Source: Acidimicrobiia bacterium (GTDB lineage Bacteria > Actinomycetota > Acidimicrobiia > Spongiisociales > ZC4RG35). Taken from it: DNA of 28,436 bases. This document shows, piece after piece, positions 1 to 28,436 of this stretch. Under the pieces are notes generated by a model. The model was not told where the DNA came from. It saw only the letters and a list, made by a program, of their open reading frames with translations, and searched no databases. The position numbers and the translations under genes were made by a program. Within the stretch, counting starts at the first letter, position 1; each line of letters begins with the position of its first letter. The stretch lies in contig DATHSX010000176.1 of the NCBI GenBank assembly GCA_035463935.1, positions 1 to 28,436 of the forward strand. Direction: 5' to 3'.

Positions 1-157
1 CGTTGAACCCGATTCCGGAGTCAAGGAAATCGCGGTAGAAGCGACTAATTGCAGCAAGATCGCGGCCATGACGGAGCGCGCTCCGAGCATTCACTTCTAT
101 CGGCAGCCACGTCCCGGACTGTTGGCCGATCCCGCCCAACACCGCCTCGAAGCGCTC

Positions 158-817
158 TCAGCTCGCGTGACCGACGGAGGTGGGTACCGGTCGCACGAAG
201 TCCCGCCGGAGGCGGTCGATCTCTTCGCGGTATTCGCAGGCGTCGACGTGGTCATTGACCAAGCCCATGGCCTCCATGAACGAGTACACCGTGGTTGGCC
301 CCACAAAGGACCAGGCCCGGCGCTTCAGGTCTTTGCTCATGGCAGCCGCCTGCGGGGGTGGCGGCAGCGCGATCAGGGTGTCCCAATCGAGCCGGTCCGG
401 ACGGGACCGTTCATCAGGCTCAAATGACCAGGCGTAGGCCCCCAGGCTGCCGAACTCGTCGATCAGGTCGAGACACCGGCGGGCGTTGTTGATAGTCGCC
501 TCGACCTTCGCCCGGTTCCTGACGATGCCCCTGTCGCTCATGAGCCGCTCAACGCTGCGAGCGTTGAAGCGGGCGACCTTCTCGATATCAAACGATGCAA
601 AGGCTCGGCGGAAGTTCTCCCTTTTGCGCAGGATGGTGAGCCAACTGAGCCCCGCCTGAAAGCCCTCCAGGCTCAACTTCTCGAAGAGGACCAGGTCGTC
701 GGCGATCGGCCGACCCCACTCGGTGTCGTGATACCGCCGGTAGAGCGCGTCATCCGAACCCCAAGGGCACCGGGCGATGCCATCGTCACCGAACGCCACA
801 CCGCCGCCGGGGACCAT
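158..817 (-). CDS. tag: DNA-3-methyladenine glycosylase I (Tag family)
   Basis: Typical Tag motifs: RCPW, YHDTEWG, LFEKLSLEGFQAGLSWLTIL, GIVRNRAKV, FVGPTTVYSFMEAMGLVNDH (Zn ligands C/H...H/C). ATG at 817. Confidence 0.93.
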   Translation of the reverse strand: MVPGGGVAFGDDGIARCPWGSDDALYRRYHDTEWGRPIADDLVLFEKLSLEGFQAGLSWLTILRKRENFRRAFASFDIEKVARFNARSVERLMSDRGIVRNRAKVEATINNARRCLDLIDEFGSLGAYAWSFEPDERSRPDRLDWDTLIALPPPPQAAAMSKDLKRRAWSFVGPTTVYSFMEAMGLVNDHVDACEYREEIDRLRRDFVRPVPTSVGHAS

Positions 818-1596
818 CGAGCCAGGTTAGACGCCAGCCCCCAACCGCCCGGGCGAGGGTTGAGTGGATCGGTGGCGTTGGCCGCTTGCAGCGTGTAGCG
901 CCTCAGGTTGGCGACGTCACCCTCGGAAAGACGGTCACAAACCCAGTCCCAGTGCAGAGACACCCAGTCGCCCGGCCGAAGGCCGTGGACAAATCCGCGT
1001 CCGTTGAGCGCGACCGTTGCTTCCTCGGTACGCTCGACACCGGGGCGCACGACCCGACCATCGAATTCCAGGGCGCGACTGCGGACCAGGGCCGTTGTCC
1101 CGTTGGCGTGAACCACCCGGCCCCAGCGGATACGGCATCGATCGAGGATCGTCAGCGGCTCGGGTCCCTCATGTCCTGCCCGCAACAGGCCCGCCCACGG
1201 GTACACCGCAAAGACGTGGAAGTTGTGGTGGGGGAGGCCACCGGCCAGGGCGGCACTTCCCACATTGGACCAAAGCCTTCCCGCCCTCCGCTGGAATCCC
1301 TCGGAGAGAAATCCGGTCAACCGGACGGGATCGACCGCCTCCAGCAGGGGATTGCCGACCCAATAGGCGCGGACCACCTTCTCGGCGAGCGGGTCCGATA
1401 CGCGGTTGGCCTCGGCGATGAGACGCAGATAAGGAAACGCACCCTCGAACCGCTGCGCCAGGTCGACCAGGCCGCGATCGGCAAGCCCGGTGCTGCCGTA
1501 CTCGAGGAGGGCTCCCGAATCGGAGGGGCCGCAGTACCCGAGTTCGTTGGGCGGATAGGCGTAGCGGGCAAAGACGAGCGCGCCTGCATTGCTCAT
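673..1596 (-). CDS. DUF6390-type protein (hydrogenase-cluster associated); C-terminal part resembles HypC
   Basis: ATG at 1596 overlaps the EamA stop (ATGA). N-terminus FARYAYPPNELGYCGP, YWVGNPLL, PHHNFHVF, DRCRIRWG and GDWVSLHWDWVC match my recollection of DUF6390. The ORF-track extension to 2286 is a shadow of the EamA gene. The 3' end is uncertain because it overlaps tag by 145 bp. Confidence 0.75.
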   Translation of the reverse strand: MSNAGALVFARYAYPPNELGYCGPSDSGALLEYGSTGLADRGLVDLAQRFEGAFPYLRLIAEANRVSDPLAEKVVRAYWVGNPLLEAVDPVRLTGFLSEGFQRRAGRLWSNVGSAALAGGLPHHNFHVFAVYPWAGLLRAGHEGPEPLTILDRCRIRWGRVVHANGTTALVRSRALEFDGRVVRPGVERTEEATVALNGRGFVHGLRPGDWVSLHWDWVCDRLSEGDVANLRRYTLQAANATDPLNPRPGGWGLASNLARWSPAAVWRSVTMASPGALGVRMTRSTGGITTPSGVGRSPTTWSSSRS

Positions 1597-2534
1597 GAGA
1601 GAGCCCCCAGGCGTGACTGCCGTGCAACCCCGACCGCCACCGCGCACGTTCCAGCCAGGATCAGGGCGAGCCCCGCCCCGTTGGGAAGCACGGGCGCTCC
1701 CTGCAAGGCACCGGCCAGCCCGGCGGTTACCACGGCTCCGAATACCAGAACCGCCGTCACGTCGAGCGCCAACGCCCTGGCCAGGGCGGCGTACCACGTG
1801 CTGACAAAGGCAGCCAGGAGTCCACCGGTGAGCACCACCCAGCCCCATTGCCCGGGGGCGAGGGAGACCATGGTTCCGAGACGTCCGGTCCCCGCCACCA
1901 GCCCCAGCAACAGGACCAGGCCGAAGCCGAGACGACCGGCGCCCACCGTGGCCGATGGGAGCGAGCCGAGAAGACGCTTGGCTATGACGAACTCGATGGC
2001 CCAGAACAGGGTGGCGGCCAGGATCATCAACTCGCCCCCGCCGAACCGGAGGGTGGTCAAATCTCCGGCGAGAGCGACTTGACCCCCGACAAGCAGCAAT
2101 ACGGCTGTCACATGGAACAGAGTCAGACGCTCGCGCAGCACGGGGACGGCCAGCGCCGCTACCCACACCACCAGAGTCTTGTGGATGAAGCCGGCCTGGG
2201 TCGACGAGGCGCGGGCCAGGCCCTCGAAAAACAGTACGAAGGGCACGCTGCCGCCGATCAGGCCGAGTACCGCGAGCTGTCCCCATTGCCGGCGGGTCAG
2301 CCTGGGGGGGGCGGGCCGGCCGGATCGGCGGTGCCCGGCGACGATCACCAGCAGAAGAATCGTGGCGATGGCGTTCTTGGCCGTGGTGAAGACCGTGGCA
2401 TCGTCGAACCCTTTGACGGCATAGCCGTTGACGAACACCGAGACTCCGCTGATGGAAGCAGCCACCAAGGCGAGCACCACTCCCCAGGAACGGGAGTGCG
2501 GGATCTGCCAGCGGGCGACCTGGTAGTGGCTCAC
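1593..2534 (-). CDS. EamA/DMT superfamily transporter (about 10 TM, two repeats)
   Basis: About 10 hydrophobic segments. Motifs GGSVPFVLFFEGL, AGFIHKTLVVWV, LAVPVLRERL. GTG start overlaps the HypC stop (GTGA). Confidence 0.85.
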   Translation of the reverse strand: MSHYQVARWQIPHSRSWGVVLALVAASISGVSVFVNGYAVKGFDDATVFTTAKNAIATILLLVIVAGHRRSGRPAPPRLTRRQWGQLAVLGLIGGSVPFVLFFEGLARASSTQAGFIHKTLVVWVAALAVPVLRERLTLFHVTAVLLLVGGQVALAGDLTTLRFGGGELMILAATLFWAIEFVIAKRLLGSLPSATVGAGRLGFGLVLLLGLVAGTGRLGTMVSLAPGQWGWVVLTGGLLAAFVSTWYAALARALALDVTAVLVFGAVVTAGLAGALQGAPVLPNGAGLALILAGTCAVAVGVARQSRLGALS

Positions 2535-2770
2535 GGGACGGCTCCTTCGATGTCTGTCATCAGTTCAATGATTCGGCCTGCCTCTTGGGGGTCGATCCGT
2601 TGCACCGGTATGCCGGCGTTCAACAGAACCCAATCCCCTACCTGCGCCGGAGTGCCCTGGAAGGCAAGTACTGCGAGTGATACCCGCTGCGACCGGCCCC
2701 GCACATCCACGAAACCGGCGTTCCCGTCAGCATCGACCGCGATGACCCGGCCGGGCCGATTCATGCACAT
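2531..2770 (-). CDS. hypC: HypC/HybG/HupF family hydrogenase maturation chaperone (atypical)
   Basis: 79 aa with N-terminal MC(MNR)PGRV, VDVRG...VSL and QVGDWVLL(N)AG...RID, located in the hydrogenase operon. Confidence 0.85.
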   Translation of the reverse strand: MCMNRPGRVIAVDADGNAGFVDVRGRSQRVSLAVLAFQGTPAQVGDWVLLNAGIPVQRIDPQEAGRIIELMTDIEGAVP

Positions 2771-3231
2771 CCGCGACTCCCCTCCCCGGAGATCTCGGCC
2801 AGGATTTCTTCAGCCACGACTCTCGTCGCGGCGGCGACCTCGGGGGTAAGCCCCCCACCCGCCGCAAAAGTCGCCCCCGTGATCCCCACGACCACGAGAC
2901 GCTCCGGTAGTCGGCCCATCACCCGACCCAATTCCACCGCGTCGCCGAGGCTCAGCGAATGGGAGCTATCGCGTGCGGGACGGTCCGGCAGGGGACTATC
3001 GGTGACGTCGAACCTCTCGACCTTGCCGGGAGGACCTCCCGAACGAACGGCGTCGACCACAAAGGCGGCCTGAAATCCTGCCCAGCTTTCGAGCAGGCCA
3101 CCCGGCTCGCCGTCGTGCTCCAGCACATCGACTCCCGGCTGCGCGGCTCTGGCCACCAACCGGGCCACTTCCAGCCCGGCGGCGTCGTCTGACCGATAGG
3201 GGTTTCCTACCCCTACGACGAGGGTCTTCAT
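2761..3231 (-). CDS. Hydrogenase maturation endopeptidase (HycI/HoxW family)
   Basis: [32 protein letters not shown] motifs. Lies directly after the large subunit with an ATGA overlap. Confidence 0.93.
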
Positions 3232-4532
3232 TCGGGCACCACCTTCAGGTCAAGGAAGTGAGTGGCGCAGGAAATACAAGGGTCGTAGCTGCGGATGGCC
3301 TGCTCGCACTGGTGAGTGAGGGCATGCTGGTCTAGTTCAAGCCGGTCGGTCACGAAGTCCGCCAGATCGGCCTCGATCTGGGCCTGGTTCTGCGAGGTGG
3401 GGGGCACAATCCGGGCATCGGTGATATCACCCTGGTCATCGATCCGGTAGCGGTGGTAGAGGATGCCCCGAGGGGCCTCGGTGCAAGCATGCCCGGTGCC
3501 CGCCCGGGGTTCCACATCCACGAATGGCCGGTCTGGCGGCCGATAGCTGGCGATGATCCGCAAGGCCTGATCGCAGGCGTGCACGATTTCAACCGCCCGC
3601 ACGACGATGCTCTTGAACGGATTGCGCACGACCGGGCCGAATCCCACCCCGGCTGCGGCCTGACGCGCCAGGGGTGTCAGCTGCTCGAAGTTCAGGTTGT
3701 AGCGGGCCAGCGGCCCGGTCAAATAGGCACCCCGGCCACGGATTCGAGCGTGAAGAGCATTGGAATGCGCCACCTGCTCCTCCTCGAAGAACTGATAGAA
3801 ATCGCCTACCGCAATGTCGAGACCACGGTCCGAAACGATCCTCCCCCCCAGAAATGGATACTCGGTAGGGTGTCGAAGAGCGACGAACTCGTAGTCCTGT
3901 TCGAAGTCGGGAAAGTCGAATCCACCGACCAGCGCGACCGTGTCAAGGGCCGCCTGCCGGGCCCATTCGAGGCGATCGGCCAGTGGCTCGAGTTCGGAAC
4001 GGGTCGGGACTCGATAAAAGCCTCCCACCCGCACATTGATAGGGTGGATGGCGCGGCCCCCGATCAGGTTGAGGACGTCATTGCCGACCTTCTTGAGCTG
4101 GAGGCCCTGCTCAACGATCTGTTTGTGGTCGCGAGCCATTTCGATGGCGCTCTCGTAGCCGAGGAAGTCGGGTGCATGGAGCAGGTAGACATGAAGGGCA
4201 TGGCTCTCGATCCACTCCCCGCAATAGAGAAGATGTCTCAGCTCCCGGATGGGTCCCTCGACCGTGACGCCGCACGCATCCTCAATCGCCTGACAGGCAC
4301 TCATCTGATAGGCCACAGGGCAGATTCCGCAGATTCGAGCGGTAATGTCAGGGGGTTCGGTGTACTTCCGCCCTCGCAGGAACGCTTCGAAGAAACGCGG
4401 CGGCTCATAGATGCGGAGTTGGACCTGGGTGACCTTCCCGTCCCGGGTGCGAACGACCATGCCTCCTTCGCCTTCGACCCTGGCAAGGGTGTCCACCCTG
4501 AGGGTGCGGGCACCCGTCGCTTTGTGAGTCAC
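3228..4532 (-). CDS. Group 3b [NiFe]-hydrogenase (sulfhydrogenase-type) large/alpha subunit
   Basis: LARVEGEG N-terminus, L1 motif [11 protein letters not shown]2 motif DPCISCATH followed by a cleavable tail FLDLKVVPE. True start is GTG at 4532 overlapping the delta stop; the ORF-track start at 5042 is an extension. Confidence 0.95.
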
Positions 4533-5311
4533 GGGATTCTCTCGCTTTCCTGCCGAAAGGCCTCGGCGCCGGTGTTGAAGGTCCGATAGATCCGTCGAAG
4601 GTCGGGGGGCCCCATCCCCAGGCCCGCCAACCAGCCGGTCAGCGAGGGAGCATTGGCGGTGTCTGCCGGGCCGAAGCACCCGTAGCATCCTCGGGAGTAG
4701 GTCGGGCAGAGCGCCCCGCAGCCGTTTTGGGTGACGGGGCCCAGGCACGGGGTTCCGTGAGCGACCATCACGCAGACATTTCCCCGGCGCTTGCACTCCA
4801 CACACACGCTGTAGGTAGCAATGTTGGGCCTGCGACGAGCCAGGAAGGCGGACAGCACCTCTAGGAGTTGGTGGCGGTCGATCGGACACCCCCGCAACTC
4901 GAAGTCGACGGGAACGTGATCGGCGATGCCCGTCGAGTTGTCCAGTGTGGAGATGAACTCCGGATGGGCGTAAACCACATCGATGAACTCGCGGACATTC
5001 GCGAAGTTGCGCAACGCCTGAATGCCCCCCGATGTCGCGCACGCTCCGATCGTCACGAGCACCCGGGAACGTCCCCTTACCAGGCGGATCCTTTCCACGT
5101 CGTCTGGGGTGCTGATCGATCCCTCAACCAGCGACACGTCATAAGGGCCTCGTATCACTGCCCGGGAGGCCTCGGGGAAGTAGGCGATCTCCACCTCGTC
5201 GGCGAGCGTGAGCAACTCGTCCTCACAGTCGAGAACGGTGAGCTGACAGCCGTCGCACGAGGAGAACTTCCAGACGGCGAGCTTCGGTTTGGCCCGCCCG
5301 GACTCTGCCAT
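4529..5311 (-). CDS. Group 3b hydrogenase small/delta subunit
   Basis: [43 protein letters not shown]...RGCYGCFGP. No Tat signal. ATG at 5311 in a TGATG overlap with the gamma stop. Confidence 0.93.
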
Positions 5312-6180
5312 CACACCTCCCGAATCGACATCAGGCGTTCCACCCGCTGGTAGGGGAAAACCGGTCCGGCCATGCAAACGAAGTCCGGGCCAAACTGGCA
5401 GTGACCACAGTGACCGATGGCGCACTTCATGTTCCGTTCCATCGACACCCGCACCCGATCTCGCGGGATGCCCCGGTCCAGCAGCGCCCTGGCGGCAAAG
5501 CGGATCATCACCTCGGGCCCACAGATGAAGGCCGTCGCCTCCTCCGGTCGGAAGGCGACGGGGGGAATGAGCTCGGTGACTACCCCTACATGGCCATGCC
5601 AGTCCGGACCGGCGTGGTCGACGGTTACCTCCACCTCCATATCGAGGTGGCTCCGCCACGACCCGATCTCTCTTTGGAAGATCAAGTCCTTCGGCGATCT
5701 GGCACCAATCAGAACCGCCACCTGCCCGAATCGACTTCGCTCGGCCATGATCCGGTAGATGGCGGGGCGAAGGGGCGCCAGCCCGATACCGCCGGCGACC
5801 ACAACCAGATCGTTTCCAGCGGCGGCCTCGACCTGCCAGTCCGAGCCGAAAGGCCCGCGCACTCCGACCACGTCCCCCTCCCGCAACCCGCATAGGGCCC
5901 TGCTCACGGCTCCGACCGACCGGACGGTATGAATCAGCGGGCCTGCGGCTGGATCGCCGCTGATCGAGATCGGGACTTCACCCACGCCGAACGCGTAGAG
6001 CATGTTGAACTGGCCGGGTCGGTACGCCATCGGCGCGCCGTCGACAGGATCGAGGGCGAAGGTGTAGGTGTCGGCGGTTTCGCGCCTCTTCCAGCTCACC
6101 CGGTAGCGAAGGGGAACCATCGGCCGCCCAGGCGCCGGGACGGGTGAGAGGTGAACATCAGCCAGCACGACCGCCGCCAT
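5311..6180 (-). CDS. Group 3b hydrogenase gamma subunit (FAD/NAD(P)-binding, 2Fe-2S)
   Basis: [60 protein letters not shown] motifs. Start position approximate. Confidence 0.93.
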
Positions 6181-6631
6181 ACAGATCGATCAAGCGGAGC
6201 CGCGCCGACTCCAGCCTTTCTACGAGTATCTCCGCAAACCGCTTCATCAACTGGTAACCCAGCCGTGTGTCCTCCTCACACTTGTCCCGTAGACAGGCCC
6301 CGTCCAGAGCCACTACTCCGACTGGTTCCAGGGCGCGGGCATCGAACTGCCACCGATAAGGGGGAAACAGCCACGAGGCTCCGACGACGTCGGCTTCACC
6401 GGCAGTGTCGATCACCAGCGAGCCCCGGGCGGGCAGATGCACCTCAATGGCCACCCGGCCCCGACGAACGATGAAGAAGAGGTCGGCCGGATCCCCCTCC
6501 CGACACAGATAGTCACCCGTTTCGAAGACCATGTTCTTTCCGCATCCGGCGACCAGTTCCAGGTAACCGGGATCGAGGTCTTTGAAGAACGGATGGGTCC
6601 GAAGCAACTGGTCGATCGTTTCAAGGGACAT
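6158..6631 (-). CDS. Stand-alone cyclic-nucleotide-binding (Crp-type sensor) domain protein without an HTH
   Basis: [39 protein letters not shown]. 157 aa. AAGGAGG RBS before the ATG at 6631. Confidence 0.85.
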
Positions 6632-7757
6632 TGGCAACCTCCTTGCTGGAGCGGGATGGGGCCCGGAGGCCCTCGACCTCCTCGGTGAGATCAATGCCTA
6701 CCGGGCACCAGGTGATACACCGGCCACAACCCACACAGCCCGAAGTGCCGAACTGATCGATCCAGGTTGCGAGCTTGTGGGTGAGCCACTGCCGGTATCG
6801 CGACCTGGTGGAGGAGCGGACGTTGCCTCCGCCCAGGTATGAGAACTCGAGGCTGAAGCAAGAATCCCAGGTCCGCCACCGCTCGGCGATCGTCCCGGTG
6901 AGATCGCTGGTGTCCTCGACCGTGCTGCAAAAGCACGTGGGGCACACCATCGTGCAGTTGGCGCAGGTCAGACAGCGCCGGGCCACCTCATCCCAACGCG
7001 AGTGCTCGTAGCTGCCGTAGAAGAGGTCTTTGATCCCCCCGGTGTCCAGAGCCCTGCCCATGTGGGCCGCAGCCCATTCGATCACAGCATCCGCTCTTCT
7101 CCGATCCTCCGGCTGGTCGGGCCGCTGCGGCACCTCGGCCAGAATCTCCCCGCCCCGGGGCGAGCCGATCTCCACCAGGAATTCGTGCCGGTTGTCGCTC
7201 ATCAGTTCGGTGAGGGAAAGGTCGAATCCCGGCCCGGCCCGGGGTCCGGTTCCCATGGAGACGCAAAAACAGGTGCCGGCCGGGCTCCCGCAATTGACGG
7301 CGATCACAAATGCCCGCTGGCGGCTGCTGGAGTAGGTGGGGTCCGCGAACGACCCACCGGCAAAGACCAGGTCCTGAATCGCGATGGCCGCCAGCTCACA
7401 TCCCCTTACTCCAAGGAAGGCATACGGCCCCGACGCTTCTGGTCCGGCCTCGATCCCGAATCCTTCCTCTGTGCGACGACCCCGCCACAGCAGCGTTCGA
7501 GAAGGGAACAGGTACTTCTTCCACGATTGGGGACCGACGCCGTACCCGAACAGGGCCTGGTCACTCCTGGGCCGGAGCCGGTAGGTCCCCCCGTCCTGCT
7601 CATCGGTCCATCCTTTGGGGAGATCGACCACCGAGGTGACCTGGTCGTAGACGATTGCGCCCTCGCGAACCGTCGGGCCGACGACCAGATAGCCGCGTTG
7701 GCGGAGCACGCCGATGAGGGTGTCCAGCCCGGATCGGTCGATTACGGCGGTGCGCAT
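6621..7757 (-). CDS. Group 3b hydrogenase beta subunit (4Fe-4S dicluster, AsrA/HydB-like)
   Basis: GVRGCEL, VNC...[45 protein letters not shown]. Confidence 0.93.
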
Positions 7758-7766
7758 TACTTCCGT

Positions 7767-9155
7767 TCACCCACTGACTGGCTCGAACCGTGCCTGGAAG
7801 AACCGCAACTCGGGGGGCTCGTAGGTGAAACGGAGACCTTCGATCCGGTCACGCTGCTCGTAGACCGCGCTGACCGATTCGGCGACCACGTCCATGTGGG
7901 CCTGCGTGTAGACCCGCCGGGGAATTGCCAGGCGCACCAGCTCCAGCCGCGGATAGTGGTTCTCGCCGGTCTGTGGGTCCCGACCGGCCGAGACCACCCC
8001 CCGTTCCATGCCTCGCACTCCGCTGTCGACATAGAGGGCGGCGGCCAGTGCCTGGGCCGGCAACAGGGGTTGGGGGATGTGCTCGAGTATGGCCCGGGCG
8101 TCGAGGAAGACGCCGTGACCACCGATGGGGCGAACGACCGGGATCCCGGCTTTGATCAGATTGTGGCCGAGGTATTCGACCTGGCCGATCCGGGCGGAGA
8201 CGTGATCGTCGGTCTCGACCATCTCCCTGATACCCACCGCCAGGGCCGCCATGTCGCGACCCGACATGCCCCCGTACGTGTGCAGTCCCTCGAACGCCAC
8301 CAGCAGGGCTCGAGCCTGGCGGGCCAGATCACCGTCTCGCAAAGCCAGGAAGCCGCCGATGTTCACCAGATTGTCCTTCTTGGAGGAGACTGTGGCGCCG
8401 TCGGAGTACGAGCAGATCTCCCGCAACAACGAAGCCACGCTGCGATCGTGATAAGGCGCTTCCCGCTGTTTGATGAACCAGGCATTCTCGAGAGCTCGGG
8501 TGGCGTCGAGCATCACCAGAATCTGATGCCGCCGGCAGAGGTCGTAAACCGCCCGGAGGTTGGCCATCGACATGGGCTGGCCACCGGCCATATTCACATT
8601 GGTCTCGACCGAGATGTAGGGGATCCGCTCGGGCCCGTGCTGGTCGATGACCGCTTGCAGCTTGGCGAGGTCGATGTTGCCTTTGAAAGGATGATCCGAG
8701 TAGGGATCGTGGGCCTCGTCGATGATGACATCCACGAAGTTGCCACCCGCGTACTCCTGATGGAACTTGGTGGTCGTGAAGTACATGTTGCCGGGGATGA
8801 CGTCGCCCGGCTTGATGAGGATCTGGCTCAAGATGTGCTCGGCGCCCCTGCCCTGGTGGGTGGGAATCAGCTCCTCGTACCCGTACACCTCCCGCATCGC
8901 CTCCTCGAGTTCGTAATACGAGCGGCTCCCCGCATAGGCCTCATCACCCATCATCAGCGCCGACCATTGCCGATCGGACATGGCCGATGTACCTGAGTCG
9001 GTCAGCAGATCTATGTAGACATCGACCGATCGGAGGAGAAAGGTGTTGTACCCGGCCTCGACGATGGCCCTCTTCCGCTCGCCCGGCGACAACATGCGGA
9101 TGGGTTCCACCATCTTGACCTTCCAGGGCTCGGCCCAACTGCGGTGGCCTTCCAT
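7767..9155 (-). CDS. tpl: Tyrosine phenol-lyase (PLP beta-eliminating lyase)
   Basis: Collinear with enterobacterial TPL: EAGYNTFLL, DLLTDSG, GDEAYAG (catalytic Tyr), THQGRGAE, NMYFTTT, SKKD (PLP Lys), IPRRVY. It has GMERG (TPL-specific Arg) and LRFF (Phe where tryptophanase has His). AAGGAG RBS before the ATG at 9155. Confidence 0.88.
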   Translation of the reverse strand: MEGHRSWAEPWKVKMVEPIRMLSPGERKRAIVEAGYNTFLLRSVDVYIDLLTDSGTSAMSDRQWSALMMGDEAYAGSRSYYELEEAMREVYGYEELIPTHQGRGAEHILSQILIKPGDVIPGNMYFTTTKFHQEYAGGNFVDVIIDEAHDPYSDHPFKGNIDLAKLQAVIDQHGPERIPYISVETNVNMAGGQPMSMANLRAVYDLCRRHQILVMLDATRALENAWFIKQREAPYHDRSVASLLREICSYSDGATVSSKKDNLVNIGGFLALRDGDLARQARALLVAFEGLHTYGGMSGRDMAALAVGIREMVETDDHVSARIGQVEYLGHNLIKAGIPVVRPIGGHGVFLDARAILEHIPQPLLPAQALAAALYVDSGVRGMERGVVSAGRDPQTGENHYPRLELVRLAIPRRVYTQAHMDVVAESVSAVYEQRDRIEGLRFTYEPPELRFFQARFEPVSG

Positions 9156-9185
9156 CTTCTGGCTCCTTCTGACGCTCCAGGTGAC

Positions 9186-9231
9186 ATCGTGTCCGGGAGG
9201 CTGCGAACGGCCCAGGGCCGATGGTCCCACC
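9186..9231 (-). promoter_or_regulatory. Candidate DosR/DevR-like box (GGTGGGACCATCGGCCCTGG, 9231-9212) with a possible -10 (CACGAT, 9191-9186)
   Basis: Core GGGAC-N4-GNCCC matches the mycobacterial DevR box. It is centred about 42 nt upstream of the start site implied by the weak -10, in front of the tpl-hydrogenase unit. Confidence 0.5.
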
Positions 9232-9236
9232 GGCTC

Positions 9237-9251
9237 TGATCGAACCGATCA
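9237..9251. promoter_or_regulatory. Perfect inverted repeat TGATCG-AAC-CGATCA, possible operator
   Basis: 6-3-6 palindrome in the tpl upstream region, about 22 bp from the DosR-like box. Confidence 0.3.
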
Positions 9252-9319
9252 TCGCTTCGGGAGGTGATCAAAGGCGACAACCACACCGCCGCCGGTGCCG
9301 CCGGGCGGCCCGGGCCGAA

Positions 9320-9362
9320 CCCCCTCGGTCGGCTCCGCGCAACAGCCCAACCGATCGGGGGG
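9320..9362 (-). terminator. GC-rich hairpin after the 127-aa ORF, possible intrinsic terminator
   Basis: Imperfect stem of about 13 bp (CCCCCTCGGTCGG / CCGATCGGGGGG) starting 9 nt after the stop at 9371. No clear U-tract. Confidence 0.35.
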
Positions 9363-9370
9363 ATTCTCGA

Positions 9371-9754
9371 CTAATCGGTGCTGGGCACCGCCCGGGGCGC
9401 CGGCGCTCGCGAAGGGGTGTGGTCGCTCACCGAGCGATGCAGCCGGAACGTCTCCTCGGCCGAGCGGGATTCATCCACAAAGGAAAGGTACTGCCTCGCC
9501 AGTTCGGTGAACTCCCCCCCGGTGCTGGTGGCGGCGTCGCGGAAGTTGAAGCTGAGAGGATGACCGTAGCGCCAGATCTGATGGAAATCACCGCCTCTGC
9601 CGCCGGGAGCCCAAACGGGGGTGTAGGTCCCGAGGTATTCGTAGTTCGGCGGAGCGGCCCGCGCCAGGTCATCCTCGTGGTCCGCCAGCCACCTCCGGAA
9701 CTCATCCTCTTTGCCCGGTTCGACGAAGAATCCCCATTCGTAGATAAGCGCCAC
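9371..9754 (-). CDS. Hypothetical protein (127 aa), possibly a dimeric alpha+beta barrel
   Basis: Strong RBS AAGGAGG 5' of the GTG. Pattern F.V.PGKEDEFRRW...YLGTY....W resembles ABM/NIPSNAP-like barrels. Last gene after the Mo-enzyme. Confidence 0.7.
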   Translation of the reverse strand: MALIYEWGFFVEPGKEDEFRRWLADHEDDLARAAPPNYEYLGTYTPVWAPGGRGGDFHQIWRYGHPLSFNFRDAATSTGGEFTELARQYLSFVDESRSAEETFRLHRSVSDHTPSRAPAPRAVPSTD

Positions 9755-9801
9755 TGCTCCTCCTTGCCGCCCACCCTACCCAGCTAGCGAGCCCGTGCCG
9801 C

Positions 9802-12660
9802 TTAGCCGGGCAGGGCGTAAACCGGGCGAGCGGGCTTCAGCGGGCGCAGCAACCAGTAGGGCCTTCTGGTGCCGTCGGGGGAGATGCGGTCGGCGGCCCT
9901 CGTCAAGTCCAGCCAGCGCAGGTAAGCCTCTCTGGCGCGGGCGGTGTCGACGACGACGTCGCCATATTGGTCGCCTGGCTCGGCCTTGCGCACCCGCACC
10001 GCCTGGTGCCAGCAGTGCTGGCCGGAAATAGGATCGGGCTGCACCGGAAAGGTCAGGTTCTGGTGGACCCCTGACTCCGACCACCAGATCCGTTGGGTGT
10101 CGGGATCGGTCGACTCATAGGGCTCGATCCCCTGCTTGCGGCTCAGGCTCCACTCGGACCCGGAGTGGCCGAGGGCGACCGTGGCCATCGCCTGTCGCTG
10201 CCCTTGATCCTGGAGTTTCCAGCGTCCCATGTGGTGGGAGCACGCCACCACCCCCGGTCGGATGCCCTCGGTTACCCAGGCCTTGACCACGTAGTGACCG
10301 ATCTCGGTCACCACCCGCACCAGGTCGCCGGTGGAAAGGCCGAGCCGGGCCGCGTCGGTCGTGTGAATCCAGAGCGGGTTGGTGTGGGCAATCTCATCTA
10401 GCCATTTGGAATTGGCCGACCGAGTGTGAATCTGCACCGGTAGTCGAAAGGTGGAGATGAGCGGCATCTGTCCCTCCTCGAGGTTCGAGGGGTGAATGTG
10501 GCTGCGGATGTAGCCGGGAAGCGAGTGCTCGGGCCATCCCCAGTTGGTCAGGGTGGACGAGTAGAACTCCAGCTTGCCGCTCGGAGTCGGAAAGCCACGG
10601 AGGACCTTTCCGTCGATCCGCACCCCCACCGGGCGCCTCCCCTGGTCATCGGGGTCGGGGCTCGACAACGGCACAACATTGGCTTGTTCGGCGGCCGGAC
10701 CCCGGCTGTAGACCCGTCCAAACCGATCCTCGGCCACATCCACCAACTCCGCCTCCGGCACCTCCTGTTCGTGCCGGGGGCCGATACCTCTGGCTATCTC
10801 GAAGGCGCCGTAACGACGCATGTACTCGAGCGGGCTCAGACCTTCGGCACCGGCGTGTTCGGGAAGGCCCGGAACCGAGTGCTCAAACATCCAGCCGTAG
10901 TACTCGTCCACTGTCAGCTTGCGACCGGGGTCTTGCCTCGACTCGTGGTATCGCCTGATGCCGAGGCTCCCGTCGGGATCGATCCTCCAGGACAACTCGA
11001 TCCAGAATTCGTTCTCCTCCCACACCTGGCCCGGATTGGACTCTCTGGTGTCGGTGATCGCCATCCCCAACCGGCTGGCCGCCGCCCGCGCCACGGGCTG
11101 ACGGAAACCCACCCACTGCCCGTCGTACTGCTCGTAGGAGTGCACGTCGTGCCTTTCGGGCGAGTGACCCATGGGGAGGATGTAGTCGGCGAAAAAGGCC
11201 GTCTCCGACCAGGTAGGGGTGAGGGCAACATGAAGACCGATCTTGTCCTCATCGGTGAGCATCTCGATCCAGGAGAAGCCGTCCGGGTTGGTCCACACCG
11301 GGTTGTAGACCCGAGTGAAATAGACCTCGATGTTGCCCCGTCCCTCGTTCACGAACTGCGGCAGCAGAAAGGACAACTCGTGCATCGCCAGCGGATACTC
11401 GAGGGGCCAGGTGAGTTCGTTCCATACCGGCGGATGGGGAGGGCTGTGGATGGGTCGGGGCACGAACTTGTTCCAGGCGTTGGGGTACGTGCCGCCGGGG
11501 GTCGCCACCGCCCCCAGGAGGGCGTTGATCAGGAACAAGCTGCGCGATACCTGCCAGCCCCCCAGATTCCCGGCCGCGGCTGAGCGCCAGTTGTGGGACG
11601 AGAAACGGGTTCCGGCGCCGGCCACCAACCCGGCGACTTCCCGGAGGGTCGAGACCGCAACCCCCGACTCGGCCGAGGCAAACTCGAAGGTGTAGTCGCG
11701 GTAGAGCTCACTGAGAACCTCCTCGAAACTTTCGAAGGTGGAGCCCCGCTCGGGATGTTCTGCTGCCAGGTACGACTCCCAGTTCCACCAGCGCCGGACG
11801 AATTCGCGGTTGTAGGCCCCGGTCTGGATGACGTGATTGGCGATGGCCAGATTGATCGCGGCCTCTGATCCCGGATAGGGCGAAAGCCAGTGGTCGGCAT
11901 GGGTGGCGGTATTGGACAACCTCGTGTCGAGGACAATCAGCTTCGCTCCCCGGGCCTTGGCTTCAGTGATCCGCTGGGCGTGGGGGTTGAAATAGTGCCC
12001 GGCCTCGAGGTGGGCCGAGATCAGGTATATCACCTCGGCGTTGGCGTGGTCCGGGCTGGGGCGGTCGATCCCCATCCACAACTGGTACCCCACCCGGGCC
12101 GCCGAGGAGCAGACATTGGTGTGCGAGTTGTGGCCATCGACACCCCAAGAGGCCAGGACCCGCTCGGTGAAACCGTCCTCCCCGGGCCTGCCCACGTGGT
12201 ACATGACCTGGTTCGGTCTCCCCTCGACGATGGCGCTTCGCACCCGGGCAGCGACTTCGGTGAGGGCCTCTTCCCAGGAGACCGGTACCCATCGCCCTTC
12301 GCCCCGGCGACCGGCCCGTTTGAGTGGCTGCAGTATCCGGTCGGGATCGGTGATCTGGTTGAGGGTGGCCGGGCCTTTGGCGCAGTTGCGACCGCGTGAG
12401 CCGGGATGCTCCGGATTTCCCTCCAGCTTGCGGATCTGCAGGGTTTCGGGATCCACATAGGCCAGCAGCCCACAGGCGGACTCGCAGTTGAAGCAGGTGG
12501 TAGGGACCAGCATCGACCGGCGTTCGACCCGCTCCGGCCAGGCCCGGGAGTCCAATTCGGTCCACTCGTCCCATCGTTCCTTCGGCGGGTAAGAGGCCAG
12601 GTGGATGCCGCTGGGGCCCTGGTAGAAGGTCTCGTCAGGACGAGCGGGGTCGTCTGTCAT
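9802..12660 (-). CDS. Mo/W-bisPGD (DMSO reductase family) catalytic subunit, PsrA/PhsA-like, no Tat signal
   Basis: 4Fe-4S motif TCFNCESAC...NCAKG, RILQPLKR, HNSHTNVCSS (candidate Cys ligand), HFNPH, FADYILP, TPSGKLEF, HTRSAN, C-terminal QAVRVRKA. 952 aa from the ATG at 12660 (ATGA overlap); the ORF-track start at 13455 is an extension. Confidence 0.92.
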   Translation of the reverse strand: MTDDPARPDETFYQGPSGIHLASYPPKERWDEWTELDSRAWPERVERRSMLVPTTCFNCESACGLLAYVDPETLQIRKLEGNPEHPGSRGRNCAKGPATLNQITDPDRILQPLKRAGRRGEGRWVPVSWEEALTEVAARVRSAIVEGRPNQVMYHVGRPGEDGFTERVLASWGVDGHNSHTNVCSSAARVGYQLWMGIDRPSPDHANAEVIYLISAHLEAGHYFNPHAQRITEAKARGAKLIVLDTRLSNTATHADHWLSPYPGSEAAINLAIANHVIQTGAYNREFVRRWWNWESYLAAEHPERGSTFESFEEVLSELYRDYTFEFASAESGVAVSTLREVAGLVAGAGTRFSSHNWRSAAAGNLGGWQVSRSLFLINALLGAVATPGGTYPNAWNKFVPRPIHSPPHPPVWNELTWPLEYPLAMHELSFLLPQFVNEGRGNIEVYFTRVYNPVWTNPDGFSWIEMLTDEDKIGLHVALTPTWSETAFFADYILPMGHSPERHDVHSYEQYDGQWVGFRQPVARAAASRLGMAITDTRESNPGQVWEENEFWIELSWRIDPDGSLGIRRYHESRQDPGRKLTVDEYYGWMFEHSVPGLPEHAGAEGLSPLEYMRRYGAFEIARGIGPRHEQEVPEAELVDVAEDRFGRVYSRGPAAEQANVVPLSSPDPDDQGRRPVGVRIDGKVLRGFPTPSGKLEFYSSTLTNWGWPEHSLPGYIRSHIHPSNLEEGQMPLISTFRLPVQIHTRSANSKWLDEIAHTNPLWIHTTDAARLGLSTGDLVRVVTEIGHYVVKAWVTEGIRPGVVACSHHMGRWKLQDQGQRQAMATVALGHSGSEWSLSRKQGIEPYESTDPDTQRIWWSESGVHQNLTFPVQPDPISGQHCWHQAVRVRKAEPGDQYGDVVVDTARAREAYLRWLDLTRAADRISPDGTRRPYWLLRPLKPARPVYALPG

Positions 12661-14213
12661 GCCAGTGGTACGGCCTGCGCCGATTGGATGTATGCGTGCT
12701 CGTAAGCCAGCAGCCCGGCCAGAGCCGGTAGCGCCGCCCAGGCCCCGGCCCAGGGGCCGGCCAGCCCGAAGGCCGAGAGGATGACACCCGGCCAGAAGGA
12801 CGAGCTGTAGCGGCCGGTGGTCATCTCCCACACCGCCAGATGGGCGTGGGCGGTCCCGTGGGGCAGGGTGACCTCGCCCCAAACCAGGAGGAGGTGGACC
12901 AGCGAAGCCAGGGCCAGCGTCCAGCCCAGGGCCGGACCGGCCTCGTTGCCGGTGAGGGCGTCGGCCACGACCAGGGTGGCGGCGCCGGCCAGCACCGCCT
13001 GCATCGCCATGTGGGGCGGAAGCAGCGGACTCTGCCAGAGATCCCTGGCCTTGGATTGGGCGAACAGATAGGCGGTGTACACCGCCGACATCAGGGCAAG
13101 AGGGATGCCGGGCACCGCCGCCAGTTGGCGCAAGGTCTCCGATCCGGTCCAGGCGGAGAGCAGGTGCGCGACCAGCACGCCACCGTAGCCGAGGATGAAC
13201 ATCGCCCCCTTCACCAGCCAGCTCCTCCACTGCGGTCGGGTGAATAGATAGAAGAAGCGCTCGGGATGATCGAGGTCCCAGACCAGGACCGCCCCCGTGA
13301 CACCGAGGAAACCCAAGCCGACCAGGGGGGTGACCCAGACCACCAGGTCGCTGGTCCAATCGAGTAACCCGGTGAGCACCAGCAGCAGCCCAACCAGATA
13401 GACACCGGCACCAATTGCCTTGGCCCAGGTGTAGAGGCCGACCCGCCAGTCCCACGGCGCCTTATGGGGAATGTCATAAGAGAGAAGGGCCGCCGCCGAG
13501 GAGTTGGAGCGGCCCCCGGGATGGCCGGACCGAATCCCCGCACCCTGCTCGCTCCACATGTAAAGGTCGCCGCCAGGACGGGTAGCTGCAATGGGATCGA
13601 GAGTCGCCTGATGGGCTCCCTGGTAGAAGAGCTTGGGATAGGTCTCCTTCTCGGGACGCCTCACCGTCACCGGCTGGCGTTGCACGATCCCTGCCACTCG
13701 CGAGAACGGATCGGACAGATCGCCCACCAGAATCGCCTCGGTGGGGCATACCACCACGCAGGCTGGTTCCAGCCCGATGTCGAGCCGGTGGGCGCAGAAG
13801 TTGCACTTCTCGGCGGAATGATCCTCCGGGTTGATGAAGATGGCATCGTACGGACAGGCCGCGATGCACGCCTTGCAGCCGATGCAGATCCGCTTGTCGA
13901 AATCGACGATCCCGTCTGCGCGCCGATACATCGCGGCTGTGGGGCAGGCGGCCACACAGGGCGGGTTGGCACACTGATTGCACCTCGTCACCTGGAAAGC
14001 CCGACGGGCCTGGGGGAAGTAACCAACGTCGACCGACTTGACGTAGGTGCGGGTCACCCCGACCGGAACCTGGTTCTCCGACTTACAGGCGGTGGTGCAG
14101 GCGTGACACCCGATGCAGCGGGTCTGATCGATGACCTTCACCCATTCCGGCGGTCTGAGCGGGGCAAACGCCGCCGGGGCCGCTTCGAATTGGGAGGTGC
14201 CAGCGACCTCCAT
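12657..14213 (-). CDS. Fusion of a four-cluster ferredoxin (PsrB/NrfC/DmsB-like) to an NrfD/PsrC-type membrane anchor
   Basis: N-terminal half: CIGCHACTTAC, CNQCANPPCVAACP, CIGCKACIAACPY, KCNFC...PACVVVCP. C-terminal half: about 8 TM helices with WDLDHPERF and SWLVKG (NrfD motifs). Confidence 0.9.
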   Translation of the reverse strand: MEVAGTSQFEAAPAAFAPLRPPEWVKVIDQTRCIGCHACTTACKSENQVPVGVTRTYVKSVDVGYFPQARRAFQVTRCNQCANPPCVAACPTAAMYRRADGIVDFDKRICIGCKACIAACPYDAIFINPEDHSAEKCNFCAHRLDIGLEPACVVVCPTEAILVGDLSDPFSRVAGIVQRQPVTVRRPEKETYPKLFYQGAHQATLDPIAATRPGGDLYMWSEQGAGIRSGHPGGRSNSSAAALLSYDIPHKAPWDWRVGLYTWAKAIGAGVYLVGLLLVLTGLLDWTSDLVVWVTPLVGLGFLGVTGAVLVWDLDHPERFFYLFTRPQWRSWLVKGAMFILGYGGVLVAHLLSAWTGSETLRQLAAVPGIPLALMSAVYTAYLFAQSKARDLWQSPLLPPHMAMQAVLAGAATLVVADALTGNEAGPALGWTLALASLVHLLLVWGEVTLPHGTAHAHLAVWEMTTGRYSSSFWPGVILSAFGLAGPWAGAWAALPALAGLLAYEHAYIQSAQAVPLA

Positions 14214-14216
14214 CAA

Positions 14217-14441
14217 CTAGACCTTCTGAATGCGGAAGTGGAACTCGCCATCCTGTTCAAACTGCTCCTTCAGCACGTGGCCCATGTCCGCGGTCCACGC
14301 GGGTACGTCGGTGCACGACCCGCGATCGGTGGAAATCAACTCCACCATAAGTCCCGAAGGGGCGAGGTTGATGGCTTGGCTCAACTTGATGATTGGCATG
14401 GGGCATTGCAGGCCCCGGGCGTCGACGATTACGTCCGCCAT
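14217..14441 (-). CDS. TusA/SirA-family sulfur carrier
   Basis: VDARGLQCPMPII (CPxP motif), STDRGSCTDVPAW. 74 aa, GAGGAGG RBS. Confidence 0.92.
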   Translation of the reverse strand: MADVIVDARGLQCPMPIIKLSQAINLAPSGLMVELISTDRGSCTDVPAWTADMGHVLKEQFEQDGEFHFRIQKV

Positions 14442-14452
14442 GGGCAACCTCC

Positions 14453-14989
14453 TCAGATGAACAAGTTGATCGACGACTGCTTCATCAGGCTGATGGCGGC
14501 CCCCGCCCCGGCCGGCTTGTCAAGGCCATCGATCATATCTTGTGCCTCCATTCCCATCAGGGTCATGGTCATCTGGCAGGGCCAGAGCTTGACGCCCATC
14601 TGCTGGGCGAGTTCGAGCAGCTCCTGAACCGAGGCGACCTTGTGTTTGTCGGCCAGGTCTTTCATCATCCGGGGCCCCATCCCCGCGAAGTTCAGTTTGG
14701 AGAGGTTTAGGTGCTCGGTAGTGCCGCGGTTGAAGATCGAGAGCAGCTTCTGGCGCCAGTCGTCTCCAGTGATGCCCGCGTCGGGCTTCTTGAGGATGCC
14801 GAGACCCCAGAAGGTGAAGAACACGGTCACCTCCATCCCGTATGCCGCCCCGGTGGTGGCCAGGATCAACACCGGCCAGGCCTTGTCGAGGTCACCAGAA
14901 GCGGCGATGATCACCATCTTCTCCCGCTCGGGCTGAGTCTCTTCGACTGCACTCTCGTCCGGGACTGCTGCGAGATTCGTTCTTGTCAC
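14453..14989 (-). CDS. DsrE/DsrF-like (DsrE2/YrkE-type) sulfur-transfer protein
   Basis: SGDLDKAW..LILA..AA..GMEVTVFFTFWGL, LNFAGMG..MM, VKLWPCQMTM.LMG, terminal LFI. AGGAGG RBS. Confidence 0.9.
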   Translation of the reverse strand: MTRTNLAAVPDESAVEETQPEREKMVIIAASGDLDKAWPVLILATTGAAYGMEVTVFFTFWGLGILKKPDAGITGDDWRQKLLSIFNRGTTEHLNLSKLNFAGMGPRMMKDLADKHKVASVQELLELAQQMGVKLWPCQMTMTLMGMEAQDMIDGLDKPAGAGAAISLMKQSSINLFI

Positions 14990-15015
14990 CTGTCCTCCTA
15001 CCGTCGACCGCAGGC

Positions 15016-15041
15016 ACTATATACAGATATTCGTATATACT
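15016..15041. promoter_or_regulatory. AT-rich palindrome TATATAC-N8-GTATATA (15018-15039) overlapping divergent -10 hexamers
   Basis: 7-bp perfect arms in an AT-rich patch within GC-rich DNA. Minus-strand TATAGT (15021-15016) lies about 27 nt before the dsrE start; plus-strand TATACT at 15036-15041. Confidence 0.6.
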
Positions 15042-15188
15042 AATCTCTTCGTCAAAGTGGGCGCAGGTGCCCTCGATGCGATCGATAGAGCAGCGACCGT
15101 CCGGCCCCATCCCTGGCTGCGGCCAGGACTGGGGCGGCGGCTGATCGTGAGCTGGGCGCTCTCGGCGCGACCGGAGGAAGGAGGGGCC

Positions 15189-16544
15189 GTGGAGGTAAGA
15201 CTGCTTCGAACCCCCGGGCTCGGTGACAACAGCTATGTGCTGGCCGAGGACGGGCTGGGCATCGTGATTGATCCCCAGCGCGACATCGACCGGTTCATGA
15301 CCGAGGCCGAGGCCCTGGAGGTGGAGGTCAGGTATGTCCTCGAGACCCACCTCCACAACGACTACCTTTCGGGAGGTCGTGAGCTAGCCCGCCTCACCGG
15401 GGCCGACCTGGTCCTCCCAGCCGGCGCCGGGGCGGCCTTTGCTTACGTTCCCGCCTTCCACCTCGAAGAGTTCGGCGAGGGACGGCTCCGCATCCGACCC
15501 CTGCATACTCCGGGCCACACCCCCGAACACACCTCGTATCTCGTGAGCATCGACGGCGTCCCCATTGCCGTCTTTTCCGGTGGCAGCCTGCTCGTGGGTG
15601 CGGCGGGAAGGAGCGACCTGCTGGGTCCCGACCGAGCGACCCAGTTGGCGCGACTTCAATACGGATCTGTGCGTCGTCTGGCGGATCTCCCCGATCGGGT
15701 TTCCCTTTATCCGACCCATGGGGCAGGCTCGTTTTGCAGCGCCGGACTGGCCGGCCCCGCGACCTCCACCATCGGAGACGAAAAACGGACCAGCCCGGTG
15801 CTCCGGCACCTCGACGCCGACCAATTCGTCGCCGCCCAGCTGGCAAGCCTCGATCCCTATCCCCGGTACTACGCCCATATGGGGCCAGCCAACCTCTTCG
15901 GTCCGACCCCCATGCCCTCCGGGACCGCTCCAAGCCTGAGCGCAGATGACGTCGAGTCGCTGGTAGGCCGGGTCGAGATAGTCGATGCCCGGCCCAAGCA
16001 GGCGTACGCCGACGGGCATCTCCCGAAGGCCTGGGGCATCGAGCTCAACGAAGACTTCGTCACCTGGGTGGGCTGGCTGCTCCCCTACGACGCGCCTCTG
16101 GTGTTGGTGGTGGACAACGATCAAGACGTCGGCCAGGCAGTCACCGCACTCGCCCGAATCGGATTCGACCATGTGAAAGGGGTCTTCTCCGGTATGGACG
16201 AATGGCTCGCGTCGGGTCGGCCAGTCGTCTCCCACACCACGATCACGGCCCGTGGCTTCCTGGAGGGCGCCGATCCCGACCCCCAGGTACTGGACGTCCG
16301 CTCAGCCCGCGAATGGAGTGACGGCCATCTCGAAGGATCCGTGCACTGCTACCTGCCCGACCTCCTGGATGCAACTCCGATCGAACTCGACCCGGGACGT
16401 CCGGTCTACGTGGGCTGCACCACCGGGCACCGGGCCTCTACTGCTGCCGGCCTCCTTGCCGGTAGGGGCTACCGGCCCGTCGTTATGGTGGGTGCCAGCC
16501 TCCTGGGAGTCCTCATGCTTCGCCAGCAGCGAGCCACTGTGTGA
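15189..16544 (+). CDS. MBL-fold hydrolase plus tandem rhodanese domains (persulfide dioxygenase/CstB/YrkH-like)
   Basis: GDNSY, IDPQRD, ETHLHNDYLSG, HTPGHTPEH, FSGGSLLVGAAGRSDL, YPTHGAGSFC. A Cys-less rhodanese domain is followed by one with GCTTGHRAS (active Cys). GTG at 15189 after a GGAGG RBS. Confidence 0.9.
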   Translation: MEVRLLRTPGLGDNSYVLAEDGLGIVIDPQRDIDRFMTEAEALEVEVRYVLETHLHNDYLSGGRELARLTGADLVLPAGAGAAFAYVPAFHLEEFGEGRLRIRPLHTPGHTPEHTSYLVSIDGVPIAVFSGGSLLVGAAGRSDLLGPDRATQLARLQYGSVRRLADLPDRVSLYPTHGAGSFCSAGLAGPATSTIGDEKRTSPVLRHLDADQFVAAQLASLDPYPRYYAHMGPANLFGPTPMPSGTAPSLSADDVESLVGRVEIVDARPKQAYADGHLPKAWGIELNEDFVTWVGWLLPYDAPLVLVVDNDQDVGQAVTALARIGFDHVKGVFSGMDEWLASGRPVVSHTTITARGFLEGADPDPQVLDVRSAREWSDGHLEGSVHCYLPDLLDATPIELDPGRPVYVGCTTGHRASTAAGLLAGRGYRPVVMVGASLLGVLMLRQQRATV

Positions 16545-16909
16545 TGCTTCGATCGCTCTTTCCTTCCGACCCGCGCCGGACCGGGCATGAGCCCGACTAT
16601 CGCTTCTCGTTCGCCAATGAGCGGACGTTCCTTGCCTGGATTCGGACCTCGCTGGCCTTGACCGCCGGCGGGCTGGGAGTAGTGCAGTTGCTGCCCCCGT
16701 TCGCCGGCCGGGACCTGCTCGGAGGCCTGCTTATCGTGCTCGGGTTCTTGACGGCGGCCACCTCCTACCGGAGGTGGGCATCCAATGAACGGGCCTTACG
16801 ATCCGACGCGCCTCTCCCGGCTTCGCGGCTGCCACGAATCCTGGCAGCCGGCGTGGCGCTGGTCGGGCTGGCAGCAGCCTTCTTCCTCCTGATCGACCGC
16901 ATCCGATGA
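16544..16909 (+). CDS. DUF202/YidH family membrane protein
   Basis: EPDYRFSFANERTFLAWIRTSLAL signature and 3 TM helices. Start overlaps the MBL stop (TGATG). Confidence 0.88.
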   Translation: MLRSLFPSDPRRTGHEPDYRFSFANERTFLAWIRTSLALTAGGLGVVQLLPPFAGRDLLGGLLIVLGFLTAATSYRRWASNERALRSDAPLPASRLPRILAAGVALVGLAAAFFLLIDRIR

Positions 16910-17247
16910 CATCGCGCCCCGACCGGGTTTTCGATCCCGCAGTCCAGCATGAACGCACCGCCCTGGCCTGGGAGAGGACGGGGGTCGCTCTCATGGTGGG
17001 AGGGGGTCTGTTGCTCAAACACGCCATCGACTCCACCACCACCTGGGCCGAGGTCCTCGGTCTCCTTGTGGGCGCCACCGGGGCGGGCATTCTGCTCTGG
17101 TCTTCTCACCGCTACGAATCCCTGCACGGAGTTCTTCGCTCCGACTCGGATGTCACTCACCCGTCCATGCTTCGGGCGGTGGCCCTAGTCACGGTGGCGG
17201 TATCGGCCGGAGCGTTGCTGCTGCTGATCGTGCGGGCCGCCGGTTAA
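16906..17247 (+). CDS. DUF202 family membrane protein (second paralog)
   Basis: DPAVQHERTALAWERTGVAL signature and 3 TM helices. ATGA overlap. Confidence 0.85.
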   Translation: MTSRPDRVFDPAVQHERTALAWERTGVALMVGGGLLLKHAIDSTTTWAEVLGLLVGATGAGILLWSSHRYESLHGVLRSDSDVTHPSMLRAVALVTVAVSAGALLLLIVRAAG

Positions 17248-17293
17248 GCGACGCGGAGACCCCGCGGCCGCCTGTTTTCCGGGTGGACCCGGG

Positions 17294-17626
17294 TCACCCG
17301 AGATCGAGGGCGTCGCGCAGGACGGTGACCCGCTCGGGGACCACCCGGAACCATGCCCACTTCCCCCGCTGCTCGCGGGTGAGGAGCCCGGCGCCGGCAA
17401 GAATCGACAGATGGTGACTCACCGTAGGCTGACTCCGCTCCAACGGCCCTACCAGGTCGCATGCACACATCTCGCCCTCCGGTGCGTTGGCGATCAGGCT
17501 CAGCAACCGCAGTCGGACCGGATCGGCCAGCACCTTGAAAGCGTCGGCGAGATCCTCGGCCTCGGGGATCCCCAGGGACCCTGTCAGCACCGGCTCACAA
17601 CAGGCCTGAATCAGCTTGACGTCCAC
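17294..17626 (-). CDS. arsR: ArsR/SmtB family As(III)-responsive repressor
   Basis: N-terminal ACCEP, FKVLADPVRLRLL, EMCACDL (alpha3 CxC site), RSQPTVSHHL, REQRGKWAWF. Divergent from arsM. Confidence 0.9.
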   Translation of the reverse strand: MDVKLIQACCEPVLTGSLGIPEAEDLADAFKVLADPVRLRLLSLIANAPEGEMCACDLVGPLERSQPTVSHHLSILAGAGLLTREQRGKWAWFRVVPERVTVLRDALDLG

Positions 17627-17632
17627 GACGCG

Positions 17633-17712
17633 ATTCTAGCCTCATTTCGATAGCCATCGATGTATTGACATCGGTCGATTCGACCAGTAAATTCGCATCG
17701 AAGCTCATCGAT
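17633..17712. promoter_or_regulatory. arsR/arsM divergent promoter region with candidate ArsR operators
   Basis: arsM promoter TTGACA(17665)-N17-TAAATT(17688). arsR -10 TAGAAT (17638-17633) sits 6 nt before the GTG, which suggests a leaderless mRNA. Related 15-mers TCGATAGCCATCGAT (17647) and TCGAAGCTCATCGAT (17698), plus ATCGATGT-N4-ACATCGGT over the -35. Confidence 0.7.
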
Positions 17713-17725
17713 ACAAGGAGAGGTC

Positions 17726-18478
17726 ATGTCCACCGAGAGTATCGCCCTTCGCGAGGAGGTACGGCGCCGCTACGCCATCAGCGCCGTCGGGCCAGACGCC
17801 GGATGTTGCGGATCCGACAGCAATTGTGGTCCGAGCGAACGGGATCTCACCGGGGGCCTGTACACATCCGGTGAGTTGGAGGGGATCCCAGCGTCGGCGG
17901 CCAACGCCAGCCTCGGATGCGGCAACCCCACCGCTCTAGCCGAGTTGAAAGAAGGCGAGACCGTGCTTGACCTAGGGTCGGGCGGGGGAATCGACGTCCT
18001 GCTCTCGGCCCGTCGGGTCGGAACCGGGGGATTCGCCTACGGGCTCGACATGACCGATGAGATGCTCGACCTGGCTCGGCGCAACGCCGCCGAGGCCGGT
18101 GCCACCAACGTCGAGTTCCTCAAGGGGTACATCGAAGACATCCCTCTCGACGACGAATCGGTCGACGTGGTCATCTCCAACTGCGTTATCAACCTTTCCG
18201 CCGACAAAGCGGCGGTCTTCGCTCAGATCCACCGCGTGCTCCGACCTGGGGGCCGGATCGGGATCAGCGACATCGTGGCCGATGACTCCCTCTCCCCGGA
18301 CGAACGAGCCGAGAGAGGAAGCTGGGTCGGCTGCATCGCCGGGGCGCTCTCAGTGACCGAGTACCGCCGGGGCCTGGCGGAAGCCGGGTTCACGGATATC
18401 TCCCTAACGCCCACCCACGCCGTGGCCGACGGCCTCGACTCGATGATCATCCGGGCGGTCAAGCCAGGCCAGGGGTGA
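17726..18478 (+). CDS. arsM: Arsenite S-adenosylmethionine methyltransferase
   Basis: SLGCGNP, VLDLGSGGGID, GLDMTDEML, VISNCVINL, WVGCIAGA (conserved Cys set). AAGGAG RBS. Confidence 0.93.
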   Translation: MSTESIALREEVRRRYAISAVGPDAGCCGSDSNCGPSERDLTGGLYTSGELEGIPASAANASLGCGNPTALAELKEGETVLDLGSGGGIDVLLSARRVGTGGFAYGLDMTDEMLDLARRNAAEAGATNVEFLKGYIEDIPLDDESVDVVISNCVINLSADKAAVFAQIHRVLRPGGRIGISDIVADDSLSPDERAERGSWVGCIAGALSVTEYRRGLAEAGFTDISLTPTHAVADGLDSMIIRAVKPGQG

Positions 18479-18501
18479 ACAGAAAGAGACCGGATCGGGT
18501 C

Positions 18502-18555
18502 AAGGGGCCACATCAGCACAACTGGCCAGATCAGCCCAAGGGGCCAGATCAGCTC
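18502..18555. repeat. Three tandem copies of an 18-bp unit
   Basis: AAGGGGCCACATCAGCAC / AACTGGCCAGATCAGCCC / AAGGGGCCAGATCAGCTC, between convergent genes. Confidence 0.8.
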
Positions 18556-18570
18556 AATTGAGGGGCTGGT

Positions 18571-19011
18571 TCAGCCTCCGCCCCCCAGATCCAGGTTGTA
18601 GGCGTCCCAGACGAGCTCAGCTCCCACCTGATCGTGATGAATCAGCTGGTCAAGCAGGTCTCTTATCGCCCACCGGGTCGACGATGTCGTCGAGGTCTTC
18701 TCCTCTGTCACCCGCAGCCGGAGAACTTGGAGGCGCTCGGACAGGTCCCCATGATCGTGCCGGAGCTCCTCGACCGCCGGACATAGGCGGGGGGCAGTCG
18801 TCACCAGATCGGCCAGCAGGCCTTCGGGCGCTTCGGTCTCGGCCACGTGGGCGGCCCACGTAGATGCCAGCTGTTCGAGCGCCGAGCCGAGCTGATCAGC
18901 CACCAAGTCAGCTTGAGCGGAGGGCGCGACCAGCTTGGCCGTGTCTTTGATGGCCTGTACCAGCCCCTTCCGGTTGGGCATGACAACCGCGACAACCTCC
19001 GCAGGTCTCAC
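18571..19011 (-). CDS. Hemerythrin-like four-helix protein (actinobacterial type)
   Basis: H..ETE.P.GL..DL...APRL...V..L..DH, HH..GAELVWDAY..DLGG. GGAGG RBS. Alternative start is the ATG at 18981. Confidence 0.65.
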   Translation of the reverse strand: MRPAEVVAVVMPNRKGLVQAIKDTAKLVAPSAQADLVADQLGSALEQLASTWAAHVAETEAPEGLLADLVTTAPRLCPAVEELRHDHGDLSERLQVLRLRVTEEKTSTTSSTRWAIRDLLDQLIHHDQVGAELVWDAYNLDLGGGG

Positions 19012-19103
19012 CTCATACCTCCGGTCTCGATACCTACATCAAAACGGGCTGGACGAACGCTGATCAGAGTCGTTGGACCCATCGCCTCTATCGCCACCGG
19101 GTC

Positions 19104-19430
19104 TCATGTCGGCCGAGGGCCGGGCAGCATCGTGAGGAGCATCACCGAGGGCTCGAGGGCGCGCAGGGAGTGAGGCACGTGGGCGTCCATCCGCAGCCAT
19201 CCTCCCGGCTCGAGCGTCAGTGTGTCCGAGCCGACCGTCGCGGCAAAACGGCCGGTGACGACCTGCACCAGCACCGGAACCGCTGCGGTGTGCTCGGTGA
19301 GCTCCTGACCGACATCGAAGGCGAAACCCACCAAGCGGACCCGGTCATCTCGGTACAGCACCCGGCTCAAGGTGCCGTCTTCCGGCACGGGGACTTCGGC
19401 CGCGATATCAGGTATGTAGGTGTGGGACAT
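19104..19430 (-). CDS. Cupin domain protein
   Basis: FAFDVGQELTEHTA...LVQVVTG...M.AHVPHSL.ALE cupin motifs. 108 aa. Confidence 0.85.
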   Translation of the reverse strand: MSHTYIPDIAAEVPVPEDGTLSRVLYRDDRVRLVGFAFDVGQELTEHTAAVPVLVQVVTGRFAATVGSDTLTLEPGGWLRMDAHVPHSLRALEPSVMLLTMLPGPRPT

Positions 19431-19504
19431 GGTCGAACCATCCTGGTGGCTCGCCCTTCTCTGCACCAATCAGCCGCTGGACCAACCGGCAAGGGCCCCG
19501 TCCA

Positions 19505-20992
19505 TCATTCAACGGAGCGAGGCAACTGGTCGACCGTGCACTCGCGCGGTTCTTTGTCCGTCCGAAAGCCTTTGAAGGAGGGAGCCCGCAGCCGCCCGCC
19601 CTGGGTCAGCTGACGGTATTCGACCGCCGCCACCAGCACGGGCGTTATCCAATGGGCTTTGCGCAACTCGGGCCGGCTCGTCACAGCCCCCGTGGGGAAG
19701 GGATTGGGGATCTCCTCCAGTGCTCGGAGCCGAGTCATCGCGTCGGTCAGCGACTGTCGGTCGAAGCCGGTCCCGACGTTTCCCACGTAGCGCAGCTGGT
19801 CATCGTCATACAGAGCCATCACCAATGAACCCAGCTCACCCTGACGCCGCCCCGAGCCATCGGTCCAGCCGGCGACCACCACGTCGGCCTCGAGGACGAA
19901 TTTCACCTTTAACCAGGAGCGGGATCGGGCGCCTGGCTCGTACTTGGAGGCGACTCGCTTGGCCACAACGCCTTCCAGGCCCTGAGCTTCGGCCGCCGCA
20001 TACAAAGCCAACCCTTCGCCAGCGACGGCGGGCGACAGCTGCACCGCCTCGCTGACCACCAGCGCCTCCTCCAGCAACCGGCGACGCTCCCCCAGTTGCT
20101 CTGAGATGAGGGAACGGCCATCCAGGTAGATCAGGTCAAAGGCCATATACACGACCGGAGCTGTCCGGGCCAGGCGCTCCAACTGCTTCTGATCACGAAC
20201 ATGCATGCGTTGTTGGAGTCTCTGGAAAGAGGGCACTCCCCGCACAAAGGACACGATCTCGCCGTCGAGGACGGCGTCCAGCGCCACGACGCGGTCGTGC
20301 AGGTTGGCCAACTCCGGGTAGCCGGCGGTGATGTCGTTCCGTCGGCGCGAGACGAGGGCGGTGTTCTCTCCGCAGATCGCCAGGGCCCTGATGCCGTCCC
20401 ATTTCGGCTCGAATAGGAACGAAGGATCGTCGAACGGCTGGGGCACAAGGGTGGCCAGCATCGGGTCCAGCTGTGGGAAGGGCTCGGCGGGAGGACGATC
20501 ATCCTGGGAGAGGATGGCGAGCCACCTTTCCCTGCCATCTTCGAGACCCGTGCGAACCAGGTGATAGGTCCCTCGGATCCGCTTTCCCTCCAGTCGGAAG
20601 GTCAGCTTCTCATTGTCGCGTTTGAGCATCTCATAGGTGCCGGCGTCGAAGATGCGCACCTCGCCCGCTCCGTAATTGCCCTCCGGGATGGTTCCGGAGA
20701 AGGTGGCGTACTCGGCGGGATGGTCCTCGGTCCGTACCGCGAGTGCCTTGACCCCCTTGCGCCGGGGAAGGCCCTTTGGTACCGCCCAGGAGACCAGGAC
20801 CGGTTTGGAACCGGACATCATCTCCAGGCGCACGTCGTGATGGAGACGGGTGGCGTAGTGCTGCTGGACTACGAATCCCGGGCCGGGAGGGGCCAAGAGC
20901 GGCTCAACGTCGGCTCCCTCGGTGGCGGGCGGCGGCTCGGGGGTCTGATCGAATCGGCGCCTGCGACGGTAGGTCGAGTCAGTTCCGGCCAT
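19505..20992 (-). CDS. ligD: NHEJ DNA ligase D, phosphoesterase plus ligase domains (no polymerase domain)
   Basis: PE domain FVVQQHYATRLHHDVRLE..SWAVPKG..TEDHP..Y. Ligase motifs FEPKWDGIR, VLDGEIV, AFDLIYLDG, EGVVAKR, Y.PG.RS.SWLKVK, and OB domain LRAPSFKG.R.DK. Confidence 0.92.
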   Translation of the reverse strand: MAGTDSTYRRRRRFDQTPEPPPATEGADVEPLLAPPGPGFVVQQHYATRLHHDVRLEMMSGSKPVLVSWAVPKGLPRRKGVKALAVRTEDHPAEYATFSGTIPEGNYGAGEVRIFDAGTYEMLKRDNEKLTFRLEGKRIRGTYHLVRTGLEDGRERWLAILSQDDRPPAEPFPQLDPMLATLVPQPFDDPSFLFEPKWDGIRALAICGENTALVSRRRNDITAGYPELANLHDRVVALDAVLDGEIVSFVRGVPSFQRLQQRMHVRDQKQLERLARTAPVVYMAFDLIYLDGRSLISEQLGERRRLLEEALVVSEAVQLSPAVAGEGLALYAAAEAQGLEGVVAKRVASKYEPGARSRSWLKVKFVLEADVVVAGWTDGSGRRQGELGSLVMALYDDDQLRYVGNVGTGFDRQSLTDAMTRLRALEEIPNPFPTGAVTSRPELRKAHWITPVLVAAVEYRQLTQGGRLRAPSFKGFRTDKEPRECTVDQLPRSVE

Positions 20993-21006
20993 CGAAGGCC
21001 GCCAAG

Positions 21007-21954
21007 TCAAGCCGATCGGCGAGCGCGGTTGGCCTCCACACTGGCCCGGAGGGCATCGAGCAAATCGACGACCTTCTCCGGCATGGGTTCTGGTGGCGCG
21101 TACTCCACCTCATGACCCTCGATTTTGGCGTCGATGGCCTCCTGTAGACGTTGACGGTACGTGTCCTGGAACCGATCGGGGTCGAACTCGCCGGTGAGCT
21201 GATCGATGAGGAGCTGGGCCATCTTCTTCTCCTCGCCCGAGATTCGAGGCGCCTGGTCGAGTTGGGCGAAGGCCGGCACTCGAATCTCGTCGGGCCAGTT
21301 CATCGTCTCGAGCACCAGGACCCCGTCCTTGGCGCGCAAGGTGCACAGCCTTTCCTTCTCCCGCAGGGTGATCTTGCCGATCGCCACCCGGTCGGATTCG
21401 GCGAGGGCATCCAGGAAGAGCTTGTAGGCCTTCACGGCTGTCTTGTCGGGAGCGACGTAGTACGACCGATCGAAGTAGAGAGGGTCGATCGCGGACCGCT
21501 CGACGAATTGAACGATGTCGACCACGCGAAGGCTTTCGACCGGAATCTGTTCCAGCTCCTCTTGGGTGAACACCACAAACTTCCCGTTCTCGTACTCGTA
21601 GCCTTTGACGATGTCGTCCCAATCGACCTCGCGACCCGTCTTGGTCGATACCCGCTTGTACTGCACCCTTGACCTGTCCTTGCCGGACAGAAGGCGGAAC
21701 GCAATGTCCCGATCCTCAATAGCCGTGTATAACCCCACCGGAATGGTGATCAGGCCGAACGTGATAGCGCCGCTCCAGATCGAGCGCTGAGTAGTGGAGG
21801 GCTCGGTCCTGTTAGGGTGGCCGGGAGTGCCGTTGGCCAGGGCCGCGATCAATTCGGCCCGATCCATCTGGGAGCGACCGGGGATGTCCGCCTTTTGCGC
21901 CCGTTGATAGAGCTCGGCCTTGGTCAGGTTCTCGAGGGTCGTCTCAACCGGCAT
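21007..21954 (-). CDS. ku: NHEJ Ku protein with an N-terminal Rho-N/HeH-like helical module
   Basis: Core SIWSGAITFGLITIPV.LY.A, IVKGYEY, FV......IDP.YFDRSYY, LETMNWPDEIR, F.D.Y..RL..AI.AK, VVDLLDALRAS. Residues 7-39 are LENLTKAELYQRAQKADIPGRSQMDRAELIAAL. Confidence 0.93.
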   Translation of the reverse strand: MPVETTLENLTKAELYQRAQKADIPGRSQMDRAELIAALANGTPGHPNRTEPSTTQRSIWSGAITFGLITIPVGLYTAIEDRDIAFRLLSGKDRSRVQYKRVSTKTGREVDWDDIVKGYEYENGKFVVFTQEELEQIPVESLRVVDIVQFVERSAIDPLYFDRSYYVAPDKTAVKAYKLFLDALAESDRVAIGKITLREKERLCTLRAKDGVLVLETMNWPDEIRVPAFAQLDQAPRISGEEKKMAQLLIDQLTGEFDPDRFQDTYRQRLQEAIDAKIEGHEVEYAPPEPMPEKVVDLLDALRASVEANRARRSA

Positions 21955-22027
21955 CTTCTGGCCTCCGACGCGGGCCACATCGGGGAGAGATCAGATGCAA
22001 CGATGACCACAGTTCCACTAGAGACTG

Positions 22028-22055
22028 GTACCCATCCGTCGCCCGGTTGCAAACC
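22028..22055 (-). promoter_or_regulatory. SigF/SigB-type promoter GGTTT-N17-GGGTAC upstream of ku-ligD
   Basis: Exact match to the actinobacterial stress-sigma consensus GGWWT-N16/17-GGGTAY, with the -10 element 74 nt before the ku ATG. Confidence 0.65.
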
Positions 22056-22117
22056 ACGACATCACCCCGTCTCCATCAGGGAAGCCGGACCATGACGGCG
22101 GAGGGGAGCCGCCGGGG

Positions 22118-22981
22118 GTGACCGTACGGGTGGGAGTGTCCGGGTGGTCTTATCGACACTGGCGGGGACGCTTTTATCCCTCCGGGCTTCCGGCCTCATC
22201 CGAACTGGCTTACGCCGCGGAGCGCTTCACCAGCATCGAGATCAACCGGACGTTCTACTCCCTGGCCAGTCCCTCACTTTTTCGTCGTTGGTACCTGACG
22301 GCGCCTCCCGGTTTCGAGTACGCCGTAAAGGGAAGCCGCTTCATTACCCACAACCTGAAGCTGGAGGGCGTCGAGTCGGCGCTGGCCAACTTCTGCGCCT
22401 CCGGCCTGCTCGAGCTCAAAGAGAAGCTCGGGCCCATCCTCTGGCAACTCTCGCCAAGAATCGCCCTGAACGCCGGCCGGCTGGAGTCCTTTCTTGCCCT
22501 GCTGCCCGCGGACACTCTCGAGGTCGCGGCTCAGGCCGCTTCCCATACCTTGCCTTCTCGCGAGGTCACCGTGGAGCCCCGGGGGCGGTTCACCGTACGC
22601 CACGCCCTGGAGCTGCGCCATCCCAGCTTTCTGATCCCCGAGGTGGTGGAGTTGGCCCGCCGCCACCGGGTCGCCCTGGCGTTCTCTCACTCTTCGCAGT
22701 GGCCCTACATCGAGGAGATCACCGCCGGCTTCGTCTACCTCCGCCTGCACGGTCCCGGCCGGCTCTACGCCAGCCGCTACACCGCCGCCGAACTCCGGCA
22801 GTGGTCGGACCGGATCCATTCCTGGGCCCGTGGCGAACAGCCACCCGATGCCCGCGGGATCACGGGTCGGCAGCCTCCACCCTGCAAGACCCGCGATGTA
22901 TATGTCTACTTCGACAACGATGCCTCCGGGTATGCCCCCCGCCAAGCCCTGCAGCTCGCCCGGATAGCCGGGACCGGATAG
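22118..22981 (+). CDS. DUF72 family protein (YecE/YunF TIM barrel)
   Basis: VGVSGWSY..W.G.FYP, SIEINRTFY, KGSRFITH, KLGPILWQL.P, RHALELRH.SF, YLRLHG, YVYFDND. Confidence 0.9.
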   Translation: MTVRVGVSGWSYRHWRGRFYPSGLPASSELAYAAERFTSIEINRTFYSLASPSLFRRWYLTAPPGFEYAVKGSRFITHNLKLEGVESALANFCASGLLELKEKLGPILWQLSPRIALNAGRLESFLALLPADTLEVAAQAASHTLPSREVTVEPRGRFTVRHALELRHPSFLIPEVVELARRHRVALAFSHSSQWPYIEEITAGFVYLRLHGPGRLYASRYTAAELRQWSDRIHSWARGEQPPDARGITGRQPPPCKTRDVYVYFDNDASGYAPRQALQLARIAGTG

Positions 22982-23003
22982 CCGAGTGCCACCGGCGCCG
23001 GAC

Positions 23004-23321
23004 ATGATCGAGACGGCCCCGGGTGGGGTCTATGTCGAGGTCCACGCCCAAGCCGGGGCTCGCCGCACTCGGGTCTTGGGTCGCCACGGTGCCGCCCTCA
23101 AGATGGCGGTGGCAGCTCCCCCGGCGGAGGGCAAGGCCAACCAGGCACTGATCAGGGCGATGGCGGAGTTGCTTGGCGTCGCACCCAAGGACGTTTCGTT
23201 GCTCTCGGGCCAACGGACCCGCCGCAAGCGGTTCCTGGTGAAGGGAATCGATTATCAGCAGGCAAGGGCCCGCATCGATGCCGCGATTCTTGCGGCACAG
23301 GCAGCCCGATCCGGCCGCTGA
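23004..23321 (+). CDS. DUF167/YggU (UPF0235) family protein
   Basis: V.VHAQAGARRT.V.G......K.AVAAPP.EGKANQALI..MA.LLGV....V.L.SG...R.K. Alternative start is the GTG at 22986. Confidence 0.88.
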   Translation: MIETAPGGVYVEVHAQAGARRTRVLGRHGAALKMAVAAPPAEGKANQALIRAMAELLGVAPKDVSLLSGQRTRRKRFLVKGIDYQQARARIDAAILAAQAARSGR

Positions 23322-23460
23322 CCTCTATGTCGATCTCTTTGCCGGAACGCCCCATCGCTCTTAGTGTTCGACCCATCTCGACGCATGAACGCCAGCGGGC
23401 GGAAGGGCTCTAGCCCGGTCCGATGACGCAGCGTCTGTTCCGGCCTCCAGGAGGAAGGGC

Positions 23461-24798
23461 ATGTCATCTGAGTTCTTTACCGAAGTCACAGATCGAATCA
23501 GGTTCGGGGGGATCGACTCGGGCGACGACCTGACGTTCAAGGTCTACGACCCGGATCGGATCGTCCTCGGCAAGCGCATGGAGGACCACCTGCGGATGGC
23601 GGTCTGTTACTGGCACTCGTTCAACTGGCCGGGCAGCGACGTCTTTGGGCGAGGGACGTTCGACCGACCCTGGCTCGATGCAGCCGGAGATCCAATGCAG
23701 GCAGCGCGTCAGAAGATGGATGCGGCCTTCGAGTTCTTCTCGAAGTTGGGAACCCCCTATTTCTGTTTCCACGACGTCGACATCGCCCCGGAGGGCGATT
23801 CCTTTTCGGAATCGGCCCGCAATCTCGAAGCCATGGTCGACTATGCGGAGAAGAAGATGGCCGAGACCGGCGTGAAGGTGCTGTGGGGCACCGCCAACCT
23901 CTTCTCGCATCCCCGATACGCGGCCGGAGCGTCTACCAATCCCGACCCGGCGGTCTTCGCTTATGCCGCTGCCCAGGTCAAACACGCCATGGAGGCGACC
24001 CATCGGCTGGGAGGGGTCAACTACGTGCTCTGGGGAGGGCGGGAGGGATACGAAACGCTTCTCAACACCGACCTGAAACAGGAGGGCGAGCAATTCGCCA
24101 CGTTCCTGACCATGGTGGCCGAACACAAGCACAGCATTGGCTTCGAGGGAACCCTGCTGATCGAGCCCAAGCCGGCCGAACCCACCAAGCATCAGTACGA
24201 CTACGACTGTCAGTCGGTGCATGGATTCCTGGAGCGGTTCGACCTCGTCGACGAGTACCGGCTCAACATCGAGGGCAACCACGCCACCTTGGCCGGGCAC
24301 AGCTTTCACCATGAGGTGGCCTACGCCGTCGCCCACGGAATCTTTGGCTCGATCGACGCCAACCGGGGCGATTATCAGAACGGCTGGGACACGGACCAGT
24401 TCCCCAACTCCGTGGATGAGTTATCCATGGTCGTCTATGAGATCCTGAAAGGGGGCGGTTTCACGACCGGAGGATTCAACTTCGATTCGAAATTGCGCCG
24501 CCAGTCGCTGGACCGCAGCGACCTATTCCACGGTCACATCGGTGGCATCGATACGCTGGCCCGGTCGCTGCTGGTCGCGGCCGACATGGTCGAGCAGGAG
24601 ACACTCTCGAGGCCGCGCGCCGAGCGTTATGCCCGCTGGTCGGCCGATCTCGGAGCCCGCATCATGTCCGGTGGTGAGACCCTGAACTCGCTCGAGTCGC
24701 AAGTGATCTCCGGCGACCTCGACCCTATGCCGGTCTCCGGCCGTCAGGAGGTCCTCGAAAATCGGGTGAATAGGATCATCTGGTCGTCCGGGAGCTGA
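23461..24798 (+). CDS. xylA: Xylose isomerase (class II)
   Basis: [71 protein letters not shown]. Confidence 0.96.
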
Positions 24799-24801
24799 CC
24801 G

Positions 24802-25686
24802 GTGGCGACCATCGCAGCGTCCCGCTCCAGCGGTGACGCCTTCTCGCTCGACCTGGCGGTTGGCGCCTACCAGGTCGTCGTCGCCACTGGATTCGGCCCC
24901 AGGCTCCTCGGCCTGCGGTACCGCAACGGACCGGAGCTCTTCGCACGCCTGTCCGACGACGTCGCCATCGAGCATCCCGACGCGGGCACGTACCGGTTTC
25001 ATGGGGGACACCGGGTCTGGGCGGCGCCGGAGGTGCCCCGAATCACTTACGCCGGTGACGATCATCGGTGTGACGTGAAGACGGCCGGCCCCGGCTTCTC
25101 GGTAAAGGCACCCGCCGATGCGGCGGGACTAGTGAAGGAGATCGAGGTGACTCCCGATGGCGAGAGGCTGCTGGTCGACCACCGTCTGACCAATTCGACC
25201 ACCACGGGGCTGTCGGTGGCAGCATGGGGGATCACTCAGTTTCCGCTCGGGGGGGTGGCGATCCTTCCTCTGGGCGGTTCCCCGGCAGCCAATGCGTATC
25301 AGGCGGACCGCAGTGTGCTGTTGTGGCCCTACACCAACGTCACGGATCCTCGACTGACGTGGACGGAAGGGGCCGCCCTCGTGAAGGCGGTGGCCGGGCC
25401 GCGCTTCAAGATCGGCGTGGGACCTCGGCCCGGCCGCCTCGGATACCACAAAGACGGGTACCTCTTCGCCAAGGAGGTCCCGTCCGCCGACGAGGGCGAA
25501 TACCCGGACCGGGGAGCAGTAGGCCAGGTCTTTGTCGAGGCGTTTTTCTGTGAGCTGGAGAGCGCCGGGGCCATCACGGTCCTGCTTCCCGGCTCATCGG
25601 TGGCGCATCGTGAGGTATGGGAGGTCACGGAGTGCGCGGACCTCAGGGCCGCGTGCCGGCAGCTACTGGGCGGCCCCACAACATGA
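24802..25686 (+). CDS. Hypothetical protein, DUF4380/galactose-mutarotase-like beta-sandwich
   Basis: FGPRL..., GGHRVWAAPE, HRLTN, AAWGIT, ELES.G pattern. Translationally coupled to xylB (ATGA). Confidence 0.7.
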   Translation: MATIAASRSSGDAFSLDLAVGAYQVVVATGFGPRLLGLRYRNGPELFARLSDDVAIEHPDAGTYRFHGGHRVWAAPEVPRITYAGDDHRCDVKTAGPGFSVKAPADAAGLVKEIEVTPDGERLLVDHRLTNSTTTGLSVAAWGITQFPLGGVAILPLGGSPAANAYQADRSVLLWPYTNVTDPRLTWTEGAALVKAVAGPRFKIGVGPRPGRLGYHKDGYLFAKEVPSADEGEYPDRGAVGQVFVEAFFCELESAGAITVLLPGSSVAHREVWEVTECADLRAACRQLLGGPTT

Positions 25687-27170
25687 GCTTTGTGATCGGC
25701 ATCGATGTCTCGACCACGGCCACCAAGGCCATCCTGGTCGATCGCAGCGGAGCGGTGCGGGGAGTGAGCTCGTCCTTTTACAGCTATGAGACTCCTCGGC
25801 CCCTCTGGACCGAACAGCACCCGCAACTCTGGTGGGATGGCGCCATTGCCGCCGTCCGCCAGGTCGTTCGCGAACAGGGCGTCTCCGGATCGGAAGTCGA
25901 GGCCGTGGGCCTCACAGGTCAAATGCATGGCTCCGTCCTCCTCGATGGACGCGGGGAAGTCGTTCGTCCGGCCATCCTCTGGAACGATCAGCGCACCGAA
26001 GACGAGTGCAACGAGATCCGGCGGCGGGTAGGGGCCAGCCGGTTGATCCAGGTCACAGGTAACGATGCCCTCACCGGATTCACAGCACCGAAGCTCCTAT
26101 GGGTGCAAAGGAACGAGCCGGAGAACTGGGCGAGGGTCCGGCATGTCCTGCTCCCCAAGGACTACGTCCGCTACCGGCTCACCGATGATCTCGCCGTGGA
26201 TGTGGCCGATGGGTCGGGAACGATCCTTTTCGACCTTGCCGCCAGAACCTGGTCCCCCGAGATCCTGGAAGCGCTTGACATCGACGCGTCCCTCATGCCC
26301 CCAACGTTCGAGGGTCCCGAGGTCACGGGCACCATCACGCCAGCCGCGGCCGCCGCCACCGGCTTACAGGAGGGGACCCCGGTGATAGCTGGCGGCGGTG
26401 ATCAGTCCGCCAATGCGGTGGGGGTAGGGGCGGTATCCCCCGGGATCATCGCGCTCTCCCTCGGCACCTCAGGTGTGGTCTTTGCCACCACCGCCGGTCC
26501 CTCCATCGAATCGGGGGGACGGGTCCATTCCTTCTGTCATGCCGTGCCCGGGCGCTGGCACATGATGGGTGTCATGCTTTCGGCCGCGGGGAGTCTCCGC
26601 TGGCTGCGCGACGCGCTGGCTCCCGACGCCTCGTACGAAGATCTGGTGGGGCCAGCCGCCGAAATCGGCGCCGGCAGCGACGGTCTCATCTTCCTTCCGT
26701 ACCTGACCGGCGAACGTACTCCGCACCCCGATCCGTTGGCGCGGGCGGCCTTCGTCGGCCTCACGGTGCGCCACGACCTCCGGCATCTCACCAGGGCGGT
26801 GCTGGAGGGCGTGGCCTTCGGACTCAAAGATGGGCTGGATCTGATGATCCAGGCTGGCGTGCCGGCTCCGAGTCAGATCCGGGCCTCCGGGGGTGGAACC
26901 CGGAGCCCGTTGTGGCGGCAGATCCTGGCCGACGTTCTCGACGCCGAGATCGCCACCGTGCCCACCGAGGAAGGCGCGGCCTTTGGCGCGGCCCTGCTGG
27001 CGGCGGTGGGAGCCGGCTGGTTCGCCACCGTTGCCGATGCCTGCGGCGCCTCTGTCACGGTCAGCCCGGCGGCGGCCCCCTCAGGGCTGGGTCCGACCTA
27101 CCGGGAGGCACACAGCCGCTTCGGCGACCTCTACCCGGCGCTCTCCCCCACCTTCCACAGGACCTTCTAG
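25683..27170 (+). CDS. xylB: Xylulokinase (FGGY family)
   Basis: IGIDVSTTATKA, GLTGQMHG, ILWNDQRT, PKLLW, LPKDY, AGGGDQ, SLGTSG, LPYLTGERTP, GGGTRS.LW.QI.AD. Confidence 0.94.
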   Translation: MSFVIGIDVSTTATKAILVDRSGAVRGVSSSFYSYETPRPLWTEQHPQLWWDGAIAAVRQVVREQGVSGSEVEAVGLTGQMHGSVLLDGRGEVVRPAILWNDQRTEDECNEIRRRVGASRLIQVTGNDALTGFTAPKLLWVQRNEPENWARVRHVLLPKDYVRYRLTDDLAVDVADGSGTILFDLAARTWSPEILEALDIDASLMPPTFEGPEVTGTITPAAAAATGLQEGTPVIAGGGDQSANAVGVGAVSPGIIALSLGTSGVVFATTAGPSIESGGRVHSFCHAVPGRWHMMGVMLSAAGSLRWLRDALAPDASYEDLVGPAAEIGAGSDGLIFLPYLTGERTPHPDPLARAAFVGLTVRHDLRHLTRAVLEGVAFGLKDGLDLMIQAGVPAPSQIRASGGGTRSPLWRQILADVLDAEIATVPTEEGAAFGAALLAAVGAGWFATVADACGASVTVSPAAAPSGLGPTYREAHSRFGDLYPALSPTFHRTF

Positions 27171-27874
27171 CCCCAGGACGTCTCGGTTACCGGCCGGAAC
27201 GCTACTTCCAGAATCCGGTGGTTGCGGGGCCGAGTCAGTACGAAGAGAACCACGTCGGCCACGTCCTCGGGCTTCATCATCCCCCCCAACGCGGGCATGT
27301 CCGGCGTCCGGCCCCGACCCATGGCGAAGTCAGTGGCCACTCCGCCGGGACAGACATTCGTGCACCGCACCCCCTGTTCTCGCAACTCGTGATCGAGGGC
27401 CCGGGTCAGACCCACCTGAGCGAACTTCGATGAGCAGTAGACCGCCTCGAAAGGCAAGCCGCGCCGGCCGGCCTCGCTGGCCAGCGTGACGATGTCGGCC
27501 GCCTCGCTGCGGAGGAGATGGGGCAGAGCCGCCCGAATCGCATAAAGGGCGCCCTTCACATTGACGTCGATCATTTCCTCGAGTTGGTCGGGGGGAAGCT
27601 CGAGGAAGGGACCGTACGCCCCCACGCCGGCATTGACGATGAGGATGTCGAGCCCGCCGAACCGTTCTGCGGCCTCGGCCGCTATCCCCTCAAGGGCGGC
27701 CGGATCGCGCACATCGGCCCGTCGGGCAACCGCGCCTTCGATGCCGAGGTCATCGCCGCTTCGCGACGCCAGGGCGAGCCTGGCGCCCTCGCTGGCCAGG
27801 GCCCGGGCCACGGCCGCCCCAATCCCCCGACTGGCTCCGGTGATCAGCGCGACCCGGCCATCAAGCCTGTTCAT
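27167..27874 (-). CDS. Short-chain dehydrogenase/reductase (classical SDR)
   Basis: TGASRGIG, DILIVNAGVG, catalytic S...YCSSK, VCPGGVAT. AAGGAG RBS. 4-bp convergent overlap with xylB. Confidence 0.92.
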   Translation of the reverse strand: MNRLDGRVALITGASRGIGAAVARALASEGARLALASRSGDDLGIEGAVARRADVRDPAALEGIAAEAAERFGGLDILIVNAGVGAYGPFLELPPDQLEEMIDVNVKGALYAIRAALPHLLRSEAADIVTLASEAGRRGLPFEAVYCSSKFAQVGLTRALDHELREQGVRCTNVCPGGVATDFAMGRGRTPDMPALGGMMKPEDVADVVLFVLTRPRNHRILEVAFRPVTETSWG

Positions 27875-27904
27875 TGCTCGCTCCTTCGAATGCAGATAGT
27901 CCAC

Positions 27905-28435
27905 TCAGCCGTGGAGTTCGGCCAACTCCGCAGGCGTCAGCTCCTGGGGCAGCTTGCCGATGATGATCATGGCGAGCACCTCATCCATGGTCACCTCGCT
28001 CTTCTCGACGGTGCCGACCAGACGCCCCTGCAGCATCACGCTGATCCGGTCGGCCAGATCGAAGACGTCGTGGATGTCGTGACTGATGAGGAAGATCCCG
28101 ATCCCTTCCTGCTTCAGCTTCCGCATGAGACCCCTGACCACCTCGGTCTCCGCCGGGCCGAGAGCCGCCGTCGGCTCATCCATGATCAGGATCCGTGCAT
28201 TGAATTGGACGGCCTTGGCGATGGCCACTGACTGCCGTTGCCCTCCGGAGAGAGACTGCACCGGCGCCTTGAAATTCTCGAACCTCGGATTCAACCGTTT
28301 CATGACCTTGCGGGTGGCATCCTCCATCGCCGAATCGTCCAGAGTCCGAAGCGGGGTCATGATTTCCCTCCCTAGGAACACGTTGCCGGGAGCATCGATG
28401 TTGTCAGCCAGCGCCAAGGTCTGATAGATGGTCTC
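27905..28435 (-). CDS. Sugar ABC transporter ATP-binding protein (CUT2/FrcA-like), 5'-truncated by the window edge
   Basis: [13 protein letters not shown]...N.FLGRE, signature LSGGQRQ, Walker [13 protein letters not shown]-loop ISH. The frame stays open to the window end. Confidence 0.9.
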
Positions 28436-28436
28436 C

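Follow-up and report, generated by a model that had tools for sequence, protein, structure and literature searches.

The sulfur genes and the hydrogenase operon of the Acidimicrobiia stretch analysed here (28,436 nt at full length; the window) are best read as separate systems that are neighbours only in this species, since none of 15 other genomes of the class that contain both has them adjacent. The original prediction had joined them in a single sulfur/H2 island. On balance, we think it probable that the window instead juxtaposes two independent modules and one lineage-specific insertion, a tyrosine phenol-lyase (TPL) gene. Module A (9802-17247) would serve sulfane-sulfur detoxification with a sulfite-oxidising molybdoenzyme, and module B (673-7757) is a group 3b hydrogenase operon.

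Gene organisation of the window

All the genes named in the original prediction were found, in the order and on the strands given there. The sulfur operon, on the minus strand, starts with DsrE2 (14453-14989; PF13686, DrsE_2, 1.4e-47), followed after 5 bp by TusA (14217-14447; PF01206, 2.8e-21), whose translation contains the Cys-Pro-X-Pro motif as CPMP. Next, with a 0-bp gap, is an FeS/NrfD fusion (12657-14216; Pfam Fer4_11 and NrfD), overlapping by 4 bp the gene for a 952-aa molybdoenzyme (Mo) subunit (9802-12660; Pfam Molybdop_Fe4S4, Molybdopterin and Molydop_binding). The minus-strand orf127 (9371-9754) lies 47 bp further on, and a 215-bp gap (9156-9370) forms the boundary with the tpl-hyh genes.

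These genes are also on the minus strand. TPL (7767-9155; TIGR02618 at 724.6 bits, cut-off 720.7) is separated by 9 bp from HyhB (6621-7757), and HyhG (5311-6180), HyhS (4529-5311) and HyhL (3228-4532) follow, all four Hyh genes being recognised by Pfam and NCBIfam. Pfam also identified a hydrogenase maturation protease (2761-3231), HypC (2531-2770), EamA (1593-2534) and DUF6390 (673-1596), after which Tag is listed, again on the minus strand. Overlaps in the hydrogenase unit are of 1-23 bp. The genes are packed as tightly as claimed earlier.

On the plus strand are a gene for a metallo-beta-lactamase (MBL) protein with two rhodanese domains (15189-16544; Pfam Lactamase_B and two Rhodanese matches) and, co-directional with it, two small DUF202 (YidH-like) membrane proteins (16541-17247). 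The start of the MBL-rhodanese gene is most likely 15189, based on a GGAGG 7 nt upstream and on the homology to 3tp9, which begins there; the alternative start at 15057 is probably not used. An ArsR gene (17294-17626) has an arsenic-type EMCACDL site and an ArsM-like partner gene, and is no obvious sulfur regulator.

The palindrome described earlier as shared by the MBL-rhodanese gene and dsrE2 was located at 15019-15040 (TATATAC-N8-GTATATA), within the 199-bp divergent promoter region, and is a candidate operator. It is the sole exact copy in the 2.67-Mb genome, where a search allowing up to 3 mismatches gave nothing further except one poor match; there is no second copy before tpl-hyh. The palindrome is not conserved as such in relatives.

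The two modules are neighbours in one species

The host is a soil Acidimicrobiia MAG in 533 contigs (86.75% complete, 3.28% contamination), fragmented enough that DNA of two organisms could in principle have been joined during assembly or binning. However, 8771-9918, which includes the 215-bp gap, is bridged by one contig of a separately sequenced soil metagenome (X3), and read depth is even over 1-19000 in three soil studies, so the junction between the sulfur and hydrogenase genes is not an assembly artefact. GC content is also uniform along the window (0.61-0.69), and we regard a chimera as extremely improbable.

In a sample of 301 genomes of the class, HyhL was found in 57, the Mo subunit in 45 and both in 16. 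This co-occurrence is modestly above chance (8.5 expected; odds ratio 2.9, a naive value that ignores phylogeny). The modules are adjacent in the window's genome only; in the other 15 they are on separate contigs or have 33 kb between them. In the closest well-assembled relative, a nine-contig genome with 87% identity for TPL and 80% for the Mo subunit, the three units are on three contigs.

According to the original prediction, the whole stretch would be one cytoplasmic system in which sulfane sulfur is oxidised when O2 is present, or used as an electron sink through quinol and NAD(P)H/H2 via the group 3b hydrogenase, with TPL supplying or processing sulfur substrates. The co-directional, tightly packed genes, the reality of the junction in an independent soil assembly and the modest co-occurrence are consistent with it, as is the reduction of polysulfide in vitro by archaeal group 3b hydrogenases. 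One relative (G094) also has TPL 4 kb from Hyh. Moreover, the 215-bp gap lacks a recognisable consensus promoter or terminator, and its folding is no better than that of shuffled sequences (z -0.06), so read-through from module A into tpl-hyh is possible in this species. Against this, neither a hydrogenase nor TPL was found within 10 kb at any of 80 Mo loci, and TPL, the Mo enzyme, TusA and DsrE2 were absent from all 20 Acidimicrobiia hydrogenase loci examined. Together with the lack of adjacency in the 15 other genomes, the dispersed units of the closest well-assembled relative and the candidate operator not being repeated before tpl-hyh, these counts make a single system very unlikely. The proposed integration of the hydrogenase was therefore not upheld, nor was a place for TPL in such a system.

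The sulfur module is a portable unit

For 80 genome loci whose Mo subunit has at least 70% identity, the neighbours within 10 kb were surveyed; these loci represent seven or more phyla (Actinomycetota, Acidobacteriota, Gemmatimonadota, Chloroflexota, Binatia, Dormibacterota and Myxococcota). In 74 of them the fused FeS/NrfD gene adjoins that of the Mo subunit, and most of the other six are truncated by a contig end. MBL-rhodanese was present in 31 loci, DsrE2 in 24 and TusA in 21; 38 loci have at least one of the three and 17 have the full set, leaving 42 with no sulfur gene inside 10 kb. ORF clustering gave MBL-rhodanese in 41/83 loci (81 public plus the window). Of the linkages expected around the Mo enzyme, the one to sulfur carriers and MBL-rhodanese was supported as a recurrent one, and the one to the hydrogenase was not.

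Module A is a real, portable unit, found with the same make-up of the sulfur operon at three other loci (L005, L008 and L009). dsrE2 and tusA are immediately upstream of the enzyme genes, at spacings of 0 to 5 bp, in the window, in L005 and in plasmid pRHL3 of Rhodococcus jostii RHA1, and also directly upstream in L008 and L009. The DsrE2 orthologue of L005 is 87% identical and in the same position; the window's DsrE2 scores 92.7 bits against NF047629, under the cut-off of 210. The DUF202 pair adjoins the module in L003, L005, L016 and pRHL3 as well. The pRHL3 cluster (RHA1_RS43835-43870), for which our literature search found no paper, has an identical architecture: MBL, two DUF202 genes and ArsR, divergent from DsrE, TusA, FeS/NrfD and a Mo subunit 56% identical to that of the window. 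It differs in that the Mo gene is followed by Mrp/NBP35 and that further MBL and thioredoxin genes are present, and no hydrogenase or TPL is nearby. A Myxococcota contig (46% identity) combines a sigma-54 activator, MBL-rhodanese, two Sulf_transp genes, FeS/NrfD and Mo. Recurrent neighbours of Mo loci include TauE-type exporters, cysteine-desulfurase-like genes, persulfide-type regulators and ABC-transporter genes (a TOBE_2-domain ATPase, an SBP_bac_11 binding protein and a permease); in T. roseum a CsoR-family regulator is directly upstream.

The conserved module does not include orf127, which occurs within 10 kb of the Mo enzyme in none of the 80 loci and cannot be kept as the member of the sulfur unit it was taken for. 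It has no Pfam or NCBIfam match, and the atlas gave only hypothetical clusters, with NIPSNAP at 0.91; the protein is possibly NIPSNAP/Dabb-like.

Proposed function of the molybdoenzyme

The MBL-rhodanese protein has a C-terminal CTTGHR active-site loop and matches 3tp9 (E 1.7e-61) and 3r2u (E 1.7e-51), as well as BpPRF and ETHE1; by sequence, it is assigned as a CstB-type persulfide dioxygenase-sulfurtransferase. Module A is probably a 'cst-like' unit for detoxifying sulfane sulfur. The CstB-type enzyme would convert low-molecular-weight persulfides and O2 to sulfite or thiosulfate, while DsrE2 and TusA would act as cytoplasmic shuttles for sulfane sulfur. The two-gene molybdoenzyme at the inner face of the membrane would then oxidise sulfite to sulfate, the electrons passing via FeS clusters to menaquinone. 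The Staphylococcus aureus cst operon (CstR, CstA, CstB, SQR, TauE) likewise has a CstB-type enzyme with an MBL and two rhodanese domains and TusA-type carriers, and shares TauE and CsoR/CstR-type or ArsR-type regulators with relatives. However, the window has neither SQR nor CstR, and the membrane molybdoenzyme is missing from cst.

The orientation of the enzyme could be predicted from its subunits. Twin-arginine and Sec leaders are absent from both the Mo subunit and the FeS/NrfD fusion, and the fusion, a four-cluster ferredoxin (PsrB/SoeB-like) joined to an NrfD/PsrC-type quinone-site membrane anchor, has 7 K+R in predicted inside loops and 1 in outside loops, which places the FeS domain inside. 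The cytoplasm-facing complex of the original prediction is thus retained as the predicted topology. The Mo subunit keeps the FS0 motif and a Cys Mo-ligand aligning with that of ArrA and PsrA. In IMG its family, with homologues at least 70% identical across phyla, carries a COG name only and no KO, whereas a Psr/Phs relative has a KO name.

A reductive enzyme was also considered, one that would face the cytoplasm, act on polysulfide, persulfide or thiosulfate and use menaquinol electrons to turn sulfane sulfur into H2S without O2. Among solved structures, ArrA and Thermus PsrA come closest (E ~1e-35), the best NCBIfam match is PhsA, the Mo-ligand is Cys as in Psr and the operon includes the persulfide carriers TusA and DsrE2. 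PsrABC and PhsABC further share with the window the superfamily, the FS0 cluster, the four-cluster ferredoxin and the NrfD/PsrC anchor. The PhsA match, however, scores 186 bits where the cut-off is 694, with 25% identity over half the length to a plasmid-borne PhsA. Moreover, PsrABC and PhsABC are reductive, periplasmic Tat substrates of three separate subunits, whereas the window enzyme has B and C fused and no Tat signal, so their pmf-assisted periplasmic mechanism is unavailable to it. By textbook potentials, menaquinol would reduce sulfane sulfur in an uphill reaction, while oxidation of sulfite to quinone is strongly downhill. Most organisms with the family bear the labels of soil lineages (Pyrinomonadaceae, Gemmatimonadales, Rhodococcus and T. 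roseum), known to be mainly aerobic, and its conserved partner requires O2. We therefore consider a reductase unlikely.

The O2-dependent CstB-type partner, the TauE-type exporters, the persulfide-type regulators and the redox potentials together favour an oxidative, Soe-like role, and the Psr-like electron sink proposed earlier appears less likely. Most likely the enzyme performs quinone-linked sulfite oxidation downstream of the CstB-like dioxygenase, a substrate and direction that we infer from gene context and thermodynamics only. A precedent is SoeABC, an N-side-facing, NrfD-anchored sulfite:quinone oxidoreductase (PMC8076601). Like the window enzyme, SoeABC of Allochromatium vinosum and Aquifex aeolicus is an FeS-molybdoenzyme with an NrfD-type anchor, cytoplasmic catalytic and FeS parts and no Tat signal, and acts after cytoplasmic sulfur-carrier and oxidation steps (PMC8076601). 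The likeness described here is one of architecture and orientation; the window has FeS and anchor on one polypeptide in the order BC-A, whereas SoeABC is A-B-C. KEGG-based surveys found SoeC in Proteobacteria, Clostridia and Aquificae only. Similarly, the uncharacterised Psr-like complex PSRLC3 of green sulfur bacteria has been inferred to oxidise sulfite (PMC6338057, PMC9324843). It resembles the window enzyme by description, with homology as a lead, and its host is a dsr-based sulfur oxidiser, whereas the window enzyme lies beside a CstB-type dioxygenase.

The same genome encodes several sulfite-oxidase-family proteins, which leaves no obvious need for a sulfite dehydrogenase dedicated to the cytoplasm. 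In addition, free sulfite would not require dsrE2-tusA in the same operon, just before the enzyme genes, and their presence there hints that the substrate is bound to a carrier. The enzyme might then oxidise TusA/DsrE2 persulfide to thiosulfonate or sulfite, as an O2-independent, quinone-linked 'sulfane dehydrogenase' parallel to the CstB route. The translational adjacency of dsrE2 and tusA, the 17 loci with all three sulfur genes and the absence from the module of rDsr or sHdr able to accept TusA sulfur fit such an activity. At most loci, however, T. roseum, haloarchaea and L001 among them, the Mo enzyme occurs without carriers, which argues for a free small-molecule substrate, and we know of no precedent in the DMSO-reductase superfamily. 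We regard this activity as quite unlikely and retain sulfite oxidation as the preferred role.

The hydrogenase operon and tyrosine phenol-lyase

The genes at 3228-7757 are predicted to encode a group 3b-type [NiFe] hydrogenase in the standard Acidimicrobiia operon, with the motifs RICGIC and DPCISC in the translations. The maturation protease was present in 19 of the 20 Acidimicrobiia loci, DUF6390 and EamA in 13. TPL is a lineage-specific addition heading this operon: its orthologues are elsewhere in relatives, G094 being the only one with TPL near Hyh.

Module B is an operon for an NAD(P)-type hydrogenase that also includes a cNMP-binding protein and maturation genes of its own, and by analogy to Mycobacterium smegmatis Hyh its role is probably redox balancing and H2 turnover. 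With that enzyme and the Pyrococcus furiosus sulfhydrogenase it shares alpha, beta, gamma and delta subunits and the AsrA/AsrB-like diaphorase parts. The best NCBIfam families are those of sulfhydrogenase Shy/Hyd alpha, beta, gamma and delta (ShyA-D/HydA-D), all with scores far under the archaeal equivalog cut-offs. In contrast to both enzymes, all 20 Acidimicrobiia loci have a gene for a cNMP-binding protein inserted between those for beta and gamma, in the order HyhB, cNMP-binding protein, HyhG, HyhS, HyhL. In the window, this cyclic-nucleotide-binding gene (157 aa) is on the minus strand at 6158-6631, between HyhB and HyhG, and had been absent from the earlier description.

Gene content and integrity of the contig

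All the genes named in the original prediction were found by combining an ORF listing with Pfam and NCBIfam searches. The minus strand carries DsrE2 (14453-14989), TusA (14217-14447), a 519-aa fusion of a four-cluster ferredoxin with an NrfD-type anchor (12657-14216), a 952-aa Mo-bisPGD subunit (9802-12660) and orf127 (9371-9754, from the ORF listing). An intergenic gap of 215 bp separates orf127 from the gene for a tyrosine phenol-lyase (TPL, 7767-9155), also on the minus strand, which is followed by HyhB, a cNMP-binding protein, HyhG, HyhS and HyhL in that order and, after HyhL, by a maturation protease, HypC, an EamA transporter, DUF6390 and Tag. Divergent from dsrE2, a gene for a protein with an MBL domain and two rhodanese domains (15189-16544, plus strand) precedes two DUF202 genes, and the palindrome TATATAC-N8-GTATATA (15019-15040) lies inside the 199-bp region between the divergent genes.

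The window is a complete contig of 28.4 kb in a MAG of 2.67 Mb and 533 contigs (completeness 86.75%, contamination 3.28%), and its GC content is uniform (0.61-0.69). Near-identical DNA is present in the soil metagenomes of ten studies and in one groundwater metagenome. The junction between the sulfur genes and the tpl-hydrogenase genes is real: Logan contigs from three independent soil studies, placed on positions 1-19000, gave an even depth, and one of these contigs (X3, 1150 nt, ~98.7% identical) spans 8771-9918, running from TPL across the gap and orf127 into the 3′ end of the Mo gene.

A two-gene molybdoenzyme and its companions

A scan of one genome per species yielded 595 relatives of the Mo subunit. 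The best 80 of these share at least 70% identity with it and are spread over Actinomycetota, Acidobacteriota, Gemmatimonadota, Chloroflexota, Binatia, Dormibacterota and Myxococcota; their loci, with flanks of at most 10 kb, were searched by tblastn with all 21 window proteins. The Mo gene is preceded within this distance by a full-length FeS/NrfD match in 74/80 loci, the six without a match mostly ending at a contig edge. MBL-rhodanese was found within 10 kb in 31/80 loci, DsrE2 in 24 and TusA in 21; at least one of the three is present in 38/80 and all three in 17. The predicted link of the Mo enzyme to sulfur carriers and MBL-rhodanese is real and general. Hydrogenase loci of comparable size give a rough background: one in 20 has MBL-rhodanese (Fisher p = 0.003, among kin that are not independent). 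A separate clustering of all ORFs (81 public loci and the window, counted as 83) placed MBL-rhodanese in 41/83 and DsrE2 in 28. Other recurrent neighbours were TauE exporters, class-V aminotransferases, LysR regulators, Usp proteins and parts of ABC transporters (an ATPase with a TOBE_2 domain, an SBP_bac_11 binding protein and a permease).

Plasmid pRHL3 of Rhodococcus jostii RHA1 has exactly the divergent layout of the window, with MBL-DUF202-DUF202-ArsR facing DsrE-TusA-FeS/NrfD-Mo and then Mrp/NBP35; a literature search found no paper on this cluster. On the megaplasmid of Thermomicrobium roseum, FeS/NrfD-Mo is directly preceded by a CsoR-family regulator. A Myxococcota contig whose Mo subunit is just 46% identical carries a sigma-54 activator, MBL-rhodanese, two Sulf_transp genes, FeS/NrfD and Mo. 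On haloarchaeal plasmids, Mrp/NBP35 comes after the two enzyme genes, and further loci have these two genes alone or with a NarJ/TorD-type chaperone. Because these loci keep FeS/NrfD-Mo while the companions vary, the conserved core is the two-gene enzyme, which is often accompanied, across phyla, by a CstB-type dioxygenase, sulfur carriers and thiol-based regulators.

The gene after the Mo subunit differs between loci. It encodes Mrp/NBP35, an FeS-cluster carrier, in RHA1 (L099, 11832-13001) and Natrinema (L101, 9915-11075), and a NarJ/TorD-type chaperone in an Actinomycetota contig (L001, 12910-13806); in the window neither follows, only orf127. The varying 3′ genes suggest alternative maturation helpers for a cytoplasmic enzyme. 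In the RHA1 locus, two ATATACCCCCATGGGTATAT-type palindromes resembling CsoR/CstR operators (positions 3740 and 13645) flank the module on both sides, one ~50 bp before an MBL gene and one ~10 bp before an FHA-domain gene.

Family, catalytic residues and topology of the Mo enzyme

The closest homologues of the window Mo subunit come from Acidimicrobiia MAGs, and its best solved relatives are ArrA (6cz7) and Thermus PsrA (2vpw), with E values of about 1e-35. The N-terminal FS0 cluster motif (CFNCESAC...C) is present, and the Cys of the NVCSS stretch aligns with the Mo-ligand Cys of ArrA and PsrA. Within the DMSO-reductase superfamily, the enzyme belongs with Psr, Phs and Arr. It forms a tight family in the 50%-clustered library, where full-length relatives come next at 58%, then at 46-48% and then at no more than 37% identity. 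Family members carry only the COG0243 name in IMG; one Psr/Phs relative carries a KO name.

Two named identities were rejected. That of PhsA is ruled out by the score with the equivalog NF012032 (186.1 bits, under the cut-off of 694) together with the low identity to plasmid-borne PhsA (24.9% over 52% of the length). An arsenic-related role was suggested by ArrA as the top PDB match and by the nearby ArsR and ArsM, but the ArrA model gave 112.7 bits where 1600 is required, and none of the 80 loci has ArsM near the enzyme. The NCBIfam matches of the Mo subunit include no SoeA model.

Neither the Mo protein nor the FeS protein has a Tat or Sec leader, their N-termini being devoid of RR plus a hydrophobic region. 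With the FeS domain set inside, the predicted inside loops of the anchor hold seven K+R residues versus one outside, and the catalytic and FeS parts are thus predicted to face the cytoplasm. The enzyme shares with PsrABC/PhsABC a Mo-bisPGD subunit with an FS0 cluster and a Cys Mo-ligand but has neither their twin-arginine leader nor, by its predicted topology, their periplasmic catalytic dimer. A single 519-aa protein, encoded before A, combines B and C, and FeS and NrfD likewise form a single protein in the loci for which gene calls or annotation were read (L001, L003, L085, L086, T. roseum and RHA1).

Of the characterised molybdoenzymes with an NrfD anchor, only the sulfite:quinone oxidoreductase SoeABC is described as facing the N side (PMC8076601). 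By its published description it resembles the window enzyme in having signal-less, cytoplasm-facing A and B parts on an NrfD-type anchor; it differs in consisting of three separate subunits, in the order soeA-soeB-soeC, whereas the window enzyme has a fused BC before A. The KEGG-based range of SoeC comprises Proteobacteria, Clostridia and Aquificae and excludes Actinobacteria and Chloroflexi (PMC8076601), so that standard annotation does not label the present family, which such phyla carry, as Soe. The uncharacterised PSRLC3 of green sulfur bacteria has likewise been proposed to be a sulfite oxidiser (PMC6338057, PMC9324843).

Plasmid enzymes of Azoarcus KH32C, Sulfurovum, Thioclava and Ralstonia were considered as SoeA and set aside as other families (B-C-A-TorD operons, or enzymes of 712 and 758 aa). 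The uncharacterised Azoarcus sp. KH32C operon on pAZKH (L100, 4257-12570) is of the B-C-A-TorD type, looks Tat-less and has a Mo subunit 33% identical to that of the window; genes for a PhnD/SsuA-type binding protein and a sigma-54 two-component system lie before it.

Proposed role in persulfide oxidation

The MBL-rhodanese aligns over its full length with CstB-type enzymes (3tp9, E 1.7e-61; 3r2u, E 1.7e-51), and also with BpPRF and ETHE1. Pfam finds Lactamase_B (PDO-type MBL) and two Rhodanese stretches, and the Cys loop of the C-terminal rhodanese, CTTGHR, is kept; the protein is a predicted CstB-type persulfide dioxygenase-sulfurtransferase. CstB and PDO-rhodanese fusions convert low-molecular-weight persulfides and O2 to sulfite and thiosulfate. 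In the window, the MBL-rhodanese would form these products from persulfides with O2, and the inward-facing Mo enzyme would oxidise the sulfite to sulfate with transfer of electrons to menaquinone, completing the oxidation and clearing a toxic product. Textbook potentials make electron transfer from sulfite to menaquinone downhill by about 440 mV. We give about half of our belief to the Mo enzyme being a sulfite oxidiser.

The original prediction described a Psr-like complex that might serve as an electron sink in hypoxia. An oxidative role is likelier: by textbook potentials menaquinol could reduce sulfane sulfur only uphill, and such a reaction would forgo the pmf assistance that Psr/Phs gain from their periplasmic geometry. 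That the enzyme works reductively on sulfane sulfur is unlikely. The dsrE2-tusA-BC-A operon is tight in the window, RHA1 and L005 (gaps of 0 to 5 bp), and its gene order recurs in L008 and L009, as might be expected if the enzyme oxidised TusA/DsrE2-bound sulfur directly, but many loci are carrier-less and we consider such a reaction quite improbable.

The two-gene molybdoenzyme has no KO or equivalog name. Its identity stays at 70% or more over at least seven phyla of bacteria, mostly from soil and sediment, and haloarchaea and plasmids of the cultured R. jostii RHA1 and T. roseum have it too. Should it be a sulfite:quinone oxidoreductase, sulfite oxidation is undercounted in surveys based on marker genes. 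For example, SoeABC went undetected in a study of the Bohai Sea (PMC12345210), while six Gemmatimonadota MAGs with isolate names beginning M3-, M8- or BHB10-, which are the station codes of that study, carry the Mo enzyme (L026, L027, L046, L062, L074 and L080); the family is therefore invisible to KO-based surveys of the sulfur cycle. The RHA1 plasmid copy, with the gene layout of the window and in a genetically tractable host, makes the role of this widespread unnamed enzyme directly testable.

Relationship between the sulfur and hydrogenase halves

A sample of 301 genomes of the class was examined, in which the Mo subunit is present in 45 genomes and HyhL in 57; 18 kb were fetched around 20 of the latter. 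Both modules occur in 16/301 genomes, versus 8.5 expected (a naive odds ratio of 2.9, not corrected for phylogeny). In the 15 two-module genomes other than that of the window, the modules are on different contigs or, in G158, 33 kb apart, and are adjacent in none. In G186, a nine-contig genome of the same family (TPL 87% and Mo subunit 80% identical), Hyh, the Mo enzyme and TPL are on three contigs. No hydrogenase subunit, TPL, orf127, cNMP protein or DUF6390 was found by tblastn within 10 kb of the Mo gene in the 80 loci, nor TPL, the Mo enzyme, FeS/NrfD, TusA or DsrE2 in the 20 hydrogenase loci, one of which has MBL-rhodanese. The single integrated island that had been proposed is not borne out: the sulfur genes stand beside the hydrogenase and PLP lyase by a local accident of gene order, or at most in an arrangement particular to this lineage. 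As a species-specific juxtaposition the island itself is of little general interest, and the sulfur half matters more.

A second copy of the candidate operator upstream of dsrE2 is absent from the window and from the rest of the genome. The exact palindrome was not found in relatives, which have only loose AGATAT/ATATTCG-like elements upstream of related ArsR or dsrE2 genes. As the linkage is non-recurrent and the operator has no second copy, the association of the halves is lineage-specific, with no sequence sign of shared control. Consensus searches found no terminator in the 215-bp gap, and its folding is no better than that of shuffled sequences, so read-through from the sulfur operon into tpl-hyh is possible. 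A much bolder scheme makes the Mo enzyme an O2-independent, quinone-reducing oxidase of sulfane sulfur on TusA/DsrE2, with such read-through in this species tying the oxidation or disposal of that sulfur to the NAD(P)H/H2 balance in hypoxia; it strikes us as very unlikely. One run, guessed to be RNA, contains a few pieces of 150-290 nt from both halves and says nothing on co-transcription. The gap upstream of tpl contains a putative DosR-like box, GGGAC-CATC-GGCCC (9186-9231, minus strand).

Regulators and paralogous sulfur genes

The ArsR of the window (17294-17626), whose CxC site (EMCACDL) is of the arsenic type, diverges from an ArsM-like SAM methyltransferase (region 17294-18478). From this site and placement, the two probably serve arsenic methylation as a pair and have no connection with the sulfur genes. 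L005, L008, L009 and RHA1 have a different, two-Cys ArsR-type regulator (VCK...E[IL]C pattern) inside the module. Elsewhere in the genome of the window, contig C47 (1261-3259) carries a second TusA-DsrE2 pair adjoining a two-Cys ArsR-type regulator that is 74.5% identical to the L005 module regulator, and contig C103 (183-1858) a second MBL-rhodanese (40% identical) beside another ArsR. The genes on both contigs are candidates for trans-regulators or paralogous sulfur modules, and the C47 regulator is the best candidate for a trans-acting regulator of the window palindrome.

Hydrogenase and tyrosine phenol-lyase

The hydrogenase has the features of group 3b, with alpha, delta, beta and gamma subunits, a FAD/NAD(P) gamma subunit, and the NiFe-binding CxxC pairs RICGIC and DPCISC in HyhL; its best NCBIfam matches, ShyA-D and HydA-D, are under the equivalog cut-offs. 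HyhB, the cNMP-binding protein, HyhG, HyhS and HyhL are present in 20/20 hydrogenase loci, the protease in 19 and DUF6390 with EamA in 13. The cNMP-binding protein (6158-6631, minus strand, 157 aa), which the original prediction did not name, consists of a cyclic-nucleotide-binding domain only; its gene lies between those of HyhB and HyhG and overlaps them by 11 and 23 bp. The same insertion in all 20 loci suggests a conserved regulatory or accessory subunit of the Acidimicrobiia 3b hydrogenase. DUF6390 and EamA (673-2534, minus strand) are a conserved accessory pair of the hydrogenase, located downstream of it, as here, or divergently upstream in relatives.

The TPL assignment is marginal (TIGR02618, 724.6 bits against a cut-off of 720.7), with tryptophanase models under their cut-offs. 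Orthologues at least 73% identical occur in about 27 genomes; 16 of these also have Hyh, and only in G094 are the two close together. There, an orthologue 78% identical lies 4 kb downstream of HyhL on the same strand, in a different arrangement (contig C47, 3120-9704), so the proximity of TPL to the hydrogenase has arisen or persisted at least twice, in different arrangements.

Follow-up and report, generated by a model that had tools for sequence, protein, structure and literature searches.

Dozens of species in several actinobacterial classes carry a three-gene module (hypC, an EamA-type permease gene and a DUF6390 gene) linked to a [NiFe]-hydrogenase, and these bacteria probably build or obtain the metal centre of that enzyme by an undescribed route. 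We lean, with moderate confidence, towards the view that the module is a HypC-partnered, transporter-coupled cofactor-handling cassette standing in for HypDEF, in the service of a cytosolic NAD(P)-linked group 3b [NiFe]-hydrogenase. HypC, HypD, HypE and HypF are needed by every studied [NiFe]-hydrogenase for the Fe(CN)2CO half of the centre and are treated as universal (PMC11879354). An intact-looking enzyme, HypC and the maturation protease are all kept in the module species, yet HypD and HypF are absent in nearly all of them. If the enzyme is active, then either its ligands are produced or obtained by some novel means or its centre departs from the textbook one; either outcome, if true, would change the understanding of hydrogenase maturation and would bear on heterologous hydrogenase production with a smaller helper set.

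The window, as we call the whole 28,436-nt stretch of Acidimicrobiia DNA analysed here, carries a complete group 3b [NiFe]-hydrogenase operon whose genes all lie on the minus strand. Nine operon genes are translationally coupled, as read from their junctions, and the same operon recurs in loci L005-L008 and in the majority of 80 species loci that hold a relative of the window's EamA protein. The first gene (6621..7757) encodes the beta subunit, a 4Fe-4S dicluster protein of the sulfhydrogenase ShyB/HydB-like type (PF17179 Fer4_22, E 5e-33; NF040829 ShyB, E 3e-39). The gamma subunit (5311..6180; PF00175, PF10418; PRK08345, E 2e-54) is an FAD/NAD(P)-binding, 2Fe-2S protein, and the ATG of the small (delta) subunit gene (4529..5311; PF01058, E 2.6e-23; NF040831 ShyD, E 2e-48) shares 1 nt with the stop codon of the gamma gene. 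The large subunit gene (3228..4532; PF00374) is of group 3b type, with a GTG start overlapping the small-subunit stop. The best NCBIfam matches of the alpha, delta, beta and gamma subunits are ShyA, ShyD, ShyB and the gamma subunit, respectively, but all scores fall below the equivalog cut-offs and the enzyme is therefore a distant member of the sulfhydrogenase type. The best named matches of all four subunits are those of the group 3b sulfhydrogenase I of Pyrococcus and Thermococcus, whose alpha subunit provides the best solved relatives of the large subunit (9nez, 5yxy; E 1e-67). These archaea mature sulfhydrogenase I with a full Hyp set, and to our knowledge their operon, as described, has no EamA, DUF6390 or cyclic-nucleotide-binding protein. 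In the window a stand-alone protein of the latter kind (6158..6694; PF00027, E 2.4e-13) is encoded between the beta and gamma genes, a position kept in most of the 80 related loci, and a Frankia group 3b operon also has such a gene (PMC11879354).

The large subunit carries the motifs RICGIC, EAPRG...H, PPTSQN and DPCISCATH and ends in a C-terminal extension of 9 residues. Across 69 module-linked large subunits, in which EAPRG...H was searched as well, RxCGxC and PPT(S/A)QN occur in all 69 and DPCxxCxxH with a short tail in 68, and by these motifs the hydrogenase of module-bearing species looks intact. The large subunit of the window is the only NiFe one found in its own genome. Downstream lies a HycI/HoxW-type maturation endopeptidase (2761..3231; PF01750, E 8.6e-11), assigned by a TIGR00072 score of 112 bits against a cut-off of 47 and by the 9-residue large-subunit tail after the C-terminal His. 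Next comes a 79-aa HypC chaperone (2531..2770) that starts with Met-Cys and scores 57.4 bits (E 1.6e-15) against the PF01455 cut-off of 28.5, which places it in the HypC/HupF family. The usually conserved His of HypC is Asn in this copy and His in most relatives; in 69 of the 80 related loci the ORF immediately preceding EamA starts with Met-Cys (or Val-Cys), a count from which five doubtful cases were left out. The first-pass annotation had described four coupled genes after the large subunit with ATGA/GTGA-type overlaps. All four junctions are indeed stop/start overlaps, and the protease start and large-subunit stop share an ATGA; the hypC/protease overlap, however, is 10 nt (ATGTGCATGA) and not a 4-nt ATGA.

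The EamA/DMT-superfamily permease (1593..2534) shares a GTGA overlap with hypC. It shows two PF00892 repeats (E 3.4e-25), and the 13 overlapping windows of its hydropathy scan would fit roughly ten hydrophobic segments, an approximate helix count; both features place it in the EamA/DMT family. DUF6390 is directly downstream in 79 of the 80 species loci, and the group 3b operon is present in nearly all of them, which marks the EamA clade as hydrogenase-specific. None of the 80 loci has HypD, HypE or HypF within 8 kb. An HKT motif pointed out earlier in this protein carries no weight as a clade motif, since among 81 relatives conservation reaches at least 95% for K119 and 85-95% for T120 but stays below 85% for H118. 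No conserved Cys or His cluster was found in the clade, where only H141 is kept.

DUF6390, for which no mention was found in the literature searched, is encoded by an ORF at 673..1596 that has an ATGA overlap with EamA. It belongs to PF19927 (E 2.3e-86; 289.7 bits against a cut-off of 25, residues 2-242 covered), and its core (residues 1-250; 847..1596) comprises a helical domain (1-154) followed by a HypC-like barrel and helix (155-242). The AF2 model is confident (pLDDT 95.1, pTM 0.92), and a Foldseek search with it returned HypC structures as the top six matches (2z1c, 3vyr-3vyu; probability 1.0, E 5e-3). An independent all-against-all comparison with VIA-align ranked 2z1c_A highest, at a Z of 5.9 and an rmsd of 1.8 Å over 71 of 71 residues (model residues 152-242 superposed on residues 2-72 of the 2z1c chain), and E. 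coli HypC second. At the profile level, hhalign between DUF6390 and HypC gave E 3.4e-4 with a probability of 38%, and aligned C154 with HypC Cys2 and H215 with the conserved HypC His position. No clear structural match was obtained for the helical domain of about 150 residues; from the model, we infer that DUF6390 is a new helical domain joined to a HypC-type barrel.

The protein is only partly HypC-like. Its rear domain (~152-242) has the barrel-plus-helix fold of HypC/HybG/HupF (PF01455; 2z1c, 2ot2, 3vyr-3vyu), a Cys and a His stand at the Cys2 and conserved His positions, and the gene lies beside a true hypC. PF01455, however, gave no match on it at E 0.01 and the HypC-equivalent Cys is internal (residue 154) rather than first after Met, and we therefore do not count it as a family member. 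Further departures are the extra 150-residue helical domain, additional conserved Cys and His, coupling to transporters and, in some cases, fusion to DNA-binding domains. C22, H124, C154, H215 and C220 are conserved in every context examined, fusions included. Since DUF6390 keeps the iron-holding Cys and His of HypC together with the near-invariant C22, H124 and C220, we infer that it binds iron or an iron-ligand unit.

A comparison with the HypC-HypD scaffold is suggested by gene order, DUF6390 being a larger Cys-bearing neighbour of HypC at the usual hypD position. The predicted complex of DUF6390 with HypC scored 0.52 (runs 0.59, 0.52 and 0.50) against 0.00 for the best of three controls. 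Of 80 solved complexes 58 attain the mark of this method, as do 2 of 110 mismatched pairs, and scores at the mark but not above 0.60 belong to only 7 of the 80 solved complexes and to both mismatches. With a contact agreement of at least 77% between runs and a partner pLDDT of at least 80, the prediction weakly supports a DUF6390-HypC complex. Unlike HypD, DUF6390 gave no match to PF01924 and no [4Fe-4S] motif was recognised in it; HypD was not among its Foldseek or VIA-align matches. The module also differs from the scaffold in having no HypE/HypF partners to deliver cyanide, and DUF6390 coexists with HypD in some genomes.

No remaining ORF of the window encodes anything like HypA, HypB, HypD, HypE, HypF or a NiCoT permease, in agreement with the first-pass annotation. 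Its caveat that the core hyp genes might be encoded in another part of the genome found no support: neither they nor a NiCoT gene were found in the whole assembly of the window (G000; 2.67 Mb, 533 contigs, 86.75% complete), where the HypE and HypF models gave paralogue-level matches only and the HypD model none. The HypD/E/F part of the canonical HypABCDEF pathway was thus not found in this assembly. The HypB model found nothing in G000, nor did it in HypD-positive relatives. HypA was likewise missing from the G000 search; in two other genomes (G036, G026) short HypA-like ORFs lie between hycI and hypC.

The same absence extends across the module-bearing genomes. Of 65 genomes that carry EamA and DUF6390 as a pair, HypD was found in just 3: the 10 from the relatives and phylum samples and the 5 isolates gave none, and all three positives fall among 50 further genomes. 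The HypF_C domain was found in 3 of 49 further genomes, exactly the three that have HypD, where it lies next to hypD. That HypD and HypF, where found, occur together in the same three genomes shows the searches to be sensitive. Full-length HypE and HypF models exceeded their cut-offs in 0 of 16 module genomes. Those without HypD include a single-contig genome (G107) and a 99%-complete, 9-contig one (G036). Six cultured strains carry the module (Pedococcus cremeus CGMCC 1.6963, P. bigeumensis JCM 16023, Nocardioides panacihumi JCM 15309, N. taihuensis CGMCC 4.7318, Demequina soli NBRC 109394 and Nostocoides sp. F2B08); none has HypE or HypF, and HypD is absent from the five tested for it. By comparison, HypD is present in 214 of the 235 NiFe-positive genomes of a 401-genome phylum sample.

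Every genome found to have DUF6390 also had a [NiFe] large subunit, both in the phylum sample (19 of 19, against 235 of 401 overall) and among relatives (10 of 10). Together with the 79 of 80 adjacency, this bears out the proposal that EamA and DUF6390 are hydrogenase-linked accessory factors, and DUF6390 does not occur mostly without hydrogenases, the observation that was to have refuted it. DUF6390 is present in 8 of 21 NiFe-positive genomes without HypD versus 11 of 214 with HypD, an odds ratio of 11; the genomes are mostly MAGs, and those of kin do not count as independent. EamA adjoins DUF6390 in 10 of 16 HypD-negative versus 0 of 11 HypD-positive DUF6390 genomes. Given these 11 HypD-positive genomes, in which DUF6390 sometimes lies within hypFCDE clusters, it is not simply a HypD substitute.

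In most loci hypC is directly upstream of DUF6390 or of EamA-DUF6390, a natural EamA-DUF6390 fusion (P0218) adjoins a minimal NiFe hydrogenase, and in G212 and G267 DUF6390 directly follows hypD. Elsewhere DUF6390 is fused to PadR, MarR or XRE DNA-binding domains, each fusion lying beside hypC. An SBP_bac_11/double-permease/TOBE ABC importer stands beside DUF6390 in G057, G008, G156, G223 and G354, a FecCD/Peripla_BP_2 system adjoins it in G049, NikA-class SBP_bac_5 importers surround an XRE-DUF6390 fusion, and Nramp and VIT1 genes occur nearby. These transporter neighbours belong to classes that include metal importers.

In the working model, DUF6390 would partner HypC and take the scaffold or donor position held by HypD in the canonical pathway, with EamA as its dedicated membrane partner, moving a small polar molecule needed, or possibly released, at the DUF6390 step. 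As expected of their families, HypC would bring the iron unit to the large subunit in its apo form, and HycI would act after metal insertion, cutting off the 9 residues that follow the C-terminal His. The HypC-EamA-DUF6390 trio would thereby replace the HypDEF branch, either with a ready-made Fe(CN)2CO precursor brought in or by chemistry not yet described. We consider it unlikely, if worth stating, that the centre is salvaged independently of HypD/E/F: the permease (elsewhere an ABC importer) would import a pre-formed iron-ligand precursor or a cyanide/thiocyanate-type source, and DUF6390 would receive it at the membrane and pass it to HypC, so that Fe(CN)2CO is salvaged and not synthesised. 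Replacement of HypDEF leaves the source of the CN and CO ligands unexplained, because nothing in the cassette resembles a cyanide- or CO-making enzyme and a search of five HypDEF-less genomes turned up no HydG-like radical SAM enzyme. Also against it, the PadR, MarR and XRE fusions suit a ligand sensor better than a scaffold, the other neighbours are transporters of classes that include metal importers, and the internal Cys contrasts with the N-terminal, free-amine Cys of HypC.

Several of these points would fit a role in metal supply or sensing, which we regard as possible but on the doubtful side. DUF6390 would then be a cytoplasmic Ni/Fe receiver or sensor, loaded by an importer of its own, EamA in the window and ABC importers in other genomes, and passing metal to HypC or the large subunit; it would have no part in making CN or CO, and the missing HypDEF would be a separate puzzle. 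The SBP_bac_11, FecCD and SBP_bac_5 importers alongside, with Nramp and VIT1 nearby, speak for this, as do the fusions beside hypC to domains typical of ligand-sensing regulators, the three Cys and two His, which suit a metal site, the presence of DUF6390 in HypD-positive genomes and the lack of HypA, HypB and NiCoT in G000 (with the HypB search blank in HypD-positive relatives too). What it leaves unexplained is the near-confinement of EamA-DUF6390 to genomes lacking HypD and HypF (HypD in 3 of 65) and the adjacency of EamA in 10 of 16 HypD-negative against 0 of 11 HypD-positive genomes. Nickel or iron import is not known for any DMT/EamA protein, the clade has H141 alone in place of a Cys/His cluster, and the HypC-like domain points to the iron-ligand branch, away from nickel.

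That the large subunit lacks a classical NiFe(CN)2CO centre, having a simpler metal site or another function for which HypDEF is unneeded and the cassette only inserts metal, would account for the missing genes without new ligand chemistry. We hold it improbable: the four metal-binding cysteines and PPT(S/A)QN are conserved in 68-69 of 69 species and EAPRG...H is present, the latter two motifs lining the diatomic ligands in solved enzymes. Moreover, the known carrier of Fe(CN)2CO, HypC, is retained, as are the Ni-dependent endopeptidase and a cleavable tail. The most ordinary explanation, canonical hypABDEF genes on unassembled parts of a MAG with EamA and DUF6390 as unrelated passengers, is very improbable and largely refuted. 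At 86.75% completeness in 533 contigs a single missing contig could hide the usually clustered hyp genes, and the Frankia group 3b operon, without Hyp genes of its own, borrows from other hydrogenase clusters (PMC11879354). Against this stand the identical absence in the single-contig genome, the 99%-complete one and the six isolates (HypD tested in five), the finding that about 94% of the further genomes tested with the module lack HypD, and as many HypF, the EamA-DUF6390 adjacency conserved in 79 of 80 species and the lack in G000 of any second NiFe large subunit.

The Frankia cluster in question, 'synton-4', resembles the window operon in having two diaphorase-subunit genes flanking a cyclic-nucleotide-binding gene, then hyhS, hyhL and the protease (PMC11879354). 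It is described as ending at the protease, without Hyp genes (PMC11879354), whereas the window operon adds hypC-EamA-DUF6390. Synton-4 is never the sole hydrogenase cluster of its genome and Hyp proteins are taken to act on it in trans (PMC11879354); the window's genome, by contrast, has no detectable HypDEF anywhere (at 86.75% completeness).

A minor observation concerns the 3′ end of the DUF6390 gene. The last ~55 residues of the window's protein (673..846) are a C-terminal run-on that, by alignment, is absent from homologues of 250-270 aa, and this run-on overlaps the tag gene (158-817; PF03352, E 3e-68) in a different frame.

The high-GC DNA of the window carries on its minus strand a nine-gene operon (673-7757) in which every start overlaps or abuts the preceding stop. 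Pfam and NCBIfam searches identify its members, in order, as the beta subunit (4Fe-4S), a cyclic-nucleotide-binding protein that stands alone, with no DNA-binding domain (6158-6694), the gamma subunit (FAD/NAD(P)), the small and the [NiFe] large subunits, an endopeptidase of the HycI type, HypC, a permease of the EamA/DMT type and a DUF6390 protein (ORF from 673). A hydrogenase followed by a four-gene accessory cassette lacking hypA/B/D/E/F, as described in the first-pass annotation, is confirmed with two small corrections, and a check of the ORFs of all 28,436 nt found no hyp genes or nickel permease in the rest of the window. The "HKT motif" pointed out in EamA did not hold up, conservation of its H118 being below 85% among relatives.

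The remaining window genes encode a beta-eliminating lyase, a methyltransferase, LigD, Ku, a DUF72 protein, a sugar kinase, a short-chain dehydrogenase, an ABC ATPase and a sulfur-type redox cluster near the hydrogenase (9802-16544). The latter comprises a 1217-residue molybdopterin oxidoreductase, its NrfC/NrfD-type partner (one ORF matching both 4Fe-4S (Fer4_11) and the NrfD membrane domain), a DsrE-like protein and a metallo-beta-lactamase with rhodanese domains, which suggests polysulfide, thiosulfate or tetrathionate-type metabolism. Within the operon, the cyclic-nucleotide-binding gene (6158-6694, minus strand) keeps the same position between the beta and gamma subunits in most of 80 related operons; such a stand-alone protein was termed a small regulator in Frankia (PMC11879354) and may serve the hydrogenase as a regulatory subunit. 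The DUF6390 ORF extends about 55 codons beyond the usual end of the family (673-846, minus strand), overlapping by 145 nt and in a different frame a DNA-3-methyladenine glycosylase gene, tag (158-817, minus strand), and this run-on looks like a lost stop codon rather than a functional tail.

The closest solved relatives of the large subunit are the sulfhydrogenase I alpha subunits of Pyrococcus and Thermococcus (E 1e-67), so we assign the enzyme to group 3b. It retains RICGIC, EAPRG...H, PPTSQN and DPCISCATH, the last followed by a 9-residue tail. Among 69 large subunits linked to the hypC-EamA-DUF6390 module, in which EAPRG...H was searched as well, RxCGxC and PPT(S/A)QN are present in all and DPCxxCxxH with a tail, mostly of 9 residues, in 68. 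Since the metal-binding motifs are kept in 68-69 of 69, these hydrogenases appear functional and decay to a pseudo-enzyme is unlikely, as judged from sequence. The sole ORF without a pattern match to the C-terminal DPCxxCxxH, at locus L055 (chromosome OY970315.1), has a frame that seems to continue into the protease gene, suggesting a frameshift or fusion.

A whole-assembly search of the window's own genome (2.67 Mb, 533 contigs, 86.75% complete) returned no match to HypD, HypA, HypB or NiCoT and only paralogue-level matches to HypE and HypF (AIR-synthase-like, acylphosphatase and Kae1-like genes); the window enzyme is the only NiFe large subunit found there. Because one incomplete MAG proves little, the survey was widened. 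Across 41 genomes of the same order, this one included, DUF6390 occurs in 10 and HypD in 5, with no overlap. All 10 DUF6390-positive relatives (among them the unpublished genome G038) have a large subunit of the window type, and in five of them, 95-99% complete, HypE and HypF were not found either. The HypB model had no match among the relatives, HypD-positive ones included, and that search is therefore uninformative.

The phylum sample consists of 401 genomes, namely 400 at ≥90% completeness and the window's own, and its tallies include three unpublished genomes (G088, G159, G428); none of the conclusions hinges on these three or on G038. DUF6390 is present in 19 of the 401, each of them NiFe-positive, and HypD in 214 of the 235 NiFe-positive genomes. 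DUF6390 was detected in 8/21 NiFe-positive genomes lacking HypD versus 11/214 possessing it, a co-occurrence whose p-values overstate the case because related genomes are non-independent samples. Among the HypD-negative genomes with DUF6390 are one assembled in a single contig (G107) and others in 6 and 20 contigs, and five of these HypD-negative genomes also yielded no HypE or HypF. EamA adjoins DUF6390 in 10 of 16 HypD-negative and in 0 of 11 HypD-positive DUF6390 genomes examined. Of 50 further module-bearing genomes 3 have HypD, and precisely these three also have the HypF_C domain, adjoining hypD; judging from this agreement, the searches are sensitive, and hypD and hypF travel together. 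Judging by record titles, the pattern recurs in Actinomycetes, Acidimicrobiia, Thermoleophilia and Nitriliruptoria. Concealment of hyp genes by MAG incompleteness is rejected as very unlikely, as the absence recurs in other genomes, a single-contig one included. The earlier suggestion that the core hyp genes lie elsewhere in the genome also finds no backing, with none found in this assembly and HypD in only 3 of the 65 genomes that bear the EamA-DUF6390 pair overall.

A scan for the permease over one genome per prokaryotic species returned 80 species loci (46-59% identity), 79 of which have DUF6390 directly after EamA, and nearly all of which lie in the same group 3b operon. A HypC ORF starting Met-Cys (or Val-Cys) is just upstream of EamA in 69, and HypD, HypE and HypF are missing within 8 kb of all 80. 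The permease clade is specific to the hypC-EamA-DUF6390 module. Six of the loci belong to cultured strains (Pedococcus bigeumensis, P. cremeus, Nocardioides panacihumi, N. taihuensis, Demequina soli and Nostocoides sp.); neither HypE nor HypF was found in any of the six, nor HypD in the five searched for it.

DUF6390 is a sizeable family, matched by 1257 clusters at 50% identity (E 1e-3 or better), and its usual length is 250-270 residues. The searchable literature, which excludes most subscription journals, does not mention DUF6390, holds nothing combining hydrogenase, HypC and EamA, and does not contain the hypC-EamA-DUF6390 module. An AlphaFold2 model built with 88 sequences is confident (pLDDT 95.1, pTM 0.92); in it, residues 1-154 form a helical domain, 157-223 a beta-barrel and 225-241 a helix. 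The six top Foldseek matches in the PDB are all HypC. In a second, independent structure search over 48,161 representative chains, the top rank went to HypC of Thermococcus kodakarensis, with Z 5.9 and an rmsd of 1.8 Å over its full 71 residues (chain 2-72 against model 152-242), and the second to E. coli HypC. Profile comparison places DUF6390 154-234 on HypC 2-70 (E 3.4e-4, probability 38%), setting C154 on the essential Cys2 of HypC and H215 on a conserved His position. Each score is modest alone because the HypC-like domain is small; the three methods concur on a HypC-like rear domain. Conservation is complete or almost complete at C22, H124, H127, C154, H215 and C220, and all of these except H127 are retained in every context checked. 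DUF6390 would act partly like HypC, but with its cysteine inside the chain and no match to PF01455 it falls outside that family.

The N-terminal helical domain had no Foldseek match in the PDB, which does not prove a new fold, nothing outstanding in a wide VIA-align search (best Z <5) and no usable match in an Atlas feature search; the DUF6390 profile against PDB sequences gave chance-level matches only (E 0.67). An Atlas structure search returned a 414-member, mostly Aenigmatarchaeota cluster of proteins of ~180 residues that resemble a short DUF6390 (159 residues aligned, TM 0.72 relative to the shorter protein). One in four members of this cluster matches PF01455, and it is possibly a short form of DUF6390 in DPANN archaea.

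Gene neighbourhoods are informative as to partners. A natural EamA-DUF6390 fusion (P0218) has an Nramp gene and a minimal NiFe hydrogenase as neighbours, and fusions of DUF6390 to PadR, XRE or MarR DNA-binding domains each lie directly beside hypC. In HypD-positive genomes, DUF6390 follows hypD (G212, G267) or hypC (G109, G134, G240, G365, G409). The complete genome G107 has hypC-EamA-DUF6390 with another hydrogenase type, its large subunit being 28% identical to that of the window. DUF6390 also repeatedly neighbours an ABC importer that combines a permease of double length with a TOBE ATPase and a binding protein of the SBP_bac_11 family (G057, G008, G156, G223, G354), and a FecCD-type importer is near DUF6390 in G049. 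From these neighbourhoods and fusions, the invariant core is DUF6390 plus hypC, with a transporter as the usual third partner. Complex prediction for DUF6390 and HypC scored 0.52 (best control 0.00). Upon calibration, 7 of 80 solved complexes passed with a score of ≤0.60, and so did both of the mismatched pairs that passed. Contacts agreed between runs to at least 77%, with partner pLDDT of at least 80, and the prediction weakly supports a complex.

We propose that DUF6390 binds iron or an iron-ligand unit via its HypC-like site and the extra Cys/His residues, partnering HypC, while the permease would feed it or be fed by it. In this organism the trio would take over the maturation branch normally done by HypD, HypE and HypF, and the protease would complete maturation after that step. 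Taken as a whole, we rate this reading slightly better than an even bet. The main competing explanation, a supply-and-sensing module for Ni or Fe, accounts better for the transporter neighbours and regulator fusions but leaves the near-exclusive tie of EamA-DUF6390 to missing HypDEF unexplained, and we consider it rather doubtful. As for the ligands, a HydG-type radical SAM source of CN and CO is ruled out in the five HypDEF-less genomes searched, where the HydG model (TIGR03955) matched nothing over its cut-off and the one match (E 5e-4) fell far below it.

A Frankia study describes this structural operon as well, with the cyclic-nucleotide-binding gene in it; there the operon has no Hyp genes and was never a genome's only hydrogenase cluster, for which reasons Hyp proteins were assumed to work in trans (PMC11879354). 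The lineage presented here differs in adding hypC, EamA and DUF6390, and in that HypDEF were not found in the genome (86.75% complete).

Other accessory variants were observed. In a 50-member Atlas cluster, commonest in Candidatus Omnitrophota, a radical SAM/BATS (BioB/HydG-like) enzyme is fused with a HypC domain; the match to the DUF6390 model is weak and confined to the HypC part (TM 0.2). Such a fusion could represent a further unconventional way of obtaining the ligands of hydrogenase. Two related group 3b operons have short HypA-like ORFs separating hycI from hypC (G036:C3:409564-409761, about 16565-16762 of locus L016, and G026:C18:13338-13565). These span only the first ~66-73 model positions, and the G026 match is weak, with E 6e-4 and an internal TAG codon; the window leaves no space for a gene of this kind. 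In G049, which has DUF6390 and no HypD/E/F, a hydrogenase cluster of another type encodes, flanked by hypC and DUF6084, a 486-residue protein without a Pfam match (L011:12210-13670, minus strand). Finally, the canonical hypF...hypE-hypC-hypD-DUF6390 cluster of G212 includes, beside a SIS-domain gene, a 239-residue protein (L012:13928-14647, minus strand) whose last 50 residues match HypC (PF01455 E 2e-7), a putative further HypC-derived accessory protein.

Follow-up and report, generated by a model that had tools for sequence, protein, structure and literature searches.

DUF6390, a protein encoded alongside [NiFe]-hydrogenases, carries a HypC-derived OB-fold domain behind a helical domain

What does DUF6390, the last product of an actinobacterial hydrogenase operon, have to do with the enzyme encoded upstream of it? 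The question is raised by a stretch of 28,436 nucleotides (nts), hereafter the window, which spans positions 1 to 28,436 of contig DATHSX010000176.1 in the genome of an Acidimicrobiia bacterium (GCA_035463935.1). The operon lies on the minus strand. In transcription order, its gene series opens with a tyrosine phenol-lyase-like lyase (7767-9230), followed by four genes assigned by Pfam, namely a 4Fe-4S beta subunit (6621-7757), a cNMP-binding protein (6158-6694), an FAD/NAD gamma subunit (5311-6180) and the hydrogenase small subunit (4529-5311). Next comes the [NiFe]-hydrogenase large subunit (3228-4532; PF00374), a group 3b-type protein of 434 amino acids (aa) counted from the GTG at 4532, with both cysteine pairs intact (RICGIC and DPCISC..H) and a short C-terminal extension. 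It is succeeded by a HycI-type large-subunit maturation protease (2761-3231; PF01750, E 8.6e-11) and by a stand-alone HypC of 79 aa that begins with Met-Cys (2531-2770; PF01455, E 1.6e-15). This HypC carries Asn where His51 is usual, and a word-based homologue search with it returned two proteins only. A permease of the EamA/DMT family, 313 aa long (1593-2534; PF00892, E 3.4e-25), separates HypC from DUF6390, and its gene overlaps on both sides, by GTGA and ATGA, the ATG of DUF6390 being embedded in the EamA stop as ATGA. From the small subunit through DUF6390, all neighbouring genes overlap by GTGA, ATGA or 10 nts. The arrangement is a translationally coupled operon of the group 3b hydrogenase type, in which hydrogenase, protease, HypC, EamA permease and, in last place, DUF6390 follow one another.

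The DUF6390 gene (673-1596, minus strand) was defined by its open reading frame (ORF) and translation; it runs from the ATG at 1596 to a stop codon at 673-675 and encodes 307 aa. Pfam PF19927 (DUF6390) covers residues 2-242 (E 2.3e-86; score 289.7 bits, cut-off 25), with profile positions 2-237 of 244 matched, which makes the protein a member of that family; NCBIfam holds no model that matches it. The residues singled out in the original prediction, Cys22 (codon 1533-1531), Cys154 (1137-1135), His215 (954-952) and Cys220 (939-937), agree in their numbering with the minus-strand translation, and His124 (1225-1227) and His127 (1216-1218) join them below. Beyond residue 242, where the Pfam match stops, the protein continues as a lineage-specific C-terminal tail (residues 243-307; 676-870, minus strand). 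The closest homologues are only 250-256 aa long, relatives of 78% identity stopping at 256 aa, and the final 145 nts of the tail share their DNA, in a different frame, with the start of the gene for a Tag glycosylase located downstream (ORF 158-817; PF03352, E 3e-68). The tail is no more than an out-of-frame reading of the first 145 nts of the Tag gene. A word-based search recovered 4,208 DUF6390 proteins at E <= 1e-5, and an exhaustive search at E <= 1e-3 yielded 1,274 representatives of clusters formed at 50% identity. Most members are stand-alone proteins of about 250 aa, the names given to them at source being ‘hypothetical’ or ‘DUF6390 family protein’, and their carriers are actinobacterial metagenome-assembled genomes (MAGs) from the Acidimicrobiia, Pseudonocardiaceae, Streptosporangiaceae, Gaiellaceae and Egibacteraceae. 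None of the papers searched mentions DUF6390, and a PDB search with the whole protein as a single sequence gave one chance match of 17 residues and nothing else.

The original prediction held that DUF6390 contains an internal HypC-like domain in which the Cys and His of HypC are kept, and placed it at 880-1137. Residues 154-238 correspond to 1137-883, a span that is correct within one codon; as delimited here, the HypC/HupF-derived OB-fold domain comprises residues 154-242 (871-1137, minus strand), with its strands in 157-223, a helix at 225-242, and Cys154, His215, Trp216 and Cys220 as its salient residues. An AlphaFold (AF2) model of full-length DUF6390, built on an alignment of 88 diverse full-length homologues (A1), has a mean pLDDT of 96.1 and a pTM of 0.93, and consists of helices in residues 4-154, five to six strands in 157-223 and the final helix 225-242. 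Foldseek, proposed beforehand together with AlphaFold as the check for an OB fold and a HypC match, ranked HypC chains at all of the first six places in the PDB (2z1c, 3vyr, 3vys, 3vyt and 3vyu; identity 25-28%, E 3.7e-3 to 2e-2), with generic OB folds coming after them. VIA-align, run against 48,161 representative chains, likewise placed 2z1c_A first (Z 6.0), with 71 of 71 HypC residues superposed on model residues 152-242 at an rmsd of 1.8 Å, and Escherichia coli HypC second (2ot2, Z 4.7); OB folds of the RPA and ribosomal types followed at Z <= 4.5. At the level of sequence profiles, a search of PDB sequences with the aligned C-terminal domains of the 88 homologues (A3) had 2z1c (E 0.0019) and 3vyr (0.0024) on top, with HypC accounting for four of the six matches. 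Comparison of A3 with 23 HypC sequences by hhalign gave a probability of 89% (E 2.4e-6), and with a second HypC set 92.6% (E 4.6e-7), and in both runs Cys154 aligned to Cys2 of HypC and His215 to its His51 column. The negative control, the N-terminal domain aligned to HypC by hhalign, reached a probability of 0.1%. Taken alone, 29 of the 88 C-domains matched Pfam HupF_HypC (PF01455) at E <= 1, the best at 3.5e-5, and any other Pfam family was matched by at most four. Since HypC comes first in four methods, the control is negative and 29 of 88 domains match the Pfam family, the homology of the rear domain to HypC is real, if distant, and by descent this domain belongs to the HypC superfamily.

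Two defining features of a canonical HypC are missing from DUF6390, namely Met-Cys at the N-terminus and a profile score above the curated cut-off, and for this reason the protein does not count as one. The window's own C-domain has no match to PF01455 at E <= 0.1 and none to TIGR00074. Feature by feature, the OB barrel with a helix at its C-terminal end is present (AF2, VIA-align and Foldseek), and the HypC His51 after G-D-[WY]-V-L has its counterpart in His215 after G-D-W-V-S-L, found in 88 of 88 homologues; absent is M-C-[LIV]-[GA]-[LIV]-P, whose essential Cys2 is exposed as the free N-terminus once the Met is removed, and in place of this motif DUF6390 reads C-R-I-R-W-G. Neither an internal translation start nor a Met ahead of Cys154 is compatible with the sequence, as residue 153 is Arg. 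The caveat voiced at the outset, that the Cys is internal and not at a free N-terminus, stands: with Arg153 ahead of Cys154, the free N-terminus that HypC relies on is not available to DUF6390, and the chemistry of the two cannot be identical.

Ahead of this rear half lies an all-helical N-terminal domain (residues 1-153; 1138-1596, minus strand) with near-invariant Asn17, Cys22, Phe50, Tyr56, Trp79, His124 and His127. Folded alone by AF2, it is still confidently predicted (pLDDT 90.8). Its profile gave no match in an hmmsearch of PDB sequences; the best VIA-align hits, carrier-protein-like helical bundles at Z 4.7, fall under the tool's noise level for helical folds, and the best Foldseek E value was 5.5. 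HypD chains were absent among these PDB sequence and fold matches, in searches that a distant relation could escape. The front domain is helical and has no convincing match among PDB structures. Conservation across the family had been named as a further check on the prediction, and in the 88 homologues Cys22 is kept in 87, Cys154 in 87, His215 in 88 and Cys220, which follows His215 within a conserved H-W-D-W-V-C patch, in 82; His124 is kept in 87, His127 in 82 and Trp216 in 87. The same Cys, His and Trp residues are intact in all 17 extracted genome copies, whether or not the genome has HypD. From the structural and profile matches to HypC, together with this conservation of Cys and His, the predicted architecture, a novel domain joined to a HypC-like OB fold, is therefore borne out, its front part having no convincing PDB match and its rear part showing the OB barrel plus helix. 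Neither of the outcomes named beforehand as refuting the prediction came about, these being the lack of an OB fold or structural HypC match and the loss of Cys154 or His215 among homologues. The conserved Cys and His residues of both domains may make up one metal site. Prediction of a complex between DUF6390 and its neighbouring HypC scored 0.60, the control 0.52, a difference that speaks neither for nor against contact between the two.

Gene neighbourhoods elsewhere place DUF6390 in the same company. The gene order from beta subunit to DUF6390 is repeated on the metagenomic contigs L069/L070 and L071, and the stretch of large subunit, protease, EamA and DUF6390, mostly with HypC, is seen again in G140, G346 and G371. 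EamA also adjoins DUF6390 in L058, L059, L063, L064, L069 and L071. In a closed genome (G067), HypC, EamA and DUF6390 lie upstream of an operon of the HoxF/U/Y/H-like, group 3d-like kind. G009 and G116 carry DUF6390 in a 1h-like cluster with a large subunit of ~600-660 aa, a NifU-Rieske protein, DUF5947 and DUF6084; HypA is near the DUF6390 cluster in both, HypB in G009 only. In canonical hyp operons, DUF6390 comes next after hypC-hypD or after hypE (G178 and L075), the order in L075 being hypF-hypC-hypD-hypE-DUF6390. The large subunit commonly lies 3-11 kb from DUF6390 on the same contig. Because these contexts span group 3b, 3d-like and 1h-like clusters as well as canonical hyp operons, the family is not bound to one hydrogenase class. 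A second recurrent neighbour is a solute importer, which adjoins DUF6390 in 13 of the 18 contexts with enough flank. The importer is EamA in the window, G140, G346, G067, G371, L069 and L071, and is fused to DUF6390 in P0218 of L074. Elsewhere it is an Fbp-like ABC system (SBP_bac_11, a double permease and an ATPase with TOBE_2), co-directional in G190, G338 and G017 and convergent in G116; a Nik/Opp-like ABC system (SBP_bac_5) directly downstream of DUF6390 in G349; or a FecCD-type ABC system in G009. A PadR gene is found upstream of DUF6390 in G017.

Longer members of the family were inspected for Rosetta-stone evidence. Fusions of PadR to DUF6390 (P0166 and P0190, from two distinct clusters) and of XRE to DUF6390 (P0244) are seemingly genuine, a DUF6390-MarR fusion (P0129) is uncertain, and two of these helix-turn-helix (HTH)-fused proteins adjoin HypC. 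The EamA-DUF6390 fusion P0218 is apparently genuine and the sole one of its kind so judged; in P0277, P0278 and P0281, the same pairing is probably a frameshift artefact, because stretches of 100-200 Arg-rich residues in them align to nothing. Four HypE-DUF6390 proteins (P0279, P0280, P0282 and P0284) were rejected as frameshift artefacts of public assemblies, because the C-terminus of HypE in L075, ending P-R-I-C, occupies another frame. Other long members are a NiFeSe_Hases-DUF6390 protein (P0276) and a GDSL-DUF6390 protein (P0274).

How regularly DUF6390 accompanies hydrogenases and their Hyp proteins was tallied in two samples, one of a phylum (401 genomes) and one of a class (301 genomes), which pool to 56 DUF6390 genomes; many or most of the genomes are draft MAGs and related ones are not independent, near-closed exceptions including G067, in one contig, and G504 and G413, in two each. 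Absences reported below hold for the genomes searched. Unpublished genomes enter the tallies, namely G148, positive for DUF6390, HypC and HypD, and G018, G048, G120 and G239, which bear on the HypC and HypD counts only; none of the five contributed sequence to the analysis. In the phylum sample, 19 genomes carry DUF6390, 218 carry HypC and 209 carry HypD. All 19 DUF6390 genomes have HypC, and eight of them, the window's MAG included, gave no match to HypD. These eight make up most of the 11 genomes of the sample with HypC and no HypD; of the remaining three, one is 92% complete and the other two score only marginally for HypC. The class sample has DUF6390 in 40 genomes and HypD in 30, the two coinciding in only two (G601 and G665). 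The [NiFe] large subunit is present in all 47 further DUF6390 genomes tested for it, among them all 37 newly found ones of this sample, 35 of which yielded neither HypD nor HypF. In the pooled set, HypD and HypF went undetected in 43 of the 56 DUF6390 genomes, again including the window's. HypE exceeded the cut-off in none of the eight HypD-negative genomes tested (the window's MAG and seven of the phylum sample), and the HypD-positive controls G190, G393 and G178 yielded HypD, HypE and HypF alike. The window's MAG, 86.75% complete in 533 contigs, gave no HypA, HypB, HypD, HypE or HypF; HypA and HypB also went undetected in G067, G371, G346 and G140, and were found together with DUF6390 in G009 and G178. 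Since 13 genomes have the full HypCDEF set alongside DUF6390, the protein does not simply replace HypD. All 11 large subunits inspected keep the R-x-C-G-x-C and D-P-C-x-x-C-x-x-H cysteine pairs and the C-terminal extension, and eight of them come from HypD-negative genomes (the window, G116, G009, G140, G346, G017, G067 and G371). The stand-alone HypC of these genomes has a relaxed N-terminal motif, and in some the His gives way to Asn (the window and L069) or Ser (G140). Across the genomes tested, DUF6390 was seen only alongside a [NiFe] hydrogenase and HypC, usually adjoining both. The tie to hydrogenase maturation that the original prediction drew is thereby upheld, by synteny and by co-occurrence with the large subunit and HypC.

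As to function, we infer that DUF6390 is a two-domain, importer-coupled chaperone for a metal or cofactor in [NiFe]-hydrogenase maturation, a reading that we prefer and yet hold at a little short of even probability. DUF6390 would receive in the cytoplasm what the importer brings in, most likely iron or a cofactor precursor that contains iron, hold it on its HypC-like domain, and hand it to the neighbouring HypC, from which it would pass to the large subunit. In genomes where HypD, HypE and HypF are not found, DUF6390 would take the usual place of the HypC-HypD scaffold. As counterpoints, the importers are varied and could carry nickel, the model offers no explanation for the source of the CN and CO ligands where HypE and HypF are lacking, and the HTH-fused members hint at sensing. 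A bolder version, possible though we rate it as somewhat improbable, is that HypC, the permease and DUF6390 constitute a route to the [NiFe] site independent of HypD, HypE and HypF, with DUF6390 as the iron-holding scaffold or receiver; the ligand set of the iron would then be built by novel chemistry, or an iron-containing precursor would be imported.

Among the alternatives, the one that fares best, though still unlikely, would make DUF6390 a nickel chaperone that carries Ni(II) from the adjacent importer to the large subunit, standing in for HypA/HypB or assisting them. Nickel transporters are common in hydrogenase operons, the putative site of DUF6390 is rich in Cys and His, the importer is of the Nik/Opp type in one context and of the FecCD type in another, and the window's MAG is among five genomes in which HypA and HypB were not found. 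Against this, the fold matches the iron chaperone HypC and not HypA, HypB or SlyD, the canonical clusters place DUF6390 after hypC, hypD and hypE and not with hypAB, HypA and HypB coexist with DUF6390 in two genomes, and the neighbouring ABC systems are mostly of the Fbp, ferric iron-like type. A somewhat smaller chance attaches to a sensor or regulator, whose two domains would bind a metal or cofactor intermediate and gate EamA or, where fused to an HTH domain, control transcription, with no transfer of cargo. It would make sense of the PadR and XRE fusions and possibly the MarR one, two of them beside HypC, and of the PadR gene that precedes DUF6390 in G017. Only a small fraction of the family is fused, however, most members standing alone at about 250 aa; the window's DUF6390 has no DNA-binding domain, and the close coupling of its translation to that of structural and maturation proteins better suits a stoichiometric helper. 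Quite improbable is a holdase in the manner of HupF or HoxL, which would bind and protect the unfinished large subunit, for instance against oxygen, and supply no cofactor. HypC paralogues are usually specific to one enzyme, and DUF6390 accompanies very different large subunits (3b, 3d-like, 1h-like and classical group 1). Such a role would also leave the recurrent importers and the conserved Cys and His of the front domain unexplained. It draws on the many carriers that are aerobic actinobacteria with hydrogenases of oxygen-tolerant types (1h-like clusters), and on HypC paralogues for which roles of this kind are established (HupF, PMC3534401; HoxL and HoxV, PMC12134894). Scarcely credible is a generic OB-fold similarity free of common descent and shared function: the window's C-domain does miss PF01455 at E <= 0.1, Foldseek E values are just 4e-3 to 2e-2 and other OB folds come next at Z <= 4.5, but four independent methods rank HypC first, its entire 71-residue chain, with the helix at the C-terminus, superposes at 1.8 Å, Cys and His fall in shared columns, PF01455 is matched by 29 of 88 domains, and the gene resides in hydrogenase and hyp clusters.

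The interest of DUF6390 lies in the 43 sampled genomes where it constantly accompanies a hydrogenase and HypD and HypF were not found, nor HypE in the eight tested. The large subunits inspected have all their metal ligands, and a maturation protease goes with them. Provided that they are active, such hydrogenases use either an undescribed route of cofactor assembly or a different cofactor, and DUF6390 with its permease is the obvious candidate to test. The review literature holds that no [NiFe]-hydrogenase obtains its NiFe(CN)2CO cofactor without the six proteins HypABCDEF (PMC12134894), a view that a HypDEF-independent route, if true, would overturn. The study of CPR by Jaffe et al. lists near such hydrogenases only a HypC-like family plus ‘unknown genes’ (PMC7304191), and neither hyp-less hydrogenases nor HypC-like fusions were found described in the literature searched. 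Even in the ordinary case, a family of ~1,270 clusters (50% identity) would be named as a hydrogenase maturation factor, with residues to mutate.

Among known systems, the nearest are the HypC/HybG/HupF/HoxL chaperones (PF01455, TIGR00074; 2z1c, 3vyr-3vyu, 2ot2 and 3d3r), which share with DUF6390 the OB barrel and C-terminal helix, a Cys just before strand 1 and a His behind GD-x-V, both of which align column for column, and a place within hydrogenase and hyp gene clusters. Unlike in HypC, the Cys of DUF6390 is internal, at residue 154 where helix 145-154 ends, with no Met before it, and C-R-I-R-W-G replaces the MC[LIV][GA][LIV]P of the chaperones. DUF6390 further differs in a β-hairpin insertion of ~20 residues (about 172-195), in the extra conserved Cys220, in being fused behind a helical domain of 150 residues, and in persisting in genomes where HypD, the obligatory partner of HypC, was not found. 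Canonical HypC binds Fe(CN)2CO jointly with HypD and brings it to the apo-large subunit. The complex of HypC and HypD is the assembly site of Fe(CN)2CO, held by Cys2 of HypC and Cys41 of HypD (PMC12134894). DUF6390 resembles this scaffold in that two modules each give a conserved Cys beside a HypC-type His, here in one chain. Its front domain differs from HypD in being all-helical, lacking a Rossmann fold and a 4Fe-4S cysteine motif, and showing no detected similarity in sequence or fold, and the scaffold role that would fall to DUF6390 is putative. The HupK/HoxV scaffolds of oxygen-tolerant hydrogenases, presumed to carry the iron moiety on its way from HypCD to the large subunit, are, as is DUF6390, extra lineage-specific maturation proteins. 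The two differ in origin: HupK and HoxV are large-subunit homologues that need HypCDEF upstream, whereas DUF6390 is derived from HypC.

Neither HypD nor HypF, two of the usual [NiFe]-cofactor maturation proteins, was found in the MAG of the window or in 42 other genomes, all of which encode a [NiFe] large subunit together with a maturation protease. HypE was likewise not found in those of the 43 genomes that were searched for it, and HypA and HypB were also not found in five of them, the MAG of the window included. The ligand cysteines of the large subunit are nonetheless all intact in each of the eight sequences inspected from genomes lacking HypD and HypF.

The stand-alone HypC, encoded next to the permease gene (window 2531–2770, minus strand), bears an asparagine at the position of the conserved His51 usual in HypC (L-L-N-A-G). 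Asparagine also occupies this position in the HypC of L069, a metagenomic contig with the same operon order, and serine does so in G140, while the histidine is kept in G346, G067, and G371, all DUF6390-bearing genomes. In HypD-less genomes the usual start motif of HypC, M-C-L-G-I-P, is degenerate as well.

The 3′ end of the DUF6390 reading frame overlaps the gene for Tag (3-methyladenine glycosylase I) by 145 nts in a different frame (window 673–817), yielding a 65-residue tail absent from homologues, which is probably the mere product of a late stop codon in GC-rich DNA. Apparent HypE–DUF6390 and EamA–DUF6390 proteins in public protein sets (P0277, P0278, P0279–P0282, and P0284; L075:10001–11752) are false fusions, the EamA ones probably so: at the 4-nt overlap of each gene pair, a frameshift in a GC-rich assembly has joined the reading frames. 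On L075, where DUF6390 follows hypE in a canonical hyp operon, a single 837-aa gene call (6053–8566) places a HupF_HypC domain ahead of a full HypF; this could be a genuine HypC–HypF fusion or another frameshift artefact.

Between the genes of the hydrogenase beta and gamma subunits lies that of a small cNMP-binding protein (window 6158–6694, minus strand), a position conserved in L069 and in L071, a second contig of this operon order. A protein of 450–486 aa belonging to no Pfam family is encoded in 1h-like clusters (L057:11884–13341 in genome G009; L075:4028–5380), flanked by DUF6084 and by the protease or HypC; one of these clusters is from a HypDEF-less genome.

The region just ahead of DUF6390 in G017 (L062:7176–9496) encodes a PadR regulator together with a pair of CbiA/ParA/CooC-like P-loop NTPases, and the 3′ end of DUF6390 is overlapped by an Fbp-like ABC importer. 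Elsewhere, PadR and XRE DNA-binding domains, and possibly MarR, are fused to DUF6390 itself (P0166, P0190, P0244, and P0129; loci L072 and L073), and hypC adjoins at least two such fusions. This arrangement suggests that some members of the family are ligand-sensing transcription factors.

Follow-up and report, generated by a model that had tools for sequence, protein, structure and literature searches.

In the stretch of DNA analysed here (the window; 28,436 nt from an acidimicrobiial bacterium), a gene for tyrosine phenol-lyase (TPL) lies directly in front of the genes of a [NiFe]-hydrogenase, which raises the question of whether the two are expressed as one unit and share a function or are joined by accident. 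Group-3b hydrogenases are now viewed as the main means of reductant disposal of soil aerobes in hypoxia, and to our knowledge, little is known about the substrates that feed this hypoxic fermentation beyond Mycobacterium smegmatis. A first-pass annotation of the locus had offered two models: (a) a hypoxic fermentation of tyrosine with H2 as the electron outlet, and (b) a role of the enzyme as a C–S lyase that feeds a neighboring sulfur system.

The lyase and the hydrogenase

The genes concerned are the following:

7767..9155, minus strand: tpl, tyrosine phenol-lyase, 462 aa (TIGR02618, 724.9 bits; PF01212, E = 3.5e-79)
6621..7757, minus strand: hyhB, Fe-S beta subunit of a group-3b-type [NiFe]-hydrogenase, 378 aa (PF17179 Fer4_22, E = 5e-33)
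6158..6631, minus strand: gene for a protein with a cyclic-nucleotide-binding (cNMP-binding) domain, 157 aa, between hyhB and hyhG (PF00027, E = 2e-13)
5311..6180, minus strand: hyhG, FAD/NAD(P)-binding gamma subunit (PF00175, PF10418)
4529..5311, minus strand: hyhS, small (delta) subunit, start ATG at 5311 (PF01058; top NCBIfam matches ShyD and HydD)
3228..4532, minus strand: hyhL, [NiFe] large (alpha) subunit (PF00374; ShyA, E = 3e-83)
2761..3231, minus strand: hydrogenase maturation endopeptidase of the HycI/HyaD type (TIGR00072, 112 bits, cut-off 47; PF01750)
673..2286, minus strand: DUF6390 protein, 537 aa, downstream of the operon (PF19927, E = 1e-85)

On sequence grounds, the product of tpl can be assigned as a genuine tyrosine phenol-lyase. 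Its score lies narrowly above the equivalog cut-off of TIGR02618 (EC 4.1.99.2; 720.7 bits), and the tryptophanase equivalogs match it with 502 and 555 bits, far under their cut-offs. The best relatives among solved structures are the TPLs of Citrobacter freundii and Erwinia herbicola (PDB 2EZ1, 1TPL, 1C7G), which align over the full length (E = 1e-176), whereas tryptophanases follow with E = 1e-137 or weaker. Residues F36, Y71, R100, T124, D214, K257, M379, R381, F448, and F449 of the C. freundii enzyme are all kept; in the alignment to 2EZ1, they include the PLP-binding lysine (K257, in SSKKD) and the catalytic Tyr71 (in GDEAYAGS), as well as Thr124 (FTTT), Arg381 (MERG), and Phe448 (LRFF), which we take to be the phenol-specific pocket residues of TPL. 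The presence of TPL-defining residues, already noted on first pass, is thus borne out by the family model and by the catalytic and phenol-pocket positions. Compared with enterobacterial TPL, the protein has clearly diverged, and Met288 of the C. freundii enzyme is replaced by Leu. Two segments that had been singled out as divergent, KVKMVEP (residue 12; KxKMVEP) and FEGLHTYGG (residue 288), are indeed there and differ from the enterobacterial sequences, but they are not unusual and represent the norm among environmental TPLs. A second paralogue in the family (47–51% identical) scores highest with the tryptophanase subfamily model, and a look-up of the exact TPL protein returned no record. The assigned start of tpl (ATG 9155) has AAGGAG at a distance of 7 nt before it and agrees with the homologues, whose alignments begin at residues 1–5.

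The four-subunit set and the maturation protease gene, which occur in the same order in ~120 related loci, point to a hydrogenase of the group-3b type, NAD(P)H-linked, although the beta, small, and large subunits, whose top NCBIfam matches are Pyrococcus sulfhydrogenase subunits (ShyB and HydB, sulfhydrogenase beta, in the case of hyhB), all score under the respective equivalog cut-offs. The gamma subunit matches hydrogenase subunit gamma PRK08345 first, followed by the anaerobic sulfite reductase AsrB and sulfhydrogenase gamma subunits, again under the equivalog cut-offs. HyhB has two CxxCxxC motifs, and HyhL carries both NiFe-ligating CxxC pairs, in RICGIC (residue 68) and in DPCISCATH (residue 419), the latter with a short C-terminal tail behind it. 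The set shares its four subunit types, gene order, endopeptidase gene, and NiFe cysteine motifs with the group-3b Hyh of M. smegmatis (hyhBGSL) and with the Pyrococcus sulfhydrogenases. Unlike in these systems, hyhB and hyhG are separated by the cNMP-binding gene, which occupies this position in most of the related operons from Acidimicrobiia and metagenomes; it overlaps the 3' end of hyhB by 11 nt, and AAGGAGG precedes its ATG (6631). A further difference, restricted to the present lineage, is tpl as the leading gene. The start of hyhB at 7757 is supported by ~120 homologues that align from residues 1–6, and the start of the endopeptidase gene overlaps the stop of hyhL by 4 nt. Homologues of the DUF6390 protein are encoded beside hyhB–hycI also in loci L030, L033, L034, L037, L039, L126, L135, L140, L141, L143, and L144.

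The joint between tpl and hyhB

Read directly from the sequence, the minus strand runs ...GTGGG TGA ACGGAAGTA ATG CGC... across the joint, which comprises the following elements:

7769..7767, minus strand: stop codon of tpl
7758..7766, minus strand: spacer ACGGAAGTA, 9 nt
7757..7755, minus strand: ATG of hyhB

The 9-bp gap that had been described between the two genes is therefore real. The genome to which the window is assigned (G000) is a metagenome-assembled genome of 533 contigs with an estimated contamination of 3.3%, and related genomes of the same genus lack both genes, as would be expected if these had been joined by an assembly or binning error in this contig only. However, contigs from two other, independent soil studies bridge 7757–7767 at an identity of at least 99%: one of 2,788 nt (run X2) spans 6011–8798 with 18 differences, and one of 204 nt (run X3) spans 7710–7913 with 1 difference. 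The joint is thus no assembly artefact. The stretch is present, as a whole or in part, in 20 runs from 12 studies, and its GC content is even (tpl, 63.1%; hyh, 64.3%; window, 65.0%). For the joint itself, the artefact reading is refuted and retains virtually no probability.

From tpl to hycI, the genes have the geometry of a single operon, located on the same strand with gaps of 9 nt or overlaps of 1 to 23 nt, and the gap between tpl and hyhB is too short to fit a terminator. The first-pass claim that there is no room for a promoter holds for the 9-nt gap but not for the 3' end of tpl, where an internal promoter is possible. Such a promoter could drive hyhB on its own, in which case tpl would be a mere neighbor rather than the first gene of the unit. 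Translation signals would allow for this, because the spacer does contain one Shine-Dalgarno-like element, a weak GGAAG 2 nt from the ATG of hyhB. A scan of positions 2500–10200 for sigma-70 promoters and intrinsic terminators gave counts at or under shuffle expectation, but this negative result says little because the promoters of these organisms may deviate from the sigma-70 consensus. What makes independent transcription of hyhB unlikely is the lack of space for a terminator behind tpl and the absence of any DosR-type site above 6.8 bits from the 400 nt that precede hyhB here.

In the first search, none of the listed runs that contain the stretch was recorded as RNA. A search directed at RNA yielded run X20 (RNA by guess only; share 0.26) and run X25 (a metatranscriptome; share 0.05), with only short exact pieces of hyhB (7018–7218 and 7251–7401) and tpl (8153–8303 and 8082–8191) that may represent DNA carry-over; no transcript across the joint was among them.

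A DosR-type box in front of tpl

The region upstream of tpl contains two features:

9156..9370, minus strand: intergenic region between orf127 and tpl, 215 nt, probable promoter region of the tpl–hyh unit, with the box and the AAGGAG ribosome-binding site inside
9213..9230, minus strand: palindromic box of the DosR/DevR type with the sequence GTGGGACCATCGGCCCTG and the core GGGAC-N4-GGCCC; it starts 75 nt ahead of the ATG of tpl

By its position, tpl heads the hydrogenase unit, as had been proposed, and the sole DosR-type box stands in front of tpl, with none in front of hyhB. This genomic setting, at the head of a hydrogenase operon and behind a DosR-type box, is unlike that of enterobacterial tpl, which is a single gene under the control of TyrR. 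The intergenic region is the sole non-coding stretch of more than 50 nt from psrA to hycI on the minus strand, and the box is the only exact match to the core within it; a sigma-70-type match was not detected in 9156..9370, but the consensus may not suit these organisms.

Within the box, GGGACCATCGGCCC (9228..9215) agrees with the palindrome GGGAC-N4-GTCCC in nine of ten core positions. The core fits the DosR consensus from the literature (TTSGGGACTWWAGTCCCSAA; PMC2275270) and has the form GGGAC-N4-G(G/T)CCC in common with the DosR/DevR operator of M. tuberculosis; the flanks are A/T (AGGGNC...GNCCCT), in contrast to the S...S of the mycobacterial operator. The box (9230..9213) scores 15.9 bits and ranks as ~12th best of the 5.3 million positions in G000, using a matrix that was trained exclusively on the regions upstream of hyhB in other Acidimicrobiia but had the DosR core as its seed, which means that motif discovery was not fully unbiased.

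Some related genomes carry the motif in front of one of these genes. Of 37 Acidimicrobiia, 14 have the core in the 200 nt that precede hyhB (3.5 ± 1.7 in dinucleotide shuffles; maximum, 8 in 500), and GTCCCT is present in 9 of the 37 hyhB upstream regions, against 0.9 expected. The closest TPL orthologue (G211; 87% identical) is preceded by the near-identical box GGGACCATCGACCC at −73, which marks the box as belonging to tpl. A box at −60 to −84 was found also in front of other TPL genes (6/28; shuffle mean, 0.46). That TPL genes generally carry the box was rejected, because only 3 of the 30 in a sample of the class possess it.

A candidate regulator is encoded elsewhere in G000 (contig C164, 2340–3056). 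This DevR orthologue matches M. tuberculosis DevR (3C3W) with 224 bits, and its recognition helix EKTVKNYVS, which spans the counterparts of K179, K182, and N183, is identical. The box is the predicted operator of this protein. The group-3b Hyh of M. smegmatis is induced by O2 limitation (PMC2799521) and reportedly activated by DosS/T-DosR (bioRxiv 10.64898/2026.10.24.761498). The predicted regulon of G000 differs from that of mycobacteria: the genes behind the 20 best box sites of the genome encode PGA_cap, CMD, PFK, DUF5661, Bmp, LiaF-TM, acyl-CoA dehydrogenases, ABC ATPases, RelA/SpoT, ADH, and DUF302, and the textbook members (USP, nitroreductase, Hsp20) were not found among them, which renders the set not diagnostic.

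Lineage specificity and possible functions of the unit

A linkage of tpl with the hydrogenase was found in none of ~119 TPL loci and in none of the 92 hyhB loci with upstream sequence, and a full-text literature search for "tyrosine phenol-lyase" with "hydrogenase" returned no report of it. Conservation among relatives, which the first-pass annotation had proposed to check, was therefore not confirmed, and a linkage unique to this genome had been counted there in advance as speaking against the idea. Because the layout occurs in no other searched genome, it is best described as a local operon fusion rather than a conserved pathway. Genome G124 has tpl and the hyh operon within 9 kb of each other, along with genes for a histidine kinase and a tandem-USP protein. 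Their proximity counts in favor of a tie between the two, but the arrangement was rejected as a second co-operonic case because the intervening histidine kinase and tandem-USP genes are on the other strand. Five congeners possess neither tpl nor hyh, and synteny with the congener G001 stops directly after psrA, which identifies the locus as a variable region.

The two enzymes are nevertheless associated at the level of genomes. Among 400 Acidimicrobiia, HyhB is encoded in 26 of 36 genomes with TPL and in 50 of 364 TPL-free genomes, counts that are confounded by kinship and genome completeness; stratification by family gave an odds ratio of ~5 (p = 0.003). Three results thus tie tpl to hyh: the box in front of tpl, the boxless hyhB (compared with 14/37 relatives), and the co-occurrence in genomes.

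The explanation that we prefer, with moderate confidence, is a lineage-specific operon fusion in which two hypoxia-responsive units were joined and tpl holds the promoter-proximal position. A normal acidimicrobiial tpl would have retained its own DosR/DevR-type operator ~75 nt before the ATG, and a group-3b operon (hyhB, the cNMP-binding gene, hyhG, hyhS, hyhL, and the protease gene) would have landed 9 nt behind its stop codon, lacking the box often found ahead of hyhB in related genomes. The whole unit would therefore most likely be transcribed from the promoter in 9156–9370 and turned on by the DevR orthologue when oxygen is depleted, and translation of hyhB would probably be coupled to termination of tpl. 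Against the fusion reading stand the restriction of the adjacency to this lineage, so that selection for the linkage is only conjectural, the lack of the box in 27 of the 30 TPL genes in the class sample, and a regulon that is not that of textbook DosR.

The same observations lend a limited probability to a neutral accident of gene order, in which a rearrangement placed hyh behind tpl, perhaps with co-transcription but with no meaningful shared regulation or metabolic link, and the palindrome arose by chance or serves another factor. Confinement to one lineage, the variable region, and the boxless majority of TPL genes would all fit an accident, but the genome-wide rank of the box with an independently trained matrix, its retention in the closest TPL orthologue, the absence from hyhB of a box that 14 of 37 relatives possess, and the co-occurrence of TPL and Hyh within families argue against it. 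Even an accident would provide a clean case of an operon that, having lost its own operator, came under the control of a neighbor's.

Under the fusion reading, TPL would convert tyrosine to pyruvate, phenol, and NH3 independently of O2, and Hyh, by analogy with that of M. smegmatis, would re-oxidize NAD(P)H with the formation of H2; the two enzymes would be expressed together as parts of one response to hypoxia rather than form an obligate pair. Counted in favor of this reading are the O2-dependent HPPD and two genes of the 2-oxoacid:ferredoxin oxidoreductase type that are also encoded in G000. A marginal match to homogentisate dioxygenase (21.7 bits) was left out of the argument. Model (a) is plausible, and the shared box type, the DevR orthologue, and the co-occurrence in genomes speak for it indirectly. 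It is conceivable, albeit doubtful, that in some soil Acidimicrobiia a DosR-type hypoxia regulon comprises both TPL and the H2-evolving group-3b hydrogenase: when the dioxygenase route is blocked for lack of O2, TPL would take pyruvate and ammonia from tyrosine, and the reductant from pyruvate oxidation would leave the cell as H2. Should TPL and Hyh be induced together, hypoxic fermentation would be fed in part by aromatic amino acids, and these widespread Acidimicrobiia would release phenol and H2 into soil depleted of oxygen. Nominal aerobes would then survive by fermenting tyrosine to phenol, acetate, and H2, and the fusion would be the most explicit genomic trace of this capacity. Soil metagenomes from at least 12 studies contain the source organism, so that the prediction can be checked in existing metatranscriptomes of oxic–anoxic microcosms.

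Model (b) found no support. Under this model, the lyase would use cysteine or S-substituted cysteines, and the sulfide or persulfide released would serve the neighboring Psr-like and rhodanese genes as well as the "sulfhydrogenase". On the same strand, psrBC-psrA and orf127 do lie upstream, with an MBL-rhodanese gene in the vicinity, and TPLs are established to beta-eliminate S-alkyl-cysteines in vitro. However, the psrBC-psrA genes of G001 (74–81% amino acid identity) are followed by other genes, without tpl or hyh, and the sulfur genes of the window (queries without TusA and DsrE) are beside TPL in none of 89 loci with flanks of 6–12 kb, except for isolated weak matches in other phyla, a PsrB-like one in three Phycisphaerales and an MBL-rhodanese-like one in another locus. 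All phenol-pocket residues are kept, and the DosR-type box stands between tpl and the psr unit, which together make a sulfur role very improbable. The product of orf127 matches no Pfam family, and a protein atlas provided a weak NIPSNAP-like lead.

The tpl-hyhB joint and the identity of the lyase

The window comprises a complete 28.4-kb contig (C176) of a metagenome-assembled genome (G000; 2.67 Mb, 533 contigs, 86.8% completeness), on which the gene encoding tyrosine phenol-lyase (tpl) directly precedes an operon for a group-3b-type [NiFe]-hydrogenase (hyh).

Features of the psr-tpl-hyh region
14216..12657, minus strand: psrB-psrC, fused gene
about 12600..9802, minus strand: psrA, PsrA/PhsA-like molybdopterin subunit gene
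9754..9371, minus strand: orf127, conserved 127-aa ORF without known family
between 9371 and 9155, minus strand: orf127-tpl intergenic gap, 215 nt
9230..9213, minus strand: DosR-type box GTGGGACCATCGGCCCTG, 15.9 bits with a matrix from relatives' hyhB upstream regions
9155..7767, minus strand: tpl
between TGA and ATG (7769..7755), minus strand: tpl-hyhB gap, 9 nt, ACGGAAGTA, read from the sequence
7757..6621, minus strand: hyhB
6631..6158, minus strand: cNMP-binding-domain gene
6180..5311, minus strand: hyhG
5311..4529, minus strand: hyhS
4532..3228, minus strand: hyhL
3231..2761, minus strand: maturation endopeptidase gene (hycI)
2286..673, minus strand: DUF6390 gene

The first-pass annotation had regarded tpl as the first gene of the hydrogenase unit. 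The 9-bp spacing that it reported is exact, because the minus strand reads TGA-ACGGAAGTA-ATG at 7769..7755, and the start codons of both genes are backed by homologue alignments that begin at the first few residues. An assembly artefact is refuted by independent contigs from sequencing runs of different studies that bridge positions 7757-7767, one of 2788 nt (X2; covering 6011-8798 with 18 differences), the other of 204 nt (X3; covering 7710-7913 with 1 difference). There is no shift in GC content at the joint, and the stretch 6900-8700 is present, whole or in part, in 20 runs from 12 studies, nearly all of them soil metagenomes.

Judged by its sequence, the lyase is a TPL. It narrowly passes the TIGR02618 equivalog (724.9 bits; cut-off, 720.7) and scores far below the tryptophanase equivalogs; its best solved relatives are the TPLs of Citrobacter and Erwinia (E = 1e-176), with tryptophanases behind. 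The equivalents of the PLP lysine, Tyr71, Arg100, Thr124, Asp214, Met379, Arg381, and Phe448/449, which include the cofactor-binding lysine and residues of the phenol pocket, are conserved, and Met288 is replaced by Leu. Segments that had been read as divergent turned out to be the norm: the FEGLHTYGG segment is shared by 26 of 29 Acidimicrobiia-type TPLs, and 58 of 60 TPLs from other phyla have Y/FEGLHTYGG. The loci closest to the window tpl are from MAGs of Acidimicrobiia or Actinomycetota.

A second beta-eliminating lyase (L011-L020), 47-51% identical to TPL and assigned by score to the tryptophanase subfamily, occurs widely in the order and is partially preserved at a contig end of G000 (C249:6207-7148, minus strand). 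The 41-genome tallies of TPL and hyhB include one genome flagged as unpublished (G038), which contributes a single tryptophanase-like paralogue match and on which none of the conclusions depends.

Conservation of the linkage and of the surrounding genes

The 6-12 kb flanks of nine orthologous TPL loci among 40 relatives contain no hydrogenase gene, and hyhB is absent from the surroundings of the best 80 TPL loci (one genome per GTDB species) and never abuts tpl at the 30 TPL loci in a class sample of 400 Acidimicrobiia genomes. Conversely, TPL never occurs upstream of hyhB at the hyhB loci examined, i.e., 10 of relatives, the best 29 of the class sample, and 80 from metagenomes (of which 53 extend 1 kb or more upstream). 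In G211, whose TPL is the closest one (87% identity), tpl and hyhB are located on separate contigs, and both genes are missing from five genomes of the same genus. Since no second adjacency of tpl and hyhB was found at the loci searched, the arrangement is unique to this genome; as far as the adjacency goes, this is the outcome that the first-pass annotation had itself listed as refuting its reading. The only other TPL locus with an adjoining hydrogenase is from a member of Saprospiraceae (UBA6168; L094, 6001-9886). Its NiFe hydrogenase is a distant relative (27% identity to HyhL) that is encoded on the other strand and converges with tpl, a neighborhood that is probably coincidental.

The region itself is variable. 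The psrBC-psrA genes are shared with a congener (G001; 74-81% amino acid identity), where they are followed by other genes; because synteny (window 9802-14216, minus strand; L120, 13850-18126) stops at the psrA stop codon, the stretch from orf127 to the DUF6390 gene represents a variable insert relative to G001. A role of the enzyme as a C-S lyase supplying the neighboring sulfur system, also proposed in the first-pass annotation, finds no comparative support in the TPL loci or the psr locus of G001, and the intact phenol pocket argues against it.

At all hyhB loci examined, hyhB is followed, usually after a cNMP-binding gene, by hyhG-hyhS-hyhL-hycI. The cNMP-binding protein (6158-6631, minus strand) is small and lacks a DNA-binding domain; its presence between hyhB and hyhG in most related group-3b-type operons searched among Acidimicrobiia and metagenomes (L030-L035, L123-L151, L152-L231) makes it look like a conserved fifth hydrogenase component, possibly a regulatory subunit. 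The DUF6390 protein (537 aa; 673-2286, minus strand) is a recurrent neighbor of the operon, placed either ahead of hyhB in divergent orientation or behind hycI (L030, L033, L034, L037, L039, L126, L135, L140, L141, L143, and L144). Its long reading frame is real because homologues align from about residue 8, and the overlapping ORF in another frame (1593..2534) is therefore doubtful. The product of orf127, located between psrA and tpl, matches no Pfam family and gave only a weak NIPSNAP-like lead. Homologues with 56-60% identity are present in G018 (L021, 7441-7767), where the gene lies directly after TPL in convergent orientation, and in the congener G002 (L121, 9248-9574), which has no TPL.

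A DosR-type box upstream of tpl

In 37 other Acidimicrobiia, the hexamer with the strongest enrichment in the 150 nt preceding hyhB is GTCCCT (9 loci vs. 0.9 expected). A core of GGG(A/C)C-N4-G(G/T)CCC with at most one mismatch occurs in 14 of these 37 regions (dinucleotide shuffles, 3.5 ± 1.7; maximum of 8 in 500), with G(G/T)CCCT half-sites starting mostly 37-64 nt before the ATG. With a matrix trained solely on these hyhB upstream regions, the box at 9230..9213 ranks about 12th among 5.3 million positions of the genome, and nothing above 6.8 bits was found within 400 nt upstream of hyhB in the window; the sole hyhB-type box of this locus thus precedes tpl. Its core agrees with the DosR consensus string printed in PMC2275270.

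On motif evidence, the box belongs to tpl itself. The tpl of G211 carries GGGACCATCGACCC at -73, and a box is present at -60 to -84 of 6 of 28 other TPL genes (shuffle mean, 0.46). In the class sample, 3 of 30 TPL genes are preceded by a box and most have none. A neutral accident that placed tpl before hyhB without any shared regulation is possible because the linkage is unique, the region variable, and the box missing from most TPL genes, but it leaves unexplained why the box ranks so high, why it is conserved in G211, and why hyhB has lost its own box. Alternatively, hyhB may be driven by an internal promoter within tpl.

In G211, tpl is followed by genes for a 164-aa protein without known family and a MarR-type regulator, joined by 4-nt overlaps (L282 on C6, 6630-9073); further boxes are located at positions 2045, 8308, and 10604 of that locus.

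A DevR orthologue is encoded in G000 (C164; L253, 2340-3056), with 224 bits to DevR of Mycobacterium tuberculosis (vs. 149 for the next family) and an identical recognition helix (EKTVKNYVS). A second DevR-like regulator (C191; L252, 1981-2622) has a box directly after its stop codon (2645-2662). The best AGGGNC-N4-GNCCCT palindromes of the genome cluster on C482 (L232; 4260-4277, 4729-4746, and 6901-6918), where they surround PGA_cap, CMD-family, phosphofructokinase, and DUF5661 genes. Together with both regulators, they suggest a candidate hypoxia regulon unlike the mycobacterial one.

A proposed promoter capture and shared hypoxia response

We propose that tpl and hyh would be transcribed as one unit from a promoter within 9156-9370, activated in hypoxia by the DevR orthologue. 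hyhB has a poor Shine-Dalgarno-like element, GGAAG, spaced 2 nt from its ATG, and translation of hyhB may be coupled to the termination of tpl. The regulated promoter of tpl would thereby have captured the hydrogenase operon, which would be tolerable because the hyh operons of relatives often respond through a box of this type. The Hyh of Mycobacterium smegmatis is induced under oxygen limitation (PMC2799521) and reportedly activated by DosR, venting NAD(P)H as H2 (bioRxiv 10.64898/2026.10.24.761498). In this scheme, TPL would release pyruvate and ammonia from tyrosine without oxygen once the HPPD-dependent pathway is stalled, and reductant from pyruvate could exit as H2; genes for HPPD and 2-oxoacid:ferredoxin oxidoreductase-type enzymes are present in G000.

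TPL, group-3b hydrogenases, and DosR-type operators are of known kinds; the novelty lies in their arrangement and in the hint that TPL and Hyh are part of one hypoxia response in a part of the Acidimicrobiia. A full-text literature search retrieved no paper linking TPL to a hydrogenase. Among the 400 Acidimicrobiia, HyhB is encoded in 26 of 36 genomes with TPL vs. 50 of 364 without (common odds ratio of about 5 when stratified by family; Mantel-Haenszel p = 0.003, with kinship within families remaining). In G124, which represents a different family of the same order, a region of 9 kb (L281 on C47, 3120-12555) harbors tpl, a tandem universal-stress-protein gene, a histidine kinase gene, and the hyh operon, the last preceded by a 15.9-bit box at a distance of about 130 nt; this cluster, in which tpl is not co-operonic with hyh, is a looser "dormancy island" that holds both TPL and Hyh.

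Follow-up and report, generated by a model that had tools for sequence, protein, structure and literature searches.

A two-gene, probably cytoplasm-facing molybdoenzyme of the Psr/Phs/Arr branch and its possible role in sulfite oxidation

A molybdoenzyme resembling polysulfide reductase that lacks a Tat signal, and that carries its ferredoxin subunit and membrane anchor on one polypeptide, raises two questions: on which side of the membrane does it work, and what does it convert? The window (the whole stretch of DNA that was analysed, 28,436 nucleotides) encodes such an enzyme. The answer we favor, at a probability of roughly 0.55, is a membrane-anchored, cytoplasm-facing molybdenum enzyme of two polypeptides that oxidizes sulfite to sulfate with a quinone as the acceptor.

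The locus and its two subunits

The genes for the enzyme occupy positions 9802-14213, as the initial annotation had it, and belong to the following arrangement.

9802-12660, minus strand: A, catalytic Mo-bisPGD subunit, 952 aa, without a Tat signal (Pfam Molybdop_Fe4S4, Molybdopterin and Molydop_binding)
12657-14213, minus strand: B-C, fused four-cluster ferredoxin-NrfD subunit, 518 aa (Pfam Fer4_11 and NrfD)
14217-14447, minus strand: TusA sulfur carrier, 76 aa (Pfam TusA, E 2.8e-21; CPMP motif)
14453-14989, minus strand: DsrE2-like protein, first gene of the operon (Pfam DrsE_2, E 1.4e-47)
15018-15039, no strand: palindrome TATATAC-N8-GTATATA in the divergent promoter region, 7-nt arms, 100% complementary
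15057-16544, plus strand, divergent: fusion of a metallo-beta-lactamase-fold (persulfide dioxygenase-like) protein with a rhodanese (Pfam Lactamase_B and Rhodanese; start codon uncertain)
17294-17626, minus strand: ArsR/SmtB-type regulator (Pfam HTH_5)

The stop codon of B-C and the start codon of A overlap in the sequence ATGA, and the TusA gene lies 3 nt upstream of the B-C gene. The palindrome is a candidate operator and the ArsR/SmtB-type protein a candidate persulfide sensor. A SAM methyltransferase gene is also found close by in the window. A functional link to the downstream tyrosine phenol-lyase-hydrogenase unit was considered and rejected, as the adjacency is missing in the related loci examined.

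Within the two subunits we distinguish the following parts.

12496-12660, minus strand: N-terminal extension of A, residues 1-55, containing YPPKERWDEW (from the translation)
12382-12495, minus strand: FS0 [4Fe-4S] motif of A, C56-x2-C59-x3-C63-x29-C93 (read from the translation)
12109-12111, minus strand: Cys184 of A, the presumed Mo ligand, in the motif SHTNVC (HMMER alignments pair it with the ligand Cys in both ArrA and PsrA)
13614-14150, minus strand: ferredoxin (PsrB-like) domain of B-C, residues 22-200 (PsrB 2vpw_B, E 9e-50, 43% identity)
12660-13460, minus strand: NrfD/PsrC-like anchor of B-C, residues 252-518, eight transmembrane helices, N-terminus predicted inside (AlphaFold2, Foldseek)

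With its FS0 cysteine motif and its molybdopterin-binding and dinucleotide-binding domains, A is a complex iron-sulfur molybdoenzyme; PF04879, PF00384 and PF01568 all score above their cut-offs in the Pfam profile search, and C56, C59, C63 and C93 are invariant in two homologue alignments (A1 and A2). The Cys184 ligand fits the Psr/Phs/Arr branch, as the initial annotation had proposed from the HTNVC motif. Four residues around this cysteine (R158, H180, T181 and R189) are kept at the aligned positions of ArrA, which we take to be oxyanion-binding, and the nearest solved structures in a PDB sequence search are ArrA 6cz7 and PsrA 2vpw (E about 1e-35). Nevertheless, A scores far below the cut-offs of the models for PhsA, DmsA, ArrA and TtrA (NCBIfam scores of 188 against 694 for PhsA, 114 against 1600 for ArrA, and 104 against 1750 for TtrA). 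The narG model gives a negligible score, and no SoeA model is among the NCBIfam matches of A.

The fusion of a ferredoxin to an NrfD domain of about eight helices, likewise claimed before, is borne out by Fer4_11 and NrfD matches above the Pfam cut-offs. The ferredoxin domain holds 16 cysteines that are invariant in 30 homologues and suffice for four [4Fe-4S] clusters; its top NCBIfam match, TtrB, stays under the cut-off. In the AlphaFold2 model eight transmembrane helices at residues 256-514 have a pLDDT above 90, and the ferredoxin domain and the linker are modeled with low confidence. The anchor domain on its own matched nothing in a PDB sequence search, and relatives of the anchor were found by fold search only: with the B-C model, Foldseek recovered 2vpw_B, 2vpw_C (TM 0.70) and ActC.

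Orientation in the membrane

The N-terminus of A contains neither an S/T-R-R-x-F-L motif nor a hydrophobic stretch (maximum 19-residue hydropathy 1.1), which agrees with the earlier observation that a twin-arginine signal is lacking. The same holds throughout the family: a Tat motif or hydrophobic region was found in none of about 100 A proteins examined, nor in a further 79 from a metagenome scan. A Tat motif is clear in all 13 Tat-bearing comparison proteins. Since the FS0 motif starts at C56, about 55 residues lie ahead of it. The initial annotation had noted an extension of about 50 residues here, quoting the YPPKERWDEW stretch from it, and described it as present instead of a Tat signal. 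The extension exists; however, a motif of the YPPxxxW type is also present in the Tat-bearing relatives P0128, P0144 and P0168, where it is placed after the signal peptide, and the extension is thus not a substitute for one.

Of the 161 related loci that could be evaluated, 160 encode the fused subunit as a single reading frame (91 of 92 from genomes and 69 of 69 from metagenomes), so that the arrangement of B-C and A is not a product of chance. B and C are encoded separately in all four of the Tat-bearing relatives examined (L002/L127, L005, L122 and L123). The loops of the anchor add a third line of evidence. Across 87 fused proteins the side of the N-terminus carries on average 11.6 Lys and Arg residues (minimum 8), versus 2.0 on the other side (maximum 5), and the anchor encoded in the window has 10 versus 1. 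The corresponding values are 6 versus 9, 6 versus 15, 3 versus 10 and 9 versus 10 in the separate anchors, a contrast drawn from four proteins, of which one is neutral. This comparison set stayed at four because the metagenome scan for the Tat-bearing sister clade returned the 79 Tat-less family members and otherwise the query's own contig only. The Tat-less catalytic subunit, the fusion, the unfused state of the Tat-bearing relatives and the Lys/Arg bias together strongly suggest that the A/B-C complex faces the cytoplasm, in line with the original proposal.

Substrate and direction of the reaction

The neighborhood of the enzyme was counted without bias in 159 loci of the family. A TorD-like chaperone occurs in 68, a persulfide dioxygenase-rhodanese in 42, a SulP sulfate permease with a STAS domain in 30, DsrE2 in 20 and TusA in 18; the SulP gene is located downstream of A on the same strand in 28 of its 30 loci. 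From the persulfide dioxygenase-rhodanese and SulP genes in this neighborhood we infer that sulfite is the substrate and sulfate the product. The same frequencies give no specific support to carrier-bound persulfides, the substrate suggested in the initial annotation. The neighborhood signal is partial, since over half of the loci lack a sulfur gene in range. DsrE2 and TusA share an operon with the enzyme in the window and in Rhodococcus jostii RHA1, where the enzyme genes on pRHL3 are RHA1_RS43835 and RHA1_RS43840. An ArsR-type gene adjoins the enzyme operon in the window, in L001 and on R. jostii RHA1 pRHL3, whereas the regulator next to the enzyme is of the CsoR type in Thermomicrobium roseum and of the sigma-54 type in L004; all three regulator families include persulfide sensors. 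Sulfite oxidation is also favored by the residues kept at the presumed oxyanion-binding positions of ArrA and by two published precedents for a cytoplasmic reaction of this kind, SoeABC and the proposed role of PSRLC3. Against sulfite oxidation stands the finding that A is only 23% identical to a SoeA-type protein of Burkholderia (L126), which allows no transfer of function by orthology. The genome from which the window derives also contains five SUOX-fold matches, which may also handle sulfite.

If sulfite is the substrate, the enzyme might work as follows. The ferredoxin domain would be tethered through a linker of about 50 residues to the cytoplasmic N-terminus of the eight-helix, quinone-binding NrfD anchor, whose orientation would be inverted relative to that of PsrC. 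Subunit A, carrying Mo-bisPGD with the Cys184 ligand and FS0, would fold and remain in the cytoplasm and dock on the ferredoxin domain. Sulfite would be converted to sulfate at the Mo center, with five Fe-S clusters relaying the electrons to menaquinone, which would bind close to the cytoplasmic face. The sulfite could be supplied by the neighboring persulfide dioxygenase-rhodanese, with DsrE2 and TusA delivering the sulfane sulfur. This would make the enzyme the final step of a regulon for persulfide and sulfide detoxification, with the ArsR-type protein as its probable regulator.

An alternative explanation, which we consider unlikely, is that the complex faces the cytoplasm as a reductase, in which menaquinol reduces polysulfide, organic or TusA/DsrE2-bound persulfide, thiosulfate or tetrathionate to sulfide; the carrier-bound persulfides of the initial annotation belong here. 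The top relatives by HMM and by structure are PhsA, PsrA and ArrA, the top NCBIfam match of the ferredoxin domain is TtrB, the Tat-bearing relatives have the same B-C-A gene order, and the co-operonic DsrE2 and TusA of the window and R. jostii RHA1 would fit such a role. However, each of these two genes accompanies the enzyme in few of the 159 loci, and the commoner partners, an O2-dependent persulfide dioxygenase and SulP, fit an oxidative route to sulfate. The reduction of thiosulfate or polysulfide by menaquinol is energetically unfavorable unless aided by the membrane potential, which also counts against this explanation, as do the hosts, which belong mostly to lineages of presumably aerobic bacteria from soil and sea.

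It is improbable that the substrate is instead a non-sulfur oxyanion (arsenite or arsenate, or selenate), with the sulfur genes adjacent for reasons of regulation only. The conservation of residues at the oxyanion-binding positions of ArrA speaks for this reading, and in the window both an ArsR-type regulator and the SAM methyltransferase are near the enzyme. Nevertheless, the neighbors in the 159 loci include no recurrent ars, arr or selenium genes, the ArrA score is a small part of its cut-off, and the ArsR family includes persulfide sensors. Export of the soluble parts to the outer face by an unrecognized route, in the classical Psr orientation, is hardly credible: in many relatives the genes are followed by one for a TorD-like chaperone, of the kind usual for Tat substrates, and about a quarter of the N-terminal leaders in the family retain an RR pair, but no hydrophobic region follows this pair in the A proteins of the family examined, the ferredoxin is covalently joined to a helix with Lys/Arg-rich flanks and same-side loops in 87 of 87 proteins, and NarG with NarJ is a cytoplasmic enzyme that retains such a chaperone.

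Distribution, origin and comparison with known systems

The family to which the enzyme of the window belongs, and of which it is typical, is very widespread and occurs in at least 556 species, among them R. jostii RHA1, T. roseum and haloarchaea; homologues of A with 67-88% identity are spread over many phyla. In the phylogeny, the Tat-less fused proteins fall inside one clade with an SH-aLRT value of 100, which also takes in Tat-bearing, unfused forms. This tree and the low scores against the models of named enzymes support the initial view that the enzyme represents a distinct clade in the Psr/Phs/Arr part of the superfamily. In the phylum of L064 (labelled Gammaproteobacteria, although the genome probably belongs to another phylum) the family is present in 81 of 301 genomes, and among the same 301 genomes there is no SoeA-type match.

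One could assume that the cytoplasmic orientation of the family arose independently of SoeABC, and that the family is the main cytoplasmic sulfite:menaquinone oxidoreductase of aerobes outside the Proteobacteria (Actinomycetota, Acidobacteriota, Gemmatimonadota, Chloroflexota and haloarchaea). We offer this combined proposal tentatively, at somewhat less than even odds. The ancestor would have been a Tat-exported, periplasm-facing enzyme of the Psr/Ttr type with the gene order B-C-A; the signal peptide would have been lost and the charge bias of the NrfD anchor reversed, and the fusion of B to the N-terminus of the anchor would have locked the new orientation. The TorD-type chaperone and a vestigial leader would have been retained by many members. 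The A protein of the window is without the leader of about 25 aa that elsewhere co-occurs with TorD-like chaperones, and the only TorD-like gene of its genome is located on a different contig, beside another Fe-S subunit.

Although the family occurs in hundreds of soil and marine bacterial species and in haloarchaea, it is nameless and has no curated model; its members are routinely annotated as "anaerobic selenocysteine-containing dehydrogenase" or "formate dehydrogenase". If the family is the sulfite:quinone oxidoreductase of these organisms, it would correct these annotations and would close the path of detoxification from sulfide through persulfide and sulfite to sulfate in lineages without a recognized cytoplasmic sulfite oxidizer. 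The Tat-less fused enzymes and their Tat-bearing unfused relatives form a clean comparative system for the behavior of an inverted NrfD-type module, for which R. jostii RHA1 and T. roseum are tractable cultured hosts. If the flip was independent, the family would be a natural and datable case of a whole respiratory complex turned across the membrane.

An inward-facing NrfD-type molybdoenzyme is not new in itself: SoeABC has been described as one, and the two-gene PSRLC3 has already been proposed to oxidize sulfite. In the green sulfur bacteria, PSRLC3 joins PsrB to PsrC in one polypeptide and is not known to carry a Tat signal. It is a two-gene complex, as in the window, a likeness drawn from its published description. 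PSRLC3 is said to be encoded by "2 genes" (PMC5473276) and has been put forward, by inference and not from an assay, as an alternative sulfite-oxidizing system (PMC9324843, PMC6338057 and PMC5473276, citing Frigaard & Bryant 2008 and Gregersen et al. 2011). The host of the window differs in being an aerobic-type actinobacterium (Acidimicrobiia, from the names of the closest matches), and no Dsr system was seen in the window. No Chlorobi protein is among the matches listed, including those of a search from the divergent member P0124.

SoeABC shares with the enzyme of the window a membrane-bound Mo-bisPGD subunit, a four-cluster ferredoxin, an NrfD-type anchor, the lack of a Tat signal in A and B, and a proposed role in cytoplasmic sulfite oxidation. 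For Allochromatium vinosum and Aquifex aeolicus the soluble subunits have been proposed to be cytoplasmic and the anchor inverted, in the account given in PMC8076601 (citing Dahl 2013 and Boughanemi 2020). However, SoeABC is encoded by three separate genes in the order A-B-C, and the window has a fused BC followed by A. As a stand-in for a named SoeA we used the Tat-less A-B-C operon of the SoeABC type from Burkholderia L126 (978, 248 and 315 aa). Besides the low identity of its A subunit, it differs in that FS0 is found no more than 20 residues from the start and the YPPxxxW extension is missing, and the phylogeny places it outside the clade shared by the family of the window and Tat-bearing enzymes.

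PsrABC of Thermus thermophilus (2vpw-2vpz) and ArrAB of Shewanella sp. ANA-3 (6cz7) resemble the enzyme in their Cys ligand and their complement of Fe-S clusters, but Psr and Arr are Tat-exported and periplasm-facing, and their B and C chains are not fused. Compared with PsrA, the A subunit is about 190 residues longer and Tat-less, and the charge bias of the anchor is opposite. The enzyme thus has neither the Tat signal with periplasmic orientation that marks PsrABC, PhsABC, TtrABC and ArrAB nor a score above the curated cut-offs for PhsA, TtrA or ArrA. The closest relatives outside the family, at 33-48% identity, are Tat-dependent B-C-A-TorD operons (P0128/L002, P0144/L005, Azoarcus sp. KH32C pAZKH L122 and Sulfurovum mangrovi L123). 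Gene order and the SHTN(V/I)C motif are common to both groups, and three of the operons also encode the YPPxxxW extension; the operons differ in having a canonical Tat signal, separate B and C, and an anchor with reversed or neutral charge bias. NarGHI with NarJ belongs to another branch of the superfamily, with an Asp ligand and the haem-b anchor NarI in place of NrfD; like many members of the family described here, it combines a molybdoenzyme that faces the cytoplasm with a retained chaperone of the TorD/NarJ family, and NarG keeps a vestigial N-terminal leader.

The operon and its enzyme

The catalytic subunit A lies in a gene cluster with a DsrE2-like protein, TusA and the fused subunit B-C. 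The DsrE2 and TusA genes are separated by 5 nt and the TusA and B-C genes by 3 nt; the stop codon of B-C overlaps the start codon of A (ATGA). These four genes form one tightly coupled operon.

Genes of the operon and its divergent neighbor, read from the sequence and from Pfam matches (coordinates, strand, product)
14453-14989, minus, DsrE2-like protein
14217-14447, minus, TusA
12657-14213, minus, ferredoxin-NrfD fusion (B-C), 518 aa
9802-12660, minus, molybdopterin subunit (A), 952 aa
15057-16544, plus, metallo-beta-lactamase-rhodanese fusion

The metallo-beta-lactamase-rhodanese gene is transcribed divergently from the operon and is built like persulfide dioxygenase-rhodanese fusions. The divergent promoter region contains a perfect palindrome, TATATAC-N8-GTATATA. 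The annotated GTG start of the divergent gene is only 18 bases beyond this palindrome and places about 45 residues (15057-15190) ahead of the domain; translation probably begins further downstream. Two DUF202 genes follow, with an ArsR-type regulator beyond them; at 17294-18478 the ArsR-type regulator is divergently paired with a 250-aa SAM-dependent methyltransferase (Methyltransf_31). On the other side, the approximately 570 bases downstream of A (9231-9801) hold no recognisable gene, and a tyrosine phenol-lyase-hydrogenase unit comes next. The sole reading frame in this stretch (127 aa, 9371-9754, minus strand) has coding-like GC3 and no Pfam match.

The features of the two subunits described in the initial annotation were recovered. 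The window's A has neither a twin-arginine consensus nor a transmembrane segment, and the reported extension before the Fe-S motif is present: the FS0 motif begins at Cys56, and the N-terminus ahead of it is charged, is not hydrophobic and contains YPPKERWDEW. Among solved structures, ArrA and PsrA are closest to A, and Cys184, in SHTNVC, aligns with the molybdenum ligand of both, in line with the proposed HTNVC ligand of the Psr/Phs/Arr branch. B-C is a four-cluster ferredoxin fused to an NrfD domain, as claimed; its 16 cysteines are spaced for four [4Fe-4S] clusters, and all 16 are invariant across 30 homologues. The ferredoxin part is followed by a linker of about 50 residues, disordered in the model, and by eight transmembrane helices (pLDDT >90). 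A fold search with B-C matched PsrB and PsrC of the Thermus polysulfide reductase, and ActC.

Orientation in the membrane

A Tat consensus with a hydrophobic region is found in none of the A frames in about 100 genome or plasmid loci and 79 metagenome loci, and in 13 of 13 Tat-bearing comparison proteins. Among loci with the upstream DNA present, B and C share one frame in 91 of 92 genome loci and in all 69 metagenome loci; the four closest Tat-bearing relatives examined (P0128/L002, P0144/L005, and those on plasmids of Azoarcus, L122, and Sulfurovum, L123) all have separate B and C genes. At L123:6007-9175, on the Sulfurovum mangrovi plasmid, the Tat-type A homologue is split into two overlapping, unannotated frames, which probably reflects a pseudogene or an error in sequencing.

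Applying the positive-inside rule to the aligned anchors, we compared Lys+Arg in the N-terminal flank and same-side loops with the opposite loops. The 87 fused anchors average 11.6 (minimum 8) on the N-terminal side versus 2.0 (maximum 5) on the opposite side, and the window's anchor has 10 versus 1, whereas the four separate anchors of the Tat-bearing relatives have 6 versus 9, 6 versus 15, 3 versus 10, and 9 versus 10. The charge polarity of the homologous membrane domain is thus opposite between the fused and the separate anchors. PsrC has both of its termini on the periplasmic face, which is where PsrB docks (PMC8076601). In the fused protein B remains at the N-terminal side of the anchor, yet that side would be cytoplasmic. 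The earlier proposal that the module faces the cytoplasm is well supported: the missing Tat signals, the B-C fusion and the anchor charge bias concur, and together make this orientation highly probable, the comparison set of separate anchors being small.

In most members of the family A is extended at the N-terminus by about 25 residues that read ...(R)RVSAARxExEARGE...; an RR pair survives in about a quarter of these leaders, and a hydrophobic region is absent from all of them. In raw counts that ignore kinship (loci L009-L088 and L128-L206), 98 loci have both the leader and the TorD-like gene and 27 have neither; 17 have the leader only and two the chaperone only, the latter being misses of the leader pattern. 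The pattern resembles that of NarG with NarJ and suggests that the leader may be a retained, vestigial chaperone-binding tail. The window's A is among the minority that lack both the leader and the TorD-like chaperone (compared stretch 12496-12660), which agrees with the lack of a recognisable gene just downstream of A and with a search of the 87%-complete genome that found no cognate chaperone. In Rhodococcus jostii RHA1 (L120:10832-12001) and Natrinema (L121:10915-12075) a gene for an Mrp/NBP35 Fe-S cluster carrier follows A, in the place of the TorD-like gene of other members.

Distribution, gene neighbors and likely function

The family is large and unusually uniform, and the window holds an ordinary member of it. 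A database search with A gave at least 8000 scored candidates, the best 120 of which are 74-88% identical. With one genome scanned per species, the family turned up in at least 556 species (67-77% identity for the best 80), from Actinomycetota, Chloroflexota, Acidobacteriota, Gemmatimonadota, Dormiibacterota, Binatia, Myxococcota and Planctomycetota, with hosts including Ferrimicrobium acidiphilum and a Mycobacterium isolate.

Examples of cultured hosts that have complete records (host, identity to A, gene order)
Thermomicrobium roseum, 62%, CsoR-type regulator, B-C, A
Rhodococcus jostii RHA1, plasmid pRHL3, 56%, layout as in the window plus Mrp/NBP35 gene
Haloarchaea (Natrinema, Halomarina, Halomicrococcus), 50-55%, B-C, A, Mrp/NBP35 in Natrinema halophilum (the one examined)

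In seven genomes (G256, G213, G086, G170, G204, G181, G260) the match to A is interrupted near residue 820 and picks up again about 55-100 bases further along, marking a split or insertion that recurs in the C-terminal domain. Pyrinomonadaceae and other Acidobacteriota (L012-L027, L056, L060, L074, L075) have 0.6-3.3 kb of extra genes between B-C and A; in L017 these encode a GNAT acetyltransferase, a DinB_2 protein and two proteins of unknown family. One locus (L064, genome G001) is labelled Gammaproteobacteria, probably wrongly; its phylum-level group has the family in 81 of 301 sampled genomes at about 58-76% identity.

To count neighbors, all plausible frames around the enzyme were clustered, with no prior choice of genes.

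Recurrent same-strand partners of the enzyme (loci out of 159)
TorD/NarJ-type chaperone, 68
Persulfide dioxygenase-rhodanese, 42
SulP sulfate permease with STAS domain, 30 (28 of them downstream of A)
DsrE2, 20
DUF445, 20
TusA, 18

The SulP permease, exemplified by L167:8715-10283, is absent from the window, and more than half of the loci have no sulfur gene nearby. Persulfide dioxygenase produces sulfite in the cytoplasm, and a sulfate permease as neighbor fits a cytoplasmic sulfate product. The regulator genes adjoining the enzyme are of ArsR, CsoR and sigma-54 type, three families with known persulfide sensors. Around the ligand cysteine, R158, H180, T181 and R189 of A are conserved in the alignment to ArrA, at positions that in ArrA bind the oxyanion. 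Jointly, neighbors, regulator families and conserved residues favor sulfite:menaquinone oxidation as the best reading, with a probability only slightly above one half (about 0.55); the argument is one of guilt by association. The main rival, in which the enzyme would reduce polysulfide, thiosulfate or carrier-bound persulfide, appears rather unlikely.

Relation to described enzymes

The matches of A to the named NCBIfam models PhsA, DmsA, ArrA, TtrA and QrcB all fall far under the cut-off. A quickly searched tree of 32 catalytic subunits, in which some branches are long, puts the Tat-less fused proteins into one clade (SH-aLRT 100, on a long stem), which they share with three Tat-bearing proteins that also have the YPPxxxW extension; the expectation of a distinct clade is supported. 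The adjacent clade contains only Tat-bearing Psr-like proteins, and E. coli PhsA and the Tat-less A-B-C enzyme of Burkholderia fall outside. The branching of the Tat-less L004 relative to one Tat-bearing protein is not settled in this tree. The root is not established, and export was likely lost rather than gained.

The present analysis contributes the finding that Tat signal and fusion covary, the reversal of the anchor's charge bias, the family's place among Tat-bearing relatives, an unbiased count of neighbors that includes SulP, and the association of leader with chaperone.

SoeABC is described as an inward-facing NrfD-type complex (PMC8076601). The Burkholderia operon, our stand-in for SoeABC in place of a named SoeA, encodes proteins of 978, 248 and 315 aa, has no Tat signal, and carries the FS0 motif CYMCACRCG. 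Its catalytic subunit is only 23% identical to the window's A and lacks the N-terminal extension; judged through this stand-in, the family probably works like SoeABC yet is probably not orthologous to it. The nearest published description of the architecture, likened by description, is PSRLC3 of green sulfur bacteria, which the literature attributes to two genes (PMC5473276), terms "an alternative sulfite-oxidizing system" (PMC6338057), and reports as "inferred to be sulfite oxidase" (PMC9324843).
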